From: an uncultured Planctomycetota bacterium
Lineage (GTDB): Bacteria > Planctomycetota > Planctomycetia > Isosphaerales > Isosphaeraceae
Length of the DNA: 64,000 nucleotides
Reading direction: 5' to 3'
NCBI GenBank assembly: GCA_963845755.1
Contig: CAWJTV010000022.1
Location: 1 to 64,000, forward strand
Shown here piece by piece: positions 1-64,000 of this stretch (positions within the stretch are counted from its first letter, which is position 1; each line of letters starts with the position of its first letter). The position numbers and the translations under genes were made by a program. The notes under the pieces are model-generated. The model searched no databases. It worked only from the letters and a program-made list of their open reading frames with translations, and was not told where the DNA came from.

Positions 1-122
1 GCGTAGAGTCGAGGTGTGGCGCGGTAGTTTAGGTCGAAGTTTGTTTTCCCCTGTTAGCCCGCCCTTTCGTCTGCGGGTGTCCCACCCTCTCGACCATGCC
101 CCGTCTCCACACCCCGCTCATC

Positions 123-155
123 GAACTGGACGTGCGGATCTCCCGCATCCAGCTC
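123..155 (-). ncRNA. Group II intron catalytic domain V
   Basis: 33-nt hairpin GAGCTGGATGCGGGAGATCCGCACGTCCAGTTC with AGC triad and AC bulge, directly downstream of the RT stop codon. Confidence 0.92.
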
Positions 156-182
156 TCGGACAGAACACGTCACTCCCTTCGC

Positions 183-803
183 TCACGAACGGGTTGGAGG
201 CGGAAGTCTTCGGAGCTTCACCAGTCCCAGATCCTGGTACAAGTAACGGCTCGGGTATCGTGTATAGCCCGGCCTGGGCTCCTTGTGCTTCTCACATAAC
301 CAGCGACGAAGCCGGGTCTCCGCGTGGGAGTTCACCACCTGGTAGGCTCGGCCCACTGTCCCGTGACTGAAGTAGTTCCACCATCCCCGCAAGGTCCGGT
401 TCAGGCGGGTGACCTGGTCGGTCACGGAGAGCCACGACGACGACCGGCTGGTGAGATCGCTGATCTCCCGGCAGAGCCGGTGGATCTTCTTCTGCGAGGG
501 ACGGGCTCCCACATAGGACTGGCCCGTCCGGCGATCGTAGCAGCGGCCGAAGCTGTAGCCCAGGAAGTCGAACGTCTCTTCCGGCACGTGGCACTCCCGC
601 GTCTTCGTCTCGTTGACCGTCAGCTTCAGCTTCGCCATCATGGCCCGCATCCGCTCCATCGCCGTTGCGGCGGTGGTCCGGCAGCAGATCACGAAGTCGT
701 CCGCATAGTTGACGATGTGAGCCCTCAGGGTGCGGTCGTGTCCCGCGGTCTTCCAGCCCAGCACAAAGCGTCGCATGTAGATATTCGCCAACAATGGTGA
801 GAT
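183..803 (-). pseudogene. ltrA: Group II intron RT/maturase, C-terminal half (RT motifs incl. YADD, plus X/thumb domain; no HNH endonuclease)
   Basis: ISPLLANIYM...VNYADDFVI...KLTVNETKT...FDFLGYSF...LNRTLRGWWNYF. Confidence 0.93.
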
Positions 804-804
804 C

Positions 805-2449
805 ACGCCCCCAACAATGTTGCGAAGAACCCTGTTGGGGGCCTCCCTCAAAAGGGGACGGACTGACCCGATACACGATGCGGACCTCCTGCTCGTCGAT
901 CTCGACCTTCTTCACCAAAGCCCGAACGATCTCCCGTCGCGTGTCCCAGTCCGGCTCTTGTAACTCCTGGGAAACGCGTCTCGCGAACTCCTCCAACTGG
1001 CCGATCACCAGCCGCAGTTCCGCTTCCTGGTTGGCCTCGTCAATCCGCTGCCGACACTCATCCTCCAGTTTGGCCAGGCGCTCGCGCGCCGCCAAGATCC
1101 TCGGCTCGAATTCCGACTTGTCGAGCAACCCTCGCCGTAGGCATCGATCAATCGCGAGATCATCTTTTTTAGATTCGCAATCAATTTGTTGAGATGCTTC
1201 ACCTCGCGGTCTGGGCCCGTCTCCGGCCCTTGCAGCCGCCGCTCGTACTCCGCCCGAACCCGTTCGGGCTCGGACAAGAGATGACGCACGTCTTCCCAGA
1301 CGGCGGCGTCCAAGACATCCGTGCGGACCTGCTTGTTCCAGCACAGGCGCTGGCCACCGAAGCGATAGGCGTCGGAGCCCGTGCAGCGGTAGTAGGCGTA
1401 GGGGACCTTGCCCTTGGCCGAGGCCCGGCTCACCGGCTTGCCGTAGCAGCCGTAGCCGCACCGCTTGCAGACGACCAACCCCTGGAGGAGATAGCGGCCG
1501 CCACGGGGCCGTTCGCGACGGCGTTGCCGGTTCTCCTCGAGTTGAGCTTGAACCGTCCCGAAGAGTTCCTCGCTCACCAGCCCGGGGACATCGATGAAGA
1601 TTTGTTCTTCCGAAGATGTATCGACCCGAGAGACGGGACGCCGGGGCTGCTCAGGACGGCCGCGTTGCGGCGCGGAGCCGCTTCGGCTTGAGGCGCGCCG
1701 CGCGCGTCTTGCCGAAGCCGGCCGTCCCCTTGTAGGCAGGGTTCCTGAGATACGACCAGATCACCGAGCGGTCCCAGGCCGATTTGCCAGTCCGCGTGGG
1801 GACGCCGTCGCGTTGCAGGCGTCGGCAAACCTCACCGATCGAGCATCGTTCCTGGCCGACCCACTCGAAGATCTTCCGCACGATCCGCGCCTCGTCGGCC
1901 ACGACCTGATAACGCGCCTCGCCGCCGCCCTCATGCTTGCCGACGTAACGGTAGCCGTAGGGCGCGCCGCTGAGCACGTTGACCGAGCCGTGGCGGGCGG
2001 CGTACTGCTTGCCCCGGCGACAGCGCTCCATGATCTTGGCACGCTCGTACTCGGCGATCATGCCCTGGACCTGCAGCGAGCAGGTTCTCCTCGGGTCCGC
2101 GGCCTAGGGGATTGCGCAGGAAGACGACCTCAACGCCGCACCGGGCGAGTTCCTCGAGTATCAAAACCTGATAGGCATATTTGCGTGAAAGTCGATCGGG
2201 ATCGAGGATGTAGAGGCGGTCGATGGTCCCAGCGGCGGCCTGGTCCCGAAGTCGTTCGAGGCCCGGGCGGATCAGGATATCCCCGGTGTAGCCATCGTCC
2301 ACGAAGCACAATTCGGGCTCGCATTCCAAGCCGTCGCTCGCGACGCGCTGCCTGATCGCCTCAAGCTGGCTGGCGATCGTGCCCTCCTTGGCCTGTTGGT
2401 CCCCGGAGACCCGGGCATAGGTCCCCACACGGAGATCGTGATTGAGCAT
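805..2449 (-). CDS. Large serine recombinase (resolvase + recombinase + zinc-ribbon + coiled coil); several apparent frameshifts; no stop codon inside the element
   Basis: Pieces in ORFs 1931-2449 (YARVSG catalytic Ser, DDGYTG, RPGLERLRD, DRLSR), 1651-2061 (APYGY, LRNPAYKG), 1005-1577 (YLLQGLVVCKRCG...YYRC) and 292-1461 (RREIVRALVKKVEI). Confidence 0.9.
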
Positions 2450-2455
2450 GGCTGG

Positions 2456-2669
2456 TCAAGCTCCCCTGGCCTTTGATCGGAGTCCCTGCATCGTTGTGGT
2501 GGCCTGCTCGTTGTCGTTGGATCGCGATCGCGGCCGTTCCAGGTGGCGAGAGACGACCGGGATCAAGGCCTGGTATGCCAGCGCGATCGACTGATCCTGA
2601 AGCCGGGTGAACTCGAAATGGCGGGTGACGGGAGGGCTGAGGGCTGGACCTCCGTTGAGATGTGATCAT
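2456..2669 (-). CDS. Small (about 70 aa) accessory ORF upstream of the LSR, apparently frameshifted
   Basis: GAGGAGGAG RBS precedes ATG at 2669. Rejoined reading MITSQRR...RHFEFTRLQDQSIALAYQALIP ends just before the LSR start. Confidence 0.5.
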
Positions 2670-2823
2670 GTTGACTCCTCCTCACCAAGACCGCGGCTGT
2701 CAGCCTGCCTTGGACGGGGATCGAGCCCGGGCTGCCATCCTTGCCCATACTTCGGTCGGAGCCGCGATCTGGAAATGACAGAGTCAGGGATCAGGGACGA
2801 TTTTGCAACATTGTTGGGGGCGT

Positions 2824-3530
2824 GATCGGCGACCCTTGCGGGGTCCCTTTCCCCTCGTCCTTGTTGCGCGTCGTGCGGTGATGCCGCCCCCGCGCGTCGA
2901 TCTCTTCCACCGGCGTCTCCAGCCACATCTTCAGCAGTCGGAGCATCCGGCTGTCGCTGATGCGTCGGGCCGCCGACCTCATGAGTTCGGGGTGGGGGAT
3001 ACTGTCGAAATAGCCGGATAAATCGGCATCGATCACGTCCGTATGGCCCGCTCGCAGCAACGCCTCGACCTGCCTCACGGCGTCCAGGGCGCTGTGCTCG
3101 GGGCGATACGCGTGCTGTTCGGGTTGCAGGTCCGTCTCGAAGATCGGCTCCAGCACCAGGACAGCCGCCATCTGGACCACGCGATCCTTGATGCAAGGAA
3201 TCCCCAGCGGCCGGAACTTGTCCGATTGATCATCTTTGTGGATGTTCACCCGTCTGACCGGCTGGGATTGATACGTCTCCTTCCGCAGTTCTTCCGTCAA
3301 TTCGCCCAGCCACGCGCTCCAGCCCCTGCGCCTCGATGTCCTCGAAGCTCTGCCCGTCCACGCCCGGTGCGCCGCCATTGGCTTTGCAGCGGTCGTAGGC
3401 GAAGCGGAGGATGTCTTCGCGGTACAGCTTGTCGTAGAGGGCGTAGAAGCGATAGCCCGGCGCAGTCCTTGGCTTTCGAGTGCAGGGCGTCCTGGAGCTT
3501 CCTGACCTTGGGTGGAGGTGTTAGGCTCAT
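2824..3530 (-). pseudogene. ltrA: Group II intron RT, N-terminal half (frameshifted)
   Basis: [17 protein letters not shown]..., [61 protein letters not shown]. Confidence 0.92.
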
Positions 3531-4084
3531 CACCAATCTCCCGGCCGTCGGCGCCTTCGCGTCCTGGGTCCTGAACTGAGGCCCCTTCCCTCCACCGGCA
3601 TTACCCGGCTTCGACGGTACTACGGGCCTCTCCGCCACCCCCGCGCGACCCGGCCTGTCCCTCGCGGGCGTCCGGTTGACGGTCACGCGCCGCCATCGCA
3701 GGGGGCTTCCCGTGTTGCATAGGGTCTCCGTGTGCGGGCATGCCGTCTCCTGTACCCCGGCGGACTCGCTGGGTCCGATCGCTCGTGGGCCGGCGTATTC
3801 CAGCCGGTACCCTGGTCGCCAGCGACGACGGCCTTCCCCAGGACATAGATGGGTCGGCGTCCACGACAAACCTTTCGGGGCCTCATCGGATGTTCACTTG
3901 CGTTACGGCCTGCCTGCTCGCGGGACCGCCAGAGCGGTCCTTTGCATCGAAGGCTTCGACGGTTTCGTGACCTCGACCGCCGCTCCGATTGCTACCGGCT
4001 GGAGCGAACCAGTTGCCGGGTGGGAATTACACCCACTGAAGACCTATACCTTTGCACGGCGCACTATGTCCCCGTTTTTCCCCC

Positions 4085-4426
4085 ATAATCATGAGACGCC
4101 TTGGAACCGACGCGCCGCTCTTCGATCCCGGTGTCTCCCGGCGCCTGTCGTAAGGCCTCTCCATACGTTCCCGAGGGTTCCAAAGCCACCACCAGCTTCC
4201 GGTCCGCCTGGACCTGCTTCAGGACACCAACCAACGTCGGGATCTCCCAGGGGTTCTTGACCCGCCAAGGACGCTCGAACTGCCCATCGGCCCAGCGACA
4301 AATCACCAACAGATCAAACTTCCCGACGTCGATACCCACGGTCACGCCCAAACCCTCCTTTCCGCGGGCGATCTGCTCCCACTTCACCTCGTTGACGCGC
4401 GTGGCACGGTATGCTTTGCTACCCAT
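4085..4426 (-). pseudogene. IS110-family transposase, N-terminal DEDD fragment (truncated after about 114 aa)
   Basis: VGIDVGK...VVALEPSGTYG motifs of the RuvC-like IS110 domain; GGAGG RBS before ATG at 4426. Confidence 0.8.
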
Positions 4427-4517
4427 GGGGATGACCTCCTGCAAGTGCGGTTGCGAGACCTCAACAGTTTCGCCTTGGCCGCCTATCGAGGCATCCCCAC
4501 TTCTATTTCTATAGCCA

Positions 4518-4672
4518 CTACGCTTCGCAGTGGAGGTCACCCGCCACCACGCAAGACTCGCTTCCGGCTGCTGGCTAAGCTTTGCCGGGCGGGATTCGTT
4601 AACCCGCAGGGTTGCAATGAAAGGTTTCGGAGTTCGAGTCTCTTCCTCCCTTCTCGAGCTTGCCTGACGCTA
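4518..4672 (-). ncRNA. 5' fragment (domain I) of a second, different group II intron
   Basis: (TA)GCGTCAGGCAAGC...CAGCCGGAAGCGAGTCTTGCGTGG...CTGCGAAGCGTAG resembles bacterial group II intron 5' regions (recognised from memory, not searched). It stops abruptly at the IS110 left end. Confidence 0.62.
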
Positions 4673-5053
4673 TGACACCATTTATTTTCGAAAGCGGAGA
4701 TGGAAGGGGGCACGAGGTGGAACGGGATATTGCTCAATGAGAAGGCGACAGGCACCGTCTGGTGAAGGCGAGATTTCCCAGGTAACCTCGACTGCGGGAA
4801 CAATTAGCAATGTCCCCCGGCCCACCCTGCGGGCACCCGACCGACGCCGCAGTCCCCTTTGGATTTCGCGGGTCGTAGTATCTGGCTTTCCCCGCTGCGC
4901 GGTTTAGAATGGTGTCTTGCCTTTCATCAGTCGAGCTTGCAGCGCACGCAGCGGACCCAGAGCGGGGCACACGTCCATGATCACGCTCGTCTTCGTCCAA
5001 TGGACGGGCGTTCGGGAGCACGTCTACGACGACTCGCAAGGGGAGTAAGCCGA

Positions 5054-8000
5054 TGAATGCACCAGAAAACTCGAACCCATCACCTACACCGACTTCGTCG
5101 TTCGGGACCTACTTCGATGACTGGCAGAAGAGGCTCTCGACAACCGTACCCCCCATAGCTGCTGTCGTAACGGGGTGGGGGCTAGGTCAGTCCTGGGGGG
5201 CGGCCATCGGTTTTATTTTCGCACTCTGTACATGTTTGTTGTATATGCCTTCTGGAGAAGGGGTAACCAGAAAAAGGACCCGGTCCCCGTCGAAGGCCAA
5301 CATGCTCCATTCCGCAGCTTAGCCTTCTTCGGTGAGGATGAGGAGTTGCCTGGGGATGAGCGTAGACGCGAGGCAAAGGCCCTGACACAGTTTATAAAGG
5401 AGTCTCGGATTGAACTCTTCGTGGTTTGTGGCGAGAGCGGCTGCGGTAAGACTTCTTTCCTTCGCGCCGCCGTTGGGAGACAGTTCAAAGACCTTAAGTG
5501 GGAAGTCGTTTTCGTGGACGGCTTATCTTACTTGGAAGGCAACAACGCTGGCAGTGTGAGGAATTGCGATGCCCAGGGTGCGGTGGATCGGATGAAATCC
5601 TGGTCCGCCAGCTTCCAGAAAGGGATTGACCGGGTCGTTGTTTTCGACCAGTTCGAGCAGTTCCTCATCAAGTTCAATACGAAAAAGGAAAGAGAAATCA
5701 TCGCTCTATTCTTGGCGTCCATTCTCTCATCAAGGGTTGCAAATAAAATCATACTATCAGTGCGAAAAAAGGATCTCCCGGACTTGCACGACCTCTCTCC
5801 TCGCATCCCAGAGCCCACTGGAGTAGAGAAAGTTTTCCGGCTGGAGAACTTTTCTATAGTCGAAGCAGGAGATATTATCAAGGAGTGTTGCAAGCTCGCG
5901 AAGATTGACCTAGATCCCTCCTTCGCCCAATTTCTCGCCGGTACAATGGCCGTCGAGGCGCGTGTGCGGCCGGCCGAACTTCAAATCATCTGTTCTGCTT
6001 TGAAAGGAGTGTTTACGCCAAAGCGATACGAGGAACTGGGTGGCTACGATGGAATTCTAACCGACTTCATAGAGAGTGCCATCGCGACTCTGCATAAATC
6101 CGGACTTGGCACGCTTGGTGTTGAGGGCACTTTGCGACTTCGAGAACCAGTTGCCAAAACTGCCCCTCACGTCTCGGGATATCACTCGCGAGATTGAGGC
6201 ATCAAGAAAGTCTAAGAGCAAGATCGACCCAGTGCAAGTCGAAGAGGTCCTTCGGCTATTCGAGGGATCCCGGCTAGTTGACTGCAAGAAAGACTCGAAT
6301 GGCATCCCGACATGGTCCCTTACGCATGGATATCTGGTCGAGGCCGTCACCAGTGCGACCGGCGACGTCGTCACCGAGGCTGAGAAGGCCGATCGCCTAC
6401 TCCGTTCTTACACGAAGCCAGGCGGCGTCAATCATGGGACGAACCCCTCGCTGACGCAGATTATTTATTTCCTGAGGAGTTGTAACAAGACCGCTTGGGT
6501 TCCGAAGTCCGAATCACGGTCATTCTTGACGCGTGTTCTTCTTCGTAAGCTTCTAATCTTCTCGCTCTTCACGAGCACGTTGGCCATCTTGCTCATTACT
6601 GCTACTCTCGCGACAGCGAAGAAAGCGTGGAGGCACTACGAGGTGGGGAGCCACTGGCCGTCGCGGAGCGGAGGCAAGGTGACATACCTACTACCTACGC
6701 CATATGGCAGCGGGCTGATCACGCATGGAGGATCGTACATGAGCAAGTGGGACATAGGAATCAGCGGCAACCTCAAAACGGTCGAGCCCGAGCGCTACAG
6801 TCTCAAGCTCAATCAAATAGTCAGGCAGTATAATGACAAGGTCTCATTAGTCTACGACTATGACAATCCCAATTGGCTAGGGCTGATCCTCCACTCTGAA
6901 TTCCCGGCTCGCGTCCACGGCTTCCAGCGGCCGTCATCAAAACTTCCCGCGTCTGCCACGACGGGCGTCCATGCCACCGAGGTGCAGCCCCCGCCCGAGG
7001 TCGCTGCTGCTCAGGCCATGCTCGAAAGCAGTCTAGCAGCGAACCCATTTGGTCCCGGATCTATGCTTGGGTCCTCCCCAGCCTTGCCGAGTCCGGAAGC
7101 CAAGTATCTTACGTTCATAAGATTCGAGTCCCTTGCTGACATGCCTGGGCACTTTCAAACGATCTTCGACGTTAGGTTGGTCAACCCAGAGAGCAAGGTC
7201 GCCGAAATCAAGGGTCACGCGATTGTGGCTCTTCCTCCTCTCGTGACAGACGACGGCTTAAGGATGGTGGCTTCATACTCTGAACCTGCAGACACCGCAC
7301 TCGTCTTCCCCAGTCTTTGGGACCTCAAGAAACAAGCACGCCTCAAGTTACTGGTCACCACGCGTCGGAATATAGTCCTGCCCACTTACCATGCGAATCT
7401 TAGTGCTAGGACGATCATTACTTATGAAATAGAAAGAATGACAGGTAGCAAAAGCGTGTGCACATGGAGGCTTGACGACGGAAAGTTCCTAGGGTCGTCA
7501 GAGCTTCCTCAAGATAAAGCCAAGTTTGTCCCTTACTACTTCGGGAAGATCCCATTTATCCAATTTGCCGCTCCGCCACCCTCCAACGAGGTGTATGTCG
7601 TGCCCGAGCCAGGTGTGTCTTCGGGACCTGTAGCCTCGAGTGGCTGGAGGAGGCACCCCATCGATTTTCGGGTCGAAGAATCTTGTAGCTTGGAGTTTCT
7701 TGGCAAAGAAAGAAGGAGATACGACCGTGAAGATTTGGGATATCTATAAGGATAAGGTCTTCACCGTCAAAGGCCCTAGTGTGACAGATGATTCTGTTCT
7801 GGCGTTGGTTGGGGATGGGAAGACCCTGGTCCAATTGATTCAGGGAAGTGTCAATGTGTTGAAGCTGTGGGCGGTGGAGGAAAGCGTTGGTGAACCCCAG
7901 GGTCCCCTTGCTGAAATCAAGCTTCCGAAACGGATTCTTGCGTATGGTCCGACTTTGAATCATGACCTGTTCGTCCTCTTCGAGGGTGGTTTTCTCTCTT

Positions 8001-8188
8001 GTTACGACGGTGTAAGCGGGAAGCCGATCGCAGAAGTCGAGAACGCAACCGGCGACATTGTACATGTAAAGTCCGATAAAGATAATCACGTGCTATTCTT
8101 ATGGTCTACGGATGGTTTGGTCTCCAAATTCTGCCAGGGGACCGAGTACTGGAGTACTTGGTTCGTTCCAGATTCTCCATTCCGCTAG
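5054..8188 (+). CDS. Membrane-anchored STAND-class (nSTAND1-like) NTPase with C-terminal WD40-like beta-propeller; split by about 3 apparent frameshifts
   Basis: N-terminal hydrophobic helices, Walker A GESGCGKTS, Walker B VVVFDQFEQ, PAELQIIC and LTHGYL motifs, a TM segment (LLIFSLF...), then WD-like TVKIWD and VLFLWSTDG. Region is visibly AT-richer than the core. Confidence 0.7.
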
Positions 8189-8317
8189 GGAAATAAGGTC
8201 GAACCCCCTAGTGATTAGCGACAATTAGAATTCCCGCCCAGCGACAATCAGAATTCCCGCCTCCTCTCGCTTGGTTGTTCACTACGTGGTTTCCTCCTCG
8301 GTCAGGAGGCAACCACC

Positions 8318-9828
8318 ATGACCAAGGACATCCAGGTTCTCAAGCTTCGCCAGCTTCTCGGCGAGGGAATGCCGCTCTACCGTGCGGCTTGGAAGGTGGG
8401 TATGGACGCCAAGACCGCTCAAAAGTACCGAGACTCGGATCGCCTGCCCAGTGAATCGTGGACTCCCAAGACCTGGCGGACCCGGGAGGATCCGTTCCAG
8501 GAAGTCTGGCCGGAACTCCACGATCGGCTGGTGCTCAACCCGGGGCTCCAAGCCAAGACCCTGTTTGAGGATCTTCAGCATCGCTTCCCGGGCCGGTTCC
8601 CCGACGGCCAGCTCCGGACCTTGCAACGGAAGATCAAAGCGTGGCGGGCCACCGACGGTCCACCCAAGGAGGTTTTCTTCGATCAGATCCACACGCCCGG
8701 CGCATCGGCGCCTCCGACTTCACTTCCCTGAACGATTTGCAGGTCACACTCGCTGGCCAATCGTTCGATCACCTGGTCTATCACTTCGTTCTGACCTACT
8801 CCAACTGGGAGACCGGCACCGTCTGTTTCTCCGAAAGTTTCGAGAGCCTCAGCCAGGGGCTCCAGAACGCCCTTTGGGAACTGGGAGGGGTTCCCCAGAC
8901 TCATCGCACCGATCGGCTCACGGCCGCGGTCAACAACCTCGGCGATCGGGACTTGTTCCAGCAACGATACCGCGCCTTGATGGCCCACTATGGCATGGCA
9001 CCTCAAGCCATCCAGGCTGGTAAGGCCAACCAGAACGGAGACGCCGAACAGAGTCATAACCGGTTCAAACAAGCGATGGATCAGGCCCTGATGTTGCGCA
9101 GCGGCCGCGATTTCGCCGACCGAGCAGCCTACGAGCTGTTCCTTCGCCAGGTCTTCGCTCAGCGCAACAGCGGACGGATCCCGCGGTTCACCGAGGAACG
9201 ACTGTTGCTGAAGGACCTCCCCTCGCGGCGGGTGGACGCCTGGCACCGGCGCCGGGTGCGGGTCACCCAGGGGAGTACGATCCGGGTTGGCTCCAACACC
9301 TACTCGGTGCCGAGCCGACTCATCGGTGAACAGGTCGATGTCCATGTGATGGCGGAATGCCTGGAGGTGTGGCACGGCGCGGCGCTGATTGAAAGGGTCC
9401 CTCGGCAGCGCGGCCACAACAAACACGTGATTAACTATCGGCACGTGATCGACTGGTTGGTGCGCAAGCCGGGGGCGTTCGCGGCCTATCGGCACCGGGA
9501 CGCGATGTTCCCAACCGGCCGGTTTCGCCGAGCCTACGACGTCTTGCTGGCACAAAGCCCGGCCCGCGCCACCAAGGATTATCTCCGGATCCTGGAGTTG
9601 GCGGCGAAGGAGTCGGAAGTCGGGGTCAACGCCGTCCTGGGCCGGCTCTTGGACGGGAACATGCCGATCACCCCGACCGTCGTCACGGAGCACCTGGGTC
9701 ACGACCTGGGCCTGCCTCGCGCGATGGAGGTGGTCGTCACGACGGTGGATTTGTCGATGTACGACCTGTTACTCGAGACCAGGGAGGATATTCCATCAGT
9801 AAGCCAATCGATGTGCATGAGTCTCTGA
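8318..9828 (+). CDS. istA: IS21 transposase IstA (apparent frameshift near 8700)
   Basis: N-terminal HTH, WRTREDPF, SDFT...HRTDRL...NGDAEQSH DDE core, YSVPSRLIG. Confidence 0.92.
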
Positions 9829-10587
9829 CGGACTGCCTTCGCGAGCTCCACCTGCCGACGATCCGGCAGGCGTACGAATCGGCGGCGGCACGAGCCCGTC
9901 AGGAGTCAACCAGTTACGAACGTTACCTCCTGGATCTGGCGGAGCACGAGTGCGAGTCGCGGCGTTCCCACCGGGTCGAGCGGTTGTTGCGAGAATCGAG
10001 GCTGTTCATGGAAAAGAACCTGTCAAGCCTGGACCTGAAGCGACTGCCGTCCAAGGCGGCGCAGCAGGTCAGAACTCTGCTCGAAGGCGATTTTGTTGGA
10101 CGAAATGACAATGTGCTCATATTCGGGAATCCCGGCAGTGGCAAGAGCCACGTGGCGTGCGCGATCGGGCAGGAACTGATCCGCTCGGGGCGGAAGGTGA
10201 TGTTCGCGACGTGCCGCTTGATGGTTCAAGATCTGTTGGCCGCGAAGCGCAACCTGAAGCTGCGCGGTTTTCTCAAGAAGATTTCCCGATATGAGGTGCT
10301 GATCCTTGACGATATTGGATACGTACAATACAGCCGGGACGAGATGGAGGTGCTCTTCAACCTGCTGGCGGAACGGTACGAGCGGGAGCGTGATGCTGAC
10401 GAGCAACCTGCCGTTTTCGGGATGGGAGGCGATCTTCAAGGATCCGATGACGACCGCCGCCGCCATCGACCGGCTGGTGCACCATAGCGTGATCGTGGAG
10501 TTGAACGTTCCGAGCTACCGAGCCGAGCAGGCCAAGAAGTCGCGTCAAAAGCCGGTGGAACCGACAGACGCACGAGAGGAGGGATGA
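9813..10587 (+). CDS. istB: IS21 helper ATPase IstB (apparent frameshift near 10385)
   Basis: GNPGSGKSH Walker A, LILDDIGY Walker B, LTSNLPFSGW, AAIDRLVHH. Confidence 0.93.
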
Positions 10588-10719
10588 ACGAGCGCAGGAA
10601 TGGTTGATCCCAGAGGCGAGAGGGATGGTCAATTGGCCAGAATCCCAGGGGCTTGTACACTATGGCCGAGTAGGGAATTCTAATTGTCGTCAACAAGGAA
10701 ATCTAATTGTCGCTAATCA

Positions 10720-11200
10720 CCCTAGAGTCGAGATGCGGCGATCCAAGTCCTGAAACCAAGCCAGAATCTCGCTCAAGAGTGCGAACCGTGGCGCACCTTG
10801 AAGGGGGCGAGTGCGCTTCCGCGTCCGCTGGGAATCCGAACCCTTGGGTATGTCCGAGGTAGTTCTGGGCGACGTGATTGATGATGGCCTCCGCGGCCTT
10901 GCAGGCAGTCCCCAAGTCGTTCTTGTGGACTTGGGGGACAGGCGCCGAGCCAATCCGGCTCTCTAGGTCGCTGTGCGCATATAGTTTGTTGCGGCGAGTG
11001 CGAAATGCTTCGGTCTTATCCTGATAGTCTTTGACGAGGTCACCTAGTTTGGTGTCGTTTGGTAACTTCTGGGCCAGTTTCGCGAAGGTCAGGTTTTCAA
11101 ATCCTCTGGTGTCCGCTGGGTCCCCCAGGCGGCAAATCGTCATCAAGAGGTCGTGCCCGACCCCTTCCTCGATCATGTGGAATGCCGGGCCGCGACAGGT
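10720..11200 (-). pseudogene. HEPN (AbiU2-like) RNase domain protein; 5' end unclear, 3' end hit by IS21
   Basis: ICRLGDPA...NLT...FRTRRNKLYAHSD contains an R-x4-6-H HEPN motif in an AbiU2-like context. Confidence 0.65.
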
Positions 11201-11211
11201 CGAAAATGGGC

Positions 11212-11362
11212 ACCAAGTTTCCAGGTTTTGGTCGGAGGACGGGGTCATCGGAGGACGGGGTCATCGGAGGACGGGTCTGACCAAGTTCCAGGTTTTCGCT
11301 GGGTGCTCGATAAAGAAACCGGAGGGAGGACGGGAAGGACGAGGGAGGACGGGGTCAGACCA
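11212..11362. repeat. Short tandem/direct repeat cluster
   Basis: TCGGAGGACGGGGTCA occurs twice in tandem plus a partial copy (11232-11275), with another GGAGGACGGGGTCA near 11344. ACCAAGTT(T)CCAGGTTTT occurs at about 11212 and 11280. Confidence 0.8.
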
Positions 11363-11593
11363 GAATGGCACGTCCTTAAGGCGTAACGATCAACAGCCAA
11401 AGTACTTAGGGTAGTATTCGACCGGTCGGACAGTCGCCAATGAACCGGGCGCGAAACCCCATCGCCGGGAATTTGCCGGAAATCGCGGGGCTCCTGGTCG
11501 CCACATCGGAAACCCAAACCCCCGATGGAATCCGTTGATGGTCGCTGCAAGTAGCTCTCAAAGCAATATTTACGACTTCAGAACGTGCCATTC
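11363..11593. mobile_element. Putative IS4-family-derived MITE (about 231 bp)
   Basis: Inverted ends GAATGGCACGTCCTTAAGGCGTAA and revcomp GAATGGCACGTTCTGAAGTCGTAA (21/24 identical), resembling the IS4 left end at 58319. No coding content. Confidence 0.55.
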
Positions 11594-12158
11594 GTGTCCG
11601 AGACTAGAGCGCCTATCGGTTGGATTGCGCACGCCCCAGGACGACGCGAAGCCCCCCGCTAAACCACAGGCTGAAAATAATTTCGGATTTTTTATCTGCC
11701 GCTGGGGCCGAGAGTTGGGGCGGCTCTCGGCCGAAATCCGCGCTAGGTGCATTAACGGTTTCCCAAAGTTGCGGCATCCTGAGAGTATGGCCCACGTGAG
11801 ATTACTGCCGAGACGGGCCGCCGGACCGCACCTACCGGTCCAGGTCGTCGTCGCAACCGGATTTCCGCCAAAGAGATCGGGGAGGGCGATCTGGGAAAAA
11901 GATGTCCCATTGTGCCACGTGATGACACCCGCATCGGTCGGTGAGTCCCGGAGGGGACCTGCGGTCAGCCGGGTGGCCAGGTCGGCAGACCGTGCCACAG
12001 CGCGGGCGCGGGCCACGCACGTGGGAGGCGCTCTAACAATGTCGGGACTTCCCGATGGCGTTCGGGGTGCGCGAAGCGGACATCGGGGTGGGGCATGGGC
12101 TATCAGGATTGTCGAGCGTCGGCGGTCGGACAACTCGAAATTGGCTGCCGCGATTTCG

Positions 12159-12322
12159 ACAAAACGAACCGAGTCGTCTCGCCCGACGGACCCGAAAACG
12201 AGGAAACGAAGTCATCGGCGGAGAGGACTTTCGAGAAAACGAAGCCAATGACCCACCCGGCCAATCCCAAAAACGTCCAAATGAAGCCAGCAATGCCCCT
12301 GATCGACGCAAAACGAAGCCAC
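12159..12322 (+). repeat. Five spaced copies of an AAACGAAGCC-like motif
   Basis: Copies at about 12161, 12203, 12236, 12278 and 12310, with unique spacers. Confidence 0.65.
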
Positions 12323-12450
12323 GATTGTGAGATCTGGGTAAATTTTGTCGATTGCGTCGAAAAGGCGGGCGGGTGTATGTGGATGAACCAGGTCACCGGC
12401 GTCCCGTCGTGCAAGGCAGGAAAACCATCACACCATGATGAGACCTACGA

Positions 12451-12635
12451 GCTGTTCCAACACGGGGACAGGCACCTCGAAGATTCGGAGCCAGTCCCCG
12501 TGTTGAAACAGCCAGTTATACTGCACGCGGTCAGAAATGAGACATCCCATACTAACCCGAAGTGTAAACGAGGCTATGGTTTGACGTCTTCGCTCACGCT
12601 TCGGGTTCGTATCCCCAGCCGCCGCGTGCGGTATA
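12451..12635. repeat. Cluster of REP/MITE-like palindromes upstream of ppdK
   Basis: GCTGTTCCAACACGGGGAC...GTCCCCGTGTTGAAACAGC (12451-12512). TATACTGCACGCGG...CCGCGTGCGGTATA encloses ATACTAACCCGAAG...CTTCGGGTTCGTAT (about 12517-12635). Confidence 0.75.
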
Positions 12636-12913
12636 GGAAAAGGTTATCGATTGTATTGAACAGGGAGATGGGTGCATGCAACTCAGGCTTTCCTGCCAGG
12701 ATTCCAGGCCACATTAGACGGGAGAGCCCGACCGACGTTCGCGGGGGGTCGTCACGGGAAGTTCGAGGGATCTCGGGGAGCCGAAGGTGTTCCGCGCCGG
12801 TGGGGATTCTTGACGATCGGTGCTCAAAACGATAACGTTCGTTGTTTTATGGCATTACGAATGACCATCATCGCCGCAAGCACCGGCGTACGAGAATCTG
12901 GGGAGCGAAAACG

Positions 12914-15595
12914 ATGGCGAATCCACAAAAGTACGTGTACTCGTTCGGCGGCGGATCGGCCGAGGGCAAGGCGGAGATGAAGGAGCTACTCGGCGGCAAG
13001 GGGGCCAACCTCGCCGAGATGAGCCTCATCGGCATCCCGGTCCCACCCGGGTTCACCATCACGACCGAGGTCTGCGCCGACTACTACCAGGGCAACCGCC
13101 AGCTCCCGGAGGCAGTCCGGCCGCAGGTCGAGGCCGCCCTGGCCCGGATGGAGGAGGCCGTCGGCAAGAAGTTCGGCGACCCGAAGGACCCGCTCCTGGT
13201 CAGCGTCCGCTCCGGAGCCGCCCTCTCCATGCCCGGGATGATGAACACCATCCTCAACCTCGGCCTGACCGACGCCTCCGTCGAGGGGCTGGCCAAGAAG
13301 ACCAACAACCCCCGGTTCGCCTACGACGGCTACCGACGCGTCATCGATATGTTCGGCTCGACCGCGATGGACGTCGAGCACGAGGCGTTCGAGCACGAGC
13401 TGGAAGGCCTCAAGAAGGAGCGCGGGGTCAAGCTCGACACCGACCTCTCCGCCGACGACCTCAAGGAGCTGGTCAAGCACTACAAGGCGGTCTATCAGAA
13501 GCACGTCGGTGCGCCGTTCCCGCAAGATCCCAAGGACCAGCTCTGGAAGGCCATCATGGCCGTCTTCAATAGCTGGATGGGCAACAAGGCCGTCGAATAC
13601 CGGCGGATCGAACGGATCAGCGGGCTCAAGGGGACCGCCGTCAACGTCCAGGCCATGGTCTTCGGCAATACCGGCAACACGTCGGGCACTGGTGTCGCCT
13701 TCACCCGCGACCCCAATACCGGCGAGAACGCGTTCTACGGCGACTACCTGGTCAATGCCCAGGGCGAGGACGTCGTCGCCGGGATCCGGACTCCCGAGCA
13801 CATCAGCCAGCTCGACAAGGAGATGCCCAAGGTCTACAAGCAATTGCTCGACATCCGCCAGAAGCTCGAGACGCATTACAAGGAGATGCAGGACATCGAG
13901 TTCACCGTCGAGGATGGCACGCTCTACATGCTCCAGACGCGCAGTGGGAAGCGCACCGGCACCTCCGCCGTCCGGATCGCGGTCGAGATGGTTCGCGACC
14001 GGTTAATCGACGAGACGACGGCGATCAAGCGCGTGAGCCCGGAAAGCCTCAATCACCTGCTCATGCCCCAGATCGAGCCGAAGCATCGGCAGAAGGTCAA
14101 GCCGGTGGCCCAAGGCATCTCCGCCAGCCCGGGGGCCGCGGTGGGGAAGGTGGTGCTCTCGGCGGAGGAGGCCGTGCAGGAGGCCGCCAAGGACCCCAAG
14201 GTTCGCATCATGCTGGTGCGCAACAATACCAGCCCGGAGGACGTTGCCGGCATGCACCTGGCCCAGGGAATCCTCACGTCCACCGGCGGGAAGGCCAGCC
14301 ACGCCGCGGTCGTCGCCAGGGGCTGGGGAAGGCCGTGCGTCGTCGGCTGTGAGGCCATCACGATCGATGAGGCCAAGCGGACAATCTCGGTCAAGGGACA
14401 GACGATCAAGGCCGGCGATTATGTGACCATCGACGGCGCGACGGGCGAGGTCTGGGCCGCCGAGATGCCCACGATCGACCCGACCATTCCGGCCGAATAC
14501 TTCACGCTGATGGAATGGGCCGACAAGGTTCGCACCCTCAAGGTCCGCACCAACGCCGACACGCCGAAGGACGCCGCCAAGGCCCGCGAGTTCGGCGCCG
14601 AGGGGATCGGGCTCTGTCGGACCGAACACATGTTCTTCGGCGAGAAGCGGATCGTCGCCATGCGGAAGATGATCCTGGCCGGAGACGAGGCCGGGCGTAA
14701 GGCTTCGCTGGCGGAGCTCGAACCATTCCAGCGCGAAGACTTCGTGGGGATCTTCGAGGCGATGGACGGCCTTCCGGTCACGATCCGGCTCCTGGACCCT
14801 CCCCTGCACGAGTTCCTGCCGCACGATGAGAAAGGTCAGGCGGACGTCGCCACGCAACTCGGCATCGCGCCGGATCGCGTCCGCGAACGCGTGGACCAGC
14901 TCCACGAGTTCAACCCGATGCTCGGCTTCCGGGGCTGCCGCCTGCCGATCGTCTATCCCGAGATCGGCGACATGCAGGTCCGCGCGATCATCGTCGCCGC
15001 GATCGAGGTCCAGAAGCGAGGAAAGAAGGTCCTGCCCGAGATCATGATCCCCCTCGTCGGGACCGTCGAGGAATTGAGCTTCCTCAAGAAGCGGGCCATC
15101 GCGGTCGCCGAAGAGGAGATGAAGAAGGCCGGCGTGAAAGTCGAGTATCTCATCGGCACGATGATCGAAGTCCCACGCGCCGCCCTGACGGCCGACCAGA
15201 TCGCCGAGGAGGCCGAGTTCTTCTCGTTCGGCACCAATGACCTGACCCAGATGACGTTCGGCTTCAGCCGCGACGACATCAAAGGGTTCATGCCAACTTA
15301 CCTGAAGGAGAAGATCCTGCCGGTCAACCCGTTCCAGAGCCTCGACGTCAAGGGCGTCGGCCAGCTCGTCGAGATCGGAACGGCCAAGGGCCGCAAGGCG
15401 CGGAAGGAGAAGCACGGCGAGCACCTGAAGGTCGGCATCTGCGGCGAGCACGGCGGCGACCCCGAGAGCGTCGTCTTCTGCCACAAGGTGGGGATGGACT
15501 ACGTCTCCTGCTCGCCGTTCCGGGTCCCCATCGCCCGGCTGGCCGCCGCCCAGGCCGCCCTGGCGGGAGGGGGGTCCATCAGTCGGGATAAGTGA
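12914..15595 (+). CDS. ppdK: Pyruvate, phosphate dikinase
   Basis: LLGGKGANLAEM, SMPGMMNTILNLG, GGKASHAAVVARG (phospho-His), GLCRTEHMF, SFGTNDLTQ, GICGEHGG. Confidence 0.98.
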   Translation: MANPQKYVYSFGGGSAEGKAEMKELLGGKGANLAEMSLIGIPVPPGFTITTEVCADYYQGNRQLPEAVRPQVEAALARMEEAVGKKFGDPKDPLLVSVRSGAALSMPGMMNTILNLGLTDASVEGLAKKTNNPRFAYDGYRRVIDMFGSTAMDVEHEAFEHELEGLKKERGVKLDTDLSADDLKELVKHYKAVYQKHVGAPFPQDPKDQLWKAIMAVFNSWMGNKAVEYRRIERISGLKGTAVNVQAMVFGNTGNTSGTGVAFTRDPNTGENAFYGDYLVNAQGEDVVAGIRTPEHISQLDKEMPKVYKQLLDIRQKLETHYKEMQDIEFTVEDGTLYMLQTRSGKRTGTSAVRIAVEMVRDRLIDETTAIKRVSPESLNHLLMPQIEPKHRQKVKPVAQGISASPGAAVGKVVLSAEEAVQEAAKDPKVRIMLVRNNTSPEDVAGMHLAQGILTSTGGKASHAAVVARGWGRPCVVGCEAITIDEAKRTISVKGQTIKAGDYVTIDGATGEVWAAEMPTIDPTIPAEYFTLMEWADKVRTLKVRTNADTPKDAAKAREFGAEGIGLCRTEHMFFGEKRIVAMRKMILAGDEAGRKASLAELEPFQREDFVGIFEAMDGLPVTIRLLDPPLHEFLPHDEKGQADVATQLGIAPDRVRERVDQLHEFNPMLGFRGCRLPIVYPEIGDMQVRAIIVAAIEVQKRGKKVLPEIMIPLVGTVEELSFLKKRAIAVAEEEMKKAGVKVEYLIGTMIEVPRAALTADQIAEEAEFFSFGTNDLTQMTFGFSRDDIKGFMPTYLKEKILPVNPFQSLDVKGVGQLVEIGTAKGRKARKEKHGEHLKVGICGEHGGDPESVVFCHKVGMDYVSCSPFRVPIARLAAAQAALAGGGSISRDK

Positions 15596-16061
15596 CCTCC
15601 ATCTCCGGGCTCCACGAAGACGTCATGGGGCTTCGGACCGACTATGGAAGATGCTCATCGTCGAAGCTGGAACCAAGCAACAGTCTACTCAGGCAAGTGT
15701 GATCCGGGCGGCTGCGAAATCCAGAGTCAACACCGACCCTCGGAAGAAGTCGAGCCCGAGAAGAGGGAAACTCATAAGACTAGCGCCAGGTCTTTGGGGA
15801 ACTCTCCGAGGTAGCGAAACACGAATCTCGAAGGGCGGACCTCCAGGAGTTTCCGGTCGACTTCATCCTTGTCGGGGCTATCGAACAGGACTGTGCCCGC
15901 CAGGAGATGCTGGAACTCGTCAGTCTGGGGGTCACCGATAAGGACTTATTCGCAAGGATAGTGGGCCTCGATTTCTGCGATCGTCAGAGTGTTTTCCATG
16001 AGACTTCCCTTCGAAAAAGGCGGAATCTCCTCGTGAATGGGCGACGAACCACCTTCCGTCT

Positions 16062-17559
16062 TCAATTATAATGCTTGATCACCGTTTCGACCGCTCGGCG
16101 CCATCGGTCGTGGGCCTGTTTCCTCCAGTCGTCGTCGCGGCCCGGCGTGAACGATTGGCCGCCGGCCTTGGTCAGCTCGATGGCCGAAGCCAGATCCGGC
16201 CAGAGACCCGCACCCAGGCCGGCCAGCAGCGCGGCCCCCAGGGCGGTCGATTCGGTGTGCTCGCTCCGGTGGATGGGAAGGCCGACCAGGTCGGCCTGGA
16301 ACTGGAGGAACGGGTCGGACCGGGCCATCCCGCCGTCGGACCGGATCTCCGTCAAAGGATAGCCCAGATCATGATTCATCGCATCGATCAAGTCGGCGAC
16401 CTGGAAGGCCACGCCTTCGAGCGTGGCCCGCGCGAGATCGGCGATCGAGGTCGCGCGCGTCAGGCCGAACATCGTCCCCCGCGCGGAGGGTTGCCAGTAA
16501 GGGGCTCCCAGGCCGGTCAGGGCGGGGACGAAGATGACGTCCATGGATGGGTCGGATTCGAGCGAGAGCGGGTTGATCTCGGTCGAGGCCCCGATCGCCT
16601 TGAGGCCGTCCCGGAACCACTGCACCGCGGCCCCGGCGACGAATACGCTGCCCTCCAGGGCGTACTGGGGCGGCTGGTCGCCGAGGGTGGCCGCGAGGGT
16701 CGTGATCAGGCCACGCTGCGAGGGGACGATCCGTCCGCCGGTGTGGGCCAGCAGGAAGGCGCCGGTCCCGAAGGTGCACTTGGCCTGACCGGCCTCGACG
16801 CAGCCCTGTCCGATCAACGAGGCCTGCTGATCGCCGGCGATGCCCAGGATCGGCAGGCCGTCGGGGAGGAAGGGCAAGCCTTCCGTCCGGCCGAATTCAC
16901 CGGAGCTCGGGCGAATCTCGGGCAATATTCCAGGCGGTACTCCGAATAGTTGGCAGAGGTCTTCCGCCCATTGGAGGGTCTTGAGATCCATGAGAAGCGT
17001 GCGGGACGCGTTCGTGGCATCGGTGACGAATTGCTTACCGCCGGTCAAGTGCCAGACCAGGAAGCTGTCAACCGTCCCCGCGGCCAGTTCACCCGCCTCG
17101 GCGCGTTGCCGGGCGTCGGGCACATGGTCGAGGATCCAGGCGATCTTGGTTGCGGAGAAATAGGGGTCGATGACCAGTCCGGTGCGATCGGCGACCCAGT
17201 CTTGCCGCTCCTTGAGCCGGTCGCAGATCCGCGGCCGTCCGCCGATCCTGCCAGACCAGGGCCGGGGCGATCGCCCGACCGGTCGCGCGCTCCCAGACGA
17301 TCGTCGTCTCGCGCTGGTTGGTCAGGCCGAGGGCCGCGATCTGGTCGGCCGTCACGCCGGATTGGTCGAGCGCTCGGGTGACCTGCGGCCCGACCGAGCC
17401 CAGCAAGGCAGCCGGATCGTGCTCGACCCAGCCCGATTGGGGATAGGTTGGCAGGACCTCTGCCTGGCCTTGACCGACGACCTGGAGTTGGGCGTTATAG
17501 ACGACGGCTCGCGTGCTGGTCGTCCCCTGATCGATCACCAAGAGATGGTCGCGCGTCAT
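16062..17559 (-). CDS. glpK: Glycerol kinase (apparent frameshift near 17230)
   Basis: IDQGTTSTR, GWVEHDP, TNQRETT, TDATNASRT, GDQQASL, KCTFGTG, ALEGS. Confidence 0.95.
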
Positions 17560-17718
17560 GGATTCTCCCTCCCCGATGGTCCTCATGATATCGAATCGAG
17601 ATGAGCCGACCTTACCATGTCTGACAGCTATCGAGCGAGGGCTCAGGGTGTTTTCCGGGTCGCGGTTGGTTGCGATTGTCCCTCGAGGTCTCCCAAGAGA
17701 AAGTGCAGGAAACGAATC

Positions 17719-18154
17719 ATGGACATCGCGGGTCTGGTCCTGGGCTATATCGCGGTCATCGGTGGCCTATCAATCGCTCCACTGGTGATCGTCCTCAACC
17801 AGCGGAACGACCGATGGAAACACGAGCTGGAGCACATCGAGCGACATGAAGGCGCTCGAGTTCGGGCGAACGCTGCCGCAGGATGAGCCCTGGTGGTCGC
17901 CCCAGCGGATCGCGGTCGTGATCGGCGGCGTGGTCCCGCTCGGCGTCTTCATCTGTGCGGGGATCACCACGTCCTCGGTGGGCTATCGCGAGGAAATGTG
18001 GCTCGCCGCGTGTTCGGTTGGGATCGTCTCGGTGATCGCCGGCTCGACTGTGGCAGGACTATCCCTCACCCATCGCAAGGCCACAGCCGGACCCGATACG
18101 GCCAAGCCGTACGTCGAGGAAGACGCCTACGACGTCGTGAGTGCCCGCGGCTAG
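17719..18154 (+). CDS. Small membrane protein (DUF6249-like), apparent frameshift near 17845
   Basis: TM helix, HIER|MKALEFG motif, two further TMs, C-terminus AYDVVSARG. Paralogous to the next gene. Confidence 0.65.
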
Positions 18155-18220
18155 AATGGGAAAACCGCGAACTGGATCCGATCGGAGCGACTCCGATCCA
18201 CGCCCCGAGGAACGAAACCG

Positions 18221-18673
18221 ATGGAACCCCTGCTCATCCCGATCGTGGCGATCCTGATGCCGCTGTTCCTGGTCCCGACCATCATCGTGCTGAAACACCG
18301 GCACAGGCGACGCGAGTGGGAGCACCGCGAGCGGATGAAGGCAATGGAGACCCCATTCCAGTTCCCACAAATCCTGGGCATAGGGGGCTCGCGGGGCGTG
18401 GCTGCGATCGGGGCCGGGGTTCCGATGGCCTCCGTGTTGGCGGCGTTCTTGACGAGCGTCACCTGGGAGCCGACGAGCTTCGATGATGTCCCTGTGCCGG
18501 CCGTGGCCTGGGGCTGTGCCGTGCTGATCAGTGCCGGAGCGTTGGTCACCAGCCTGATCCTGGCTTTCATGCACGCCAAGGCCGCGGAGAAGGCGGACTC
18601 AATCGCCCGCATGGACTCCGCCAAGCCGGCTTTCGATCCGGACACCTTCGACGTGGTGGGGAGCCGGGGTTAA
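18221..18673 (+). CDS. Small membrane protein (DUF6249-like)
   Basis: TM helix, EHRERMKAME, two TMs, C-terminus TFDVVGSRG; GAGG RBS. Confidence 0.72.
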   Translation: MEPLLIPIVAILMPLFLVPTIIVLKHRHRRREWEHRERMKAMETPFQFPQILGIGGSRGVAAIGAGVPMASVLAAFLTSVTWEPTSFDDVPVPAVAWGCAVLISAGALVTSLILAFMHAKAAEKADSIARMDSAKPAFDPDTFDVVGSRG

Positions 18674-20002
18674 GCGTCTTGCAGCCCGGAACTCCCACCG
18701 GCTCAGCCCCGCCGCGCCCCAGGTGGCCATGAGGGGTTCCAGCGGGATGTGAAAGCGCGCGGAGACGATCGTCAAGGCGTGGAAGAGCGTAATGGCCGCT
18801 GCCGTGAGGATCGTGGGAATGAGTCGCCTGCGGACCGTGGGATTGGCCAGCAACAGTCCACTCAGGGCGAAGACGGTCAACCCGATGTGGGCCACCCGAT
18901 AGGCCCACACCCGCGCCTTGGGATTGGTCTCATCGAAGAGGATGAAGTAGCGGAGTCGCCTCAGACAGAGTCGCGGGTATCGCCAGGGGTCGGCCCGGAG
19001 ATCGGCCGATGCTCGACGAAAGAGGATGCGCGATCGTTCCGGCTCCGAGACCGAGCCGAGCAACTGGTAATCGGCTTTCGTCAAAGCGATATCATCAAGA
19101 TAACCGGCCTCATGACGGGCTTCCCAGAGCGAGCGATTCCAGTCGCTCAGACTCGCGGCACCCTGCCCTTTTTCCAGGAGGCGATCGACCGATTTCCGGA
19201 GGACCTTGTCGGTCCCCTCGCTCAGCGCACAGTTACCCTGCCAGAAGGCATAGCCGAACGTGCTCTTGATCGCCACGAATTCCCCATGGACCTGGTAATT
19301 CCGCAACAGCCAGGGGGAGATCCCCGCCAGACTGGTGAGCGCCGTGACCACGATCAGGCGAGATGACCGACGAACCTGATCAGTCTTGTCGCATCGGCCA
19401 ATCCAGAGGGCCCCAGCGATGCCGATCATCACCAGGGACAGGATCGGATCCGTCAAGATGAGAGCGGCGAGCCAGCCCCCGGTGATCGCGGCATCCCTTG
19501 CCCGGTTGGAGATGCCCGTCTGGTAGGCCCGGACCAGAGTCCCGACGAGTAGCAACGCCCCGAGCGAGGCCACCTGCACGTGAGTGGCGGCATAGACCAG
19601 CGTGGGATGGACCGCGATCACAGCCGCGGCACTCCTGGCAAGCCCGGGACGGTCCGGAGCGATCAGCCGGCCCAGCCGCAAGACTTCCCAGACGAGGAGA
19701 CCGCCCAGGAGGGATTGTCCGAACTCCAGGAGTATCAAGGCGCGGGGAGTTCCCGCCCCTCCGATGCCGTAGGCCAGCGCCACCAGGGCTGGATAGACGG
19801 GGGCCTGCTGCGAGGTCGGCCCCTCCGCACCGAGGAACCGCGTAGCAAAACCGCGACCGGCCAACAGGTTAGCCGCAATCTCGCCGTGCTCGTAGGTACT
19901 CCGCGGCACTTCGTAACTGCGGAGGACCAGGACCGCTCCAACTCGGACCACGATCGCCAGGATGATGAGTGTGCAATCGAAGAGCCGGCCGGTCCTGGCC
20001 AT
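18599..20002 (-). CDS. ArnT/PMT-like (GT-C, family 39-like) membrane glycosyltransferase
   Basis: Multi-TM protein; IAANLLAGRGF, QAPVYP, PWLLRNY, ARFHIPLEP. Confidence 0.8.
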   Translation of the reverse strand: MARTGRLFDCTLIILAIVVRVGAVLVLRSYEVPRSTYEHGEIAANLLAGRGFATRFLGAEGPTSQQAPVYPALVALAYGIGGAGTPRALILLEFGQSLLGGLLVWEVLRLGRLIAPDRPGLARSAAAVIAVHPTLVYAATHVQVASLGALLLVGTLVRAYQTGISNRARDAAITGGWLAALILTDPILSLVMIGIAGALWIGRCDKTDQVRRSSRLIVVTALTSLAGISPWLLRNYQVHGEFVAIKSTFGYAFWQGNCALSEGTDKVLRKSVDRLLEKGQGAASLSDWNRSLWEARHEAGYLDDIALTKADYQLLGSVSEPERSRILFRRASADLRADPWRYPRLCLRRLRYFILFDETNPKARVWAYRVAHIGLTVFALSGLLLANPTVRRRLIPTILTAAAITLFHALTIVSARFHIPLEPLMATWGAAGLSRWEFRAARRLTPAPHHVEGVRIESRLGGVHAGD

Positions 20003-20192
20003 GGAGACAGACTCCAAACATCCTTGCTGGGCTCGTCCCGATTCGGCGGGGGGATTCTGGTCGACCTCATTCGTTCGGTCAATACGGCTCGTAGCCGAAC
20101 CGGCCCATGGAACTCATAATGGCAACGGCGCGGAAGGACCATTCGTAGCTCGAGCCTTCCATTCCAGCCCGACCGACGGGATCGATTCACCG

Positions 20193-20863
20193 ATGAAGCA
20201 ACTGGCCGACGACATCACCATTCTTGAGGGCTTTCCCCCCTATGCGATCAACGTCTACCTGCTGGGTGAAGTCCTGGTCGATGCCTCCACGCGGTTCGCG
20301 GCCCCTCGGATTCTCCGCCGGCTGCGCGGCCGGACGGTGACCCTCCATGCGCTGACGCACGCTCATCCCGATCACCAGGGCTCCAGCCATGCCATTTGCG
20401 AGGCCCTGGGGATACCGCTCTGGTGTAGCGAAGGGGACGCCGACGCGATGGAGCGCCGGGGGAGATCATGGCACGGATGCCCAGGCACTGGCTCTCGGGC
20501 AGCGTCGGGCCGATCTGGACGGGGCCGCCGCACCCGGTCGCGCGCCGGCTGCGCGAGGGCGATCAAGTCGGCACTTTCACGGTCATCGAGACGCCCGGGC
20601 ACACGGTGGGACATATCTCGTTCTGGCGAGATGCCGACCGAGTGTTAGTCCTCGGGGATGTACTGTCGAACCTGAACATCTGGAACGGCCGCACGATGCT
20701 GTGCGAGCCCCAACGGATCTTCAGCCTCGACCCGGCCCAGAATCGCCGTTCCGCCCGCCGGCTCATCGAGCTCGAGCCGAAACTGATCGGCTTCGGACAC
20801 GGGCCGCCACTGCGCGACACCGGCCGATTCATCGAATATGTGAATCGACTGGCCGATTGCTGA
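20193..20863 (+). CDS. MBL-fold metallo-hydrolase (apparent frameshift near 20460)
   Basis: THAHPDHQG, TPGHT, LGD, FGHG. Confidence 0.88.
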
Positions 20864-20959
20864 GCGCCGGAGGTTGGGCTTGTCACGATCTCCGTACCGC
20901 CTAGAATCCACGTTGGGTTGATCCACTAGACCGTATCGGAAGGATCAGCGGAGCGCAAG

Positions 20960-21582
20960 ATGCATTGGGTGAGACACCGCCACGGGTTCCGCAGTCGATG
21001 GATCGCGGGCCTGGGGTTGATCCTGGGATCCGTCCTGGCGGCGGCCTCTCTGTGGGAGGGCACGGCCGGGAAGCGCATCCGCGTGGTGAAACCCGGGAGG
21101 TTGGTGCGCGGAGCCTGGCAGAATCCCGAAGCCCTGCGCCGGCTCATCGTCCGCGAGCGAATCAAGACAATCGTGACGCTGACGGCCATCAATCGCGACG
21201 ATCCTAAGTACGTCGGTCAAGCGAAAGTCGTTGGCCAGACAGGCGTCAACTGGATCATCGTTCCGATGCGCGGATCACGTGCAACCCTCGAGCAGATGGC
21301 CGAGGCCGCCGACCTGCTCGCCGACCCCAACCTCCAGCCCATTTTCTTCCATTGTGTGGCCGGCCACCACCGTACGAGCCTCACCCACGCAGCCTACCTG
21401 ATCCGGCACGCCGGATACTCGGCCGATCAGGCCTGGCGCGTTCCTCACGGAACTTCCCTGGACGAGGCCCTACGCGTTGGCCGATCAGAATGATCGGGCA
21501 CTCATCACCGAGTTTGCCAGGCTTCAAGCGACGATCGTTCCCCGTCTGCCCGAAGGAAAGAGCTGACCCTCTCATGCAGCTA
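20960..21582 (+). CDS. Protein-tyrosine/dual-specificity phosphatase-like protein with N-terminal anchor (apparent frameshift near 21445; 3' end approximate)
   Basis: CX5R motif HCVAGHHRT; N-terminal hydrophobic segment. Confidence 0.78.
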
Positions 21583-22302
21583 CGCCTTCCCCGACCCGTT
21601 CGATGGGTGATCCGCGTCCTCGCAGCGGTCGTCGTGGCCGTGTCGCTCTTCGTGGCCTGGGACCAGGCGACCTACAATTTCGGCGAAGTCCAACCCGGGC
21701 GGATCTATCGATCGGGCCAGATGCCGGCCTCGGCCCTCGCTCGAACGATCCGCGACTATCACATCAAGACGGTCCTGAATCTGCGGGGACCGAACAAGGC
21801 CTCCTGGTACAGGGTCGAGCGTACGTCGACCCTCGAAGCCGGCGCAACACAAGTTGACATTCCGATGTCTTCGTGCGTCTGGATGTCGCGCGCCCAGTTG
21901 CACACCCTGATCGAGACGTTCGATCTGGTGGAATACCCGGTCCTGATCCACTGTCAATGGGGAGCGGAGCGCACCGGGCTGGCTTCCGCGTTTGCCGAAC
22001 TAATCCGTCCCGGGGGTACTCTCGAGGACGCCCGCCGACAGTTCTCGGTCCGCTACTTGTTCCTTCGTGTCAACGATGGGAAGATCATGGCCGAGCATCT
22101 GGACCAGTACGAGCGGTGGCTGAACGCCAGCGGCTCGACTCATACCCCCGCCACATTCCGACGCTGGGTGGACGGAGGTTTCCGGCCGATGGTGCCCAAC
22201 CGCGAGCAGTGGCCGTATGATCCGTATCCGCTGGTCGTGATCACGCGACCCGCGCCGAGGCCCAAGCCAGTGGCGGCGATATCCAGCCCCACGCGGCGTT
22301 GA
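21574..22302 (+). CDS. Protein-tyrosine/dual-specificity phosphatase-like protein with N-terminal anchor
   Basis: NFGEV...YRSGQ, TVLNLRG, HCQWGAERTG. Confidence 0.85.
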   Translation: MQLRLPRPVRWVIRVLAAVVVAVSLFVAWDQATYNFGEVQPGRIYRSGQMPASALARTIRDYHIKTVLNLRGPNKASWYRVERTSTLEAGATQVDIPMSSCVWMSRAQLHTLIETFDLVEYPVLIHCQWGAERTGLASAFAELIRPGGTLEDARRQFSVRYLFLRVNDGKIMAEHLDQYERWLNASGSTHTPATFRRWVDGGFRPMVPNREQWPYDPYPLVVITRPAPRPKPVAAISSPTRR

Positions 22303-22362
22303 GGGCCAGGACGCAGGCGGTAAGCTCGAATCGCCGATCCTCGGGAGGGAGCCAGACGACCC

Positions 22363-22743
22363 ATGGCCGACAGCCACGAGATCAACGTTCGCGTAAGGTA
22401 TGCCGAAACCGATCGCATGGGGTTATTGCACCATGCCAATTACTTCGTCTACTTCGAGATGGGCCGGACCGAGATGCTCCGCCGGCGCGGGATCTCCTAT
22501 CGAGAGGTCGAGGATGCCGGCCATTACCTGGTGATCATCGACATCGGCTGCAAGTTCAAGAAGCCGGCGTACTACGATGACCTGCTGACCGTGCGCACCA
22601 CGGTTGCGAGAGTGACGCACGTCAAGATCATCCACGAATACCACGTCTTTCGGGACGGCGTCCTCCTGGCCGAGGGTCATTCGACGTTGGCATGCGTGGA
22701 CCGCGAGGGGAAGCCGCAGGCCCTGCCGGCGAGCTTGACGTGA
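22363..22743 (+). CDS. Acyl-CoA thioesterase (YbgC/4HBT hotdog family)
   Basis: VRYAETDRMGLLHHANYFVYFEMGR. Confidence 0.92.
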   Translation: MADSHEINVRVRYAETDRMGLLHHANYFVYFEMGRTEMLRRRGISYREVEDAGHYLVIIDIGCKFKKPAYYDDLLTVRTTVARVTHVKIIHEYHVFRDGVLLAEGHSTLACVDREGKPQALPASLT

Positions 22744-22759
22744 CGTCCTCCGACACCGC

Positions 22760-23785
22760 TCACGGCCGATTGTCGGCGGTCTTCTTGCTCTTGCTTTCCC
22801 CGGCCGTGGGCCGATCGAAGTGGTCGTAAACGGCCCGGGCGATCTCAGCACAGAGCCGATTGCCGCCGTTGTCGGGCACCCAGCGCTTGTCCTGGTTGTC
22901 GTAGCTCATGACACAGACGGCCACCGGTCCGGCGGGACACTCGATGATCCCGGCGGCCGTGCGCGTGTCGGAGAGGCTGCCGGTCTTGAAGGCGACCTTG
23001 GTTTCGGGCGGGAGCAGCTTGGGGAACTTGTCCTTGTCATCGCAGGCACGCAGGTGTTCGAGCATTTCGTCGCAGGCCGCGGGACTCACGATCTGTTTGC
23101 GATAGACGGCCTCGCAGAGCCGGATCATCTCATCGGGCGTGGTGCTGCCCAGGCCGTATTGTTTGCTCCGCTCGGGGAAGACCGAGGTATCGCGGCGGAA
23201 GACCTTCGAGTGGATCTTCGTGTTGGGATATCCCATCTTCTCCATGGTCGCCGCTGTTGCCCCAATGCCGATCGCGTCGAGCACCAGGTTCGTGGCTGTG
23301 TTGTCGGAGTAGGCGATCATGAGGCGAACCGCGTCGCGGAGCCGGATCGTCACGCCATCGGAGAAGTGATACGTCAGGACCCCTGATCCCGGCACCTTAT
23401 CCTGCTTCTTGAGGGTGATGAACGAATCCAGGTCGAGCTTCTTGGCGGCGGCCTGGCGATAGGCTTCGATCATGACGGAGAACTTGATCAGGCTGGCCGT
23501 CGGCATCACCTCGTCGCCGTGGTAGCGGAACGATTCTCCGCTGCCGCTGGCCAGCGATTTGACCGCGACAGCCACCTTCCCTTGATGCGCCCTGATCAGG
23601 GGCATAAGCCGCGATTCCAGGGACGGCGACGAGGAAGTGGGAGACTTCGAATCGCCGGCTGGAGTGGGCCCGTCTGCGCGAACGGCGAAGGCCAGCGCCG
23701 ACAGAACGATGGCCGCGCCGGCAGTGACACCGCCAAGGATCTGGGAAAGAGCACGAAGCGGCAGAAGGCTCGCAGTCACAGCCAT
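22760..23785 (-). CDS. Secreted serine hydrolase, class A beta-lactamase-like fold
   Basis: SxxK (ASLIK), SDN (YSDNTATN) and KTG motifs; signal peptide. Confidence 0.88.
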   Translation of the reverse strand: MAVTASLLPLRALSQILGGVTAGAAIVLSALAFAVRADGPTPAGDSKSPTSSSPSLESRLMPLIRAHQGKVAVAVKSLASGSGESFRYHGDEVMPTASLIKFSVMIEAYRQAAAKKLDLDSFITLKKQDKVPGSGVLTYHFSDGVTIRLRDAVRLMIAYSDNTATNLVLDAIGIGATAATMEKMGYPNTKIHSKVFRRDTSVFPERSKQYGLGSTTPDEMIRLCEAVYRKQIVSPAACDEMLEHLRACDDKDKFPKLLPPETKVAFKTGSLSDTRTAAGIIECPAGPVAVCVMSYDNQDKRWVPDNGGNRLCAEIARAVYDHFDRPTAGESKSKKTADNRP

Positions 23786-23924
23786 GTTCGTGGAATCTCG
23801 TTGGTATTACCTGAGGTGGTTGTTAGATCGATCCGACGATTCTCTCATGTTCGGGCGCCGAGTCCAATGCGTCTCCTCGGTAGAACGGCGCCCGGGCGAT
23901 TATGGCGAGTCGAGCCTGGTAACC

Positions 23925-26900
23925 TTATGGGTCGATCGGAATCGTCACAACCTCGAAGTGCTCGCATTCGTCGATGGAACGGATGGCGGTCTCCATGGCG
24001 CGGCGGACCTCGGGATCGACGTCGTTGTGGTGGCGACGGAGCGGGCCGAGCGCATCACGGGCATCGCTGCGGAGGGCTCCCAGCGTCCGGGCCGCGCCGG
24101 AACGGATCGCGGGCGAGGGATCGTCCAGCCCTGCGATCAAGTCCGGAACCACGGATTCACCGAGTTTGTGCAACACCGCCGATGCGACCGATCGGATGCG
24201 CTCATCCCGGTCGCCCAGGGCCGACCGCAGCGCGGTCTGGATCGCTTCATTCCGAACGCGCGTCTGGTCCTGCGACTCGCCCGGCCGAGGGGGCGTTCTC
24301 AGCGACGCCATGAGGGTGAGCAGCGAAACGGCTGTCGTCCGGACGGCGGGATCATCATCGCGGGAAAAGGCCAGTACGGCGGGCAATGCCGGCATTCCCA
24401 GCCTGATGAGGACGTCGCAGGCCGCACTCGAGACCGCTTCGTCCGCATCGTTGAGCCTGGCGACCATCGCAGCGATCACCGCGGCGTTCTCCTCACCGAT
24501 TCCGCCCAGGGCCTGGGCGGCGGCCGTGCGGATTCGCGGCTCGGTGTCGTTCAAGTCGGCGATCAGTTGCGGGATCGCCGCGGTGGCCTTGGTCTCGAGC
24601 TTGCCCAGGGTCTCGATCGCAGCGATGCGGACTTCCGGATCGTTGCCGCGGAGGAGTTCGAGCAAAGCCGGGACGGCGGCCGCACCGATCTGCACCAGGG
24701 CGTCTTGCGACCATTGAGCGGTCAATGCCACATAACCTCGCCTCATGGACCGAACCCTGAGCGGACCTCGGGTCAAGAGCCGGACCAACTCGGGGATCGC
24801 AAGGGCAGCCTCGGGTCCGATCGCGCCCAGGGCGCGGGCCGCCTCGCTGCGCACCCGGGAATCCGGACCGCTCATGGCGGCGATCAGGTCCGGGATGGCG
24901 GCCTTCGCGCCGGGCCCGATCCGCCCCAGGGCCTCGGCCGCGATCAGCCGAATCGGGGCGTCCTCCATCGCTCCGAACATGAACGTGCCGTTACCCCGCA
25001 ACTCGCCGGCAACGGCGACGTCCTGCGACCGCAATGCCTCGATCAGCGCCGGGACGGCGGGTTTCGCCGCCTGTCCTATCAGCGCCAGCGACTCGGCCGC
25101 GAACCATCGGATGCGCAGGTCGGGATCGCAAAGGGTGCGGATGAGCAACGGAACTGCCGGGGCCGCCGCGCCGCCGAACGAGCCCAGCGCCTGCAGGGCC
25201 GCGATTCGAAGCGGATCGCCGTCCTTCTTGCTCGGCCCCAGAAAGTAATACTGACCGCGATCGGCAAATGTGCGGACGCTGATCATTGGCTCGCCGGAGG
25301 GCACTCGTTCCGTCGCGGTTTTCGCGATCTCGATGAGGACCGGGACGATGGTCTCGGCCTCGCACTCGAGCACGCCCAGCGCGTAGGTGGCGATCCATCG
25401 GATCCGGACGTCCGGGTCCTTCAAGGCGGCGATCAGCGCATGGACGGTCTGGACGGTCAGCCGTTGTCGCCGTTCCCGAGTTGCGACGAGCACCGCATCC
25501 GGCTGTGATCCGCCTGTCAAATCCTGACGCCGGTACTGAACCAATCGCTCGGCCTGTATCGCGAGCGCGCGGACGGTCCCCATCCGGACCTCCGGACTGT
25601 CATCGCTCAGACCCAGGATCAACCGAGGGATCATCTCCGGGTGGATGAACGAATAAGGCCATTGATTGATGAGCTGTTGATTCTGGCCATTTCGGAGACC
25701 GGCGAAGTAGAGGTCGACGGCCTCGGGAGCCTGGGGATCGATCTGGGTCAGTAGCCCAATGGCGGCCTGGTTGACCTGGGGATCCTCGTCCTGCGTCAGG
25801 ATTCGCAGGATGGGTGCCATTGCCAGCGCTTTGGGCCCAGGCGGCTGCGCGACCAGTCCGTACACGATCCCCATGAGGTTCGACCCGAACGCGCCGGGTG
25901 GTCCTCGGATCGATAAAGGTTTGGAGGAGCTCGCGGCTGAGCGAGGTTCCCAGGTTCTGGAAGACCCATTGGGCGCGATTTCGAGTCGGAGCGTCGAGGG
26001 AGTTGAGCTGTGCCAGGAGCATTCGGAGCATCTTGGGCTTCGCCGAACCTCCGATCGCTTCGAGGGCTCTGGCCGCGGAAAGGGCGATCGGCATCGCCTC
26101 GTTACCTGTCGCGCCGGGATCGGCCAGGATGGCGAGCAGGGTACGGGTGGAGTCCTGGATCGCGGGACCAAATGGTACGAGCGCCGATGCGACCTCGCCC
26201 CGGACGCTCGCGTCCGGGTCCTTGAGCCGATCGGTTAGCAGCGGGATCAAGATCTCCGTCTCGCGCTGCCAGAGGGGCAGCAGGCTCGCCGCCGCGGCGC
26301 GGACGGGCGGCTCGGGGTCACACAATGCCGACTTCAACACCGCAAAGGCCGTCAGACTGCCGGCCAGCGCCGCGCTGGTGTAAGTCCGTTCGGCGAGCTG
26401 GCCCTGACGGATCCACAGCCGTTGCGAAAAGCGCGTCTGCCTGAGCTTCTGAGCCGCCGCGCCGCGGATCGAGGCAGCGGGGTCTTTGAGCATCTCGAGC
26501 AGGGCATCGATGAACGCAGGCGCCGCCAGGTCCTGGTAAGGGATCCACGTCGCGGCTTCAATCCGGACGCCGCGTTCCGGGTCTTTCAAAAGCATGAGGT
26601 ACGCAGGGCGAAGTGCACCCGGAATCACGCCGGTCCCTCCCAGGGCCCTGACGAGGGCGCTCCGAACCGCCACGTTCGAATCGCGGGACAGGATTCGCAG
26701 CGCCGCGATCGACGCCTCGGAGTGGCTCTGCCTGGCGATGCTATTCATCAGCGCGATCCGGACGCCGAAATCCGGGTCATGCGCCAGCACGTCGAGTTGC
26801 GGCTCGAGTTTCCGGGCGATCGCCGTGGGCCGTCCCAGCCGGGTTGTCCAGGGCAGCCGGGCCAACCCGTCGACGACCGCCTTGCGAACCACAGGGTCCG

Positions 26901-27423
26901 GCTCTCTGAGCAGTTCGATGAGCGCGGGGACGGCCGGCTCGCCGATTGTCACCAGGGGCCAGACCGCCTCGATGCAGCGCCGGTCGGGCCCGCCACGCAG
27001 GGCCTGAACCAGGGCGGGGATCGACGGCTCGGCCATCTTCGCCTGATTCGAGAGCCCCCACGCCGCCACCTGTCGGACGCGCGGGTCAGGGTCTCGAACC
27101 AGTTCGGTCAGTGCGGGGATCGCGGGTCGGGCGGCCGGGCCGAGATTCATCAAGGTCCTGGCAGCCTGGGCACGGTGTGTCGCGTCTGAACTACGGAGCG
27201 CGGCGATCAACAACGGGGCCGCGGGTGCGGCGTCCGTACCCAACGCCGCGAGCCGTTCGAGCACGCCGGCAGGGGGAGGGGTTGATCCGTCTTTCCATTC
27301 CTCGAGGACCTTCGCCAGCGCGCGGTCGACGTCCACCTGGGCCAGGACCGTTGGCGCCATCGAGGACAGAGCCAACAACGCCCCGATGACGATCACAAGC
27401 CCACGCTTCAGGTGCTTGATCAT
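23925..27423 (-). CDS. Secreted HEAT/PBS-lyase repeat protein, about 1160 aa (apparent frameshift near 25900)
   Basis: Signal peptide MIKHLKRGLVIVIGALL..., many repeats of type AIPALxxxLxDxDxxVRxxAAxALGxIG. Confidence 0.85.
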
Positions 27424-27969
27424 TGGCGCCTTCTTCCTTCGTTTCGCGGCCTTCGACCGTCCACGCCCCTCTCGTGGAGATCGCGAACGGCCAGGCACTC
27501 CTTCGCTCGATAAGTGGAAGCGGTAACTTACGATACCACGACCAAGGTGATCTTGTAGACCGATCCTTCATGGTCGGGCACCGACGTTTCGGCGCGTGTC
27601 TCATGACCCCGCCATTGGCTCGCTCGAATTTGCCTGGTGAGACTCGCGAGGGGAGACCTGCGGTCGGTCGGATGGCATTGCCGGGAGATCTTGCCACAAC
27701 GTGTGGTTGACTGGCGTTTGCTTTGAGACTCAGAGGACCAGGAGAATCGTCACCACTTCGAAGTGCTCGCTCTGTGCGATCGCGCGAATCGGAGTGACCC
27801 CTCCTTCGGGCTTCCCGACTGCTCCGGTGGTTATACGCGAGCGTCGGCGCGATTGTTCGTTCGACGCGAGAGGGTGGTGACTCCTCGACAACGGGCTCTT
27901 TTCATGGGAAAACAGAATATCGTGTGAGTGGATTCGGTGTCAGTTGCCAGTGCGTGGAGTCGGAGATCG

Positions 27970-28962
27970 ATGAGATACGGGCTGTTGTTCTTCGTCGGCC
28001 TGAGTGCCTCCGTGATGGGGGCGGACCCCAAGGTCGGTGAGCGGGTTGACCGCCGCGGCGATGAGATCATGGTCTGCGGGCAGCTATTCCATACCACGAC
28101 GAAGGTCGTCTTGTGGACCGATCCCGGCGGATACGACGCCTACCGCGTCGAGAAGCGGTTTGCGCCGCGGAATGAGGCTCAAGCGAAGGTCAAAGCGCCC
28201 TCGAATGCCTCCGAGCGTGGGGATGCACGCTACAACCTCCGAGAGCGAGGCCTGACCGCCGAGCAGGTCGAGCGAGTGCGTGGCGGCGGGTGGGATCTTC
28301 CGTTGCTCCAACGGGTCGTCGACCAGTTCGTCATCCACTATGACGTATGCGGGACGAGCCGCCGATGCTTCGAAGTGCTCCAGGATCGTCGCGGCCTCAG
28401 CGTCCACTTCATGCTCGACCTGGACGGCACGATCTATCAGACCCTCGACCTGAAAGAGCGCGCCTGGCACGCAACCATCGCCAACAGCCGCTCGGTCGGC
28501 ATCGAGATCGCCAATATGGGGGCGTGGCCCGCTGGCAAGGACAATCCTCTGGGAGAATGGTATCACGCCGATACGGACGGACGGTTGCGGATCGTTGACC
28601 CGCAAGCCGGCAAGGTGAACGATCCCCTCGATTTCACGCGCGGGCTGCATCCGACTCGAAACGAGAAGATCGTCGGGTCGATTCAGGGCCAGCACCTCGA
28701 ACAGTATGACTTGACGCCCCAGCAGTACGAAGCACTCGCCAGGTTGACGGCCACGCTCTGTACCGTCTTCCCGAATATCCGTTGCGACTATCCGCGCGAT
28801 GAAAAAGGGGCGCTGATCCCTCACAAGCTGCCCAACGATCAGCTTGCCAATTATCACGGCGTACTGGGCCACTATCACGTCCAGACGGACAAGACCGATC
28901 CGGGCCCGGCGTTCGAATGGGATCGGCTCATCACAGAGTCGCGGCGACTGATGGGTCGTTAG
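27970..28962 (+). CDS. N-acetylmuramoyl-L-alanine amidase (Amidase_2)
   Basis: FVIHYD, SVHF, AWHA, NSRSVGIE, LGHYHV...KTDPG. Confidence 0.88.
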   Translation: MRYGLLFFVGLSASVMGADPKVGERVDRRGDEIMVCGQLFHTTTKVVLWTDPGGYDAYRVEKRFAPRNEAQAKVKAPSNASERGDARYNLRERGLTAEQVERVRGGGWDLPLLQRVVDQFVIHYDVCGTSRRCFEVLQDRRGLSVHFMLDLDGTIYQTLDLKERAWHATIANSRSVGIEIANMGAWPAGKDNPLGEWYHADTDGRLRIVDPQAGKVNDPLDFTRGLHPTRNEKIVGSIQGQHLEQYDLTPQQYEALARLTATLCTVFPNIRCDYPRDEKGALIPHKLPNDQLANYHGVLGHYHVQTDKTDPGPAFEWDRLITESRRLMGR

Positions 28963-29110
28963 AGTTTGTTCCGAACGAGGTCGCCTCGGCGGGACGCCAT
29001 CGGTTTCTCGGTGCGACCATGGTCGTGAGACCGTGGGTCGGACGGGGAACGTCCAACCTCGCACGTCAGTGCCTGAGTCGGGAAGCGTGCCGTGGGACTA
29101 ACGCCCGAAG

Positions 29111-31247
29111 TTAGCGGGTTTCGTCCATCCGAACCACGCACTTACGTGCGCGGTCACGACGGGCCGCAGCCCTCGCGAAACCAGGCCATGGCAAGGTCTC
29201 CCGATTGTGCCTCCACGCGGGCCGATCAGTGATGGCTGGCGACAGACAATTCCGTTGACTTGCGGAGCCGCTCCGGCGCGGCGCGGGGAGATTGGCAGGC
29301 CGAGCGACCACACGGTCGCCGGCTTTCAGGCCCTCCAGGACCTCGGCGTACTCGGAATCGCTCAGACCGATCTTGATCTCCTGCCAGCGCCAGGGTCCCT
29401 GGCCAGCCTCGCTGCGGGTACCATCATAGAGCGCGACAAAGGACCGATTGTCGACCCAGCGGATGGATTCGACCAGAACGCGCGTGACGTCTTGCCGCTT
29501 CTCCACCTGGATCAGGATCTCGGCGCTGAGGCCGGGCCGGAGTTTTTCGAATTCCTCCGTGATATTCACATTGGCGTAATAGATCCGCACATCGGACTCG
29601 CGGAGTGCGATCGAGATCGGTGTGACCTCGTCGACGATCCCTTTCAGCGGATGATCGGGGAACGCATCGACGATGATGAGTGCAGGCTGGCCCTTATGGA
29701 TCAACGCGACCTTGGACTCGTTGATCTTGGCCCGCACGCGCATGTGCTTGGGATCGGGTAGATTGAAGATCGGCTGTTGCTCGCGGAGCGTCACGCCCTG
29801 ATCGATCATGACCGATGGCATCCCGCGCGAATCCGTCTGATTGACGTAGACAACGACCCCCTCCCCCGGGGCGCGGACGGTACAGTAGCCGATGTTCCGT
29901 CGAAGTCGCTCGAGCCGTTGTTTTTCGAGGCTGAAGGATGCGTCCTGGGTCAACTTGTCGGACTTGATGGCCTCCACGTTGGCCTGGAGTCGCCTTGATC
30001 AGCTTGGGGCCCGTGTATTTGGTAAGTCGCTCGAACATGCCCTTGGCTTCCGTCAGGGCGAACTCCGTTTGCTGGACTGTCAGGGTATCGCTCGCAATTT
30101 GAGATGGCGTGCGGAATCCTAACGCGAGCATCTCCTTCGACCACTTCAAGTTGCTGACAGCCCGATCGTGTTCGATGTGACAGGTTTCGATGTACTGCTC
30201 AAGCAGTTTGACATCCAGGGGGAAGATCCCATCGCGAAACTCCAGGAGCGAGATCTCGGCGACCTCGAGCATCGACTTGGCCTGCTTGACATAGGCTTCG
30301 GCGGCAAGATACCGCACGAGCTGGTTCTTCTCCTCATCCTCGAATGTGGATTTGTCCAGCTCGACGACGACCTGGCCGGACTTGACCGGCGAACCTTGGG
30401 GGAGAATCGAGATGATTCGGGTCGAACCCGCCTTTTCCTCGTCCATGGACCCCATCCCGCCTCGTCCCCGTCCACCCCGCCCGCCTTTTTGCTGCTGGGG
30501 TTCCACCTGCTTCTTGACGGGCTCGGCCTGCTTGGCGACCGGACGCAATGGCATGTGGGGTGTCACGACCAAGGAGAAGCTGCGCATTACCGGTTTGCCC
30601 GCAGTCGTGGTCGTGCCGCTGGAGGCGGATGCCGAGGAGCTACTGGCCGAACCCGAGCCGGATGAGCTAGACGAACCGGATGAGCTAGACGAACCGGATG
30701 AACTGGATGAGGTGCCAGTCGAACTGCCGCTCGTACCACTCGTCGTGGACTTGGCCGAACTGGACGAGCCGGCCTTCGCCTTGGTCTTGGAGGTCTTGCT
30801 CTTGGACGTCGTGGCCGCCGCCGTCCCACCGGTGGTCCCGCCCTGCCCCCCAGACCCTGTCGTACCACTCGCACCGCCCGACCCGCCCGAACCCTGACCT
30901 CCGCCCGCGGTGCCCGACGCACCCTTCCCGGCCGTTGTACCCTGCGTGCCGCCGACGACTCCCAGCAAGGCCTCCACTTGGTTACGGACCGTCGTGTTGT
31001 GGGCGCTCTCGACGGATCCCGTCTCCGCAGCGTGCACATCGATGTCGCCCCTGGCGATCTCCACGAACTCCAGCACGCTCTTTGTCCCGGCGCGCAACAT
31101 CGGTGGTCGATACCCGGACCAGGCGGCCCAGACCAGCCCTCCAATCACGATGAGCGCGGCGAAGATTTTGACGTAAGCCCATGATCCGTTGTGAACTCTC
31201 GGGATCTCGATCGGGGCAAAATCGGTCTTGTCAGCTTCAGGCAACAT
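29111..31247 (-). CDS. Efflux periplasmic adaptor (MacA/HlyD-like) with long Ser/Gly-rich insertion (apparent frameshift near 29990; 3' end uncertain)
   Basis: TM anchor, TRIISILPQGSPVKSGQVVVELD, APGEGVVVY, VRAKINES, LRPGLSAE; clear similarity to the adaptor at 43346-45208. Confidence 0.82.
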
Positions 31248-31583
31248 TGAGGAACCCGCGCTCGTGCGTCGTGAACCGACCCCGCGAGGGATTCTCGACG
31301 GCGGTCGGGGGTGATTTCCAGGCTTTCCGGGAATTCTGGATTGGCAGGTACTGGTCGCCGTGCGGCGCGCCCGACCTCGACGTCGTCCCAAGTATCGGGT
31401 ATCAACCTATTATCGGCAAAAGCCTGCGTGGGTCAATTCATCGAGAAACTTTGCCGGTCTCGACTCAGATGGCGCGTCAACTCATTCCACACCGTCCCCA
31501 TAGGTATTGAGCGACAAAGCGCTGCGAGGCGGACCGAAAGCCCGGCACTTTCGCAGAGAAGGTCAATGGGGCGAAGTGGGCCT

Positions 31584-33668
31584 CTACGGCCGCGGCATCA
31601 GCGACGGTATCTCAGCAACCTTGCCGAGCATCAGACTGCTGGAAGCACCGAGGAGCTGGTAGACCGCACGGGTGAAAGCGAACGCCGCGAACAGCCGATC
31701 CCCAGACGCCTTATCTCCTTCTGGCTCAACGCCGCTGGCAATCGCCAGGGGACGCGGTGCGATGAGGGCGGCCAGATGACCGATGTCGCCCACATCCAGG
31801 ATGTTGGGGGTAATCAGTCCCATCGGGACGCCCGACCAGGGTTTGGATCCCCCTCCCACGAAGCTTACCAGGCAGTCCGAGGCCGCGACACCCGCGACCC
31901 GCGCGTCGAGAGCCGCCACCAGGATCGCCGGCAGGCTCATGGCACCGAGCCCGACCAGGACGAACGGGCGATTCGGCGGCGCAAGTTCTGACAGCCCCTT
32001 GCCTTGCTTCAGCTCATCCAGCAGATCGAGCCACCGCAGGATGTCCCAGACCCACTGACCCAGGAGCGGCCGATTGACCCAGAGCCCCCATTCCGCGGGT
32101 GTGTGATCGCGGACACCGGCCACGGGGCCGATGTTGGCCAGCCATCGGCCTGTGCCGCGAAAGCCGGATAATTCCAGCGTGCCATGCCCAGCCTGACGCC
32201 ATTTGCGCAGGATCGCGTCGAGCGCGCCGCGCTCTTTCGCCTTAAACTCGCCATCGGGCTTCGGCCCCGCCGAAAGGATGATCGCCGTCCCTTTTTGAGT
32301 CGTCTTGCCAAATAGCGCACGGCCCCGAGTTCGAATCCCGGGCTCGGTCGCGATCGTGATCTCGACGCCATCCAGCCCCATCTGCGCCTGGGGTTCCATC
32401 GGACTCTTCCGAGGGAATCCGCCGAGGATCTCGTCGCGAAGGTGGCTGCGCATCCGCTCGGCGTCCGCATCCCAACGCTCGCGATGATCGGGAGGTTGAG
32501 GGAGCGCCGCGAGCCGCTGTTGCCCTTCCCGTGCAGCGAATTCGGGGATCGTGACGATCGATCTGGGCCGAGATGCTCCCTGAGGATAGCACCGCAGTGC
32601 TCCCACCTCTTCCACCGCAAGGGGAGGTTCGGGGATCGGACGCCCATCACCGCGGCCTCGAAGCCATTTCTCCACCCAGCCGTACATGACCTCGCGCATG
32701 GGCTTGTTGTAATCATGTCCCGACTCGATCGCGACGTGACGGATCTTGTCCTCATGGCCCAGGAGTCGGAACCGCTCGCGGGCGAAGGCGATGCTCTTGG
32801 CGGCTTCGTCGACGCTGAACTGGAGGGCATCGCGGGTCGCATTGATGACCAGAAGGGCGCGGGGGGCGACCATGGCCAGGAGGTCGCCGGTCGTGGCGTA
32901 GGCCGCGCCGCCCGGATTGACCTCGCAGACGCAACAAGCGGTCCTGAGATAGGCATCGTAGGTCCCGATACCGCAAACTGGGATCACTGCAGCGAGGCGT
33001 TCGTCGGTCGCCCCGGAGTAGAACGACTGGTTGCCGCCTCCCGACGCGCCGGTGATCGCCAGCCGAGCCGGGTCTACCTCGGAGCGTGAAATCAGGTAAT
33101 CGACGGCGCGGCGATTGTCGTAGACTTGCAACCCGATCAGGGGCGTTCCCAGCGGCCAGAGCGAAGCACCCACGAGGGCGCCGTGGTAGGTCCCTGGGCC
33201 CGGCTCGATCGCCCGCTCGCCCGCACCGAAGGCGTCGAGGCTGAGGACCACATAGCCCAGCTTGGCCAGTCCGATGCAGCGCGGCTGGATGTGCGGGTCG
33301 ATACGGGCCCAGGACCAATGGCCGTGGACCGAAACGACGCCGGGGTATGGCCCTTGGATGGGGTCGGGGCGGTATAGATTGGCCGTCACCCGAACATCCG
33401 GTCGGCTCTGAAAGGTCAGCCGCTCGATCGCGTAGCCGTCGCGCCGGAGGACGCCAAGAACCTCGGGGTCCAGGGGACACGCCGTCGCAGGCATCCGGCC
33501 GAACGATCGCCACAGCTTTTGGCGCACCGGGGCCAGCCGTTGGTTCCAGCCATCAAGGGTCGCTGGAGCCGCTTCCGGTCGCCCCGCGCCTCGCGACTGG
33601 CGGCGGATAAACGTCTCGTAATCGGCTGGCGAATATCCAGAGTCCCTCGTCCTCATTTTCATCCTCAT
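31584..33668 (-). CDS. Two-domain alpha/beta hydrolase (acetylxylan esterase / dienelactone hydrolase-like)
   Basis: VSVHGHW, nucleophile elbow TGASGGG, APRALL, SGHDYN; second degenerate hydrolase domain. Confidence 0.85.
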   Translation of the reverse strand: MRMKMRTRDSGYSPADYETFIRRQSRGAGRPEAAPATLDGWNQRLAPVRQKLWRSFGRMPATACPLDPEVLGVLRRDGYAIERLTFQSRPDVRVTANLYRPDPIQGPYPGVVSVHGHWSWARIDPHIQPRCIGLAKLGYVVLSLDAFGAGERAIEPGPGTYHGALVGASLWPLGTPLIGLQVYDNRRAVDYLISRSEVDPARLAITGASGGGNQSFYSGATDERLAAVIPVCGIGTYDAYLRTACCVCEVNPGGAAYATTGDLLAMVAPRALLVINATRDALQFSVDEAAKSIAFARERFRLLGHEDKIRHVAIESGHDYNKPMREVMYGWVEKWLRGRGDGRPIPEPPLAVEEVGALRCYPQGASRPRSIVTIPEFAAREGQQRLAALPQPPDHRERWDADAERMRSHLRDEILGGFPRKSPMEPQAQMGLDGVEITIATEPGIRTRGRALFGKTTQKGTAIILSAGPKPDGEFKAKERGALDAILRKWRQAGHGTLELSGFRGTGRWLANIGPVAGVRDHTPAEWGLWVNRPLLGQWVWDILRWLDLLDELKQGKGLSELAPPNRPFVLVGLGAMSLPAILVAALDARVAGVAASDCLVSFVGGGSKPWSGVPMGLITPNILDVGDIGHLAALIAPRPLAIASGVEPEGDKASGDRLFAAFAFTRAVYQLLGASSSLMLGKVAEIPSLMPRP

Positions 33669-33745
33669 CTCAGGGTCGGCCGGTCATGGGCGAGAGGAGA
33701 TTGGCCTGTTCTCGCAACGGGCAGAGTTTACGGCGGCAGGACAGT

Positions 33746-34035
33746 AGAGTCGTCCTCCGTAGGATCCCTGCGCCGTGCGCATTTGGGGATTCCGGATTCG
33801 AGATTCCCGATTCCGGAATCATTCCCCTTCGGGAATCCGGGATCGCGAATCGGGAATCCCTCTTGGATTGCGGCCGGAGGCCGCGTCAGAGTCGTCCTGC
33901 GTAGGATCCCTGCGCCGTGCGCATCGGGGGATTCCGAATTCCGGATTCGAGATTCCCGATTCCGGAATCATGCCCCTTGGGGAATTCGGAATCTCGAATC
34001 GGGAATCCCTCTTGGGTTGCGGCCGAAGGCCGCGC
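33746..34035. repeat. Tandem duplication of an approximately 142-bp palindromic unit
   Basis: Units start AGAGTCGTCCT at 33746 and 33888. Each has GATTCC-type heptamer runs mirrored by GGAATC-type runs and ends TGCGGCCG(G/A)AGGCCGCG. Confidence 0.88.
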
Positions 34036-34037
34036 TG

Positions 34038-34093
34038 AGGTCAGGCGCTCCAGCCTGACGGGTCTGGGGAGTCAGGTTGGAGCGCCTGACCTC
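34038..34093. repeat. REP-like hairpin
   Basis: GAGGTCAGGCGCTCCAGCCTGAC ... GTCAGGTTGGAGCGCCTGACCTC. Confidence 0.82.
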
Positions 34094-34176
34094 CGTAGTG
34101 TTCTTTCTCGCCAGAGTAATCGGAGGAGGAGCAGACCCCAAGCCCCCTCTGGCGATCGATCTTCGATCGGCCAGGC

Positions 34177-36279
34177 TCACCTGCGTCGATTTCTTGCCTT
34201 CGCCAGGGAGAGGCGAGCTTGAGCATGATCGGGGCGGAGACGGAGGACCTCCTCGAATTCGGCGGCCGCATCTGATCTCCGACCCAAGGTGACCAGGATC
34301 GCACCCAGGACGTAGTGGGCCTGGGGATTCTGGTGATTGCGGCGGATGGCCTCTCGCAACTGGGTGATCGCTTCGGCGGAATGTCCCTGCTGGGCCAGCG
34401 CCAATCCGAGGTTGATCCGCGAACCGGAGTCATCGGGGTCTAGCCGGAGGGCCTTCTGGTAGTGGACAACGGCTTTGTCCTGACGGCCCTGGAGGACGTA
34501 TGCCGTCCCGAGGGCGGCATACGCCTCCGTGTAACCGGGCCGCAGCTCCACGGCCGTCTTCAACTCGCGGATCGCCTTATCAACCTTGCGTTGATGAATG
34601 AGAGCAACGCCCAGGTTGAAGTGGAGATTGGGAAAGTCCGGCTGAAGTTGGAGCCCCTCGCGATAAAGCGCGATCGCTTCGTCGGCATGCCCTTGATGCA
34701 CCAGGGCCGCACCCAGGTTGAGGGGAACCCTCGGATTCTGCGGCTGTAACCTCCTCGCCTCGCGAAGGTATGCGATGGCCGCGTCGTTGTCACCGTGGCG
34801 GTCCAGCGCGACACCCAGGTCGCAAGTGGCCTCGAAGTTATCGGGGCGGATGCGCAGAGCCTCGCGGAACTCGGCGATCGCAGGCTCCAACTTCCCTTCG
34901 TCGGCAAGCGTCGTGCCCATGAAATCATGCAACTCCGAGCTCCATCCGGCGTACTCCAGCGCATGTCCCCAGAGGTGCTCCGTGCTATCCCAGACGTGGC
35001 ATTGGGCCGAGCACAGCGCCATCGAGCCGCAAGCGACAGCGATCGTACCGGCCCCAGCCACGAGCAGAACCGGGCGCGACCATCGGCGTTGCGCGAGTCC
35101 GCAGGCCCCGGCGCAACCGAGGATAACCCATGCCATCAAGGGGGCATGGCCGTAGTGGTCCGACGCCAGGGTGATGTTGACCCGCGCCAGGCCGAGGTAG
35201 GGGGAGGCGATGACCAGATAGGCTGCCAGGGTCGCCAGCAACCCGGGCCATCTCCTCCGCAACACGAATGCTGCCGACACGGCGAGCACGACGCCGGCGA
35301 AGCACACCGCGAAGAGAGGCGTCAGGAAGTCTCCGCCCTCCGGGCGGGGATAAAAGGCTGTGATCCCGAGGGGCCAGGCGGTCTTCGCGAGATAGAAGCA
35401 AGCCCCGAAGCTCGCCTGAGCCACCCGGCCGACGAGCACAGGCTGAGTGGTCACCTCGGGATCTCCCCTCCACTTGGCCTCGAACGCTACAGCCGTGAAG
35501 ACCAGGCAGAAGACCAGGATGGCGCCTTTTTCGATCAGGACTGTCCGGACGGCGGGCCATAATGGAGGTTTCCCGGCGAGTCGCCCTAACGGATACGCAT
35601 CGAGGATGAGGAAGACAAACGGCAGGACGACAGCCGACCCCTTCGAGAGCACGGCCAGCACGATCAGCACAGACGAGCCGACCATCCAGGAACGGCGGTA
35701 CACCCCGCTCGAAGGATGGGCGCGCAGATAGGCCAACGTCGCGAGTAGCGAGAAGAATATGCTGGGCAGATGGGCCTGGCACGACGCCCAGGCGACCGTC
35801 TCAACCCGCAAGGGATGGACGGCGTACAATGCCACAGGAACGCCGCAAAGCCAGCCCAGCGCGCCTCCCAAACGCCCCGCAGCCTCGGGCATGGCCCTCG
35901 CCAAGAGTCGGACGCAGAGGAGATGCAAGAGGACCACGTTCACGACGTGGAAGAGGAGGCTGACGAGGTGATAGCCCCGCGGGTCGAGGCCGAAGATCTC
36001 GTAGGTGAGACTCTGGATCAGCCAGCCGAGCGGATGATAGTCGCTACCGGCGAACGAGGTGAATGCGAACTGGATCTGTTCCCAGCCCAGGCCGCGGAAC
36101 GCGTGGTTTTCGAGAATCCACTTGTGGTCGTCCCAATCGACGAACCCGTTGCTGAGCACCGGTGAGAAGGCGATCCACACGCCCGCGACGAGCACGACCC
36201 AGACCGGCCAGAGTATTCCCAGGCCCGGCATTTCGGCCGATTTGAGGACGGCGTTGGCAGGAAGATTCTTTCTTCCCAT
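34177..36279 (-). CDS. TMTC-like membrane protein (GT-C fold, protein O-mannosyltransferase-like) with C-terminal TPR repeats
   Basis: GFVDWDD, YHPL, HPLRVETVAW, about 7 TPRs (e.g. AHYVLGAIL). Confidence 0.88.
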   Translation of the reverse strand: MGRKNLPANAVLKSAEMPGLGILWPVWVVLVAGVWIAFSPVLSNGFVDWDDHKWILENHAFRGLGWEQIQFAFTSFAGSDYHPLGWLIQSLTYEIFGLDPRGYHLVSLLFHVVNVVLLHLLCVRLLARAMPEAAGRLGGALGWLCGVPVALYAVHPLRVETVAWASCQAHLPSIFFSLLATLAYLRAHPSSGVYRRSWMVGSSVLIVLAVLSKGSAVVLPFVFLILDAYPLGRLAGKPPLWPAVRTVLIEKGAILVFCLVFTAVAFEAKWRGDPEVTTQPVLVGRVAQASFGACFYLAKTAWPLGITAFYPRPEGGDFLTPLFAVCFAGVVLAVSAAFVLRRRWPGLLATLAAYLVIASPYLGLARVNITLASDHYGHAPLMAWVILGCAGACGLAQRRWSRPVLLVAGAGTIAVACGSMALCSAQCHVWDSTEHLWGHALEYAGWSSELHDFMGTTLADEGKLEPAIAEFREALRIRPDNFEATCDLGVALDRHGDNDAAIAYLREARRLQPQNPRVPLNLGAALVHQGHADEAIALYREGLQLQPDFPNLHFNLGVALIHQRKVDKAIRELKTAVELRPGYTEAYAALGTAYVLQGRQDKAVVHYQKALRLDPDDSGSRINLGLALAQQGHSAEAITQLREAIRRNHQNPQAHYVLGAILVTLGRRSDAAAEFEEVLRLRPDHAQARLSLAKARNRRR

Positions 36280-36735
36280 GGAGCGTCGCTCCGGCGCGTG
36301 GTGGTGGGCGTTGGAGCCGCCGCCGACCGTCGCGCTCGGACGCGGCCGGCGGAATTTAATCGCATTCGCCCATCGCGTCAATCTCACCGCGCCTCCCCGA
36401 CCGTAACAACGAGGTCGGCTCTCGCCAGGTTGATCGCCGCCTCGGTCGCGGCTCGAGGCATTCGCCGGCGGTGTCGCAAGGGCCAGCGAGCCGCGTTGGT
36501 GCGCGCAATGACACGGGTGAACGCAAATGAACTGGAAAGGATCGGCACAACTGATAAGATCCGCGGGTCGGGCCAAGGCTGCACCTCGACGCTCCGGGCT
36601 CCTGGAGCGGTTCCTTGACACTCCTCGGCGAATACCACCCTCGTGACCGCGGTCCTCAGGCCGCGGTCCGGACGGGGAACCTCCAACCTCGCACATCATA
36701 GCAAGTGATCATTTTATTATAATGAGAATAATTAT

Positions 36736-37476
36736 ATGAATATGTCTGTCTCTTTGGTGCTCCTGGCCCACAACGAGGCCGAGGTCGTCGAAGGGGTGAT
36801 CCGGGAATTTCATACCAAGGTCGTTTCGAAGATCCCGGGATCCGAGATCGTGGTGGCCGAGGACGGCAGTACCGACGGCACGAAGGAGATTCTCCGTCGC
36901 CTTTGCGACGAGATCCCCGAGATGCGCCTGGAAGAGGGGGAGGAGAAGCGCGGGTATGTCGGGGCCTTCAGGGCGGCCATGGCTCTGCCGAATAATGATC
37001 TGATCTTATTCTGTGATGCCAGCGGCAAGCACGACCCGGACGATTTCTGGCCGATGTATGAGCAGATCGCCGACTGCGATATGATCGTAGGTTACAAGAC
37101 GAAGCGCCAGGATCCCTTCTACCGGATCGTGCTGACGAAGGCCTTCAACTTCTGCGCGAACCGCTACTTTGACGTGTTTTTCCGCGACATCGATTGCCCG
37201 TTCCGGCTCATCCGCAAGGAAGCGTACCGAAAGGTCGAAGAGGTGCCGTGGATCCAGACGGCCCTCATCAACTTCGAGGTGACCGTCCGCATGGTCAAGC
37301 TGGGCTTCCGGGTCAAAGAAGTCCCGGTCAAACACTTTGCGCGGAAGAATGGACCATCGCGAGGCTTGCCACTGAAGTCGATTCCCGGAGTGATTCTGGA
37401 AACCTTGAGCAACTTCCCGGCAATCAGGAGGTCGATTCTCGCCATGCCCTCATCCTTCCGGTCAACTCGCGCCTGA
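36736..37476 (+). CDS. GT2 glycosyltransferase (polyprenol-phosphate mannose synthase-like)
   Basis: AHNE, EDGSTDGT, FCDASG, DIDCPFRL. Confidence 0.88.
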   Translation: MNMSVSLVLLAHNEAEVVEGVIREFHTKVVSKIPGSEIVVAEDGSTDGTKEILRRLCDEIPEMRLEEGEEKRGYVGAFRAAMALPNNDLILFCDASGKHDPDDFWPMYEQIADCDMIVGYKTKRQDPFYRIVLTKAFNFCANRYFDVFFRDIDCPFRLIRKEAYRKVEEVPWIQTALINFEVTVRMVKLGFRVKEVPVKHFARKNGPSRGLPLKSIPGVILETLSNFPAIRRSILAMPSSFRSTRA

Positions 37477-37807
37477 GATCAACGTGGGAGTCTCGTGAGC
37501 GGTCAAGGCCGGATGGCCTTGACGAATCCGACCCCCGCATGACGCCTTCGGCATCCTATTTGAAGCACTGGCTCTCTTCTGGTAGGTTGTGCGGAGCGGG
37601 ATCGGTCTCCGTCGCGCCATCAGGGTGATGGCGGCTCCGCCCGCATCAATCCCGAGCGCCGGCGCAGGATCCTCGGATCCCCAGGCTGCCAGGCCCGTGC
37701 GACGATCGTTGCGCCGCGCAATCATCTCCGATCCGGAGACGTGCCGCGAGACCGGCGAGCATGCAGAAAACGGACACCTCGTACCCCACGCTGGAGAAGA
37801 TAACACC

Positions 37808-38428
37808 ATGGCGGAATACACCTTACCTCCCTTGCCCTACGATCATGGCGCCCTGGAGCCACACATCGACGCCAAGACCATGGAGATTCATCACACCAAG
37901 CATCACCAGGCCTATGTCACCAACCTCAACAACGCGCTGAAGGATCACCCCGATCATCAGGGCAAGACGATCGAGGACCTGATCGGGCATCTCGACGCGT
38001 TGCCGGAGTCGATTCGGACCGCGGTGCGGAACAACGGGGGCGGGCACGCCAATCACTCGATGTTCTGGCAGATCATGAAGCCGGGTGGCGGAGGCGAGCC
38101 GACCGGGGCGTTGGCGGCGGCGATCACCTCCGACCTGGGCGGCTTCGCGGCCTTCAAGGACGCCCTGGCCAAGTCGGGGGCGGGCCGCTTCGGCTCGGGA
38201 TGGGCCTGGCTGATCCTGGGCAAGGACGGCAAGCTCGCCGTCACCTCGACGCCCAACCAGGATAGTCCGCTCATGGAGGGCCTGACCCCCATCATGGGTG
38301 TCGACGTCTGGGAGCATGCCTACTACTTGAAATACCAGAATCGGCGCCCGGATTACCTCGCGGCCTGGTGGAATACCCTGAACTGGGAGGAGATCGGCCG
38401 TCGCTTCGAGGTCGCGAAGAAGAAGTAG
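37808..38428 (+). CDS. sodA: Superoxide dismutase [Mn/Fe]
   Basis: [39 protein letters not shown]. Confidence 0.96.
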
Positions 38429-38741
38429 ACCGCGATGGGGGAGCAGATCACCCGACGACCGGCCCATTGCTTCCCGACGAGCCTCCCGCGATTCCGCTTG
38501 ACCGCCACCGGGGATTTCGTATCATTCCGACCGCCTCGGAAGGACCGTTCGTCCTTCCGAGGATCCTCTCCCCGCGAACGACTCGTCCGTGCCGATCATC
38601 GGGTCGGGATTCCGACACGTTCCCTATCTCGAGGCGTTGTCAACGGCGATGGCTGGTCGCCGCTCTCATAATTGGCCAGGTCACAAATCTTACTTTCGCC
38701 ACGGCGCCGGAGCGCGTCGGGCACCAGGGAAGGAGGAGGTC

Positions 38742-39164
38742 ATGTCGATGGATCGACTCAGACGCGTCCTGACCGGCGGGACTTTGGTGGCGATCTTGGG
38801 CCCCGTCATCGCAGCTTCGGGCTGCCGGAGCACGCGGAGCGAGGTGCCGCCCGGGAAGCCGTATTCCACAGTCGGCGGGACGCCCGACTTGAACTTCAAC
38901 TCCGCCCCGCACCCGAATAACTCCATCAATGGCGGCTTATACAGCGGTGGTACGCCCGGTATGCCCGGCCAGCCGGGTATGCCCGGCCCGGGGAGTCCCA
39001 CGGGAATCCCGGGGGGGATGGATGGCTCGCCTTCCGGCGCGGGATCGACCGGAACTCTGGGTACGCCCGGTCCCAACCAGACGCCCTTTGGACAGCCGAC
39101 GAACAACCAGTACGGCCCTCCCCAGGGTATGCCGCCCGTGGGGAGCTACAATCCGGGCCGCTGA
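38742..39164 (+). CDS. Pro/Gly-rich putative lipoprotein
   Basis: AAGGAGGAGG RBS; signal peptide ending AASGC; low-complexity PGMPG tail. Confidence 0.6.
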   Translation: MSMDRLRRVLTGGTLVAILGPVIAASGCRSTRSEVPPGKPYSTVGGTPDLNFNSAPHPNNSINGGLYSGGTPGMPGQPGMPGPGSPTGIPGGMDGSPSGAGSTGTLGTPGPNQTPFGQPTNNQYGPPQGMPPVGSYNPGR

Positions 39165-39263
39165 GCCGACTGTCGTGGCAAGGGACAGTTCTGTAAACCG
39201 TTCGGACTGGGCTGGGGCTCGGTCGGCCGGACACCGGTCTGACCAGCCCCCAGCGACGACATC

Positions 39264-40005
39264 ATGAGCCCGTCCCTGGTGATCCTGTATGAAGATTCGG
39301 ACTGCCTGGCCGTCGCCAAGCCGGCCGGGCAGTTCACGCAGGGCCGCTGGGCACCGCCGGGCGAGGTGAGCCTGGAGATGGCGGTTCGCCGGCACCTCGA
39401 GGCCGATGATCCGGATTCGGTCTACCTGGGCATGGTCCACCGGCTAGACCGGCCGACTTCTGGGGTCTTGCTCTGGGCCAAGACGCCGAAGGCCGCCCGC
39501 CGGCTCTCGTCGCAATTCGAGAAGCGGCGGGTGGTCAAGGAATACTGGGCGATCGTGGAGCTGGGCCGCCGCGGAGAGGCCAACCCCGCATCGGCTCGGA
39601 CTGCCGACGCTCATGAGGAGACCTGGTGCGACTGGTTGACCCGTCCGAGCCAGGCCGGGTTGGTCCGGGTGGTTGCGCCGGAAACGCCGGGCTCGCGCCA
39701 AGCCATGACCCTGGTGCAGCACACCGCGCGGGCGGAACTGCCGGCCGGCTGTGCCTGGTTAAGACTCTGGCCACAGACCGGGCGGACCCATCAACTCCGC
39801 CGCCCAGGCCGCCTCGCGGGGGATGCCGATCGTCGGCGATGTCGAATATGGATCCGCCACGGCGTTCGGGGCACCGCATTCGATCGCGCTCCACGCCCGG
39901 TCGCTTCAGGTTCGTCACCCGATCCTTCAGACCGCGCTGACCCTCGACGCGCCTATCCCTCCCGAGTGGCACTCCTGGGGAGTGTCGGGGACGAGTGGTG
40001 GCTGA
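39264..40005 (+). CDS. RluA-family pseudouridine synthase (apparent frameshift near 39800)
   Basis: VAKPAG, VHRLDRPTSG, TGRTHQLR, PIVGD..YG, LHARSL. Confidence 0.92.
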
Positions 40006-40027
40006 AGGTCAAGCCCGTCAGCCGGGC

Positions 40028-40507
40028 TCAGGGCAGGCTGATCTCGAGGATCTTCAATGTGCGGACCCCGCGGGGGACCGGGACCTCAACCTGCTCTCCG
40101 ACCTGTTTCCCGACCAGGCTCTGGCCGACCGGACCGGTGATCGGGATCTTATCCTGGTCGGGGTCCTCCTCGCCGGGACCGACCAGGATGTAGTCTTCTT
40201 CCTCGTTGAAGTCAACGTCGAGAACGCGGACCTTCAAGCCGAACGCGGCCCGTTCGGTGGACAGGTTGGACTTGTCCACGATGTACGCTCGACTGAGCGT
40301 GTTCTGGACATCGTTGATCTTGGCCTGGAGCATCCCCTGCGCCTCGACAGCCGCGTCGAACTCGGCATTCTCCGACAGGTCGCCGTATCCCCGGGCCTGG
40401 GCGATCTGCTCGGCGATCCGGGGCATGTCCTCGTTTTTGTACTTGTCGAGCTCGGCCTTCTTCTTGTCATAGCCTTCCTTCGACATAGGAATTCGGTCGT
40501 TGGACAT
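40028..40507 (-). CDS. greA: Transcription elongation factor GreA
   Basis: ARGYGDLSENAEFDAA, PVGQSLVGK, VPVPRG. Confidence 0.95.
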   Translation of the reverse strand: MSNDRIPMSKEGYDKKKAELDKYKNEDMPRIAEQIAQARGYGDLSENAEFDAAVEAQGMLQAKINDVQNTLSRAYIVDKSNLSTERAAFGLKVRVLDVDFNEEEDYILVGPGEEDPDQDKIPITGPVGQSLVGKQVGEQVEVPVPRGVRTLKILEISLP

Positions 40508-41011
40508 GCGGGTCTGCTCCCTCTTTCTGACATGCGACCGCCGCCAACCGGCGACCGAGTGCCGACGAATCCCCAAGGACTCGATGGCACGGAGAGGCTG
40601 ATCCTCGTTGCGCTCGCTCAACTCGGCTTGTTCACCGGAAGATTCGGAGCCAGGATGCCCCGTCGACCGTCACGCTGAATCGGGCCTTGCTCGCGATCGC
40701 CCGTGGTCGGTCGGTCTGTAGAAGTCTCCGTCGCCGGGTGGCACTCGATTCGACACAGTCTTCGCGTGATGCGCCCGGCCCGGTCCGATCGAATGAGAAA
40801 GACCGCGGCCTGGTGATCGCCAGATCCGCGGTCATCCGTCTTTTGCGTAAATTCAGCCTAGCTTCCTGGGATCGATGACGCAAGACCATCTCGGTTCAGT
40901 GTTTCTGCGTTCAGTACAAACCGGGACCACAGAGGCGGACGCATGGGTCGAACTCCGGTTCCGCCTTCTTCCGGCCGCGGAATGCCGATCACGGAAGCGA
41001 ACGAAACGACC

Positions 41012-42290
41012 TCACTCGTGCCTCAGGGCCTCGATCGGGTCCATGAGTGCGGCACGACGAGCGGGGTAGATCCCGAAGAGGATGCCGATGGCCACCGAGA
41101 TGCTGAAGGCTAGCAGCACCGACGCACCGGTCACGACGGCTTTCTGGTCGGGGATGAAATAAATGATCAGTTGGGGGATCAGGAAGCCGACGGCCACGCC
41201 GAGCAAGCCGCCCACCCCGGAGAGCACGACCGTCTCGATCAAGAACTGCTGGGTGATATCCCGGCGCTCGGCGCCGAGGGCTCGCCGGATGCCGATCTCG
41301 CGCGTTCGTTCGGTGACCGTCGCGAGCATGATGTTCATGATGCCGATGCCGCCGACCAGCAAGGAGATCGCCGCGATCGTACCCAGGATGATGCTGAACT
41401 GGCGGGCCTGCCTCTGGGCTGCGACGAGCAGGTCGTAGGGGACCGTCATGTCCACGTCGTTCTTGGGATGAAAGCGCTTGTAGCACGCTTCGATCAGGGG
41501 GACGGTAGGAGTCACCTGGTCGATCGTGCCGACCTGGACGGTGATCTGGGTGAGCTGGGTCTCTTCGGCCTGGGACGAGCCGGATCGATTGTCAACGATC
41601 TTTTCCCCGAAGCGCAGCTTGCAAGTATTGAGGGGGATGTACACGTCCTTGTTGTAATCCTGGGCCGCCACGCTGCCGCCGATCCCGGCCGAGCTGGCGC
41701 GCTCCGCCGTCACGCCCACGACCGTATAGTAGTCGGTGCCGAGCTTGACCGATTGATTGATCGGGTTCTCGAAGGGGAAGAGTCGTATGGCCGTCTCGTG
41801 GGCGAGGACGGCGTAATTCTCATACCTCTCGTTATCCGAGGCGGTCAGGAAGCGTCCCTTCTCGATCTGGAGCAGGTTGAAATCGGCATACTCGTGCGTG
41901 GTACCGACGACGCGACCGTCCAGGTACAGAGACCCGTGCCGGATCTGTTTCTTGATCTCGCGAATGGGCAAAATCTTACGGATCGTCGGGATCGTCTCGA
42001 CCATCCGGTCGAAGTCGGCGTACTTCAGCCCATAGTTGAGCACCCGGGGTGGCCGGCCGCCGGTTCAACTGGACTTCATCACTCGGCTTGACCGAGCGAA
42101 GGATGATATTAGTGGCCCCCAGGGCCTGGATCCGTTCCCGGGCCTCCCGGCTGCTCCCCTCGGCGATCGACAACATCGAAATCACCGCCGCCACGCCGAA
42201 GACGATGCCGAGCACGGTCAGGCCCGACCGCAGCTTGTGGAGCAACAGGCTCTTCATGCCCAGCTTCAGCGCCCGCCAGATGCGTCCCAT
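41012..42290 (-). CDS. MacB-like ABC transporter permease (apparent frameshift near 42060)
   Basis: [62 protein letters not shown]. Confidence 0.93.
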
Positions 42291-42434
42291 GGGTCCCTGA
42301 GTCCTCGAGTCGTGGTGGTTGTGTTGTGCGGGAGTTATGCGACGCGTCGCCGGCCGCATTCAAGTGCCTGGATCTGGCGGCCGCCGGCAGCGACTCGACT
42401 CGCGGCGACGCCCCAAGGACTCGAGCACCGAGGG

Positions 42435-43345
<911 letters not shown>

Positions 43346-43349
<4 letters not shown>

Positions 43350-45208
43350 TGGTCTCCCCCTCCCGGAGGCCCTCCACCCCGTCCGCCACGGCCGCCGCCA
43401 AATCCGCCGCCGCCCTGGAAGTTCTTCATCCGTTCGAGCGTCTGCTGAATCTGGTCGTCGGGCATTCCCGCCTTCTTCAGGATGGCGGTCTTTTCCTCAT
43501 CGGTCCCGCTGAAGAACTTCTGCCGATCCGCCGGTGCCATCTTCTGGAAAATCGGGTTACCACCGCGACCGCCCTTACCCTTGGCCTTACCCGTGCCCTT
43601 GCCTTTGCCCTTGGCCGGGTCGCCGCCCTTGCCGGGTGCTCCGCCCTTGGCGTCCGGCCCGCCCTTGCCAGCTTCACCCGGGCCGCCGGGACCCCACTCC
43701 TTCTTGGATTCCTTCGACGCGCTGCGGAACGCCTCGCGCTTCTCGTCTTCGGACATCAGGGACATCGGGTTGAGCACCACGATGTCGCCTTCGTTGAGGC
43801 CCTTGTTGATCTGAACGAATTTCTCGTTGGTGGAACCTACCTCCACTTCAATGCTCTCGAACCGGTCGCCGACCTTCCGGGTCACGTGGTCCTTGCCATT
43901 GTACTGGAGAATCGCCTGGACCGGAACGCTCAAGATATTCTCGAGGCGATTGACCAGGATTTCCACCTGGGCGGTCATGCCCGGCCGGAGGCCCGAGAGG
44001 CCGTCGTCGATCTTGATGTGGGTCGTGTAGACCTTGATATCGGAGCTGAAGAAGTTCCCCGGATCGGGCAGGGGTGCGACATCCTGCACCGTGGCGTTGA
44101 GCACCTGGTCGGCGAAGGCATCGACGCGGACCAGCGACTTCATCCGAGGCGTGATCTTGTCGATCTGCGATTCGTGGACCTTGGCGTTGACCTGCATCTT
44201 GGTGATGTCGGGGATGCTGATGATCTTCTGGCGCTCGCGGACCGTGGCGCCTTCTTCGATCTGCGGCTGAGTGCTGCCGAAGCCACGCCCCGGGTCATTG
44301 AAGTAGACGACCAGGCCGTCGATCGGGGCGAAGAGCGTGCAACCGGCGATCTGCTTCTCGAGCTTGGCCTCCTTGCCCTTCTCCAGCTCCCAGGTCGCTT
44401 GCTTGGCCAGCTCGTCGGACTTGGCCTTCTCCACCTCGCTGACGAGCTCCTTGATGGTCTTGCCCTTGGTGTACTGGACCAGCACCTTCAACTTGCTCTG
44501 CGCCTGCTCGAACGAGAACTGGGACTTCTTGTAATTCAGCTCTTCCGAGACCTTCGTGGCCAGCGAGACGTAGCCCTTGTCGAACATCCGGCGGGCCCAG
44601 TCGAGCCGATCCTCGGATCGCGTCATGTCGGACTCGGCCAGCTTGATTTCCCCCTGGATGGATTCGAGCTCCTGCTTGAAGATGCCCTCGGTGTATTCGG
44701 TCACGGCGATCTCGGCCACCTCGCGAGTGAGCTTGGCGTTCTGGTAATTGGCCTTGGCGCTCTCGGTCGTGATCCGCTGGTTGACTAGTTGGTCCTTGAG
44801 CGACGCCGAGTCGAGCTCGCAGACCACATCGCCTTTCTTGACGCGGGTCCCCTCGGGCTTGATGTTGATGATCGTCGTCTGGCCCTCGACCATGCAGTAG
44901 ACGTCCATGTTGCTGGAGCTTTCCAGGCTGCCGCGCTCGACCACGGTGATGGGAAGTGGCCCGCGCCGCACGACGAAGGTGATGATGTCGCTGCTGCCGG
45001 GGCCGAAGAAGCCCTTGATGGGCTTGCTCACGGCCGGCACGGTGAATACGGCCACCGCGCCGGCTACCACCAGCATGACCAGGGTCAGCGCGATTACCTT
45101 ACCGGCCGAAAATCGCCGGCGCCGGGGCCGCTGAACCGGGGGCAGGTCCCTCGTGGCCGTCGGCGTGGCCGATGAGGGGGCCGTAGTATTGTCCAGGGAA
45201 AAGTTCAC
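43346..45208 (-). CDS. Efflux periplasmic adaptor (MacA-like) with Gly/Lys/RGG-rich tail
   Basis: TM anchor, VKKGDVVCELD, APIDGLVVY, LRPGMTAQV. Confidence 0.92.
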
Positions 45209-48200
45209 GGAAGGCCTCCCATTCGTCGTAAGGCAGGGTGCCGATATCACGATAAAAGATCAGACGGTATTGCTGGTAGTTTTCGTACGAGGTAATCAAG
45301 CCGATCTGCGAGCCGTACGAGGTCCGTTGAAAATTCAGCAGGTTTGTGGTCTGGGCCGCCGCATTGGCCGACTGGGCCAGTTGCTGCGACCCCCCCTGCG
45401 GCGGGGCGACGATCTGCTCGAACGCCTGGTCCTTGAGCCGAGTGTTCAGCTCGTAGTTCCGCTTGTTGATTTCATACTGGACGTAGTACGTGAACACGTT
45501 ACGCAAGTCGAACCTCAACTGGACCTTGAGGTTATCTTCCTGGTTCATGAGGGTGCGCCGCGCTCGCTGGTAGTTGATCAGGGCGCTGCGGAAGTTGTTC
45601 CGCTCGTTCATCCGGACCAGCGGCAGCTCGGCATTGAGCACCAGGCTGAAATTCTTGGCCTGGCTCAGGAAGGCCAAGGGGTTGGTTGTGTAAGGGCCGG
45701 TGTACACATTATTCACAACATTGATGTTGAGCACCCCCTTCAGGGTGTTGGCGACGACGCGGATCTGCCGCCAGGCGTCGTAGAGGGTGGCCCGGGCGTT
45801 CATCAGGTCGAGCCGGTATTCCAGGGCGATCCGGACCGCTGCCTGGAGCAAGTCCTCCAGTCCATCCTCATCCTCGGCCACGAAACCACCGCCCACCTTG
45901 CTGGCCCGATAGTTCCGGTAAATCCCCAGGACCGACCGCCCATCGAGATCGATGTCCTGAAGTCCCGGCAAGTTGCCGATGATCCCGGGGAGCTCGTCCA
46001 GGACCCGATCCGGCCGTTTCTGCCAGTCGTCCACGGCATCGAACACCTTGTAAAACGGTTCGCCCAGGAACTTCTGATCCATGATAATGGGAGTGTCCGG
46101 CGGCAGCCCCATCTGCATCTTGAACTGGTCCAGCGTGTTGCGGTAGGTGAGCTTGTCCGTGAATAGCTGCTGGCGGGCGCTGATCAAACTCGACATCGAT
46201 TGATCGACCTGGAGTTGCGACAACCCCGACGACTCGCCCTGGATCAACTCCTGATATAGTCTAACGACATTCTCGTAGAACACCACATTCCTTCGGTCGA
46301 TTTCGACCTGCACGACGTTGAACGCGGTGGGAATGTAGCCGAGGGTCGGATCGGTGTTGCCGGCGCCCGAGAACCCGGCCAGGCTGAAACCCTGGCCGAA
46401 GTTCTGGATCGAGCCGCCCGTCAAGGTCACGACGAAGAACTGCTGGCGGAACTGGGTAAAGGCGCGGACCGCATACAGGAGATTCCGTTCCTGCTCGGTC
46501 AGGGGTTCGAGGATGACGGCGCGACCGCCGCCCCGCAGCAACGGCTGGATGAAGCTGATCGGCAAGGCGGAGAGCACGGTCGGCTGCTGGGGGTTCTTGC
46601 CGGCGAAATTGAAGACCAGTTCGCTGGCGAACCCCATCAGGAGCTGGCCGCCGGAATTGAACAGTTTGCCAACGCCCGCGACCGTGCCCAGGTTCAGAGT
46701 CGAGACCTGGCCGGTGGGCGAGAACCGCGTCGCGTAGTTGAACGAGTTGGGATAGTTGAGGCCGCCCGCGAAGCCGCCGCCGCCGATCCCCCCGGTACCC
46801 GAACTGCCGGCTGCGCCGATCTGGGGGACGCCCGTCTGAGGCGACATGCCCGCGTAGAACTGGGGCTCGAAGGCAAACCGCTGGAGCGTCACCGGCAACG
46901 CGGCGACGTAGAGTTGCTCGAGTTGATACTGATAATACCGTCCGTTCATCAACGCCAGCAACCATGACTTCTGCATATCGATTTTATACGCCTTGAAGTC
47001 TTTGGGAAGGCCGGCGGCCTCGGATTCGTTCATCGGCGGTACGCTCGCGACCAGGATGTCGGCGAGTCCCTTGGCCTCGCCGGGCGCCAACTTGCCCACC
47101 TTCGCGATGGTCTCGCGATCGAGCAGTTGCTCGCCCGGGGCACCTGGGAGTGCCCGCATCCCGGGATCGAGCCCACCCGGCCGCAGGGGCTGACCCGGCG
47201 TCTGCAGGCCGCCGCCTGGCAACGTGGTGTCCGGGGGAACCTGGGACCCTGCGGGCGGAGGATTGCCCTGCACCCCGGCCGCGCCGCTGGCCGGAGGCAT
47301 GGCGGCCGGTTTTCCGGCGTCCTGAAACATAACCCGCGCGAGGGATCGATCCGGCACACCACTGGCCTCGACAGTTGGAGAGGCGACCAGGTTCGAGAAC
47401 GATCTCGGGGGCGGGATCATCGGTCTCGTGGCCCTGGGTTTACGATTCGATAAGGATATGGGCGTCGAACCGGGCCGGTTCGTCCCAGGATTTACGGTCC
47501 GGGGTGGGGGGATCGTGATTGGACGCGTTTCCGCCTCGACTGCGCCGGGCAACGGCTCGTCCTGGAGCCGGACCACCCGAACGACGGGTTCCGCTGGTCG
47601 GAGTGGATCGCGCGGTCGGCCGACGGCCGAAGCGCCGGGGCTACCCCCACCCGGTGAAGGCCCGGTGCCGGGTGTCCCGGGGCTTAACCGCGGCGGGTTT
47701 GGCGGGGGTGTCCCAGGGCTCAACCGCGGCCCGATCGTCGGGGGAGTTCCAGGGCTCAGCCGTGGGGGCGCGGAGCCCGGCCCGCCTCGCGCACCACCGG
47801 TCCCGAGCGGCCGCGGCGGAGTCCCCGTGCCGGCGGTGCTCGGGGAGACAGCGGCCGGCCCTCCCGCACCGGTGCCCGCCTCCGGCCCGATCACGGCGCC
47901 GGTAATGAAGGGGTTGGCCATTCCGGGGAAGGCCTCGAACGGTATGCCCGGGCGCGAGGCCGCGTCGGAGCTGGGTGAAACCGGAAAACCGCCCAGGCCC
48001 ATGTTCGGTGGGAGTCCGGTCACGGCCGGATCGGACGGGACTCGGTCCGGTGGGATGTTCTCGGCAACCAGATCCTGCCGCTGCCAGTAGTCGAGCAGGT
48101 CCCGATAGCCGGTCCCCTCCACAGGGACGATCAGCCGGTTGCTCGGCCACTGAGGGACCGGCGAGAGGGCCTCGGTCGCGACTTCATCGGGCGGGGCCGG

Positions 48201-48449
48201 GGGCGCATCCTGATCGTAGGGATCGGCGAACCGCGACAGCGCCGGGGGTTCGATCGAGAACACGTCCAGCCGCCAGCGCGGGTCGCGACTCTTTTCGAAG
48301 ATAACTTCGGAGACATCCTGGTTGCACCACTCCCGGTAGAATTCGCGGGTACAGCCGCTCTGGGCGGCGACCAGCAGGGCGGCAAGGATCGCCCCCCTTC
48401 CGACCGGGAGCACGGCGCCGCTGGATCTCGGACTCCTCCGTGTTCTCAT
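45099..48449 (-). CDS. Large TolC-like outer-membrane efflux lipoprotein with Pro-rich insert
   Basis: Lipobox AQSGC; QPLLRGGG, ALEYRLDLMNARA, LPLVRMNERNNFR; first gene of the adaptor/ABC operon. Confidence 0.75.
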   Translation of the reverse strand: MRTRRSPRSSGAVLPVGRGAILAALLVAAQSGCTREFYREWCNQDVSEVIFEKSRDPRWRLDVFSIEPPALSRFADPYDQDAPPAPPDEVATEALSPVPQWPSNRLIVPVEGTGYRDLLDYWQRQDLVAENIPPDRVPSDPAVTGLPPNMGLGGFPVSPSSDAASRPGIPFEAFPGMANPFITGAVIGPEAGTGAGGPAAVSPSTAGTGTPPRPLGTGGARGGPGSAPPRLSPGTPPTIGPRLSPGTPPPNPPRLSPGTPGTGPSPGGGSPGASAVGRPRDPLRPAEPVVRVVRLQDEPLPGAVEAETRPITIPPPRTVNPGTNRPGSTPISLSNRKPRATRPMIPPPRSFSNLVASPTVEASGVPDRSLARVMFQDAGKPAAMPPASGAAGVQGNPPPAGSQVPPDTTLPGGGLQTPGQPLRPGGLDPGMRALPGAPGEQLLDRETIAKVGKLAPGEAKGLADILVASVPPMNESEAAGLPKDFKAYKIDMQKSWLLALMNGRYYQYQLEQLYVAALPVTLQRFAFEPQFYAGMSPQTGVPQIGAAGSSGTGGIGGGGFAGGLNYPNSFNYATRFSPTGQVSTLNLGTVAGVGKLFNSGGQLLMGFASELVFNFAGKNPQQPTVLSALPISFIQPLLRGGGRAVILEPLTEQERNLLYAVRAFTQFRQQFFVVTLTGGSIQNFGQGFSLAGFSGAGNTDPTLGYIPTAFNVVQVEIDRRNVVFYENVVRLYQELIQGESSGLSQLQVDQSMSSLISARQQLFTDKLTYRNTLDQFKMQMGLPPDTPIIMDQKFLGEPFYKVFDAVDDWQKRPDRVLDELPGIIGNLPGLQDIDLDGRSVLGIYRNYRASKVGGGFVAEDEDGLEDLLQAAVRIALEYRLDLMNARATLYDAWRQIRVVANTLKGVLNINVVNNVYTGPYTTNPLAFLSQAKNFSLVLNAELPLVRMNERNNFRSALINYQRARRTLMNQEDNLKVQLRFDLRNVFTYYVQYEINKRNYELNTRLKDQAFEQIVAPPQGGSQQLAQSANAAAQTTNLLNFQRTSYGSQIGLITSYENYQQYRLIFYRDIGTLPYDEWEAFRELFPGQYYGPLIGHADGHEGPAPGSAAPAPAIFGR

Positions 48450-49125
48450 GGATCTCGCCTCGACCCCATAATGGTCTGGCCGTGCGGCCGGCCCCGAGGG
48501 CTCGGATCGCTCGGCGATTAGGTAGTTTGGCTCTGACGTCCCGGCCCGGGAACGGACCGGGCTTTGGTTGGCTTCCCTTTCGGTCAGCCGATCCCCGATG
48601 GCGCCGCATCCCCGCGACGCACCATCGATTCAGGTACACCGTCTCGCGACCGCGGCCGTGAGGGCAACCGAGGGTTGCAGCCGCGCCACTCGGCAACCGG
48701 AGCCGTATCACTCATCTCCCGCACGGGCAAGGAGGTTACGTGGCGTCCCCTCGTCCTTTCCTCCGGGCGGCCCGCACGGTTCGTCGGCAGGGGAGGCCCT
48801 GTGGCCCGGAGGACCCGGAAGTAGGGTTCAGCGAAGTATATCGGGTCTATGGCTTGGATGAGTTGAACCCAAGGTTCGGGTCCGTCTCACGATGACGAAT
48901 CCACCAGTTAGGAATTCGGTGGAGTCGGCGGTGGTCACGGGCCGAAATTGCTGAGGTAACAACACACCCTTTGGCGGCGAACATGCGCCGGACCGGTCCG
49001 AGCGGGCCCCTGACAGGGTGGCTCTCGCGGGGATCGTTCTTTCGAGGGAAGCTCGCCGCGCGGGCGAGGTTTCATTTCGTCCGTAGGGCGGACGCGACTA
49101 TTGACCCGGGAGGAAGGAGTCTCCA

Positions 49126-51560
49126 ATGCTCTTAGGCAAGCGCCGACCTCGGATGTTGGACGCGCGGCATCGAGAACACGATGCCTATCGCCCGCGGGGC
49201 GAACAACTGGAAGACAGGCTCCTCCTGGCCATCGATCTGGGAGGGACCTCGCCGCCGGCCAATCCCATCATCGCGACGGCACCCTACGGTATGGATCTCG
49301 CCGGGACCACGCCGGGGGCGACCGCCGGCACCAGCGTGGCCGACGTCGGCTCTCTCCTCGGCAACAACTACGAGGACGTCGCCGTCGGGGCGCCAGCGGC
49401 GACCAGCTTGTACCCGTCCGGCGCGGTCTACGTGGCCTTCGGCTCGCAGCAAGTCACCGGGCCGGGCACGTCGACGCTCTCGAATTGGATCCAGACGGCC
49501 AATGGCGCTTTCGTTTATACTGCCAATGATCGCGTCGCCGACCTGGATCAACTCGACAAAACGACCCAGAACAACCCGATCTCGGGCACCACGCTCGGCT
49601 TCCCCTTCGCCGGCATCGTCTTCTTTGATTCGAACACGTCGATTACGGGCCTCGGCACTTCGGTCGCGGGAGCCAGTATCGGCGGCGGGAGGTATGCCCT
49701 GATCATCGGGGCCCCGAGCTCCAATGGCGGGACCGGCGCCGTCTTTGTCGTCACCGGCAATTTCCAGGGCGCCATGGGATCGGGAGCGCCGGTCGATCTC
49801 AACGCCCCCCCCTCGGGCCTGAACGTCATCGAATATTTTAGCACCGCCAGTCAGGGCAACGGCGGTCAATTGGGCGCGTCGGTTGCCGGAGGCCTCAACA
49901 TCCTGGGCGACGGCAATGGCGACGTCATCATGGGCGCTCCCCTGTCCGGCTTCGGCAACACGGCTAACACCGGCGTGGTCTATGTGCTCTCGACCGCGAC
50001 GTTGCCCGGCTCGACGACTACGGTCAACGTCAATACGATCGGCCAGAGCGGATCCAGTAGCGTGGTTATCGCGGGAGGCAGTACCGCCGATGCCGGCTTC
50101 AAGGCCGGCTTTTCGGTTGCGGATGCCGGCAACGTCAATGGGGTGGTTTCCGGCACCACCAACGTGGACGATCTCCTAATAGGCGCCCCGGCGCGGGGTC
50201 CGACGGCCAGGCCTATCTCGTTTACGGCGGTTCCAACCTGGCCGGCCTCTCCACCCCCACCCCCACGCCCACCGGGACCGTTCGCTTCATCCCCCTCGAC
50301 AATATTGGGGCCACCGGCACCGGCGCGGTCCCGGGGGCCGTCTTCGTCGGCACCTCCGGCTCCGGCGACAGCTTGACGGGCAACGCGGTCTCCTCAGCCG
50401 GCGATTACAATAGCAGCGGATTCGCCGGCATCCTGATTGGCTCTCCCGATTTCAGCAGTAGCTCGACGGTTCTCAACCAGGGCGAAGTCACCATGTTCTA
50501 TGGTGCCAAGAGCGGGACCACCGGCTATCTCACGGGCACGATCGACCTGGCCGCCCCCCCGACGAGTATCACGCCGGCCACCCTCCTCGGAGCCAATGCC
50601 GGGGATCTTGCGGGCTCCGCACTCTCGGTGGTCGGCGTCATCAACAGCGGCCAGGCCAACGAGATCCTCATCGGCGCCCCCGGGTTCAATTCCGGTGCCG
50701 GCACCGCCTACCTGCTCCCCGGTCAGAGCGGCCTCGTCGGGTCATTCACACTGGGCGTCACGGCGCAACTTTCCAGTGTCCAGTTCGGGCTATCCACGCC
50801 GGCTGTCCCCACCCCGACCCCCACCCCCACCCACTTTGGGGCCTCGGTAGGGGGCAGGCTGCAAACGACGACGAACACGATGGACACCGATAACGAGGGG
50901 GACTTCATCATCGGCGCCCCGGGCTATGATGCCAACCCGTCCGCGACTACGCCGTTCACCGGGGCCGGAGGCGCAATGGTCATCGAGGGCGGCCTGATCT
51001 CGGTCCCGATCCCCACCCCGACGCCGACCCCGACGCCGACCCCCACACCCACGCCGACGCCGACCCCGACGCCGACCCCCACCGTCTTCATCTCGTCGGT
51101 CCCCACCGGGCCGTTGCTCGAGACAACCTTCAACTCCCCCTTCGGCGCCACCCAGTACACGCCGAGCCTCTCCCAACTCTCGGCATTCAATTACGCGCCG
51201 ATCCCGTTGTCGGTGGCACTCCAGCAGTATCAGCCGACGCTCGGTTTCGCCGAGCGGCTATACGCCTATAACCACCCAGGTAGACACCTGAAGAATTTCA
51301 CGACCATCCGCGGGCCGGCGGCCACCGGCATCTTCGGTGAAAAGACGCCACGCTTGTTGATCACCAAGAAGGTGTACGACCGGAGCCGCTTCCACCCCGG
51401 GAAGTCGTATAAGTACACCCACAAGGCGCCGAAGATGGGCAGCGTGTACACCGGCGTGGTCCCGACCCAGTTGACGACGTCCAACGTCGCAAACACGCCG
51501 GGAGCCACCTATACGGATTCGAATCGGAACATCGGCTCGAAACCGAAACAAACGTACTAA
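49126..51560 (+). CDS. Secreted FG-GAP / integrin-alpha-like beta-propeller protein with (PT)n linker (apparent frameshift near 50195)
   Basis: Planctomycete-type export motif RPRGEQLEDRLLLA; repeated D(V/L)xIGAP...GxVYV; Pro-Thr tract at about 51011-51083. Confidence 0.85.
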
Positions 51561-51566
51561 TCCTCA

Positions 51567-51653
51567 AGTCCTTGGGTCCTCAAATCCTCAAGTTCTTCCC
51601 GGGTCCGTACCGACCCGGAAGTGCGGTCCGAGGAGGTGAGGACTCAAGGGACT
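51567..51653. terminator. Imperfect long hairpin between convergent genes
   Basis: AGTCCTTGGGTCCTCA ... TGAGGACTCAAGGGACT with inner TTCCCGGGTC...GACCCGGAA. Confidence 0.45.
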
Positions 51654-53367
51654 AGACCGTCTCGGGGCCGAAGTCACGATCTGGGAGAGGCGGCGAGCGA
51701 GTCGTTCCAGGGCCGGGCTGCGGTCGTAGGGATCGAGGTGGACGTTCAGCAAGCTGTATCCGGACGCATTGTTGATGGCCGTGGCGCAGCGCGGCCTCGA
51801 GTTCGCCCACCGTCCGGACCTCGATCCCCAGGCCGCCGCCGATCACATCGGGAATCTTGTGATAAGCCCAGTCGCGGATATCGTTGAAGCTCCCTTCCAG
51901 GAGGAACCGTTCGGTCGTATATCCGTGATTGTTGAGGATCACCACGATGGGATTCAAACCATGCTCCGCGATCGTTGATAGCTCCATGCCCGTCATCTGA
52001 AAGGCGCCGTCGCCAACGATGACCAGGATCCGCGCTTCCGGGTTGGCCATGCTGGCCCCGACGGCCGCCGGGAGGCCGAACCCCATCGACGTATAGTAGG
52101 CCGGGCTCAAGAATTCGGTGTGGCGGTGCATCTCGAGGTCGGCCGCGCCGAAGAGGGAATCACCGATATCGGCGATCACGGTCATGTCGGTATATACGGC
52201 GAGCATCCGGTTGAGCCGCTCGAAGAGATTGAGCGAGGTCAAGGGCGATGTAGCCGCCGCGGCCACCGCGCCGGCGAACGGGTTGGGTCGCTTCGGGATC
52301 GGGGTCCGCACCACGTTCGGCCTATGGGCGATCAGTCCCCGGATGAAGTCGTCGAGCCGGACATCGCGATAGTGGTGATGGCGGATCCTCAGATCCTCGC
52401 TGGTCGCGTCGATGCACTTCGACGGATCGAGCTTGGCCGTCCAGATGCCCAGGTTGATGTCGGTCAGGAAGCAGCCGAGCATCAAGAGGCAGTCCGCCGA
52501 CTCCACCAGCTCGGTGACCTCAACACAACCCATGCCGCCTTCGTAGACGCCGGCAAACAGCGGATGGGCCTCCGAGATGACGCTCTTGCCCAGGATCGTG
52601 GTCGCGATGGGCATTCCGGTCGATTCGGCCAGGGCCAGCAGTTCGTCCTGGAGGCCGAAGCGATGGATCTCGACGTCGGCCAGGATCATGGGCTTGCGGG
52701 CGGCGGTCAGCAGCGCAGTCGCTTCGTCAATCGCCTCCCGCAGGGCATCGGGGTCGCTGGGTGGCAGGCCCTGGGGCGGACGATGCGGCTTGACCTGGCG
52801 GGCGTGAACCTGGTCTCGCGGAACCTCGATATACACCGGGCGCTTGTATCGCAAGGCGGCCTCCAGCACCCGGTCGATTTCGCTCAGCGCCGTCTCGGGA
52901 TGATCCAGCACGGTCGAGGCCACCGTGATCTTCTCGAAGACCTCGAACTGGGTCTCGAAGCCCTTGACCTTGTGGTGCAACAAGGGGTTGCGTGCCCGCT
53001 CCGAGAGCCCCGGCGAGCCGCCGATGACGATTACCGGCGATTTCTCCGCGTAGGCACCGGCGATGCTGTTGCAGGTGCTCAGGCCGCCGACGCAATACGT
53101 GACGCAGATGCAGCCCAGCCCGTGGATCCGGGCATAGGCATCGGCCGCGAATCCGGCATTGTCTTCGCGCGTCATGCCGACCAGTTTGATCGGACTCTCC
53201 TCGATCAGCTTGTACAGCCCAAGGATGTAATCGCCGGGGATGCCGAAAACATGCTCCACACCCAGGGCGCCGAGCCGGTCCACCAGGTACTGGCCGATGG
53301 TCGATATGGCCGGAGCGGTTGCCGCCTGTCCATCGCGGGTGACGGCGGCCGGAGAATCGCTCGACAT
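51652..53367 (-). CDS. Thiamine-diphosphate 2-oxo-acid decarboxylase (indolepyruvate/pyruvate decarboxylase family); apparent frameshift near 51780
   Basis: FGIPGDY, EDNAGFAADAYAR, LLHH, GDGAFQMT...NNHGYTTER. Confidence 0.92.
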   Translation of the reverse strand: MSSDSPAAVTRDGQAATAPAISTIGQYLVDRLGALGVEHVFGIPGDYILGLYKLIEESPIKLVGMTREDNAGFAADAYARIHGLGCICVTYCVGGLSTCNSIAGAYAEKSPVIVIGGSPGLSERARNPLLHHKVKGFETQFEVFEKITVASTVLDHPETALSEIDRVLEAALRYKRPVYIEVPRDQVHARQVKPHRPPQGLPPSDPDALREAIDEATALLTAARKPMILADVEIHRFGLQDELLALAESTGMPIATTILGKSVISEAHPLFAGVYEGGMGCVEVTELVESADCLLMLGCFLTDINLGIWTAKLDPSKCIDATSEDLRIRHHHYRDVRLDDFIRGLIAHRPNVVRTPIPKRPNPFAGAVAAAATSPLTSLNLFERLNRMLAVYTDMTVIADIGDSLFGAADLEMHRHTEFLSPAYYTSMGFGLPAAVGASMANPEARILVIVGDGAFQMTGMELSTIAEHGLNPIVVILNNHGYTTERFLLEGSFNDIRDWAYHKIPDVIGGGLGIEVRTVGELEAALRHGHQQCVRIQLAERPPRSLRPQPGPGTTRSPPLPDRDFGPETV

Positions 53368-53756
53368 CAGGAGTCTCCTTGATCGGAATCGAAGGGAGAG
53401 CACGGCCACGCCCCCACGGTACCCTCCCACCGGGTCAGCGGTCCACGGGCGTCGCGAGGCAGCGGGCCGCGATAGACGTAAACCCAGGCCGCGGTGTGTT
53501 TTCGCGTCGTCGTCCGGACGCGCTCATAGAGGCCTCCCTCATAGGCGTCCAATTGACGCAGCATTTCCGGGGAGAGCCCTCGACGGACATAGCCTTCCAC
53601 CCAGCCGGCCATGGGATCGCCCACGTCGATCAGGCCCGGATACGGCCCGAGGTCATAGAGCCGTCCTCGCACAGCATCAGGCTCCCACCCTTGCCGAACG
53701 GCCGACTCCGGATCACGTGGCATCAGCGTGCCATAGGTGAACAGCGCCGAGACCAT
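53367..53756 (-). CDS. Gamma-glutamylcyclotransferase (AIG2-like)
   Basis: LFTYGTL, GRLYDLGPYPGL, LDAYEG..YER, WVYVY. Confidence 0.9.
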   Translation of the reverse strand: MVSALFTYGTLMPRDPESAVRQGWEPDAVRGRLYDLGPYPGLIDVGDPMAGWVEGYVRRGLSPEMLRQLDAYEGGLYERVRTTTRKHTAAWVYVYRGPLPRDARGPLTRWEGTVGAWPCSPFDSDQGDS

Positions 53757-53807
53757 CACCTCCCCATCCTCAGTACGATCGAGCGGGCGGAAACGACCGA
53801 ATCCTCC

Positions 53808-54077
53808 TTGATCATCATATCACGCCGGTACGGAGGACGTGGGGTGGGTCGAGCCGCACCGCGGCGCTGGCCCACCGACGCCAGGCCCCTCGTCCTACGG
53901 GCTACGGGCTTGATCATCAGATCACGCCGGCCGGGCAGACGTAGGGCGGGTCGAGCCGCCAAGCGGCGCTGGCCCACCGACGCCAGGCCGCTCGTCCCGG
54001 TGGGCCAGTGCCACGATTCGGAATCGCGGCTCGACCCACCCTACGGGCTACGGCCTTGATGATCGGCTCACGCCGGC
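53808..54077. repeat. GTAG-type REP palindromes within an approximately 100-bp direct duplication
   Basis: GTAGGGCGGGTCGAGCCGC (53941) pairs with GCGGCTCGACCCACCCTAC (54026-54044). TTGATCATC...TCACGCCGG recurs three times. Confidence 0.8.
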
Positions 54078-54379
54078 ATTCCGTGAGCCCGGCCCCTCGT
54101 CCCGGTGGGCCAGACGCCACCCGGTCAGCCGCGGGCCCGCCGCAGCGCCCATTCCGAGACTTGATCGCGGCCCTGCGGGCCGAGCGCGAACGCCAGGGCT
54201 TGAGCCTCGCCGACCTTGCCGAACGAACGGGCATCGACCGAGCTGCCATTCACAAGCTGGAGATCGGGGTGAACACGAACCCGACCCTGGCCACGTTGTC
54301 GCGGTACGCCGGCGCCCTCGGTGCGCGGATCGAGTGGGATCTCAAAACCACGTCGGCCGTCGAACCCGCGAAGGCGTGA
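54059..54379 (+). CDS. XRE-family HTH protein (orphan antitoxin-like; start uncertain)
   Basis: LRAERERQGLSLADLAERTGIDRAAIHKLEIG..NPTLATL. Confidence 0.75.
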   Translation: MIGSRRHSVSPAPRPGGPDATRSAAGPPQRPFRDLIAALRAERERQGLSLADLAERTGIDRAAIHKLEIGVNTNPTLATLSRYAGALGARIEWDLKTTSAVEPAKA

Positions 54380-54439
54380 TCAACGCGTGGAATTCGCCTC
54401 GGGTCGTCCCCCTCGAACGGCTCACAAGGAAATGATGAT

Positions 54440-54487
54440 CTGACACCGAGTTTTGCTCTGACACCGAGTTTTGCTCTGAGTTTTGCT
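54440..54487. repeat. Short tandem repeat
   Basis: CTGACACCGAGTTTTGCT twice, followed by CTGAGTTTTGCT. Confidence 0.8.
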
Positions 54488-54613
54488 TCTAAGGGCTACG
54501 GGCTTGCCTGGGCTCGGACGGAGCCCCGCCCTCCCGGACAAAACGAAACGGCCCTGAGAGTGCGGCGGAACGCCTGGTGACGTCGGCTCCCGCGCGCTGA
54601 TGGAGGAGGTCTA

Positions 54614-55141
54614 CTACTTCTCCACCAATTTCACACTGATTCCGCCGATCGTGTCCACTTTGAAGAACTCATAATGTGCGGCAAGCGGCTTCAAGAACCC
54701 CGTATCCGGAGGGTCCGCTGCAAGTTTAGCTTTCTGTGCGGTGTCCAGGTACGAGGCCTTGGGCTTCAAGTCCTGGGATGCTGTCACACCTCGGGGGGCG
54801 CTGAACGTCACGGTAAATTTGGGCTTAGCCGAGGACGGCCATGCCCAGAAGAAATGCGAGCTCTTTGGATTCAGGGTTGGTGAGTCCACGACCGGCTTAA
54901 AATTCGTTCCCGTGATCGTCATCGTGAAACTGACGTCCTCATTTCGGAGTGGGTTGGTGATTTCGACTAAGTCATACGCGACCGGCGAAGGACCCCCCCT
55001 TTGGCGTTGGGCCGGAACGTGTTGCTCCATGGCGAAGCTCACCGGAGCCATCAGGGAGGCGAGGCCCGCGGCGGGCAGGTCGCGGGATTCGCACCGCTCG
55101 ATGACGGGTCGGAACCGTTTGCGAGAGCCTCTCAGACTCAT
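54614..55141 (-). CDS. Hypothetical secreted protein with planctomycete-type export motif
   Basis: N-terminus RKRFRPVIERCESRDLP resembles the RxLxxExLExRxL motif; GGAG RBS; beta-rich C-terminal part. Confidence 0.68.
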   Translation of the reverse strand: MSLRGSRKRFRPVIERCESRDLPAAGLASLMAPVSFAMEQHVPAQRQRGGPSPVAYDLVEITNPLRNEDVSFTMTITGTNFKPVVDSPTLNPKSSHFFWAWPSSAKPKFTVTFSAPRGVTASQDLKPKASYLDTAQKAKLAADPPDTGFLKPLAAHYEFFKVDTIGGISVKLVEK

Positions 55142-55599
55142 GGTTGTTGCTCCAATCGCAGAGTGGAATCAGCGCGGTTCGTCCGGGACTCAGCGTCACG
55201 GTGACGACTGAGCTCGACACAGAAGGCACCTCTTTGGCGCTGCCTCTATTGAATCATCTGAAAAAGGTGCCTCCCGAGTGCCAAGAAACTTTGGGAATTC
55301 GGCACACGGCCGAGCGACCACCGTTAACTGTGGACTTCTGTTCAGTTTGCGACGGCTGACCAGAGCGTAGGCTCCAAGGAATCCCGATGAATGGAATTTC
55401 TTGCCGAGCGCCTTCTGCTGGTGTATGTTCGCTTGGATTGGGGAAACTGCGCAGTTGAGACGGCCTGCTTGACGGTCGTATATAATGCTATCACGAATGG
55501 CATCATGATGTCGATGGTGTCTGGATGGTATCCTTCTTCCAGCTCGGTCATCATGGGAAAGGGTGCTGGCCGAGGGCGAAGAGTCGGGAAGGTCCTGTG

Positions 55600-56152
55600 A
55601 TGACGCAGCGCGATGACGAAGGCCCAGCCGCGGAGAAGCAGTCGGCCGCGGAACTGTTGCCGGTGCTCTACGATGAGTTACGCCGGGTGGCCGCGTCGTT
55701 GACAGCCGATTTGCCGCCCGGCCAGATCCTCCAGCCCACGGCCCTGGTCCACGAGGCGTATCTCCGGCTGGTGAAGGGCAAGGACCCTGGCTGGGAAAGT
55801 CGGCGCCATTTCTTCGGCGCGGCGGCACAGGCGATGCGTGAGATCTTGATCGAACAGGCCCGCCAAAAAGCCAGTTTGAAACACGGAGGGCAGGCTCAGC
55901 GGATCGAGCTGGCCGAGGGCCTGGCCTGGATCGAGCCGCCGAGTCGCGATCTGCTCTCGCTCGACGAGGCGATCCAGCAACTCCGCGCGGCCGACGCGCA
56001 ACTCGCGGAAATCGTCCTGCTCCGCTATTATGCCGGGTTGAGCTTCGAAGAAACGGCTGGCGTTCTTGGCGTTCCGGTCAGGAGCTTGAAGCGCGATTGG
56101 CGCGTATGCGCGGGCCTGGCTGGCGCGGCGGCTGAGCGAAGCACCGCCTTGA
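55600..56152 (+). CDS. ECF sigma factor (planctomycete/verrucomicrobial kinase-associated type); an extra base near 56104 fuses it artefactually to the kinase
   Basis: LLPVLYDELRRVA, LQPTALVHEAYLRL, HFFGAAAQAMREIL. Corrected end reads RDWRYARAWLARRL..* with TGATG coupling at 56150-56154. Confidence 0.88.
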
Positions 56153-58367
56153 TGACCGAGGGGATCGGAATGCCGCAAGCGATGGTAGATCCCACGGATG
56201 AACGATATCGTCATGGGGTGAGGACCCTGTTCGCACAAGCGGCCGAGCTGCCTCAAGACGAACGCGCGGCCTTCCTGGACGCCGCCTGTCGCGGCGAACC
56301 CGACCTCCGCGCGGAAGTGGAAGGATTACTCGCTTACGACGCCGGTTCCGGAGGCGAGGAGGACGAGGACGGCTTCCTGAAAAGCCCGCTGGTCCGCGCG
56401 CCGGTGCCATCGCCGCCCGAACCGTCGTGTCCGCCGCAAGGAGGAGAGCCCGGGCTGCCCGTTCACATCGGCCGCTATCGCATCCTCCGCCGGCACGGCG
56501 AAGGGGGCATGGGCACCGTCTACGAGGCCGAACAGCACAACCCGCGGCGCACCGTCGCTCTCAAGGTGATCCGGCCCGGCCTGGTCTCGCCCGAGATCGT
56601 CAAACGGTTCGGCCAGGAGGCCCAGATCCTGGCCCGGCTCCAGCATCCGGGGATCGCCCAGGTCCATGAATCGGGGATGGATGACGACGGCCGGCCGTTC
56701 TTCGCCATGGAGTTCATCCGCGGCATGCCCCTGGACGAGTACGCCCGCAGTCGCGCCGCGACGCGCCGGCGCGACTCGAACTGTTCGCCAAGGTCTGCGA
56801 CGCGGTGAAGCACGCCCACGACAAAGGCGTCATCCATCGCGACCTCAAGCCCGGCAACATCCTGGTCGAAGAATCCGGCCAGCCCAAGGTGCTCGACTTC
56901 GGCGTCGCCCACGTCACCGCCGCCGCCCTCCTGACGACCTGGGGCCAGACCCAGACCGGTCTCTTGCTGGGCACCTTGAGCTACATGAGCCCGGAACAGC
57001 TCGACGCCCACCCGAGCGAGCTCGACGGTCGCTCGGATGTGTACACGCTGGGCGTCATTCTCTTCGAGCTGCTGGCACAACGGTTGCCATACCCGATCCA
57101 TCAACTGCCGTGGCATGAGGTCGCACGGGCGATCAAGGAAGAGGGCCCAACACGGTTGACCTCGATCGACCGGCGTTACCGCGGCGAGGTCGAGATCATC
57201 GTGGCCAAGGCGCTGGAGAAGGACAAGGCGCGGCGGTACGCCTCGGCGGGGGACCTGGCGTCGGACATCCGGCGCCATCTGCGCGGGGAGGCGATCCAGG
57301 CCCGGCCGGTCAGCACCGCGGCACGATCCTGGCGATGGGCTCGCCGCAACCCGACCATCGCCGTGCTCGGAGGCGCTCTCACCGGAGTGCTGGTGCTCGC
57401 CACGGTGAGCTCGCTGCTGGCGGCGTGGCTCTACACTCAGGCCCAAACCCAGCGCAAGCTCACCGCCGAGCGCGAGTCCGAGCGTCAGAGGGCGCTGCAA
57501 GCCGGAGCGAAGGAGGCCGCGGCCCACCGCACGGCCGACGAGGCGTACGCCAGCCTCCGCGCCACCCGGGAGGAGCTTCGCCGGACGGTGTACGCCACCC
57601 GGTCAAACCTCGCCCTGGCCGCCTGGGACAACAACGATGTCGGCCGCCTGCGCAAGCTCCTCGAACTCCTGCGGCCCGCTCCGGAGGACCCCGACCCCCG
57701 TAGCTGGGAGTGGCGCTATCTCTGGCAGCTCGGCCACGAGGACCGGCTCACGCTCCAGGCTCACGACGACCGTTTCGCCGACGTGGCGTTGAGTCCCGAC
57801 GGCCAAGTCCTCGCCACGCTCGCGAAAAAAGGCCGAATCGAGCTCCGCGACCGCACCACCGGGGACTGCCTCCGTACCATCGCGGCCACGACCCGGGACG
57901 GGGGACTCGCCGACGGCGTCCACGCCCTCGCCTTCAACCCGGACGGCCGCAGCCTCGTCGGACCGGGGCCGGACGACAGCCTCGCGCTCTACGCCGTCGA
58001 AACGGGCCGACCCATGCTCCGCTTCGAGGGCCCCACGGGCGCGGTCCTGGAGCTGGCCTGGAGCCCGGACGGCCGGACCCTCGTCGCCGCGATCTCCGCT
58101 CACTCGATGCGCGTCTGGGACGCCCGCGATGGTCATCTGATCCACAGGGTCTTCGGGAGTCACGCCGGGCCTGTCACCTCCGTGGCGTTCAGCCCCGACG
58201 GCCACACCATCGCCTCGGCCAGCTACGACCGAACCATCAAGCTTTGGGAAGCCGCCCCCGCGGCCGCCCTCTCCGCCCCGCGGGAGAAAAATGGCGGGAG
58301 AAAAAGGGAGACTCCTCGGAATGCCACGAAGTTAGTGCACAAATCCTGCCTTCTAAACAAGTTGTAG
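56152..58367 (+). CDS. Ser/Thr protein kinase with TM segment and WD40 repeats (apparent frameshift near 56755; last codons run into the IS4 end)
   Basis: GEGGMGTVY, VALK, IHRDLKPGN, DFG, YMSPE, SDVYTLG; WD40 SHAGPVTSVAFSPDG...IKLWE. Confidence 0.92.
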
Positions 58368-59318
58368 CATCTTGAGCAAAGGAGGGGCTCCGGGCAATCT
58401 GGTGGTAGGTCCCAGCCACCCTGACCCCGAAGGAGCCCTCCCGTGCCGGTACGGATTGTCACCATCTTGGGCCGTCTCAAGCAAGACCTCGCCGACGGGC
58501 TTTCTCGCGAGGCCATCGAGCAGGCATGCAAGCAGGAGAAATACTCGTGGCGCGCAGCGGATGCTCGATCCGGTCACGACCGTCTATCTGTTTATCCTCC
58601 AGATCCTTCACGGCAACACCGCCTGTTCGCACGTGGTCCACTTCGGCCGATGGAACTTCACCGATGCCGCCTACTGTGCCGCGCGGAAGCGGCTCCCCCT
58701 GGCGGTCCTCCGCCGCCTTGCTGCGCGGATCGCCGCGAGTGTCCGGACGGCGACGACGGCCCAATCGACCTGGCACGGCCACCGGGTCTGGCTCCTCGAC
58801 GGGTCGAGCTTCTCGATGCCCGACACCCGCGAGCTGCAGGAGGCATTCGGCCAGCCCAGCGGCCAGCGGCGGGGATGCGGCTTCCCGGTCGCCAAGTTTC
58901 TGGCACTCTTCGACCTGGCCACCGGCATGCTCCTGCGGGTCGAGCCGGCGCCGCTCCGCTCGCACGAGATGGCGCGATCTCGCCGTGGCCACCTCCGCTC
59001 TGAACCCCGGCGACATCGCGCTGGGTGACCGCGCCTTTTGCTCATACGCTCACCTGGCCATCCTCCTGAACCGCAAGCAGCACGGGGTCTTCCGCGCGCA
59101 TCAGCGCCAGATCATCGACTTCACTCCGGGTCGGCCGCAGGCGGTGCGGGGCAAGGGGAAGAAGCCGCACGAGGCAAAGATCCGTCCGCATTCGCGGTGG
59201 GTGCTCTCGCAGGGCGAATCCGATCAAGTAGTCATCTGGTCCAAGCCCAAGTCTCATCCGAGATGGATCACCAAGGATGAGTATGCGTCACTGCAAGAAG
59301 AGATCGCGGTGCGTGAGC
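58319..59318 (+). mobile_element. IS4-family element, 5' part (frameshifted transposase from 58443), truncated by IS66
   Basis: Left end GAATGCCACGAAGTTAG resembles the IS4-group TIR. Transposase motifs: AYCAARKRLP, WHGHRVWLLDGS, GFPVAK, GDRAFCSY. Confidence 0.82.
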
Positions 59319-59531
59319 GAGTGCGTCCGGTGAACCACATCTTCAAAGCGGTTCACGGGCGTGAGATGATGTTCGGGGCACCGTCTTGATTCTTTCACTG
59401 TGCTCGGCGCACGCGATCATCCCGCGCTCGCGCCGGGCCGAGACGAACTTGGGGCGGGACAAACCTTGAGGGGCGCGCGCAATCGCCCCGCGCTCGTCCG
59501 GGGTGACGAGGAGCGCGGGGCTCGGGTGCGG

Positions 59532-61106
59532 TCACTCAGTCCCGTCGGCGCCGGCCTGGTGCAACTCCTGCCAGCGGTCCGGCAGCAGTTCGTCGATCCG
59601 CTTCGCCGGGTGCGTGCTGATCCGATCGAGCCCATCGCGGAGGTAAGCCTGGGGGTCGATCCCCAGATTCTTGCAGGTCGTGCACAAGCTCATCAACACG
59701 GCCGCCGTCTGGCCTCCCTGGTCGCTCCCCGCGAATAACCAGTTCTTCCGTCCCAGCGCCACGGGCTTGAACGCGCGCGCGCACGCACCGTTGTCCAGTT
59801 CGAGGAACCCGGCCTCCAACGGACGCTTCAGGGCCTCCCAATGGTTCAAGGCATACTGGATCGCTTCGCCGATCGGACTCTTGGGCAGAACCTTGGGCTG
59901 CTCGGCTTCCAGCCAGGCGTGAAACTTGTCGAAGATCGAACGCGATCGCTCGTTTCGCAGTTCGTGCCGGAACGCGACGAAGGCCTCGTAGTCCGCGGTC
60001 GCGCGCTTCTTGGCGTCGCGTTCGACGTCGTAGAGCAGGCTGATCCATGCCAGCGCCTGATGGGACCGTTGCGGGTCGACGGTCCGCGCCTCGTAGAACT
60101 TCCGTCGCGCGTGCATCATGCAGCCGACCTCGATAATCTCGCCCGACTTGTACAGGCCGTCGTAGGCCGAATAGGCGTCGGCCTGGAGATAACCCTGGAA
60201 GTCCTTGAAGATCTCCCGGGGCCCGGTGGCGCTGCGGTCCGGCGTGTAGCGATAGACCACGTAAGGATGGCCGCGGTCGCCGACGGAGACCCAGAGCCGG
60301 CCGGTCTTGATCCCCTTGCCGTCGTGGTCCTGCACCGGCACCGTCGTGTCGTCGTTCTGGACGACCCTGGAGCTGAGGATCTTCTTCAGCATCAGATCGA
60401 CGATCGGCTTGAGCAGATCGGCGATCGTGGCCATCCAGTCGCACATCGTTAACCGCGACAACTCGACGCCCGAGCGATCGAGGATTCCCTCGAGGCGATA
60501 GAGCGGCAAGTGATCGGCATATTTGCTGACGGCGACGTAAGCCAGCAGCCCCGGGCCTGGCAGGCCCTTGTCGATCGGCTCGGGGAGCACGTCGGCGATC
60601 ACGACGTTGGCCTGGCAGTCCTGGCAAGCGTACTTGGGGCGGATGTGTTCGAGGATGACCAGGCGGGCGGGGATGAATTCGAGTTGCTCGCGGACTTCCC
60701 GGCCGATGCAGGTGCGCTCGGCGCCGCAGTCGGGGCAAGTGCGTTGTTCGGGCGGGACGTCGTGCAAGACCGGCACTCGGGGCAGGCTCGCCGGCAACGG
60801 CTTGCGTCCGTGGCCCTTCTTCTGGGCCGCACTCGGAGCGGGCGTCGGGGCCGGGGCCGGCTCCGGGGTCGGGGCGGGTGTCGGCGCCGCCTCGGCCTGC
60901 TCCAGGATCTCCCGGGCGAAGAGCAAGAGCTGGGCCGGGTCGATCCGCTCCCCTTTGGGACCGTAGCGCTGGCGGAGGAGCTGCTCGAGCTGGTGCTGGA
61001 GCTTCTCGTTGAGATGGACCTGCTGGGCGAGCGACTTGAGCAGCTCACGGATGAGCTGATGGGCCGCCTCCAGGTCGTCCGGGAGTGGGTCCGCGAGGGT
61101 GATCAT
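59532..61106 (-). CDS. tnpC: IS66 transposase TnpC
   Basis: Leucine zipper, YGPKGE, CPDC...CQDC, KYADHLPLYR, LQADAY, CMMHARRKF, ALGRKNWLF, ELLP. Confidence 0.95.
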   Translation of the reverse strand: MITLADPLPDDLEAAHQLIRELLKSLAQQVHLNEKLQHQLEQLLRQRYGPKGERIDPAQLLLFAREILEQAEAAPTPAPTPEPAPAPTPAPSAAQKKGHGRKPLPASLPRVPVLHDVPPEQRTCPDCGAERTCIGREVREQLEFIPARLVILEHIRPKYACQDCQANVVIADVLPEPIDKGLPGPGLLAYVAVSKYADHLPLYRLEGILDRSGVELSRLTMCDWMATIADLLKPIVDLMLKKILSSRVVQNDDTTVPVQDHDGKGIKTGRLWVSVGDRGHPYVVYRYTPDRSATGPREIFKDFQGYLQADAYSAYDGLYKSGEIIEVGCMMHARRKFYEARTVDPQRSHQALAWISLLYDVERDAKKRATADYEAFVAFRHELRNERSRSIFDKFHAWLEAEQPKVLPKSPIGEAIQYALNHWEALKRPLEAGFLELDNGACARAFKPVALGRKNWLFAGSDQGGQTAAVLMSLCTTCKNLGIDPQAYLRDGLDRISTHPAKRIDELLPDRWQELHQAGADGTE

Positions 61107-61145
61107 ACCCTATACTACGTTGACGGGTGCTCGATTGTTGGCGCA

Positions 61146-61332
61146 TTATGCTCCTGTCGGTAGATTATTCTCCGAATTTCGAAGGGGAGTGGCGGGCCGC
61201 GAGTAGCGGACGCGCCGTCGGGCCTTGTCCAGATCGATGCCGGCCAGGAGGGCGGCGAGTTCGGCGGTGGTCATCTCGACGCGATCGGCCGCCGCGTCCG
61301 GGATGCGGAAGGTGCCGCGTTCGAGCCTCTTG
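61146..61332 (-). pseudogene. tnpB: IS66 TnpB, C-terminal part
   Basis: KRLERGTFRIP...ELAALLAGIDL...RRRVRY. Confidence 0.88.
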
Positions 61333-61422
61333 ATGCTGGCATCACAGGACCCTCGTTCTTGTGGCGTTACACAAATCCTGAGACGTTGGGCTACTGCCGC
61401 CACGAATCGGCGGCCTCTCTTG

Positions 61423-63604
61423 CTACCGGTCGGGACGGTCCTTGGGAACGACCAACTCAGGGTGCCGGGCGGCGATCCAGGAGTTCTTTCGTCTGGCCAG
61501 TTGTCGCAGGCGACGAACCTCGTCCTTGTCGGCCCACACGATCAGATGCTTTCCCGAAGGCGTACGCCGCGAATGGACCCAACCCTGCTTGATCCAATAA
61601 TGGACCTTCTGGGCGATGACGCCGAGTTTCCCGGCCAAGTCGGGGATCCACCACTCGTCCTGGCCGACGAGGTCGTCGCGGAACAGTTCTCCGACCAGCC
61701 CAAGTTCACGGACCAACGCCCCGATCGTTCCCGCCGTGAACACGCCGCGACGGCGCGGCGGGACGAAGCCCTCGGCATTGAGCCGCGCGGCGATCTGCGA
61801 CAGGTGAAGTCCTTCTCGATGGAGTTGCTTGATTCGTTCCGTGAGGCGTCGAAAATCCTTCAATTGCTCATACCTGCCGACTGGCCTCGCGACCTGCTGT
61901 TGGGTTGTCATGCCGCCGAGCCAAACGATCGTTACCTCGTTGAGCTCAGTCGCCTTGTCGGCCACGACAATGACCCGCTCCACCGCGCAGCGCACGATCT
62001 GCTTGCGATCCATCGCCGACGTGCCTGGTGCGTGCCAGAGCGCGGCGACGCTCTCGGAGAGCGATCGAATCCGTTGGCGATCGGCGTCGTTCAGCGTCGC
62101 CGGCAGTCTCGTCAGGAACCGATGGTAATCCTCCTCCGTTTGACGCTGCTTCTTCAGCGCGTCCTCCCACCGCGCCTCGAGTGTCCGCGCCACGAGTCGG
62201 TTCTCGGGCTCCACGGCCTGATACTGCCGCTCGGCCCTCTCGACCTCCTGGCGTGCGCGTTCCAGAGTCTGACGCCAATGGTCGTGGAGGCGCTTGCGCT
62301 CTCGCTCGGCGTTCTCGATCGCGCGTAGGCTCAGGTCCAGCGCAGCGGGCTCCAACTGCGCGGAGCACTTCCTTCGCGACCAGGTCGTCCAGCGTCTTTG
62401 CCGAGATGCACCCGCACGGCTCGTCCAGGGCCAGCCGCCAATACTCGCCGCAGTGATAGCCGGGCTTCTTGTCGGCCTTGTATCGCGTCGTCATGTGGCG
62501 GCCGCATTTCCCACAGACGACCAGGCCGGGCAGCAAGGCCTCGCCGCGTTTGGGCACGCCCCGCGTGTCGTGGAGCGATCGATTCTGTTTGAGGCGTTCC
62601 TGATTCGCGAGATAGCGATCCCAGCTAATGTACGCTGGGAGCCGATCCGGCAGGAACACGGCCAACTCCTCGGGCGGCACGAACCACTTGCCGCCTTCGG
62701 CTCGACCCGTCGTGGGATTCTTCGTCCCCGCGCGATGTAGGCCATAAGCGTATGCCCCCGCATAGATGGGGTGTCGCAAGATCGACAGGACTCGACTGGG
62801 AGAGGCTGGCTTCCACTCCAGCTCCCCAATGCGCCCACCGCGATGACGGCGAAATCCCAGTTGCAGGTTGTTCACGACCAGGTAACGGAAGACCGCGTAG
62901 GCGGAACCGAGTTCCTCGAACTTCTCGAACACCAACTGAATCATTCCACGCGCCTGCTCGTCAGGCTCTTGAATGATCTCGCCCGTGGCCGTCTTGAGGT
63001 ATCCCAGCGGAACGGCCAGGAACAGCTCGCCGCGCTCCGCTTTGTTCCGACTGCCTCGAAGCAAACGATTGTACATAGTAATCAATTCGTATTCGCTCAT
63101 TGCGCTTTTCATGCCAAGGAGGAGACGATCGTTACTGTCCAAGGCATCGTAGACGCCATCTTGATCGCATAGCAGGGTGCGAAAGATGCCGCAGACGTCG
63201 ATAAGACGATGCCATTCGGTATTCGACCGCGACACCCTGCTAAGCTCCAACCCCAGCACGATCCCCACGTGGTTCAAGCTCACTTCCGTCATCAACCGCT
63301 GGAAGCCCGTGCGATGGTCGGTCAACTTGCCGCCGTGGCCCTGATCCTCGTCGATGATCACCACCCGCTCTGCGGGCCAACCGAGCCGTTGCGCGAACTG
63401 CGCCAGAGCATACTGCCGTTCGCGAGACTCGCGGTTCTCGAGGACTTGCTGCGGCGTTGACTGCCGCACGTACACGATCGCGAGTCGATCGAGATGCCGA
63501 TCGCCAATCTTCGAGCTCGACCTCTGGCCGAAGGTGGAGGTCGATGGAGTCTCGTCGATTGATCTGTCCGTGCGATTGACGGCCCGTGCATCACGAGATT
63601 TCAT
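61423..63604 (-). CDS. Large serine recombinase, about 725 aa (apparent frameshift near 62355)
   Basis: AIVYVRQST catalytic Ser, LELSRVSR, VPLGY, LRHPIYAG, LVVCGKCG zinc ribbon, VEPENRLVARTLE, C-terminal HTH-like segments. Confidence 0.92.
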
Positions 63605-63788
63605 CGCGCACCTCCTGAGCGGTGCGAGGCGCGCCGAGTTGTCGAGTCACGATGTCGCTGAGGGTGAGCAGCGTTCGTTGACGCTGCTCGTCCGTCAGTC
63701 GGCTCCAGAGTTGGTCCAGCACCGACGGCCGAACGACCGACGTGCGCGGGGGGGAGCAACGAGTCCGGCGTCTCGCGACATGGGGCAC
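63591..63788 (-). CDS. Small (about 65 aa) accessory ORF overlapping the LSR start
   Basis: AAGGAGG RBS; LWSRLTDEQRQRTLLTLSDIVTRQL helix; contains the RBS (CAGGAGGTG) for the LSR GTG/ATG start. Confidence 0.62.
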   Translation of the reverse strand: MPHVARRRTRCSPPRTSVVRPSVLDQLWSRLTDEQRQRTLLTLSDIVTRQLGAPRTAQEVRDEIS

Positions 63789-63915
63789 CTCCTTGGATCA
63801 CGGGGTGTTGAGCTTCGATCCATTCCGCCAGCCGCATCAGGCCGGCCAGCGCGATTATGGGGGTGTCCGACGATTCCTGTAAAGTCGAGAGGATGGGGGC
63901 AGTCTTACTCGTACT

Positions 63916-64000
63916 TCTTGGCCCAGACGGCCAGGCCATCGCGATCCCAGTACAGGATCTTGATGCGGTCGCGGCGCTTGTTGACGAAGACGAAGAGATG
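63916..64000 (-). pseudogene. tnpB: IS66 TnpB, N-terminal part (runs off the window)
   Basis: Minus-strand translation [28 protein letters not shown]. Confidence 0.9.

Follow-up and report, generated by a model that had tools for sequence, protein, structure and literature searches.

A 2-kb large serine recombinase element located at the conserved reverse transcriptase motif of group II introns

Introduction

The reverse transcriptase (RT) gene of a group II intron from an uncultured Planctomycetota bacterium is split by a segment of about 2 kb that carries a recombinase gene of its own. What is this segment, does it select the RT gene as its target, and how might it enter and leave? We addressed these questions in a 64,000-nucleotide stretch of contig CAWJTV010000022.1, hereafter the window, in the remainder of the same genome, and among relatives in other genomes and in metagenomes. 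We found no description of this element in the literature.

Results

Anatomy of the interrupted intron

The features of the locus, in window coordinates, are as follows.

27..157, minus strand: group II intron domain V/VI (Rfam RF00029, 37.5 bits, slightly short of the 40-bit gathering score)
183..803, minus strand: C-terminal half of the intron RT/maturase (ISPLLANIY..., C-terminal part of RVT_1 plus GIIM; ORF translation and Pfam)
801..804, no strand: left GATC, a 4-bp spacer that element and target have in common, with its central AT as the putative crossover dinucleotide
805..823, plus strand: terminal inverted repeat ACGCCCCCAACAATGTTGC, 19 bp, perfect; its minus strand codes the last in-element recombinase residues, ..QHCWGR
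805..2449, minus strand: large serine recombinase gene (Pfam Resolvase, Recombinase and Zn_ribbon_recom; tblastn against an intact relative)
2457..2669, minus strand: small conserved ORF, ..PPVTRHFEFTRLQ...AYQALIPVV.., stopping 8 nt ahead of the recombinase start
2666..2821, minus strand: open frame ..HAPNNVAKSSLIPDSVISRSRLRPKYGQGW..EEEST, then stop; a conserved C-terminal tail that continues the recombinase frame only if both element ends are joined
2805..2823, plus strand: terminal inverted repeat, perfect reverse complement of 805-823
2824..2827, no strand: right GATC, read directly
2824..3378, minus strand: N-terminal half of the intron RT (..GTPQGSPI; ORF translation and Pfam), its frame broken again further upstream
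3898..4038, minus strand: group II intron domains I-IV region (D1-D4; Rfam RF02003, 100.9 bits)

The host element is a group II intron, with ribozyme domains and an RT/maturase ORF that contains RVT_1 and GIIM. On the minus strand, the N-terminal half of the RT ends with GGG TCG CCG ATC (GSPI, 2824-2835), and the C-terminal half begins with ATC TCA CCA TTG (ISPL, 792-803). Removal of 805-2823 together with one GATC gives GGG TCG CCG ATC TCA CCA TTG, in frame. An earlier note on this DNA had described an RT gene split between GTPQGSPI and SPLLANIY, with the frame restored on deletion, and the junction codons bear this out.

Direct reading placed GATC at 801-804 and again at 2824-2827, leaving 2019 bp (805-2823) between them. 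A repeat search of the window returned the same ends as an inverted-repeat pair, I1, with 26-nt arms at 801-826 and 2802-2827 that are 96% complementary. This confirmed the note's outline: 2019 bp, inverted ends that match perfectly over 19 bp, and a GATC at either side. A chance origin of the ends is excluded because the genome contains exactly 12 of them, corresponding to six copies, and no solo ends. Across copies, the length is 2013-2019 bp and the 19-bp ends are perfect. The element is cargo-free and the size of an insertion sequence, as proposed, comprising a large serine recombinase (LSR), one small conserved ORF, and nothing else. With a length below 2.5 kb, mobility genes only, terminal inverted repeats, and several copies per genome, it is an insertion sequence in the broad sense.

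The recombinase and the probable decay of the window copy

Its domains (Resolvase, Recombinase, and Zn_ribbon_recom) identify the enzyme as a large serine recombinase. PF00239 was matched in the window piece 1931-2449 (E = 5.7e-17) and in the intact relative L023 (E = 8.9e-29), and PF07508 and PF13408 were matched in window pieces and in L023. R13, V14, and S15 of the resolvase-type catalytic domain are invariant in 13 relatives, as are the zinc-ribbon cysteines C327, C330, C357, and C371 in the alignment of relatives. All 13 selected relatives encode an intact recombinase of 545-559 amino acids.

The window recombinase is distributed over four frame pieces (about 2078-2449, 1672-2160, 1128-1670, and 805-1131). 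Three frameshifts lie in this gene and one in the small ORF (near 2648); soil-metagenome relatives lack the recombinase indels, which lie at 1131, about 1671-1697, and 2077. Given these frameshifts, the window copy is probably dead or dependent on a recombinase in trans, unless the indels are assembly errors. A full-length LSR ORF was absent from the ORF listings of all six copies in this genome and of all six copies of a sister family, described below; tblastn resolved the frame change in 5/6 copies of each.

Target choice within the genome

All six copies in the genome lie in group II intron RT genes at the PQG-x-x-ISP codons, with the junction between I and SP. Rfam assigns the occupied introns to classes D1D4-4 and D1D4-7; their RT genes are of at least three lineages, and the RT proteins of this genome fall to about 30% mutual identity. 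Relative to the RT, two copies are in the same orientation, three are opposite, and one is rearranged. We also identified empty paralogous sites, five reading ..GGGATCGTCTCCCCC.. and three reading ..GGGATCATCTCTCC.. Two of the copies, C24 and C16, share a further insertion 65 nt upstream, which identifies them as duplicates of one composite.

The sister family in the same genome has 67% nucleotide identity to the element. Its target is AGGA between two REP-like hairpins, its core is GG (asymmetric), all six copies have the same orientation, and 29 sites are empty.

Target choice across phyla

We collected 162 relatives from reference genomes and kept 79 loci, locating both ends in 56 and readable flanks in 52. 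From metagenomes, more than 543 relatives gave 80 kept loci, with ends located in 35. The kept loci are the best-scoring 80 per scan and do not form a random sample. The RT motif was present at a junction in 40/52 reference-genome loci with readable flanks and in 28/35 metagenome loci with located ends, and it was missing at 8/52 and 5-7/35, respectively. Together with the six copies in the element's own genome, these counts give the outcome predicted by the test proposed in the note, that flanks of homologues be enriched in split group II RT genes. By tblastn, the RT halves in other genomes lie 0-6 nt from the junction. The flank classes of the 56 genome loci (N and C denoting RT halves, a slash the element) were N/C 19, C/N 15, N/N 7, C/C 2, N/- 1, none 8, and too short 4. 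The relatives are spread over many phyla, among them Planctomycetota, Chloroflexota, and Pseudomonadota, and the RT motif appears at junctions across phyla and in both orientations, in support of the proposal that insertion targets a conserved retroelement motif. Among cultured strains, intact copies occur in Singulisphaera acidiphila DSM 18658 (two copies), Ktedonobacter robiniae SOSP1-30, and Azospirillum brasilense ATCC 49958. The flanking DNA varies between phyla and the element ends are conserved.

Several further occurrences were noted. A sub-lineage with a CATG spacer is inserted in a different repeated sequence. Viral contigs yielded only four relatives, none informative. Among plasmids, 53 records contain relatives below 60% identity annotated just as 'recombinase family protein'; the pWW53 relative lies near benA, with no RT annotated there.

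In genome G001, 10/11 readable copies of one intron are occupied (seven '+', two '-', and one cut by a contig end), and the single empty copy reads ..GCACC GATC TCACC.. The flanks of the occupied copies are near-identical, as would be expected if the RT association reflected descent from a single ancient insertion, with the composite intron retrohomed by RT acting in trans and no targeting by the recombinase. The C24 and C16 duplicates also agree with such an origin. We nevertheless regard it as very improbable as a general account, as the occupied introns are of different Rfam classes with RT proteins diverging to about 30% identity, flank DNA differs across phyla while the element ends are conserved, both orientations occur inside one intron family, empty copies of the same introns exist, and the sister family now inserts outside RT genes.

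A domesticated, reversible off-switch by which the host or the intron silences RT expression would draw on the return of the RT frame upon precise excision, and the named families nearest to the recombinase include developmental LSR switches, XisF for example (115 bits, far under the 375-bit cut-off). Such a role is equally hard to credit against the occurrence of multiple copies in both orientations and many phyla, the decayed copies, and the retargeting in sister lineages, and no regulatory partner was seen. A selfish element fits this multi-copy, two-way, cross-phyla, decaying, and retargeting pattern.

Probable crossover register and orientation

The central dinucleotide of the spacer was the same at both junctions in 34/43 pairs, compared with 21 and 19 for the neighboring registers, and in 24/32 pairs in a further count. 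The remaining nine of the 43 pairs differ by one base in this dinucleotide. The outer spacer bases were complementary in 39/43 pairs. The symmetric AT center predicted by the note therefore coincides with the best-fitting register, although some relatives have other cores: AT accounts for 23 of the 34 concordant pairs, and CT, GC, GT, or TG for the remainder.

For two copies in a GTC-type intron of this genome, the TC register fits better than AT. These copies (ATCGTC/ACGCC and GGCGT/GATCTCC, a slash marking the junction, compared with the empty ..ATCGTCTCC) had suggested a TC core, which was ruled out by ATT-codon targets and by AATT and TATA spacers that fit the central register only.

Insertion in either orientation, also anticipated in the note, was observed at nearly equal frequency. 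Unique insertions numbered 13 one way and 14 the other, and the AT-core insertions comprised 11 '+' and 12 '-'. Integration could proceed either way because the predicted attP is palindromic and AT is self-complementary.

Perfect inverted ends and a flanking 4-bp direct repeat resemble a classical insertion sequence, but the idea that the recombinase is a passenger, moved by another type of transposase with a 4-bp GATC target duplication, is scarcely credible, since 2 kb leaves no room for another enzyme gene (the other conserved ORF has 65-95 amino acids), neither Pfam nor NCBIfam finds a family-wide second protein, and the repeat does not keep to 4 bp, the central 2 bp alone being consistently common (ATC/../GATT, ATT/../AATA).

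Discussion

A proposed cycle

We consider it very likely that this is an LSR-only mobile element the size of an insertion sequence (about 2.0 kb), which integrates site-specifically at the group II RT motif through a palindromic attP. This reading is directly supported by the anatomy of the element, its presence in several copies, its specificity for one target in many phyla, its insertion in either orientation, the empty sites, and the duplication of the central dinucleotide. From these we infer a circle and its chemistry. The LSR would recombine both ends to release a circle, in which the two 19-bp inverted repeats would flank the 4-bp spacer (GATC here) and form the palindromic attP. The circle would then integrate through a conservative, site-specific recombination in which the central AT is cut with a 2-bp stagger. 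Its attB would be the DNA coding for the RT motif ..PQG-x-x-(I/V/L)-SP-LLAN.. of group II intron proteins, with the junction ahead of SP. The intron RT gene is multi-copy, horizontally traveling, and dispensable to the host, and the element therefore acts as a parasite of a retroelement.

The note suggested looking for a circle and for empty sites. Empty sites exist as the paralogous copies described above. A circle junction with head-to-tail ends was found neither in 114 loci and the genome nor in 80 metagenome loci. No back-joint was present in the contigs of four soil runs, where contigs would rarely show one, and none of the public runs shares more than 0.22 of the sampled words. One X3 contig skips 2023 nt (794 to 2818, side 33).

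The junction-spanning tail and the small ORF

The recombinase gene has no stop codon within the element, and in 17/19 relatives its frame runs over the joined ends into the conserved tail. This tail has 53-112 codons and the motif NVAK..R..LRP.YG.GF, and it is encoded at the element's far end. The second conserved ORF, of 65-95 amino acids across relatives, matched neither Pfam nor NCBIfam; the tail had no Pfam match, and an Atlas search gave unnamed clusters only (0.85-0.86).

The roles of the tail and the small ORF are inferred. Tentatively, the recombinase may be split by its own att site, such that the circle and integrated forms differ and constitute a switch between excision and integration, with additional amplification inside RT-dead retrohomed introns; we hold this combined model to be possible but doubtful. 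Under it, the tail would join the recombinase frame in the excised circle only, and the integrated copy and the circle would make different forms of the protein. Control of direction would be built in by the junction-encoded tail, without a classical directionality factor. By riding RT-dead introns that are retrohomed with RT in trans, a cut-and-paste element would gain copy-and-paste amplification.

Comparison with known systems

Tn4451/Tn4453 (TnpX) and Tn5397 (TndX) are transposons of clostridia that rely on a large serine recombinase for movement; PDB chain 2mhc is TnpX. Transposons of the Tn4451/Tn5397 types are 6-21 kb long, carry resistance cargo, use a GA core, and choose targets loosely. 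The present element resembles them in using the LSR as sole transposase, with a presumed circle from joined ends, a putative 2-bp crossover dinucleotide repeated at both junctions, and no obvious separate integrase/excisionase pair. It differs in that it spans 2 kb, carries no cargo, has 19-bp ends that are perfect inverted repeats and a predicted palindromic attP, and uses a single conserved coding motif as its target. The Durrant preprint describes the LSR clade of Tn4451/Tn5397 (multi-targeting) as usually possessing DUF4368; here, no DUF4368 match was detected in the recombinase at E up to 0.1, and the core is mostly AT rather than GA.

IS607 is likewise the size of an insertion sequence and moved by a serine recombinase. 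According to PMC6188088, it lacks terminal inverted repeats and shows minimal specificity for its targets. The IS607 DNA-binding domain is N-terminal, whereas the protein of the present element is built as an LSR, including Recombinase and Zn-ribbon domains, and the IS607 model scored the recombinase at 30.5 bits against a cut-off of 110 bits.

A118 in comK, skin/SpoIVCA in sigK, and XisF in fdxN exemplify serine-integrase elements that interrupt conserved genes. They share with the present element LSR integration within a coding sequence and precise excision that restores the gene. Unlike this element, which is multi-copy and orientation-neutral and targets a mobile element, they are large and directional, occur in single copy, and depend on a directionality factor. 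In SSV1-type archaeal integrases, the gene extends across attP, and integration splits it. Here too, the recombinase gene crosses the attachment site, so integration parts its 3' portion from the rest, but SSV1 uses a viral tyrosine recombinase, and in the present serine recombinase only a 53-112-codon tail is parted. IS110/IS1111 elements are reported to insert into REP or attC repeats. Abundant harmless repeats serve as landing sites in both cases, the sister family here using REP-like hairpins; the IS110/IS1111 enzymes are RNA-guided DEDD transposases, whereas the site here would be recognized by protein.

Significance

The window element is a probably decayed copy of a widespread 2-kb mobile element, a parasite of another genetic parasite, in which one mobile element is specialized on the conserved coding motif of another. 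It would add, beside IS607, a second kind of serine-recombinase insertion sequence, one that is protein-guided and highly site-specific. The recombinase gene that crosses its own junction suggests a possible form of directionality control. The palindromic attP, a short, defined natural attB, and hundreds of natural variants provide a series in which to examine DNA recognition by LSRs and the way the core dinucleotide determines orientation. The finding also bears on the inactivation of group II introns in genomes, as in G001, where 10/11 readable copies of one intron have been struck.

Element and host intron

The element spans 2019 bp and ends in perfect 19-bp inverted repeats (ACGCCCCCAACAATGTTGC and its complement, found by a repeat search of the window sequence); GATC flanks it on each side. 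It lies within the minus-strand RT/maturase gene of a group II intron, in which RVT_1 and GIIM were matched across the two RT halves (Pfam). The gene is split between ...GTPQGSPI (N-half) and SPLLANIY (C-half), and deletion of the element together with one GATC restores GGG TCG CCG ATC TCA CCA TTG. The minus strand of the element encodes an LSR with Resolvase, Recombinase, and Zn_ribbon_recom domains (Pfam). The earlier note's description, covering the length, perfect ends, flanking GATC, LSR, and RT frame restored upon removal, was borne out in every detail.

Features of the window
27-157: group II intron domain V/VI (Rfam, 37.5 bits, just under the gathering score)
805-2823: element
2666-2821: tail frame beyond the joined ends
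3297-3540 (-): RT N-terminal part
3898-4038: group II intron domains I-IV (Rfam, 100.9 bits)
4064-4540 (-): ORF just upstream of the intron 5' end
4449-4598 (-): second Rfam match, group II D1D4-6 (56 bits)

No single frame covers the RT N-terminal part (ORFs 2791-3378 and 3297-3869), implying that this intron copy is also degraded or mis-assembled. The ORF upstream of the intron (GIDVGK..) presumably resembles the N-terminal part of an IS110-type transposase; it had no Pfam match at E 0.01, and the second Rfam match overlaps it. Mobile elements may be nested three deep at this site.

Targeting of RT genes across phyla

One genome per species was scanned; this yielded 162 recombinase relatives, and the best 79 loci were retained. 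Their sources include Planctomycetota (among them Singulisphaera acidiphila DSM 18658, a complete genome), Chloroflexota (for example Ktedonobacter robiniae), Gamma- and Alphaproteobacteria (for example Azospirillum brasilense, in which the element is a 2011-bp contig with a coverage of 403), Acidobacteriota, and others. Both ends were located in 56 genome loci, and the flanks were classed by their encoded peptides.

Flank classes of the genome loci
RT N-half then C-half: 19 loci
C-half then N-half (opposite orientation): 15 loci
N-half on both sides: 7 loci
C-half on both sides: 2 loci
N-half on one side, none on the other: 1 locus
No motif: 8 loci
Flanks too short: 4 loci

The earlier note had proposed a search for RT enrichment in the flanks of LSR homologues, and we found it in both orientations. 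The RT motif occurs at a junction in 40 of the 52 genome loci with readable flanks, a count that treats as uncertain four loci with a CATG spacer and N-halves on both sides, whose flanks merely resemble the motif. Using tblastn with the RT halves, we placed the RT 0-6 nt from the junction. An independent metagenome scan gave at least 543 relatives; ends were located in 35 of the best 80 loci, and 28 of these 35 carried the motif at one or both junctions. As both scans retain the best-scoring loci, neither set is a random sample.

Two RT N-halves flank L040, L086, and L033, while two C-halves flank L025 and L035. These loci, together with the copy on contig C6 of the source genome, bear the footprint of inversions or deletions between copies of opposite orientation that lay in different introns. 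The other four loci with two N-halves (L037, L067, L070, and L090, from one planctomycete MAG) form a sub-lineage with a CATG spacer (..GGCGT CATG ACGCC..), inserted both ways round in a different repeated sequence. Its target flanks resemble a degenerate TPQG coding stretch plus one element end.

A relative with a 52% identical recombinase (L114) resides on the Pseudomonas putida plasmid pWW53 (NC_008275.1, 78913-80510). It adjoins benA on this TOL-type plasmid, whose annotation splits it into pieces labelled 'recombinase family protein' and shows no RT gene nearby.

Crossover and target site

The typical junctions, in the RT sense, are ..ATC|ACGCC and GGCGT|GATC... We compared three candidate 2-bp registers within the 4-bp spacer.

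Junction pairs by register (unique pairs; pairs from genomes and metagenomes)
Central dinucleotide: 24/32; 34/43
One right of centre: 19/32; 21/43
One left of centre: 13/32; 19/43

Only the central register accommodates the ATT-codon targets (..ATC| and |GATT..) and the spacers reading AATT or TATA. In 39 of 43 pairs the outer bases of the spacer are complementary, indicating that the predicted attP is palindromic family-wide (GATC, AATT, TATA). One-base differences between the junctions, observed in 9/43 pairs and in two source-genome copies in the GTC-type intron, can be read as a mismatch that was tolerated and then segregated, or as subsequent conversion by paralogues.

Of the AT-core insertions, 11 face one way and 12 the opposite way. 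Near-equal numbers are predicted if the core is self-complementary and attP palindromic, in agreement with the either-orientation integration that the earlier note had anticipated. The non-AT cores (CT, GC, GT, and TG) track the first two bases of the codon preceding Ser-Pro. The consensus attB is GG.AC.CC.CAaGG.GG..t.-[AT]-ctc.CC..TgcTGgC.AAcaT, with a G-rich left arm from the Gly codons and a C-rich right arm from the Ser-Pro codons. In 74-100% of sites these arms agree with those of attP at positions 5-6, counted from the core; the conserved RT protein motif is therefore itself a partial dyad resembling attP.

Copies in the source genome

The source genome (14.3 Mb, 49 contigs) contains six full copies, all in RT genes at the same codons, in introns of Rfam classes D1D4-4 and D1D4-7. 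Exactly 12 element ends were found, none of them solo. The other five copies share 98.5-99.9% identity with one another and 95% with the window copy. The recombinase is co-directional with the RT in two copies (contigs C22 and C47) and opposed to it in three (C24, C16, and C3). The sixth (C6:31938-33952) has the N-halves of two different RT genes on its two sides, a rearrangement footprint between two copies. One region of C47 (L019, 4000-22000) is a local retroelement cluster, with one group II intron present four times within 15 kb and the element in one of the four.

Uninterrupted paralogues supplied the empty sites, five with ..GGGGGGATCGTCTCCCCCGCG.. and three with ..GGAGGGATCATCTCTCCTGCG... 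In a third family of intron RTs the target codon is GCC (PQGSVASP; DNA ..GGGAGCGTGGCCAGCCCT..), giving a GC core instead of AT, and none of that family's six copies in the source genome is occupied (C36:45230, two on C34, C42:404946, C7:43974, and C11:967432).

The source genome also carries a sister LSR family that offers a contrast; its elements are about 2.0 kb long, have the ends ACGGCCCCAACAGTGTGGC, and show 67% identity at the nucleotide level. Its six copies (C42:185478-187482 region, two on C11, and one each on C18, C13, and C20) target AGGA, whose central GG is asymmetric, and lie between a pair of REP-like hairpins (GGCGGCCTGAAGGGCCGC / CCCCGGGTGAAACCCGGGG). All six are inserted the same way, and 29 empty sites are present.

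Relative to an intact homologue, the window recombinase is in four frame pieces (tblastn); its indels at 1131, about 1671-1697, and 2077 are absent from soil-metagenome relatives (90-99% identity). Near 2648, the small ORF carries one base more than it does in the other five copies. ORF listings contained no full-length recombinase among the 12 copies of both families in the source genome, implying either decay or assembly indels in GC-rich stretches; tblastn resolved a frame change in five of six copies of each family. By contrast, four of the five uninterrupted GTC-type intron RT copies align at 100% identity over nearly the full protein. A search of public runs for the source reads found no run with more than 0.22 of the words.

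Gene content

An intact recombinase of 545-559 aa is present in all 13 selected relatives. A domain search detected no DUF4368 in the recombinase of intact relatives, and the XisF, CcrB, and IS607 models match it only far under their cut-offs. The recombinase frame is open throughout the element and runs through the terminal repeat (..QHCWGR). When the ends were joined in silico, by appending the 4-nt spacer and the other end, the frame extended 53-112 codons past the joined ends in 17 of 19 relatives, with a tail kept across phyla (NVAK...(I/V).R..LRP.YG.GF). The window has the same arrangement. The tail frame lacks its own start codon in planctomycete copies; some other lineages have an in-frame ATG after the terminal repeat, so the tail there is possibly a separate small ORF.

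A second conserved gene (65-95 aa, ..V.FEPSRL....AY..VP...R) lies between the tail and the recombinase start, and database searches returned no family match for it. Structure prediction hints that the small protein may associate with the recombinase: the complex scored 0.56 (runs 0.59, 0.56, and 0.54), against 0.00 for the best of three controls, with a partner pLDDT of at least 52 and a contact agreement between runs of at least 69%. In calibration, the mark was reached by 116/157 solved complexes and 2/215 mismatches, but scores of 0.60 or less accounted for only 18 of the 157 solved complexes and for both passing mismatches.

Relation to known systems and spread

The mechanism is nearest to that of the clostridial LSR transposons Tn4451 and Tn5397. 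DUF4368 and a GA core, two features of these transposons, are both missing from the element. Full-text literature searches retrieved no description of an LSR element in intron RT genes, and the main text of an LSR survey preprint (bioRxiv 10.1101/2021.11.05.467528) has no mention of reverse transcriptase, intron, RVT, or palindrom-.

In a second genome (G001), 10 of 11 readable copies of one intron are occupied, seven in one orientation, two in the other, and one truncated by a contig end; the sole empty copy reads ..GCACC GATC TCACC... LSR recombination is conservative, and the LSR alone therefore does not raise copy number. The occupancy in G001 fits efficient homing of the element into every intron copy; it also fits retrohoming of composite introns with RT supplied by the remaining intact copy. 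The presence of both orientations implies at least two insertion or inversion events in this genome.

Follow-up and report, generated by a model that had tools for sequence, protein, structure and literature searches.

The two large serine recombinase (LSR) genes in the window, the whole 64,000-nucleotide stretch analysed here, very probably belong to integrative elements of insertion-sequence size (EL1 and EL2) that use the LSR as their sole enzyme and target conserved motifs of other mobile elements. The EL1 site encodes the QGG(I/V)(I/V)SP.LAN region of a group II intron reverse transcriptase (RT), and the EL2 site encodes the codon before KRLE in IS66 TnpB. These targets are multicopy, non-host genes that travel with their carriers, and EL1 inserts into its target either way round. 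The first-pass annotation of this DNA had described a pair of divergent LSRs separated by about 60 kb, each closely preceded by an ORF of 65–70 aa and accompanied by no cargo. This description was borne out: both genes lie on the minus strand, and EL1 and EL2 consist of the small ORF and the LSR alone (Table 1).

Table 1. Positions of EL1, EL2 and their carriers in the window
Feature	Position	Strand	Remarks
EL1, cargo-less LSR element	801..2827	-	Span includes the GATC of both junctions; element of 2,023 bp
EL1 right terminal inverted repeat	801..823		Perfect complement of left repeat; within 3′ end of LSR1 frame
EL1 left terminal inverted repeat	2805..2827		23 nt, GATC-terminated; same in 6/6 copies except junction bases
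LSR1 gene, YARVS catalytic motif	805..2449	-	Translation, domain search, comparison of genomic copies
EL1 small ORF, type 1	2456..2669	-	70 aa in other copies; window copy broken
Group II intron RT gene, C-terminal half	183..804	-	RVT_1 from position 125, plus GIIM maturase domain
Group II intron RT gene, N-terminal half	2824..3529	-	Last RVT_1 profile position 125; 5′ limit 3529 read from sequence, frame broken upstream of 3378
Group II intron ribozyme domains D1–D4	3898..4598	-	Two Rfam matches, 3898–4038 and 4449–4598
Half of another insertion sequence, split by IS66 composite	58319..59318		Uninterrupted copies on C11, C24, C30, C5
IS66 + EL2 composite	59319..64000	-	5,251 bp, to C22:64569; 8-bp target duplication
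IS66 transposase tnpC	59532..61106	-	524 aa, intact in window copy
IS66 tnpB, C-terminal half	61149..61332	-	Translation, domain search
EL2, cargo-less LSR element	61333..63920	-	2,588 bp; CAAGA at both junctions, 61328–61332 and 63916–63920
LSR2 gene, YVRQST type	61423..63604	-	726 aa in intact C20 copy
EL2 small ORF, type 2	63591..63788	-	65 aa; motif LW..L....R..LL.LS; 14-nt overlap with LSR2 start
IS66 tnpB, N-terminal half	63921..64000	-	Continues past window to C22:64123

The genome carries six copies of EL1, with identical ends and differing flanks, and the ends of the element were set where similarity among these copies stops. The LSR1 frame has no stop codon within the element. When EL1 was removed in silico the RT frame was restored (...GSPI/SPLLANIYM, the slash marking the point of insertion), with GATC shared by the two junctions. 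The ribozyme matches lie upstream of the split RT (group-II-D1D4-4, 100.9 bits; D1D4-6, 56.2 bits) and, together with the RT and maturase domains (RVT_1, GIIM), identify the target as a group II intron. The 3′ ribozyme domains were not found with Rfam; only 182 bases separate the contig start from the RT stop.

All six EL1 copies adjoin RVT_1 at profile positions 121–128. Three are co-oriented with the RT and three are inverted, the rearranged C6 copy being scored by its left flank. Eight near-identical copies of the intron in the same genome lack EL1, five of them in subfamily A (against two occupied) and three in subfamily B (again against two). The flanks of the empty subfamily A introns are 99.5–99.8% identical to those of occupied ones, and the motif is uninterrupted in the empty copies. 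A short-read contig from run X1 also spans the EL1 site with 2,018 bp skipped; because empty paralogues exist in the genome, this contig can be explained without excision, and it may derive from an empty paralogous intron. Neither an excised circle nor an excision event was seen for EL1 or EL2 in the sequence and read contigs examined. In some EL1 copies the junction bases (AT, TC or a mismatch) leave more than one choice of crossover dinucleotide.

Two other explanations of the nesting bear on these observations. The repeats of this metagenome-assembled genome contain many single-base assembly errors, as would suit nesting that arose by chance or as an artefact of assembling repeat-rich DNA. 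This was rejected as having practically no likelihood, since the same junctions recur in six genomic copies, in independent short-read metagenome contigs and in other genomes. The elements might instead benefit the host or the carrier by reversibly switching off or restraining introns and insertion sequences: RT and tnpB are inactivated by the insertions, exact excision would restore both, and extracts of two papers present the developmental LSR elements skin and SPbeta as such switches (PMC5025042, PMC5499854). However, regulated excision was not seen in this analysis, occupied introns make up just 4 of the 12 copies counted, sister families target a non-coding repeat, and spread to many copies, some of them decaying, is what selfish elements show. 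We therefore consider a switch function improbable.

Relatives of EL1 are likewise found at this RT motif. A metagenome scan yielded at least 585 relatives, and flanks were analysed for the best 80 loci. Among these 80, an RT half was present in a flank at 56 loci; such a half was found at 51 of the 63 loci with informative flanks, and the remaining 12 of the 63 gave no RT match. The edge of the match lay no more than 2–3 residues from the split point for 59 of 70 RT-half matches. Of the metagenome loci, 32 were co-oriented with the RT, 20 were inverted and 4 were mixed. Co-orientation with the interrupted mobility gene, correctly noted for both elements in the window, is thus not a rule. Intact LSRs of 541–581 aa were present at 47 LSR1-clade metagenome loci. 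In a genome of the same phylum (G266), an LSR 48% identical to LSR1 is inserted at GTPQGGVI/SPLLAN of an RT. The closest sister of EL1, EL3, has a REP-like repeat as its target, not a gene.

The carrier of EL2 has the tnpA-tnpB-tnpC gene order, the TnpB_IS66 and DDE_Tnp_IS66 domains and the 8-bp target duplication of IS66. Its tnpB is split such that the N-terminal half stops at position 64 of the TnpB_IS66 profile and the C-terminal half begins at position 60. Removal of EL2 in silico restored the frame (...VWAK/RLERGTF), the junctions sharing CAAGA, so that the seamless junctions proposed in the first-pass annotation were recovered in tnpB as they were in the RT gene. All nine IS66 copies in the genome have EL2 at one and the same position, and no copy without it was found in the genome by blastn or tblastn. 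As every IS66 copy carries EL2, EL2 has probably multiplied here mainly by riding IS66 transposition. No sign of independent movement of EL2 was seen among the copies in this genome.

There is an even chance that EL2 has gone further and is no longer autonomous here, having been inserted once into a single IS66 lineage that has since carried it as a fixed passenger and copied it solely by its own transposition. The single position in all nine copies and the lack of an empty copy are what this predicts, as are the 8-bp target duplication of the window copy, which is typical of IS66, and copy C13b, which has diverged in both parts (97.6% identity for EL2 and 95.9% for IS66). Against it, copy C20a has an unbroken LSR2 frame, the breaks in other copies are beside GCGC, and relatives in other genomes occupy new sites as elements with defined boundaries. 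Under this reading IS66 would also have to move despite its interrupted tnpB, or else receive TnpB in trans. In any case a passenger status bears on how EL2 multiplies and not on its nature as an LSR element.

The LSR2-clade elements, which are compact (2.5–3.4 kb where copy pairs define their ends), are frequently located within transposase or helper genes belonging to IS66, IS4/IS5 or IS21, or within the RT genes of group II introns. L030 in genome G072, an LSR element of an unrelated lineage, has an LSR 36% identical to LSR2 and carries different accessory genes; in inverted orientation it adjoins a TnpB_IS66 N-terminal half that ends one codon from the insertion point of EL2. In the present genome, LSR5 directly precedes an IS66 tnpB that is without its first ~20 residues. 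Locus L044, with 50% identity to LSR2, interrupts an IS66 tnpC. EL4 and EL4b are inserted in RT genes of group II introns, the split falling at about position 81 of RVT_1; one EL4 copy adjoins no recognised mobile gene. ORFs with IS4/IS5, Tn5-dimerisation or IS21 domains adjoin 9 of 14 relatives, adjacency not being proof of a split gene, and in a second set transposase-gene neighbours were found at 2 of 10 loci. No mobile-element domain adjoined the element at 5 of the 14 loci in the one set and 8 of the 10 in the other, and several flanks are ordinary genes (Mrr_cat, TetR_C_4, FGE-sulfatase, WD40, Band_7). The proposed class of insertion-sequence-like elements that use mobile-element genes as sites is supported: the RT motif is the target in 6 of 6 EL1 copies here and at 51 of 63 informative metagenome loci. 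Targets of the LSR2 clade are mixed, and that of EL3 is a repeat.

Several genes of the window copies are disrupted. LSR1 is frame-broken at four places (near 2076, 1670–1700 and 1127), the EL1 small ORF is disrupted by one extra base near 2647, and LSR2 has one frame break near 62350, beside GCGC. Among seven IS66 + EL2 copies, 20 of 21 indel columns are beside GCGC. Short-read contigs insert single bases at positions 3304, 3891, 3921 and 4323 of locus L005, which by coordinate conversion correspond to the four places where the C47 copy of EL1 loses its frame. Assembly errors beside GCGC account for most of the frameshifts in these genes, and the genes of EL1 and EL2 are probably intact in reality. 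The window copy of EL1 may nonetheless be dead, because it is 5% diverged and has three indels outside a GCGC context.

Resolvase, Recombinase and Zn_ribbon_recom domains were found in paralogous or intact copies of LSR1 and LSR2. PF00239 was matched with E-values of 7e-27 (LSR1, N-terminal part), 5.5e-16 (LSR2), 1.6e-30 (EL3) and 2.3e-19 (EL4), and PF07508 and PF13408 were present in all four. Residues Y11, A12, R13, V14 and S15 are invariant in alignment A3, whose profile aligns to residues 152–514 of the SPbeta integrase and to the C-terminal domain of the A118 integrase. With a resolvase catalytic domain and its serine, followed by recombinase and zinc beta-ribbon domains, LSR1 and LSR2 have the domain make-up of serine integrases. 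Their junctions, by sequence comparison, share just 2–5 identical bases, and the empty sites are restored exactly. The best NCBIfam match was XisF, at 103, 72 and 92 bits against an equivalog cut-off of 375 bits; the IS607 model gave 17 bits with an LSR1-clade protein against a cut-off of 110, and the domain order is that of an LSR. DUF4368 was absent from the Pfam matches of LSR1, LSR2, EL3 and EL4 at E ≤ 0.01. The contents of EL1 and EL2 lack the cargo that marks TnpX/TndX elements.

By analogy with serine integrases and TnpX/TndX, the LSR would cut the element out in circular form, with the attachment site created where its ends join; in EL1, the joining of two perfect 23-nt inverted ends would create a palindrome. 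The circle would then be re-inserted conservatively into a short DNA site without target duplication. A broader proposition, to which we give rather less than even credence, is that EL1 and EL2 represent a very large unnamed class of LSR insertion sequences hyperparasitising introns and transposons, with a circle that is coding almost throughout and in which the small ORF leads into the LSR, an LSR frame completed across the joined ends and directionality factors of a new type. Were the LSR frame closed nowhere but across those ends, the enzyme's C-terminal tail would differ between the integrated and the free element and so signal its state.

The EL1 small ORF stops 7 nt before the LSR1 ATG and is intact in five of six genomic copies. 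The expected co-occurrence of small ORFs with their LSR clades was found, type 1 being present at 74 of 77 LSR1-clade loci and type 2 at 70 of 101 LSR2-clade loci. At E ≤ 0.001, type 1 is matched by 1,642 cluster representatives, mostly of 62–95 aa and beginning at a conserved Met; at E ≤ 1e-10 the number is 128. Each clade has its own small-ORF family, and the two families are unrelated (hhalign probability 0.1). In structure predictions that the first-pass annotation had proposed as a check, the small-ORF/LSR complex reached a median score of 0.59, compared with 0.00 for the best of three controls, with runs agreeing in at least 72% of contacts and a partner pLDDT of at least 53, a result that the tool itself grades as weak support. 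The small protein alone is predicted as one helix with low-confidence tails (mean pLDDT 69), which says little about function.

These small proteins, conserved and translationally coupled upstream of the LSR, are candidate recombination directionality factors (RDFs), and each most likely binds its LSR in an accessory or direction-setting role. A possible though less favoured alternative is that they are not RDFs and instead set LSR expression through translational coupling, as leader peptides, regulatory peptides or helpers that bind DNA. Among intact type 1 pairs the small-ORF stop almost always overlaps the start of the LSR, the predicted fold is a single helix, and no small-ORF family match was found in Pfam, NCBIfam or PHROG, all of which suit a regulator; moreover, TnpX and other known LSR transposases are not known to require an RDF. 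However, residues are conserved across LSR partners of 50–89% identity and across the 1,642 representatives, as would be expected of a protein that folds or binds a partner, and the predicted complex points, if weakly, the same way.

No description of such elements was found in the literature searched. In the clostridial transposons Tn4451/Tn4453 (TnpX) and Tn5397 (TndX), one LSR carries out both excision to a circle and insertion, and the target is not duplicated, as we propose for EL1 and EL2. In Tn4451 the circle junction matters for expression. These transposons carry resistance cargo, have loose targets and usually possess DUF4368, whereas EL1 and EL2 have no cargo, no DUF4368, a long specific target in mobile elements and a dedicated small ORF. 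Sections of Durrant et al. (PMC10083194) place TndX-like enzymes in a multi-targeting LSR clade, 63% of which has DUF4368 towards the C terminus.

SPbeta (SprA/SprB, in spsM) and the skin elements (in sigK) share with EL1 and EL2 the LSR architecture and a precise, frame-restoring insertion, and excerpts on elements of this type assign the setting of direction to a small partner protein (PMC5499854, PMC5025042). They are single-copy elements of tens of kb in host genes, whereas EL1 and EL2 are multicopy elements of 2–2.6 kb in introns and insertion sequences. The XisF fdxN element combines an LSR with the small helper genes XisH and XisI, according to part of PMC4853749; its helpers are unrelated to the small ORFs, and EL1 and EL2 are without a developmental context. 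Of the insertion-sequence size, serine chemistry and absence of target duplication attributed to IS607 in portions of PMC6188088 and PMC4058570, the first two are common to EL1 and EL2 and the third is proposed for them. In contrast, IS607 TnpA has an N-terminal DNA-binding domain and minimal target specificity, and the EL1 and EL2 enzymes have the LSR order with recombinase and zinc-ribbon domains. IS110/IS1111 and group II introns home into repeats or other mobile elements, giving nested elements and twintrons, and thus land on multicopy or mobile DNA as EL1 and EL2 do. IS110/IS1111 do so with a DEDD transposase and a guide RNA, and group II introns with a ribozyme and an RT; neither chemistry is that of EL1 and EL2.

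The first-pass annotation had described two elements in this DNA, each a small ORF paired with a large serine recombinase (LSR) gene, free of cargo, lying co-oriented inside a mobility gene and bounded by seamless junctions, and the window sequence agrees in every part. The first element, EL1, occupies the 2,023 bp between the two halves of a group II intron reverse transcriptase (RT) gene, and its ends are perfect inverted repeats of 23 nt, each terminating in GATC. It contains a 70-codon ORF, followed by an LSR gene (LSR1, motif YARVS) that starts 7 nt past the ORF stop. When EL1 was removed in silico, the RT frame was restored across ...GSPI/SPLLANIYM, where the slash marks the point of insertion. 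LSR1 and its counterpart in the second element, LSR2, both have the Resolvase, Recombinase and Zn_ribbon_recom domains (Pfam).

Positions of the elements and of the genes that they interrupt or adjoin
Feature	Position	Strand	Remarks
EL1	window 801-2827	-	splits group II intron RT
Group II intron RT, N-half	window 2824-3529	-	Pfam RVT_1, ends at profile position 125
Group II intron RT, C-half	window 183-804	-	RVT_1 from profile position 125, and maturase domain GIIM
Group II ribozyme D1-D4, upstream of RT	window 3898-4038 and 4449-4598	-	Rfam
EL2	window 61333-63920	-	splits IS66 tnpB
IS66 copy	C22 59319-64569, partly past window end	-	tnpA, tnpB, tnpC in usual order
EL4/EL4b copy	L014:2705-5172		
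EL4/EL4b copy	L015:2644-5110		
EL4/EL4b copy	L002:5150-7640		
LSR5 locus	L013:2667-5116 (G000:C9)		with type 2 small ORF

Six copies of EL1 are present in this genome (G000), and the similarity between them ends at the identical two bases in all. RT genes flank every copy and are cut at RVT_1 positions 121-128. The copies on contigs C22 (the window contig) and C47 run in the direction of the RT gene, and those on C24, C16 and C3 against it. In the C6 copy both flanks are RT N-halves, pointing to a rearrangement that involved two EL1 copies. At this locus (L002, G000:C6:28937-36956) a single RT gene carries both EL1 and a second element, EL4b, and the N-halves on both sides of EL1 suggest an inversion between two EL1 copies. 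Five copies of intron subfamily A are empty versus two occupied by EL1, and three copies of subfamily B are empty versus two occupied; in the empty copies the coding motif TPQGG(I/V)(I/V)SPALAN is intact. EL1 is a mobile, site-specific element.

A contig from sequencing run X1 bridges both EL1 flanks and skips 2,018 bp, but it was rejected as evidence of excision because five empty intron paralogues exist. An apparent joint between opposite strands in run X3 is accounted for by the inverted C3 copy. The bases common to the EL1 ends and the target are GATC, AT or TC, depending on the copy, and this variation places the crossover within the GATC at the centre of the joined ends, at a dinucleotide that the copies do not fix. 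A self-complementary centre would fit the two insertion orientations of EL1. Since a perfectly palindromic site here inserts both ways, the contribution of the central dinucleotide to the control of orientation can be tested directly.

As assembled in the window, the LSR1 frame contains four frame changes and the LSR2 frame one. Comparison of seven copies of the unit formed by IS66 and EL2 gave 20 columns with substitutions and 21 with indels; GCGC lay inside the 17-base context of 20 of the latter. Single-base differences cluster beside GCGC in the IS66+EL2 copies on C19, C20, C21, C22 and C40, in EL1 copies and in locus L005. When short-read contigs from four public soil-metagenome runs were aligned to the C47 copy of EL1, single bases were added at L005 positions 3304, 3891, 3921 and 4323, which by coordinate conversion are the four gaps that break the C47 LSR frame. 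In one IS66 copy (C20a) the LSR2 frame is intact. We therefore rejected the reading of the broken LSR frames as pseudogenes, since the errors are concentrated at GCGC and are put right by the short-read contigs; the GCGC-associated indels look like a systematic consensus error at a methylated motif rather than decay, and other frame breaks of this genome call for caution. The window copy of EL1 falls outside this argument. It is about 5% diverged from the remaining five copies and has three indels without adjacent GCGC, one of them within the small ORF, and it may be dead.

Among 400 other genomes of the phylum, a relative of LSR1 was found in only one (G266). Its LSR is 48% identical to LSR1, the site is GTPQGGVI/SPLLAN of an RT gene, and the small ORF is homologous. 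A metagenome scan gave at least 585 relatives, and the best 80, at 50-89% identity, were analysed; 47 metagenome relatives of LSR1 have an intact frame (541-581 aa). Within the best 80, an RT half was found in the flank at 56 loci, and at 51 of the 63 loci where flank length sufficed; no RT match was found at the other 12 informative loci. The boundary of the RT match lay within 2-3 residues of the split point in 59 of 70 matches, and the 56 RT-flanked loci were co-oriented only (32), inverted only (20) or mixed (4). A sister family, EL3, has an LSR 45-61% identical to LSR1 (tblastn segments), a homologous small ORF and six copies of 2.0 kb; its site is a REP-like palindromic repeat, not a gene (L007-L012; G000 contigs C11, C13, C18, C20 and C42).

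The second element, EL2 (2,588 bp), cuts tnpB of an IS66 copy between ...VWAK and RLERGTF..., with CAAGA at both junctions. It contains a 65-codon ORF and a 726-codon LSR (LSR2, motif YVRQST), the start of which is overlapped by that ORF, and no clear terminal inverted repeats were seen at its ends. EL2 lies at one identical position in 9/9 IS66 copies of this lineage, and no EL2-free copy of the lineage was found in the genome. The window unit is flanked by an 8-bp target duplication, and a diverged unit is 97.6% identical in its EL2 part and 95.9% in its IS66 part. EL2 most likely spread in this genome as a rider on IS66.

The window unit is itself nested in another insertion sequence (window 58319-59318 and C22:64570 onward), uninterrupted copies of which are present on C11, C24, C30 and C5; its ORFs, as assembled, matched no Pfam family. 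Two inverted units on C20 (715079-720331 and 738505-743758), separated by 18 kb, have exchanged the target duplications at their flanks, which indicates that the segment between them was inverted. A second conserved peptide (P-I/V-I/L ... LL.LA.W ... G-E/D-..C) lies near the left end of EL2-like elements (window 63790-63940, minus strand; L021, L022, L023 and L042) in a frame different from that of the small ORF, and in EL2 its sole ATG is outside the element. Enzymes of the LSR2 clade have extra C-terminal helix-turn-helix regions (LSR2 residues ~560-726; window 61423-61920), with weak matches below cut-off to Rv2175c_wHTH (E 0.0057) and, in EL4, to an excisionase family (E 0.0085).

In another genome, G072, an LSR 36% identical to LSR2 adjoins the N-half of a TnpB_IS66, the end of which is one codon away from the EL2 split point; this element has the opposite orientation, with DUF5372 and helix-turn-helix genes upstream of the LSR. 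A scan of one genome per species gave at least 602 relatives of LSR2 from many phyla, and pairs of copies bound elements of 2.57, 2.78 and 3.36 kb. The G072 site, together with these relatives, their bounded copy pairs and their mobile-gene flanks, indicates that EL2 is discrete and of a mobile kind. At locus L044 an LSR2-clade element splits IS66 tnpC. EL4 and EL4b also belong to this clade and have an extra DUF5372-like ORF as well as the small ORF; two of the three copies cut a group II RT at RVT_1 position ~81, inverted, and no recognised mobile gene adjoins the second EL4 copy. LSR5, another LSR of this genome, immediately precedes an IS66-type tnpB from which the first ~20 residues are missing. 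The region upstream of LSR5 is cut by another IS66-type element (DUF6444 and DDE_Tnp_IS66).

Flanks were surveyed at 14 LSR2-clade loci other than L043 and L044: the eight with pair-defined ends and six close relatives whose flanks were long. Adjoining ORFs had IS4/IS5 DDE, Tn5-dimerisation or IS21 IstA/IstB domains at nine loci and none of these at five. In the phylum sample, mobile-element domains lay beside the element in only 2 of 10 loci, several of which had ordinary genes or hardly any flank, and tblastn with IS66 and RT queries accounted for only a few of the best 80 of at least 602 loci. The targets of the clade are therefore enriched for mobile-element genes, though not exclusively. 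A repeat of ~120 bp with at least 40 genomic copies (L017:2424-2544, G000:C48) lies just upstream of a single-copy LSR2-like element (49% identical), and may be its target.

Co-occurrence of a small ORF with each clade, a check that the first-pass annotation had proposed, was borne out. The type 1 ORF (core FEPSR...AYE.VVP..RR) is upstream of the LSR in 74/77 LSR1-clade loci, and in intact pairs its stop overlaps the LSR start. A type 1 profile matched 1,642 cluster representatives at E≤0.001, with 128 reaching E≤1e-10; most have 62-95 aa and begin at a conserved methionine. The type 2 ORF (core LW..LP...R..LL.LS.LL) is upstream of the LSR in 70/101 LSR2-clade loci, the others having mostly the DUF5372 and helix-turn-helix arrangement. 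No relationship was detectable between the types (hhalign probability 0.1), neither matched Pfam, NCBIfam or PHROGs, and the protein Atlas returned only unnamed clusters, scoring <0.9 and serving as leads only. Type 1 is predicted to form a single helix (residues 22-44, mean pLDDT 69). Predicted complexes of LSR1-clade enzyme and small protein had a median score of 0.59, versus 0.00 for the best of three controls. By the tool's own counts, most passes at ≤0.60 are false except where the pairing was already probable, and its grading is weak support. Contacts agreed by ≥72% between runs, with partner pLDDT ≥53. The small proteins are probably partners of the LSRs, and are candidates for a part in directionality.

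The LSR1-clade reading frame has no stop within the element, and extends 4-236 codons into the flank (29 loci with a placed terminal motif). Across the joined ends, the continuation frame was open for ≥30 codons from the left end in 43/44 loci, versus 1/44 and 22/44 for the other frames, a count that assumes four bases between the arms and overstates independence, the 44 loci being related. If this is true, the free circle would be almost wholly coding, and the LSR would have one tail when the element is integrated and another when it is free.

From the enzyme family and the exact junctions, we infer that the LSR would excise the element as a circle, which would then be re-inserted conservatively. 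The finding is real and the earlier interpretation, of a class of compact elements integrating into other mobile elements, largely right. The elements, whose relatives across many phyla number at least 585 in one scan and at least 602 in the other, may form a new class of insertion sequence, and they clearly exemplify predation of one mobile element on another. Such predation could curb the activity of introns and insertion sequences, and it accounts for many RT and transposase genes found 'broken' in genomes. The family also supplies raw material for genome-engineering tools, in the form of hundreds of compact integrases whose attachment sites can be inferred and which come with candidate partner proteins.

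The insertion-sequence catalogues are not known to list any family that moves by means of a large serine recombinase. The LSRs themselves are ordinary members of the large serine recombinase family, and by NCBIfam cut-offs fall outside XisF, Ccr and IS607. DUF4368, typical of the TnpX/TndX-like multi-targeting enzymes according to PMC10083194, is absent from the enzymes here. No description of such elements was found in the full-text literature searched, PMC10083194, PMC4853749 and PMC6907783 included, an incomplete coverage that is not proof of absence. The package differs from described systems in combining insertion-sequence size without cargo, a dedicated small ORF and a long specific target, which codes for a conserved motif in some other mobile element.

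Follow-up and report, generated by a model that had tools for sequence, protein, structure and literature searches.

A large serine recombinase (LSR) gene lies inside the tnpB gene of an IS66-family insertion sequence in the window, that is, the whole 64,000-nucleotide stretch of uncultured Planctomycetota DNA analysed here. This raises the question of whether the recombinase moves on its own account, whether it travels with its host and what the interruption means for that host. The evidence makes it very probable that we are dealing with a cargo-free integrative LSR element whose attB is DNA of the IS66-family tnpB motif and which is also copied passively with IS66. The element's own LSR would move the 2588-bp unit by site-specific recombination, attB would be the DNA encoding the conserved W-x-K/R-L-E motif (the slash marks the break), and the element inside an IS66 would be copied passively whenever that IS66 transposes. 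With a conserved coding motif as its target, it would be able to enter very different IS66 elements.

The element (2588 bp, about 2.6 kb) consists of a small ORF region and a 726-aa LSR, and it breaks IS66 tnpB at W-A-K/R-L-E with TCTTG at each junction. The LSR, with Resolvase, Recombinase and Zn_ribbon_recom domains in Pfam, lies between the two TCTTG junctions together with a 65-aa ORF. The N-terminal part of tnpB, on the minus strand, ends ...WAK, followed by KYE and a stop encoded by the element (last codon 63905-63907), and the C-terminal part reads KRLERGTFRIP... from 61331 to 61146; the two parts match positions 2-64 and 62-100 of the PF05717 profile. The sequence, the split of PF05717 and the TCTTG junctions thus confirm the claims of an earlier note that an LSR mini-element lies precisely within IS66 tnpB and has a 5-bp shared core (61328-61332 and 63916-63920). 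The features are as follows.

59319-64569 on contig C22, past the window end: whole IS66::LSR composite, 5.25 kb (blastn limits common to all copies)
59319-61332, minus: IS66 part 1, bounded by the left terminal repeat and the junction (blastn limits common to all copies)
59532-61106, minus: tnpC, IS66 DDE transposase, 524 aa, intact (Pfam DDE_Tnp_IS66, zf-IS66, LZ_Tnp_IS66, DDE_Tnp_IS66_C)
61146-61331, minus: tnpB C-terminal fragment KRLERGTF..., 61 codons and stop (PF05717 positions 62-100; ORF listing)
61328-61332, no strand: attR-side shared core TCTTG (sequence; putative crossover AA, minus strand, at 61330-61331)
61333-61422, minus: element right end, putative P arm of attP, with the conserved GTGATGCCA
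61423-63604, minus: LSR gene, 726 aa without a spurious T at 62357 (intact C20 copy: PF00239, PF07508, PF13408)
63591-63788, minus: 65-aa ORF, containing the conserved helical peptide region
63594-63755, minus: conserved helical peptide region SPPR...LDQLW..LTDEQRQRTL... (36-sequence alignment)
63604-63918, minus: body of the frame-b ORF (105 codons; frame +1 with respect to tnpB)
63748-63754, minus: invariant C7 run (G7 on the plus strand), where the conserved reading frame changes
63779-63794, minus: Shine-Dalgarno sequence (SD) AAGGAGG (63794-63788), 6-nt spacer and ATG (63781-63779) in the tnpB frame
63854-63883, minus: sigma-70-like promoter TTTACA-18-CATAAT, element left end
63916-63920, no strand: attL-side shared core TCTTG (sequence; AA, minus strand, at 63918-63919)
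63917-64000, minus: tnpB N-terminal fragment, starting at C22 64123 outside the window (PF05717 positions 2-64)

In the window a single additional T at 62357 makes the LSR read as two ORFs, of 552 aa (61946-63604) and 310 aa (61423-62355). The T is missing from six of the eight genomic copies and from the contigs of all four public runs compared, and the C20 copy has an intact LSR in one 726-aa ORF; the frameshift is an assembly error. The protein has the architecture of a serine integrase, with a resolvase catalytic domain (PF00239, E 5.5e-16, residues 42-193) followed by the Recombinase (PF07508, residues 221-341) and zinc beta-ribbon (PF13408, residues 357-413) domains, and it matches PHROG 95, integrase (E 1.5e-53). 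It contains the motif VYVRQSTPQQ, to which we presumptively assign the nucleophilic serine.

We surveyed 102 loci with LSR homologues and give the main counts for LSR identity of at least 66%. The earlier note had proposed such a survey of the flanks, and its expectation is borne out: of the testable sides, 57 of 69 upstream and 47 of 57 downstream have tnpB cut at the same codon, and 41 different tnpB contexts are represented. On the remaining sides of these close homologues (12/69 upstream, 10/57 downstream) tnpB is not the flanking gene, and some adjoin an ATP-dependent DNA ligase gene instead. Below 66% identity, tnpB is cut at this codon on none of seven upstream and none of six downstream sides. 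Where tnpB pieces are present, they are always on the LSR strand. The tnpB flanks form 41 clusters as against 34 clusters of elements, with one element cluster present in five tnpB contexts, and elements that are 99.8-100% identical occur in tnpB flanks only 63-82% identical, two such pairs being found within single MAGs. In a quick IQ-TREE tree all 35 tnpB-targeting rows fall into one clade with 100% support (SH-aLRT), and a nested subclade of the LSR tree targets the DNA ligase gene. Relatives come mainly from Planctomycetota-labelled and soil or freshwater records. Among 60 related genomes the best LSR homologue reaches 55% identity, and at none of 28 loci in these other genomes do tnpB pieces adjoin the LSR; these homologues are too distant to bear on tnpB targeting.

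The earlier note had also held that precise excision would restore tnpB, and the reconstructed site is indeed that of uninterrupted copies in the same genus. The comparison with uninterrupted IS66 copies suggested there found none in the same genome, but a same-genus genome has four at 96-97% nucleotide identity, and two of these four equal the reconstructed empty site exactly (TGGGCC-AAG-AGGCTCGAACGC). AAG-to-CAG alleles at the crossover codon are also seen in this sister genome. Excision would proceed through a circle. No circle junction was found among the Logan contigs of runs X1-X4, contigs that drop rare forms. One empty-site contig in run X4 skips 2588 nt, with 5 nt ambiguous; because X4 carries diverged IS66 variants, this contig may belong to a relative and is not counted as excision.

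When the junction cores are compared across loci, the only dinucleotide common to all is the AA of the Lys codon, which is where this alignment places the probable crossover. Strand exchange at AA would therefore leave the element always co-directional with tnpB and without target duplication. Judged from sequence, the short shared core, the exact closure of the empty site and the fixed orientation are consistent with attP x attB recombination. The reconstructed attP arms, compared about the AA centre, agree at 26 of 50 positions, and each carries a block GATT..TGTAA about 36-46 nt from that centre. Thus the claimed lack of terminal inverted repeats holds at the very termini but not for the arms, which are partly symmetric. 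The TGATGC-TG-GCATCA palindrome reported at 61331-61344 is present but not conserved: relatives retain GTGATGCCA and the bases after it vary. As a functional hairpin or site it was rejected, its second half varying in relatives.

The genome contains eight copies of the element at 99.57-100% identity and a ninth at 97.25%, and the tnpB insertion site is the same for all nine. IS66 arms adjoin the element in every copy, and all eight near-identical copies are IS66::LSR composites, spread over six contigs with differing flanks. The host belongs to the IS66 family by its tnpA-tnpB-tnpC order and DDE_Tnp_IS66 transposase, with tnpA and tnpC intact in the window copy; it has imperfect terminal inverted repeats, with ends GAGTGCGTCCGGTGAAC... 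and GTGTCCGTCCGGTGAAG..., and an 8-bp duplication. Target duplications of 8 bp are typical of IS66. The window copy is flanked by GCGTGAGC at 59311-59318 and C22 64570-64577 and lies inside another, IS4-like, element, of which four uninterrupted copies are present elsewhere, and two C20 copies bear the swapped duplications AACTGGTC/GAGCCGCC. A clean duplication is thus seen in one of the eight copies and a swapped pair in two more, the other five being unresolved or recombined. No empty copy of this IS66 was found in the genome assembly, and none of the 18 PF05717 matches in the genome is full length. SNPs are linked between the IS66 part and the LSR part (C20a equals C13, while C22, C20b and C21 group together), and an older composite copy has diverged in both parts (IS66 part 95.7%, LSR element 97.3%).

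From the presence of the insert in all copies, their high identity, the linked SNPs and the older diverged composite, it therefore appears that the composite itself, and not an emptied IS66, has transposed. It would have made at least eight near-identical copies here with IS66-type 8-bp duplications. The earlier note's claim that the element rides with its IS66 is supported by the eight composite copies, the duplication at the window copy and the swapped C20 pair. Its companion claim, that the element disables the host, is unsupported, since what multiplied is the composite. IS66 elements need TnpB in order to transpose, and if it is essential, transposition of the composite calls for a further explanation. 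Our search found no literature support for this requirement of TnpB; beta-clamp motifs in TnpB and TnpC are mentioned in PMC3971601.

The copies could also be explained if IS66 multiplied empty and the LSR element then entered each copy, saturating the attB sites, the composite itself being unable to transpose. Elsewhere the element has clearly passed from one IS66 element to another, a split tnpB would be expected to prevent transposition if TnpB is essential, and copies so alike, with few SNPs and an error-prone assembly, give little indication of which event came first. However, LSR recombination is conservative, and filling eight of eight copies would therefore need repeated copy gain; with no empty copy left in the assembly, co-inherited SNPs in the IS66 and LSR parts and an older copy diverged in both (95.7% and 97.3%), we consider separate invasions unlikely.

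That tnpB is split in every copy, with no full-length tnpB in the assembly, could likewise mean that the insert disables the IS and that duplication or recombination of larger segments carried dead composites to new places. This is highly improbable in view of the different flanks on six contigs, the exact 8-bp duplication at the window copy, whose target element has four uninterrupted copies elsewhere, the two further duplications carried by the C20 pair, and the intact tnpC and tnpA. Finally, the recombinase module is never apart from IS66 in this genome, as would be expected of a fixed passenger of one IS66 subfamily with no mobility of its own, but we find this scarcely credible: the same-genus IS66 at 96-97% identity is without the insert and the junction closes exactly, identical elements sit in tnpB genes 63-82% alike, and a nested subclade targets the DNA ligase gene.

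The preferred reading, an integrative LSR element that is also copied with IS66, has partial parallels among known systems. Phage and prophage-like LSR integrases have attB sites inside conserved genes such as comK, sigK and spsM. They resemble the present case in the three-domain LSR, the dyad symmetry of attP, the attB in coding sequence and the restoration of the gene on excision; unlike them, the element carries no phage or other cargo, and its target gene is part of a multicopy transposon, so that the element gains many sites as well as passive copying. According to Guedon et al. 2017 (PMC5704250), integrative and mobilizable elements (IMEs) with serine recombinases sit at internal sites of the traG, Maff2-related and SNF2 genes of Tn5252-type ICEs. 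They are alike in that a serine integrase uses a fixed internal site in a conserved gene of another mobile element, which is disrupted, and in that carriage in cis by the host element is possible. They differ in that the IME host is a conjugative element, whereas here it is an insertion sequence, and the present element spans 2.6 kb with only the LSR and the small ORF region, and it occurs mainly in records labelled Planctomycetota or from soil or freshwater, not in Firmicutes. IMEs are defined by an oriT, a relaxase or other mobilisation genes of their own, and the 2588 bp contain no relaxase, replication or cargo genes and no match to a mobilisation family in Pfam, PHROGs or the ESM Atlas, though an oriT may have escaped these searches. 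Elements of the IS607 family encode a small serine recombinase (TnpA), most often alongside an RNA-guided TnpB, whereas here we have a 726-aa three-domain LSR and a tnpB of the IS66 Orf2 family (PF05717), to which the IS607 TnpB is unrelated.

In the literature searched we found no prior description of such LSR elements in IS66 tnpB. Their existence indicates that the helper gene of a transposon can, at one conserved codon, become the specialised target of a serine integrase, by which a minimal element would gain many safe landing sites per genome and be carried along at no cost, both inside a genome and from one genome to another. The family occurs widely in metagenomes from soil and freshwater and offers a naturally occurring set of LSR, attP and attB triplets in which attB is defined and conserved, as well as a natural experiment on the requirement of TnpB for IS66 transposition. 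It is also a trap for annotation, as split tnpB genes and "pseudogene" IS66 copies may really be nested elements.

The short left end of the element combines an attP arm with a promoter, three reading frames and the conserved change of frame at the C7 run. The sigma-70-like promoter has 10 of 12 matches, its columns are nearly invariant in 43 sequences, and its TTTACA overlaps the outer attP repeat. AAGGAGG is conserved in 40 of the 43; six nucleotides after its place stands ATG (35) or GTG (8), from which the frame is open to the C run in 43/43. The helical peptide region is in the -1 frame relative to the ATG at 63781. Its alignment (36 sequences) has a mean column identity of 72%, variability at third codon positions agrees with its frame, and AF2 gives mean pLDDT values of 91, 98 and 94 for the 10-residue blocks of residues 11-40. 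The C7 run has a length of seven in short-read contigs too. A stimulatory RNA structure after it was considered and is unsupported (consensus energy -2.44 kcal/mol, 1 of 10 pairs covarying).

The frame-b ORF is open from the junction to a TGA overlapping the LSR ATG, without a stop in 42/43 sequences before the C run and 43/43 after it. It has codon-like periodicity at positions 31-135, and its model has a helix at 24-37 with block-mean pLDDT of 82-87 for residues 21-40. A possible start lies at the other end of the element, where GTG (61345-61343) and ATG (61342-61340), preceded by an SD-like GAGGG, face out of the element. Among unique right ends the ATG at this place is present in 38 of 41, the other three having AAG preceded by GTG, and the SD-like motif in 41/41. 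Because this conserved SD and start stand at the other end, the frame-b ORF would be complete only across attP in the excised circle. Rescue of the tnpB C-terminal fragment by an in-frame start inside the element (85-aa ORF, 61146-61403) was rejected as a conserved design, the start codon being present in 15 of 38 unique right ends.

This arrangement suggests state-dependent expression, and the densely packed left end may illustrate, in compact form, how a recombinase can be controlled by the state of its element. In the integrated state the element's own promoter and the short ORF with the frame change at C7 would operate; in the circle, the ORF that spans attP would do so, its ATGA overlap coupling it to the LSR start. 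We put forward tentatively, as a possible but doubtful extension, a joint reading in which the element is a state-sensing IS66 parasite and a reversible tnpB switch from which IS66 alleles escape. The integrated element would express its recombinase weakly, from its own promoter through the short ORF and a -1 change at C7, and excision would join the ends into a 109-codon ORF whose stop overlaps the LSR start (ATGA), boosting the LSR so that the element can re-integrate. As tnpB is split by integration and made whole again by excision, the element might switch its host IS reversibly, and IS66 copies could escape through an altered crossover AA, as in the AAG-to-CAG alleles of the sister genome.

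In Tn4451 and Tn4453 (TnpX) and in Tn5397 (TndX) an LSR is the only mobility enzyme and a circular form occurs, and the Tn4451 circle junction creates a promoter for the recombinase. The present element is alike in having the LSR as its only mobility enzyme and, probably, a circle. Unlike Tn4451, its junction would complete not a promoter but an ORF coupled to the recombinase start, a translational feature with SD and ATG from one end and the ORF body from the other. Tn4451, as described in PMC5704250, also has many target sites with a GA dinucleotide and resistance cargo, whereas the present element is highly site-specific (one tnpB codon, 41 contexts) and cargo-free.

The small ORFs have no usable family match in Pfam, PHROGs or the ESM Atlas (best Atlas score 0.76), and the confident parts of their models are two-helix pieces. 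Serine integrases rely on a recombination directionality factor to control excision; the conserved small peptide of the element has no match to any family. In loci L045, L046 and L056 the small-ORF frames are fused; their C6 runs were treated as possible homopolymer errors and excluded as evidence. All three come from MAGs whose record names suggest one long-read campaign.

The host IS66 reads tnpA, tnpB, tnpC on the minus strand of the window, and its tnpB is interrupted by the LSR (large serine recombinase) element. The parts are arranged as follows:

59532-61106, minus strand: intact tnpC; all four Pfam domains of the IS66 transposase are present
From 61331, minus strand: C-part of tnpB, starting KRLERGTF and comprising the last 61 codons (ORF listing)
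61328-61332 and 63916-63920: the junction repeats TCTTG (sequence)
Upstream of the element, minus strand: N-part of tnpB, the first 69 codons followed by KYE* read from the element (ORF reading)

The tnpB halves match Pfam PF05717 at profile positions 2-64 (N-part) and 62-100 (C-part), and because TCTTG is present at both junctions the insert amounts to 2588 bp. These results confirm the claim of the earlier note that an LSR mini-element splits IS66 tnpB precisely. The insert contains a small-ORF region and an LSR with Resolvase, Recombinase and Zn_ribbon_recom domains (Pfam); the enzyme is a typical large serine recombinase. One extra T at 62357 splits its gene in the window into ORFs of 552 aa and 310 aa; this T is missing from six of the eight genomic copies and from the contigs of all four public sequencing runs compared at the locus; a copy on contig C20 has the intact 726-aa ORF. 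When all eight otherwise identical copies are compared, the differences are mostly single-base indels beside GCGC (for example at window positions 61994, 62160, 62258, 62298, 62357, 62729 and 63031), which look like systematic assembly error. Their clustering points to systematic long-read errors where a GCGC motif is modified, and to numerous spurious frameshifts in the assembly.

We surveyed LSR homologues to assess IS66 tnpB as an integration target. Homologues in 60 related genomes reach at most 55% identity, and none of the 28 loci from these other genomes has a tnpB piece adjoining the LSR. Wider scans of species-representative genomes (24 loci) and JGI metagenomes (78 loci) gave 102 loci with an LSR match. 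Close homologues were taken as those with an LSR identity of at least 66%. Of 69 such loci with sufficient DNA upstream, 57 have an N-part of tnpB ending at the W-x-K codon; of 57 whose downstream junction is readable, 47 continue directly after the element with K-R-L-E-x-G (44 by the motif test and three, L044, L047 and L088, by tblastn). Below 66% identity, no tnpB junction was observed on seven upstream or six downstream sides. The integration target is thus strongly supported, with close homologues cutting tnpB at the same codon. Three close homologues (L053, L054, L125) have flanks of other kinds.

The surveyed tnpB pieces are 36-91% identical to that of the window and the TnpC proteins 29-80%. 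With the window included, the 58 loci form 34 clusters by element and 41 by tnpB flank, and a single element cluster occupies five different tnpB contexts. Near-identical elements (99.8-100% over 900 nt) lie in flanks just 63-82% identical; two such pairs come from within one MAG each (L044/L047, and L045/L046, the latter on one contig). This constitutes direct evidence that the recombinase brings the element into different IS66 copies at a single codon.

A quick maximum-likelihood tree of the LSRs places all 35 tnpB-targeting rows in one clade with 100% SH-aLRT support. Nested within it is a subclade of four rows; the two with a readable target adjoin a gene for an ATP-dependent DNA ligase (PF04679). 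The LSRs of this subclade (L084, L085, L092; also L093, L117-L119, L143) are 68-71% identical, and its element ends read ...GCTTC|TA versus ...ATC|AA. After the element, L084, L085 and L092 encode Y-(Q/R)-P-G-x-R...W-x-K-x-K-P of the ligase, and the L084 flank matches PF04679. Here a repair gene has taken the place of a transposon gene as the target.

Most loci have C-AAG at both junctions, while the tnpB side reads G-AAG in L045 and L046, and AAA occurs on one side in L068 and likewise in L061. Across all loci, attL and attR have just one dinucleotide in common, the AA opening the Lys codon, which is the putative crossover; it is non-palindromic, which fits the constant orientation of the element. 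About this AA, the arms of the reconstructed attP match at 26 of 50 positions and each contains an outer GATT..TGTAA block; those of attB match at 16 of 50.

The earlier note had proposed a comparison with uninterrupted IS66 copies. Within the source genome no IS66 copy free of the insert was found: a PF05717 search returned 18 hits, none of them a full-length tnpB (N-parts and C-parts, eight each, the C-part of a diverged copy and one N-truncated tnpB on contig C9). Outside it, a genome of the same genus, G001, carries the same IS66 at 91-97% nucleotide identity and has no close LSR (best match 47% identity); tnpB is uninterrupted in four copies there. In two of the four the site is TGGGCC-AAG-AGGCTCGAACGC, identical to the sequence that results when the window junctions are closed. 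The other two (L146, L151) have CAG (Gln) in place of the otherwise conserved AAG (Lys) at the codon matching window 61329-61331, whereby the putative crossover AA becomes CA; judged from the sequence, CAG may be an integration-resistant allele. In one contig of the public run X4, C22 61327 is joined to 63916, with 2588 nt skipped and 5 nt ambiguous. We did not accept this as excision in this strain, as X4 carries diverged IS66 variants.

The 14.3-Mb source assembly (49 contigs, 87.9% complete; the window belongs to C22) holds eight element copies at 99.57-100% identity and a ninth at 97.25%, all at the identical tnpB site and within the same IS66 arms. The composites relevant here, i.e. IS66 carrying the element, and their surroundings are:

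C22 59319-64569: composite of the window, 5251 bp
Window 58372-59318 and C22 64570-65078: IS4-like repeat hosting it, uninterrupted on C30, C11, C5 and C24
C20 715079-720331 and 738505-743758: two inverted composites about 18 kb apart

The 8-bp duplication GCGTGAGC lies on both sides of the window composite, which interrupts the repeated IS4-like element; in the four places where this repeat is uninterrupted, the flanks overlap by exactly 8 bp. With the composite inserted in the IS4-like repeat, whose broken ORFs matched no Pfam family, there are three nesting levels. The C20 composites are flanked by AACTGGTC/GAGCCGCC and GAGCCGCC/AACTGGTC, reciprocally swapped 8-bp duplications. This is the pattern expected after inversion between two copies each with its own duplication, and indicates homologous recombination. 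The flanks of the remaining five copies are recombined or not readable for duplications.

Real SNPs, present in short-read contigs as well, link the two parts of the composite. At these positions the IS66 part of C20a and C13 reads C, G, T, C and their LSR part G, C; a second pattern is common to C22, C20b and C21. The ninth copy has diverged in both (IS66 arm 95.7%, element 97.25%). Target duplications, SNP linkage and the co-diverged ninth copy together favour transposition of the composite as one unit; separate invasions, by which the LSR entered individual IS66 copies, are compatible with the same evidence. The suggestion that the element rides in its host IS is therefore supported by the eight composites, the duplications at the window and C20 copies and the linked SNPs, while the companion claim that it disables the host is not, given the favoured transposition of the composite as a unit. 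The diverged composite (L043, C13 343104-351972) breaks off 36 nt short of its left end, where it is joined to position 1049 of a young copy's IS66 arm; the cause is a rearrangement or, at this contig end, a join made in assembly.

The left end of the element is densely coded. We compared unique ends, 43 left and 41 right, numbering from the first A of the Lys codon. Two features stand out in the window:

63883 to 63854: promoter TTTACA-18-CATAAT, 10 of 12 matches, the best promoter-like site of the region
63748-63754: invariant C7 run separating two conserved reading frames, with three frames open across it

The promoter columns are nearly invariant among the left ends, and TTTACA doubles as the outer attP repeat. 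AAGGAGG (40/43) precedes, with a 6-nt spacer, an ATG (35) or GTG (8) at position 139, a start in the tnpB frame that is open to the C7 run in all 43; the ATG frame stops shortly past the run in 39. A conserved peptide (LDQLW..LTDEQRQRTL...; mean column identity 72%) follows the run in the -1 frame, with an AF2 block-mean pLDDT of 91-98 for residues 11-40 of the predicted structure. Before the run, this frame has stops in 42 of 43 sequences, and in 13 no start codon lies between the last stop and the run. The simplest reading is that either the ribosome shifts by -1 or the polymerase slips at this run, which has six C in two of the eight assembled copies and seven in short-read contigs. Conserved RNA structure downstream of the run received no support.

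Between the junction and the LSR start, the +1-of-tnpB frame is free of stops (42/43 before the C run, 43/43 after), and its terminal TGA overlaps the LSR ATG. It shows codon-like conservation at positions 31-135, and its product has a conserved N-part with a confident predicted helix, then a disordered tail. For the integrated element, this frame lacks a conserved start. The right end has an outward SD-like motif (41/41) and ATG (38/41; the other three have AAG preceded by GTG) in the same +1 frame. With its start at the right end and its body at the left, the ORF is complete only across attP in the excised circle, and may couple recombinase synthesis to the circular state.

LSR-driven movement through a circle would be a likeness to Tn4451, whose circle junction, as Lyras and Rood are said to have reported in 2000, makes a promoter for TnpX. 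The closest described behaviour is that of serine-integrase IMEs (PMC5704250), which sit within the traG, Maff2-related or SNF2 genes of Tn5252-type ICEs, at internal sites, and which the ICE can carry along in cis. The element differs from these in having an insertion sequence as host, in its minimal size and in its lack of mobilisation or cargo genes. The same paper describes Tn4451 as using many target sites and carrying cargo. A search of full-text literature with IS66 and serine recombinase terms found no published description of an IS66-targeting LSR element.

Other nested LSR elements were observed in this genome. A further mini-element of the window lies inside a group II intron reverse-transcriptase gene:

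183-3378, minus strand: whole locus
1931-2449 (Resolvase) and 1005-1577 (Zn-ribbon), minus strand: LSR pieces, broken into several frames
2791-3378, minus strand: intron gene half with RVT_1 profile positions 1-127
183-851, minus strand: other half, with RVT_1 121-204 and the maturase domain

The two unrelated LSR elements of the window thus each lie in a conserved gene of another selfish element. On C9 (2800-7200, L041), tnpB of a second IS66 (TnpC 44% identical) is interrupted by another, distinct LSR, which is present in a single copy (639 aa, 35% identical). The cut lies elsewhere, before ...SFDGL; upstream is a TnpA-like C-terminus, and downstream the remainder of tnpB and tnpC.
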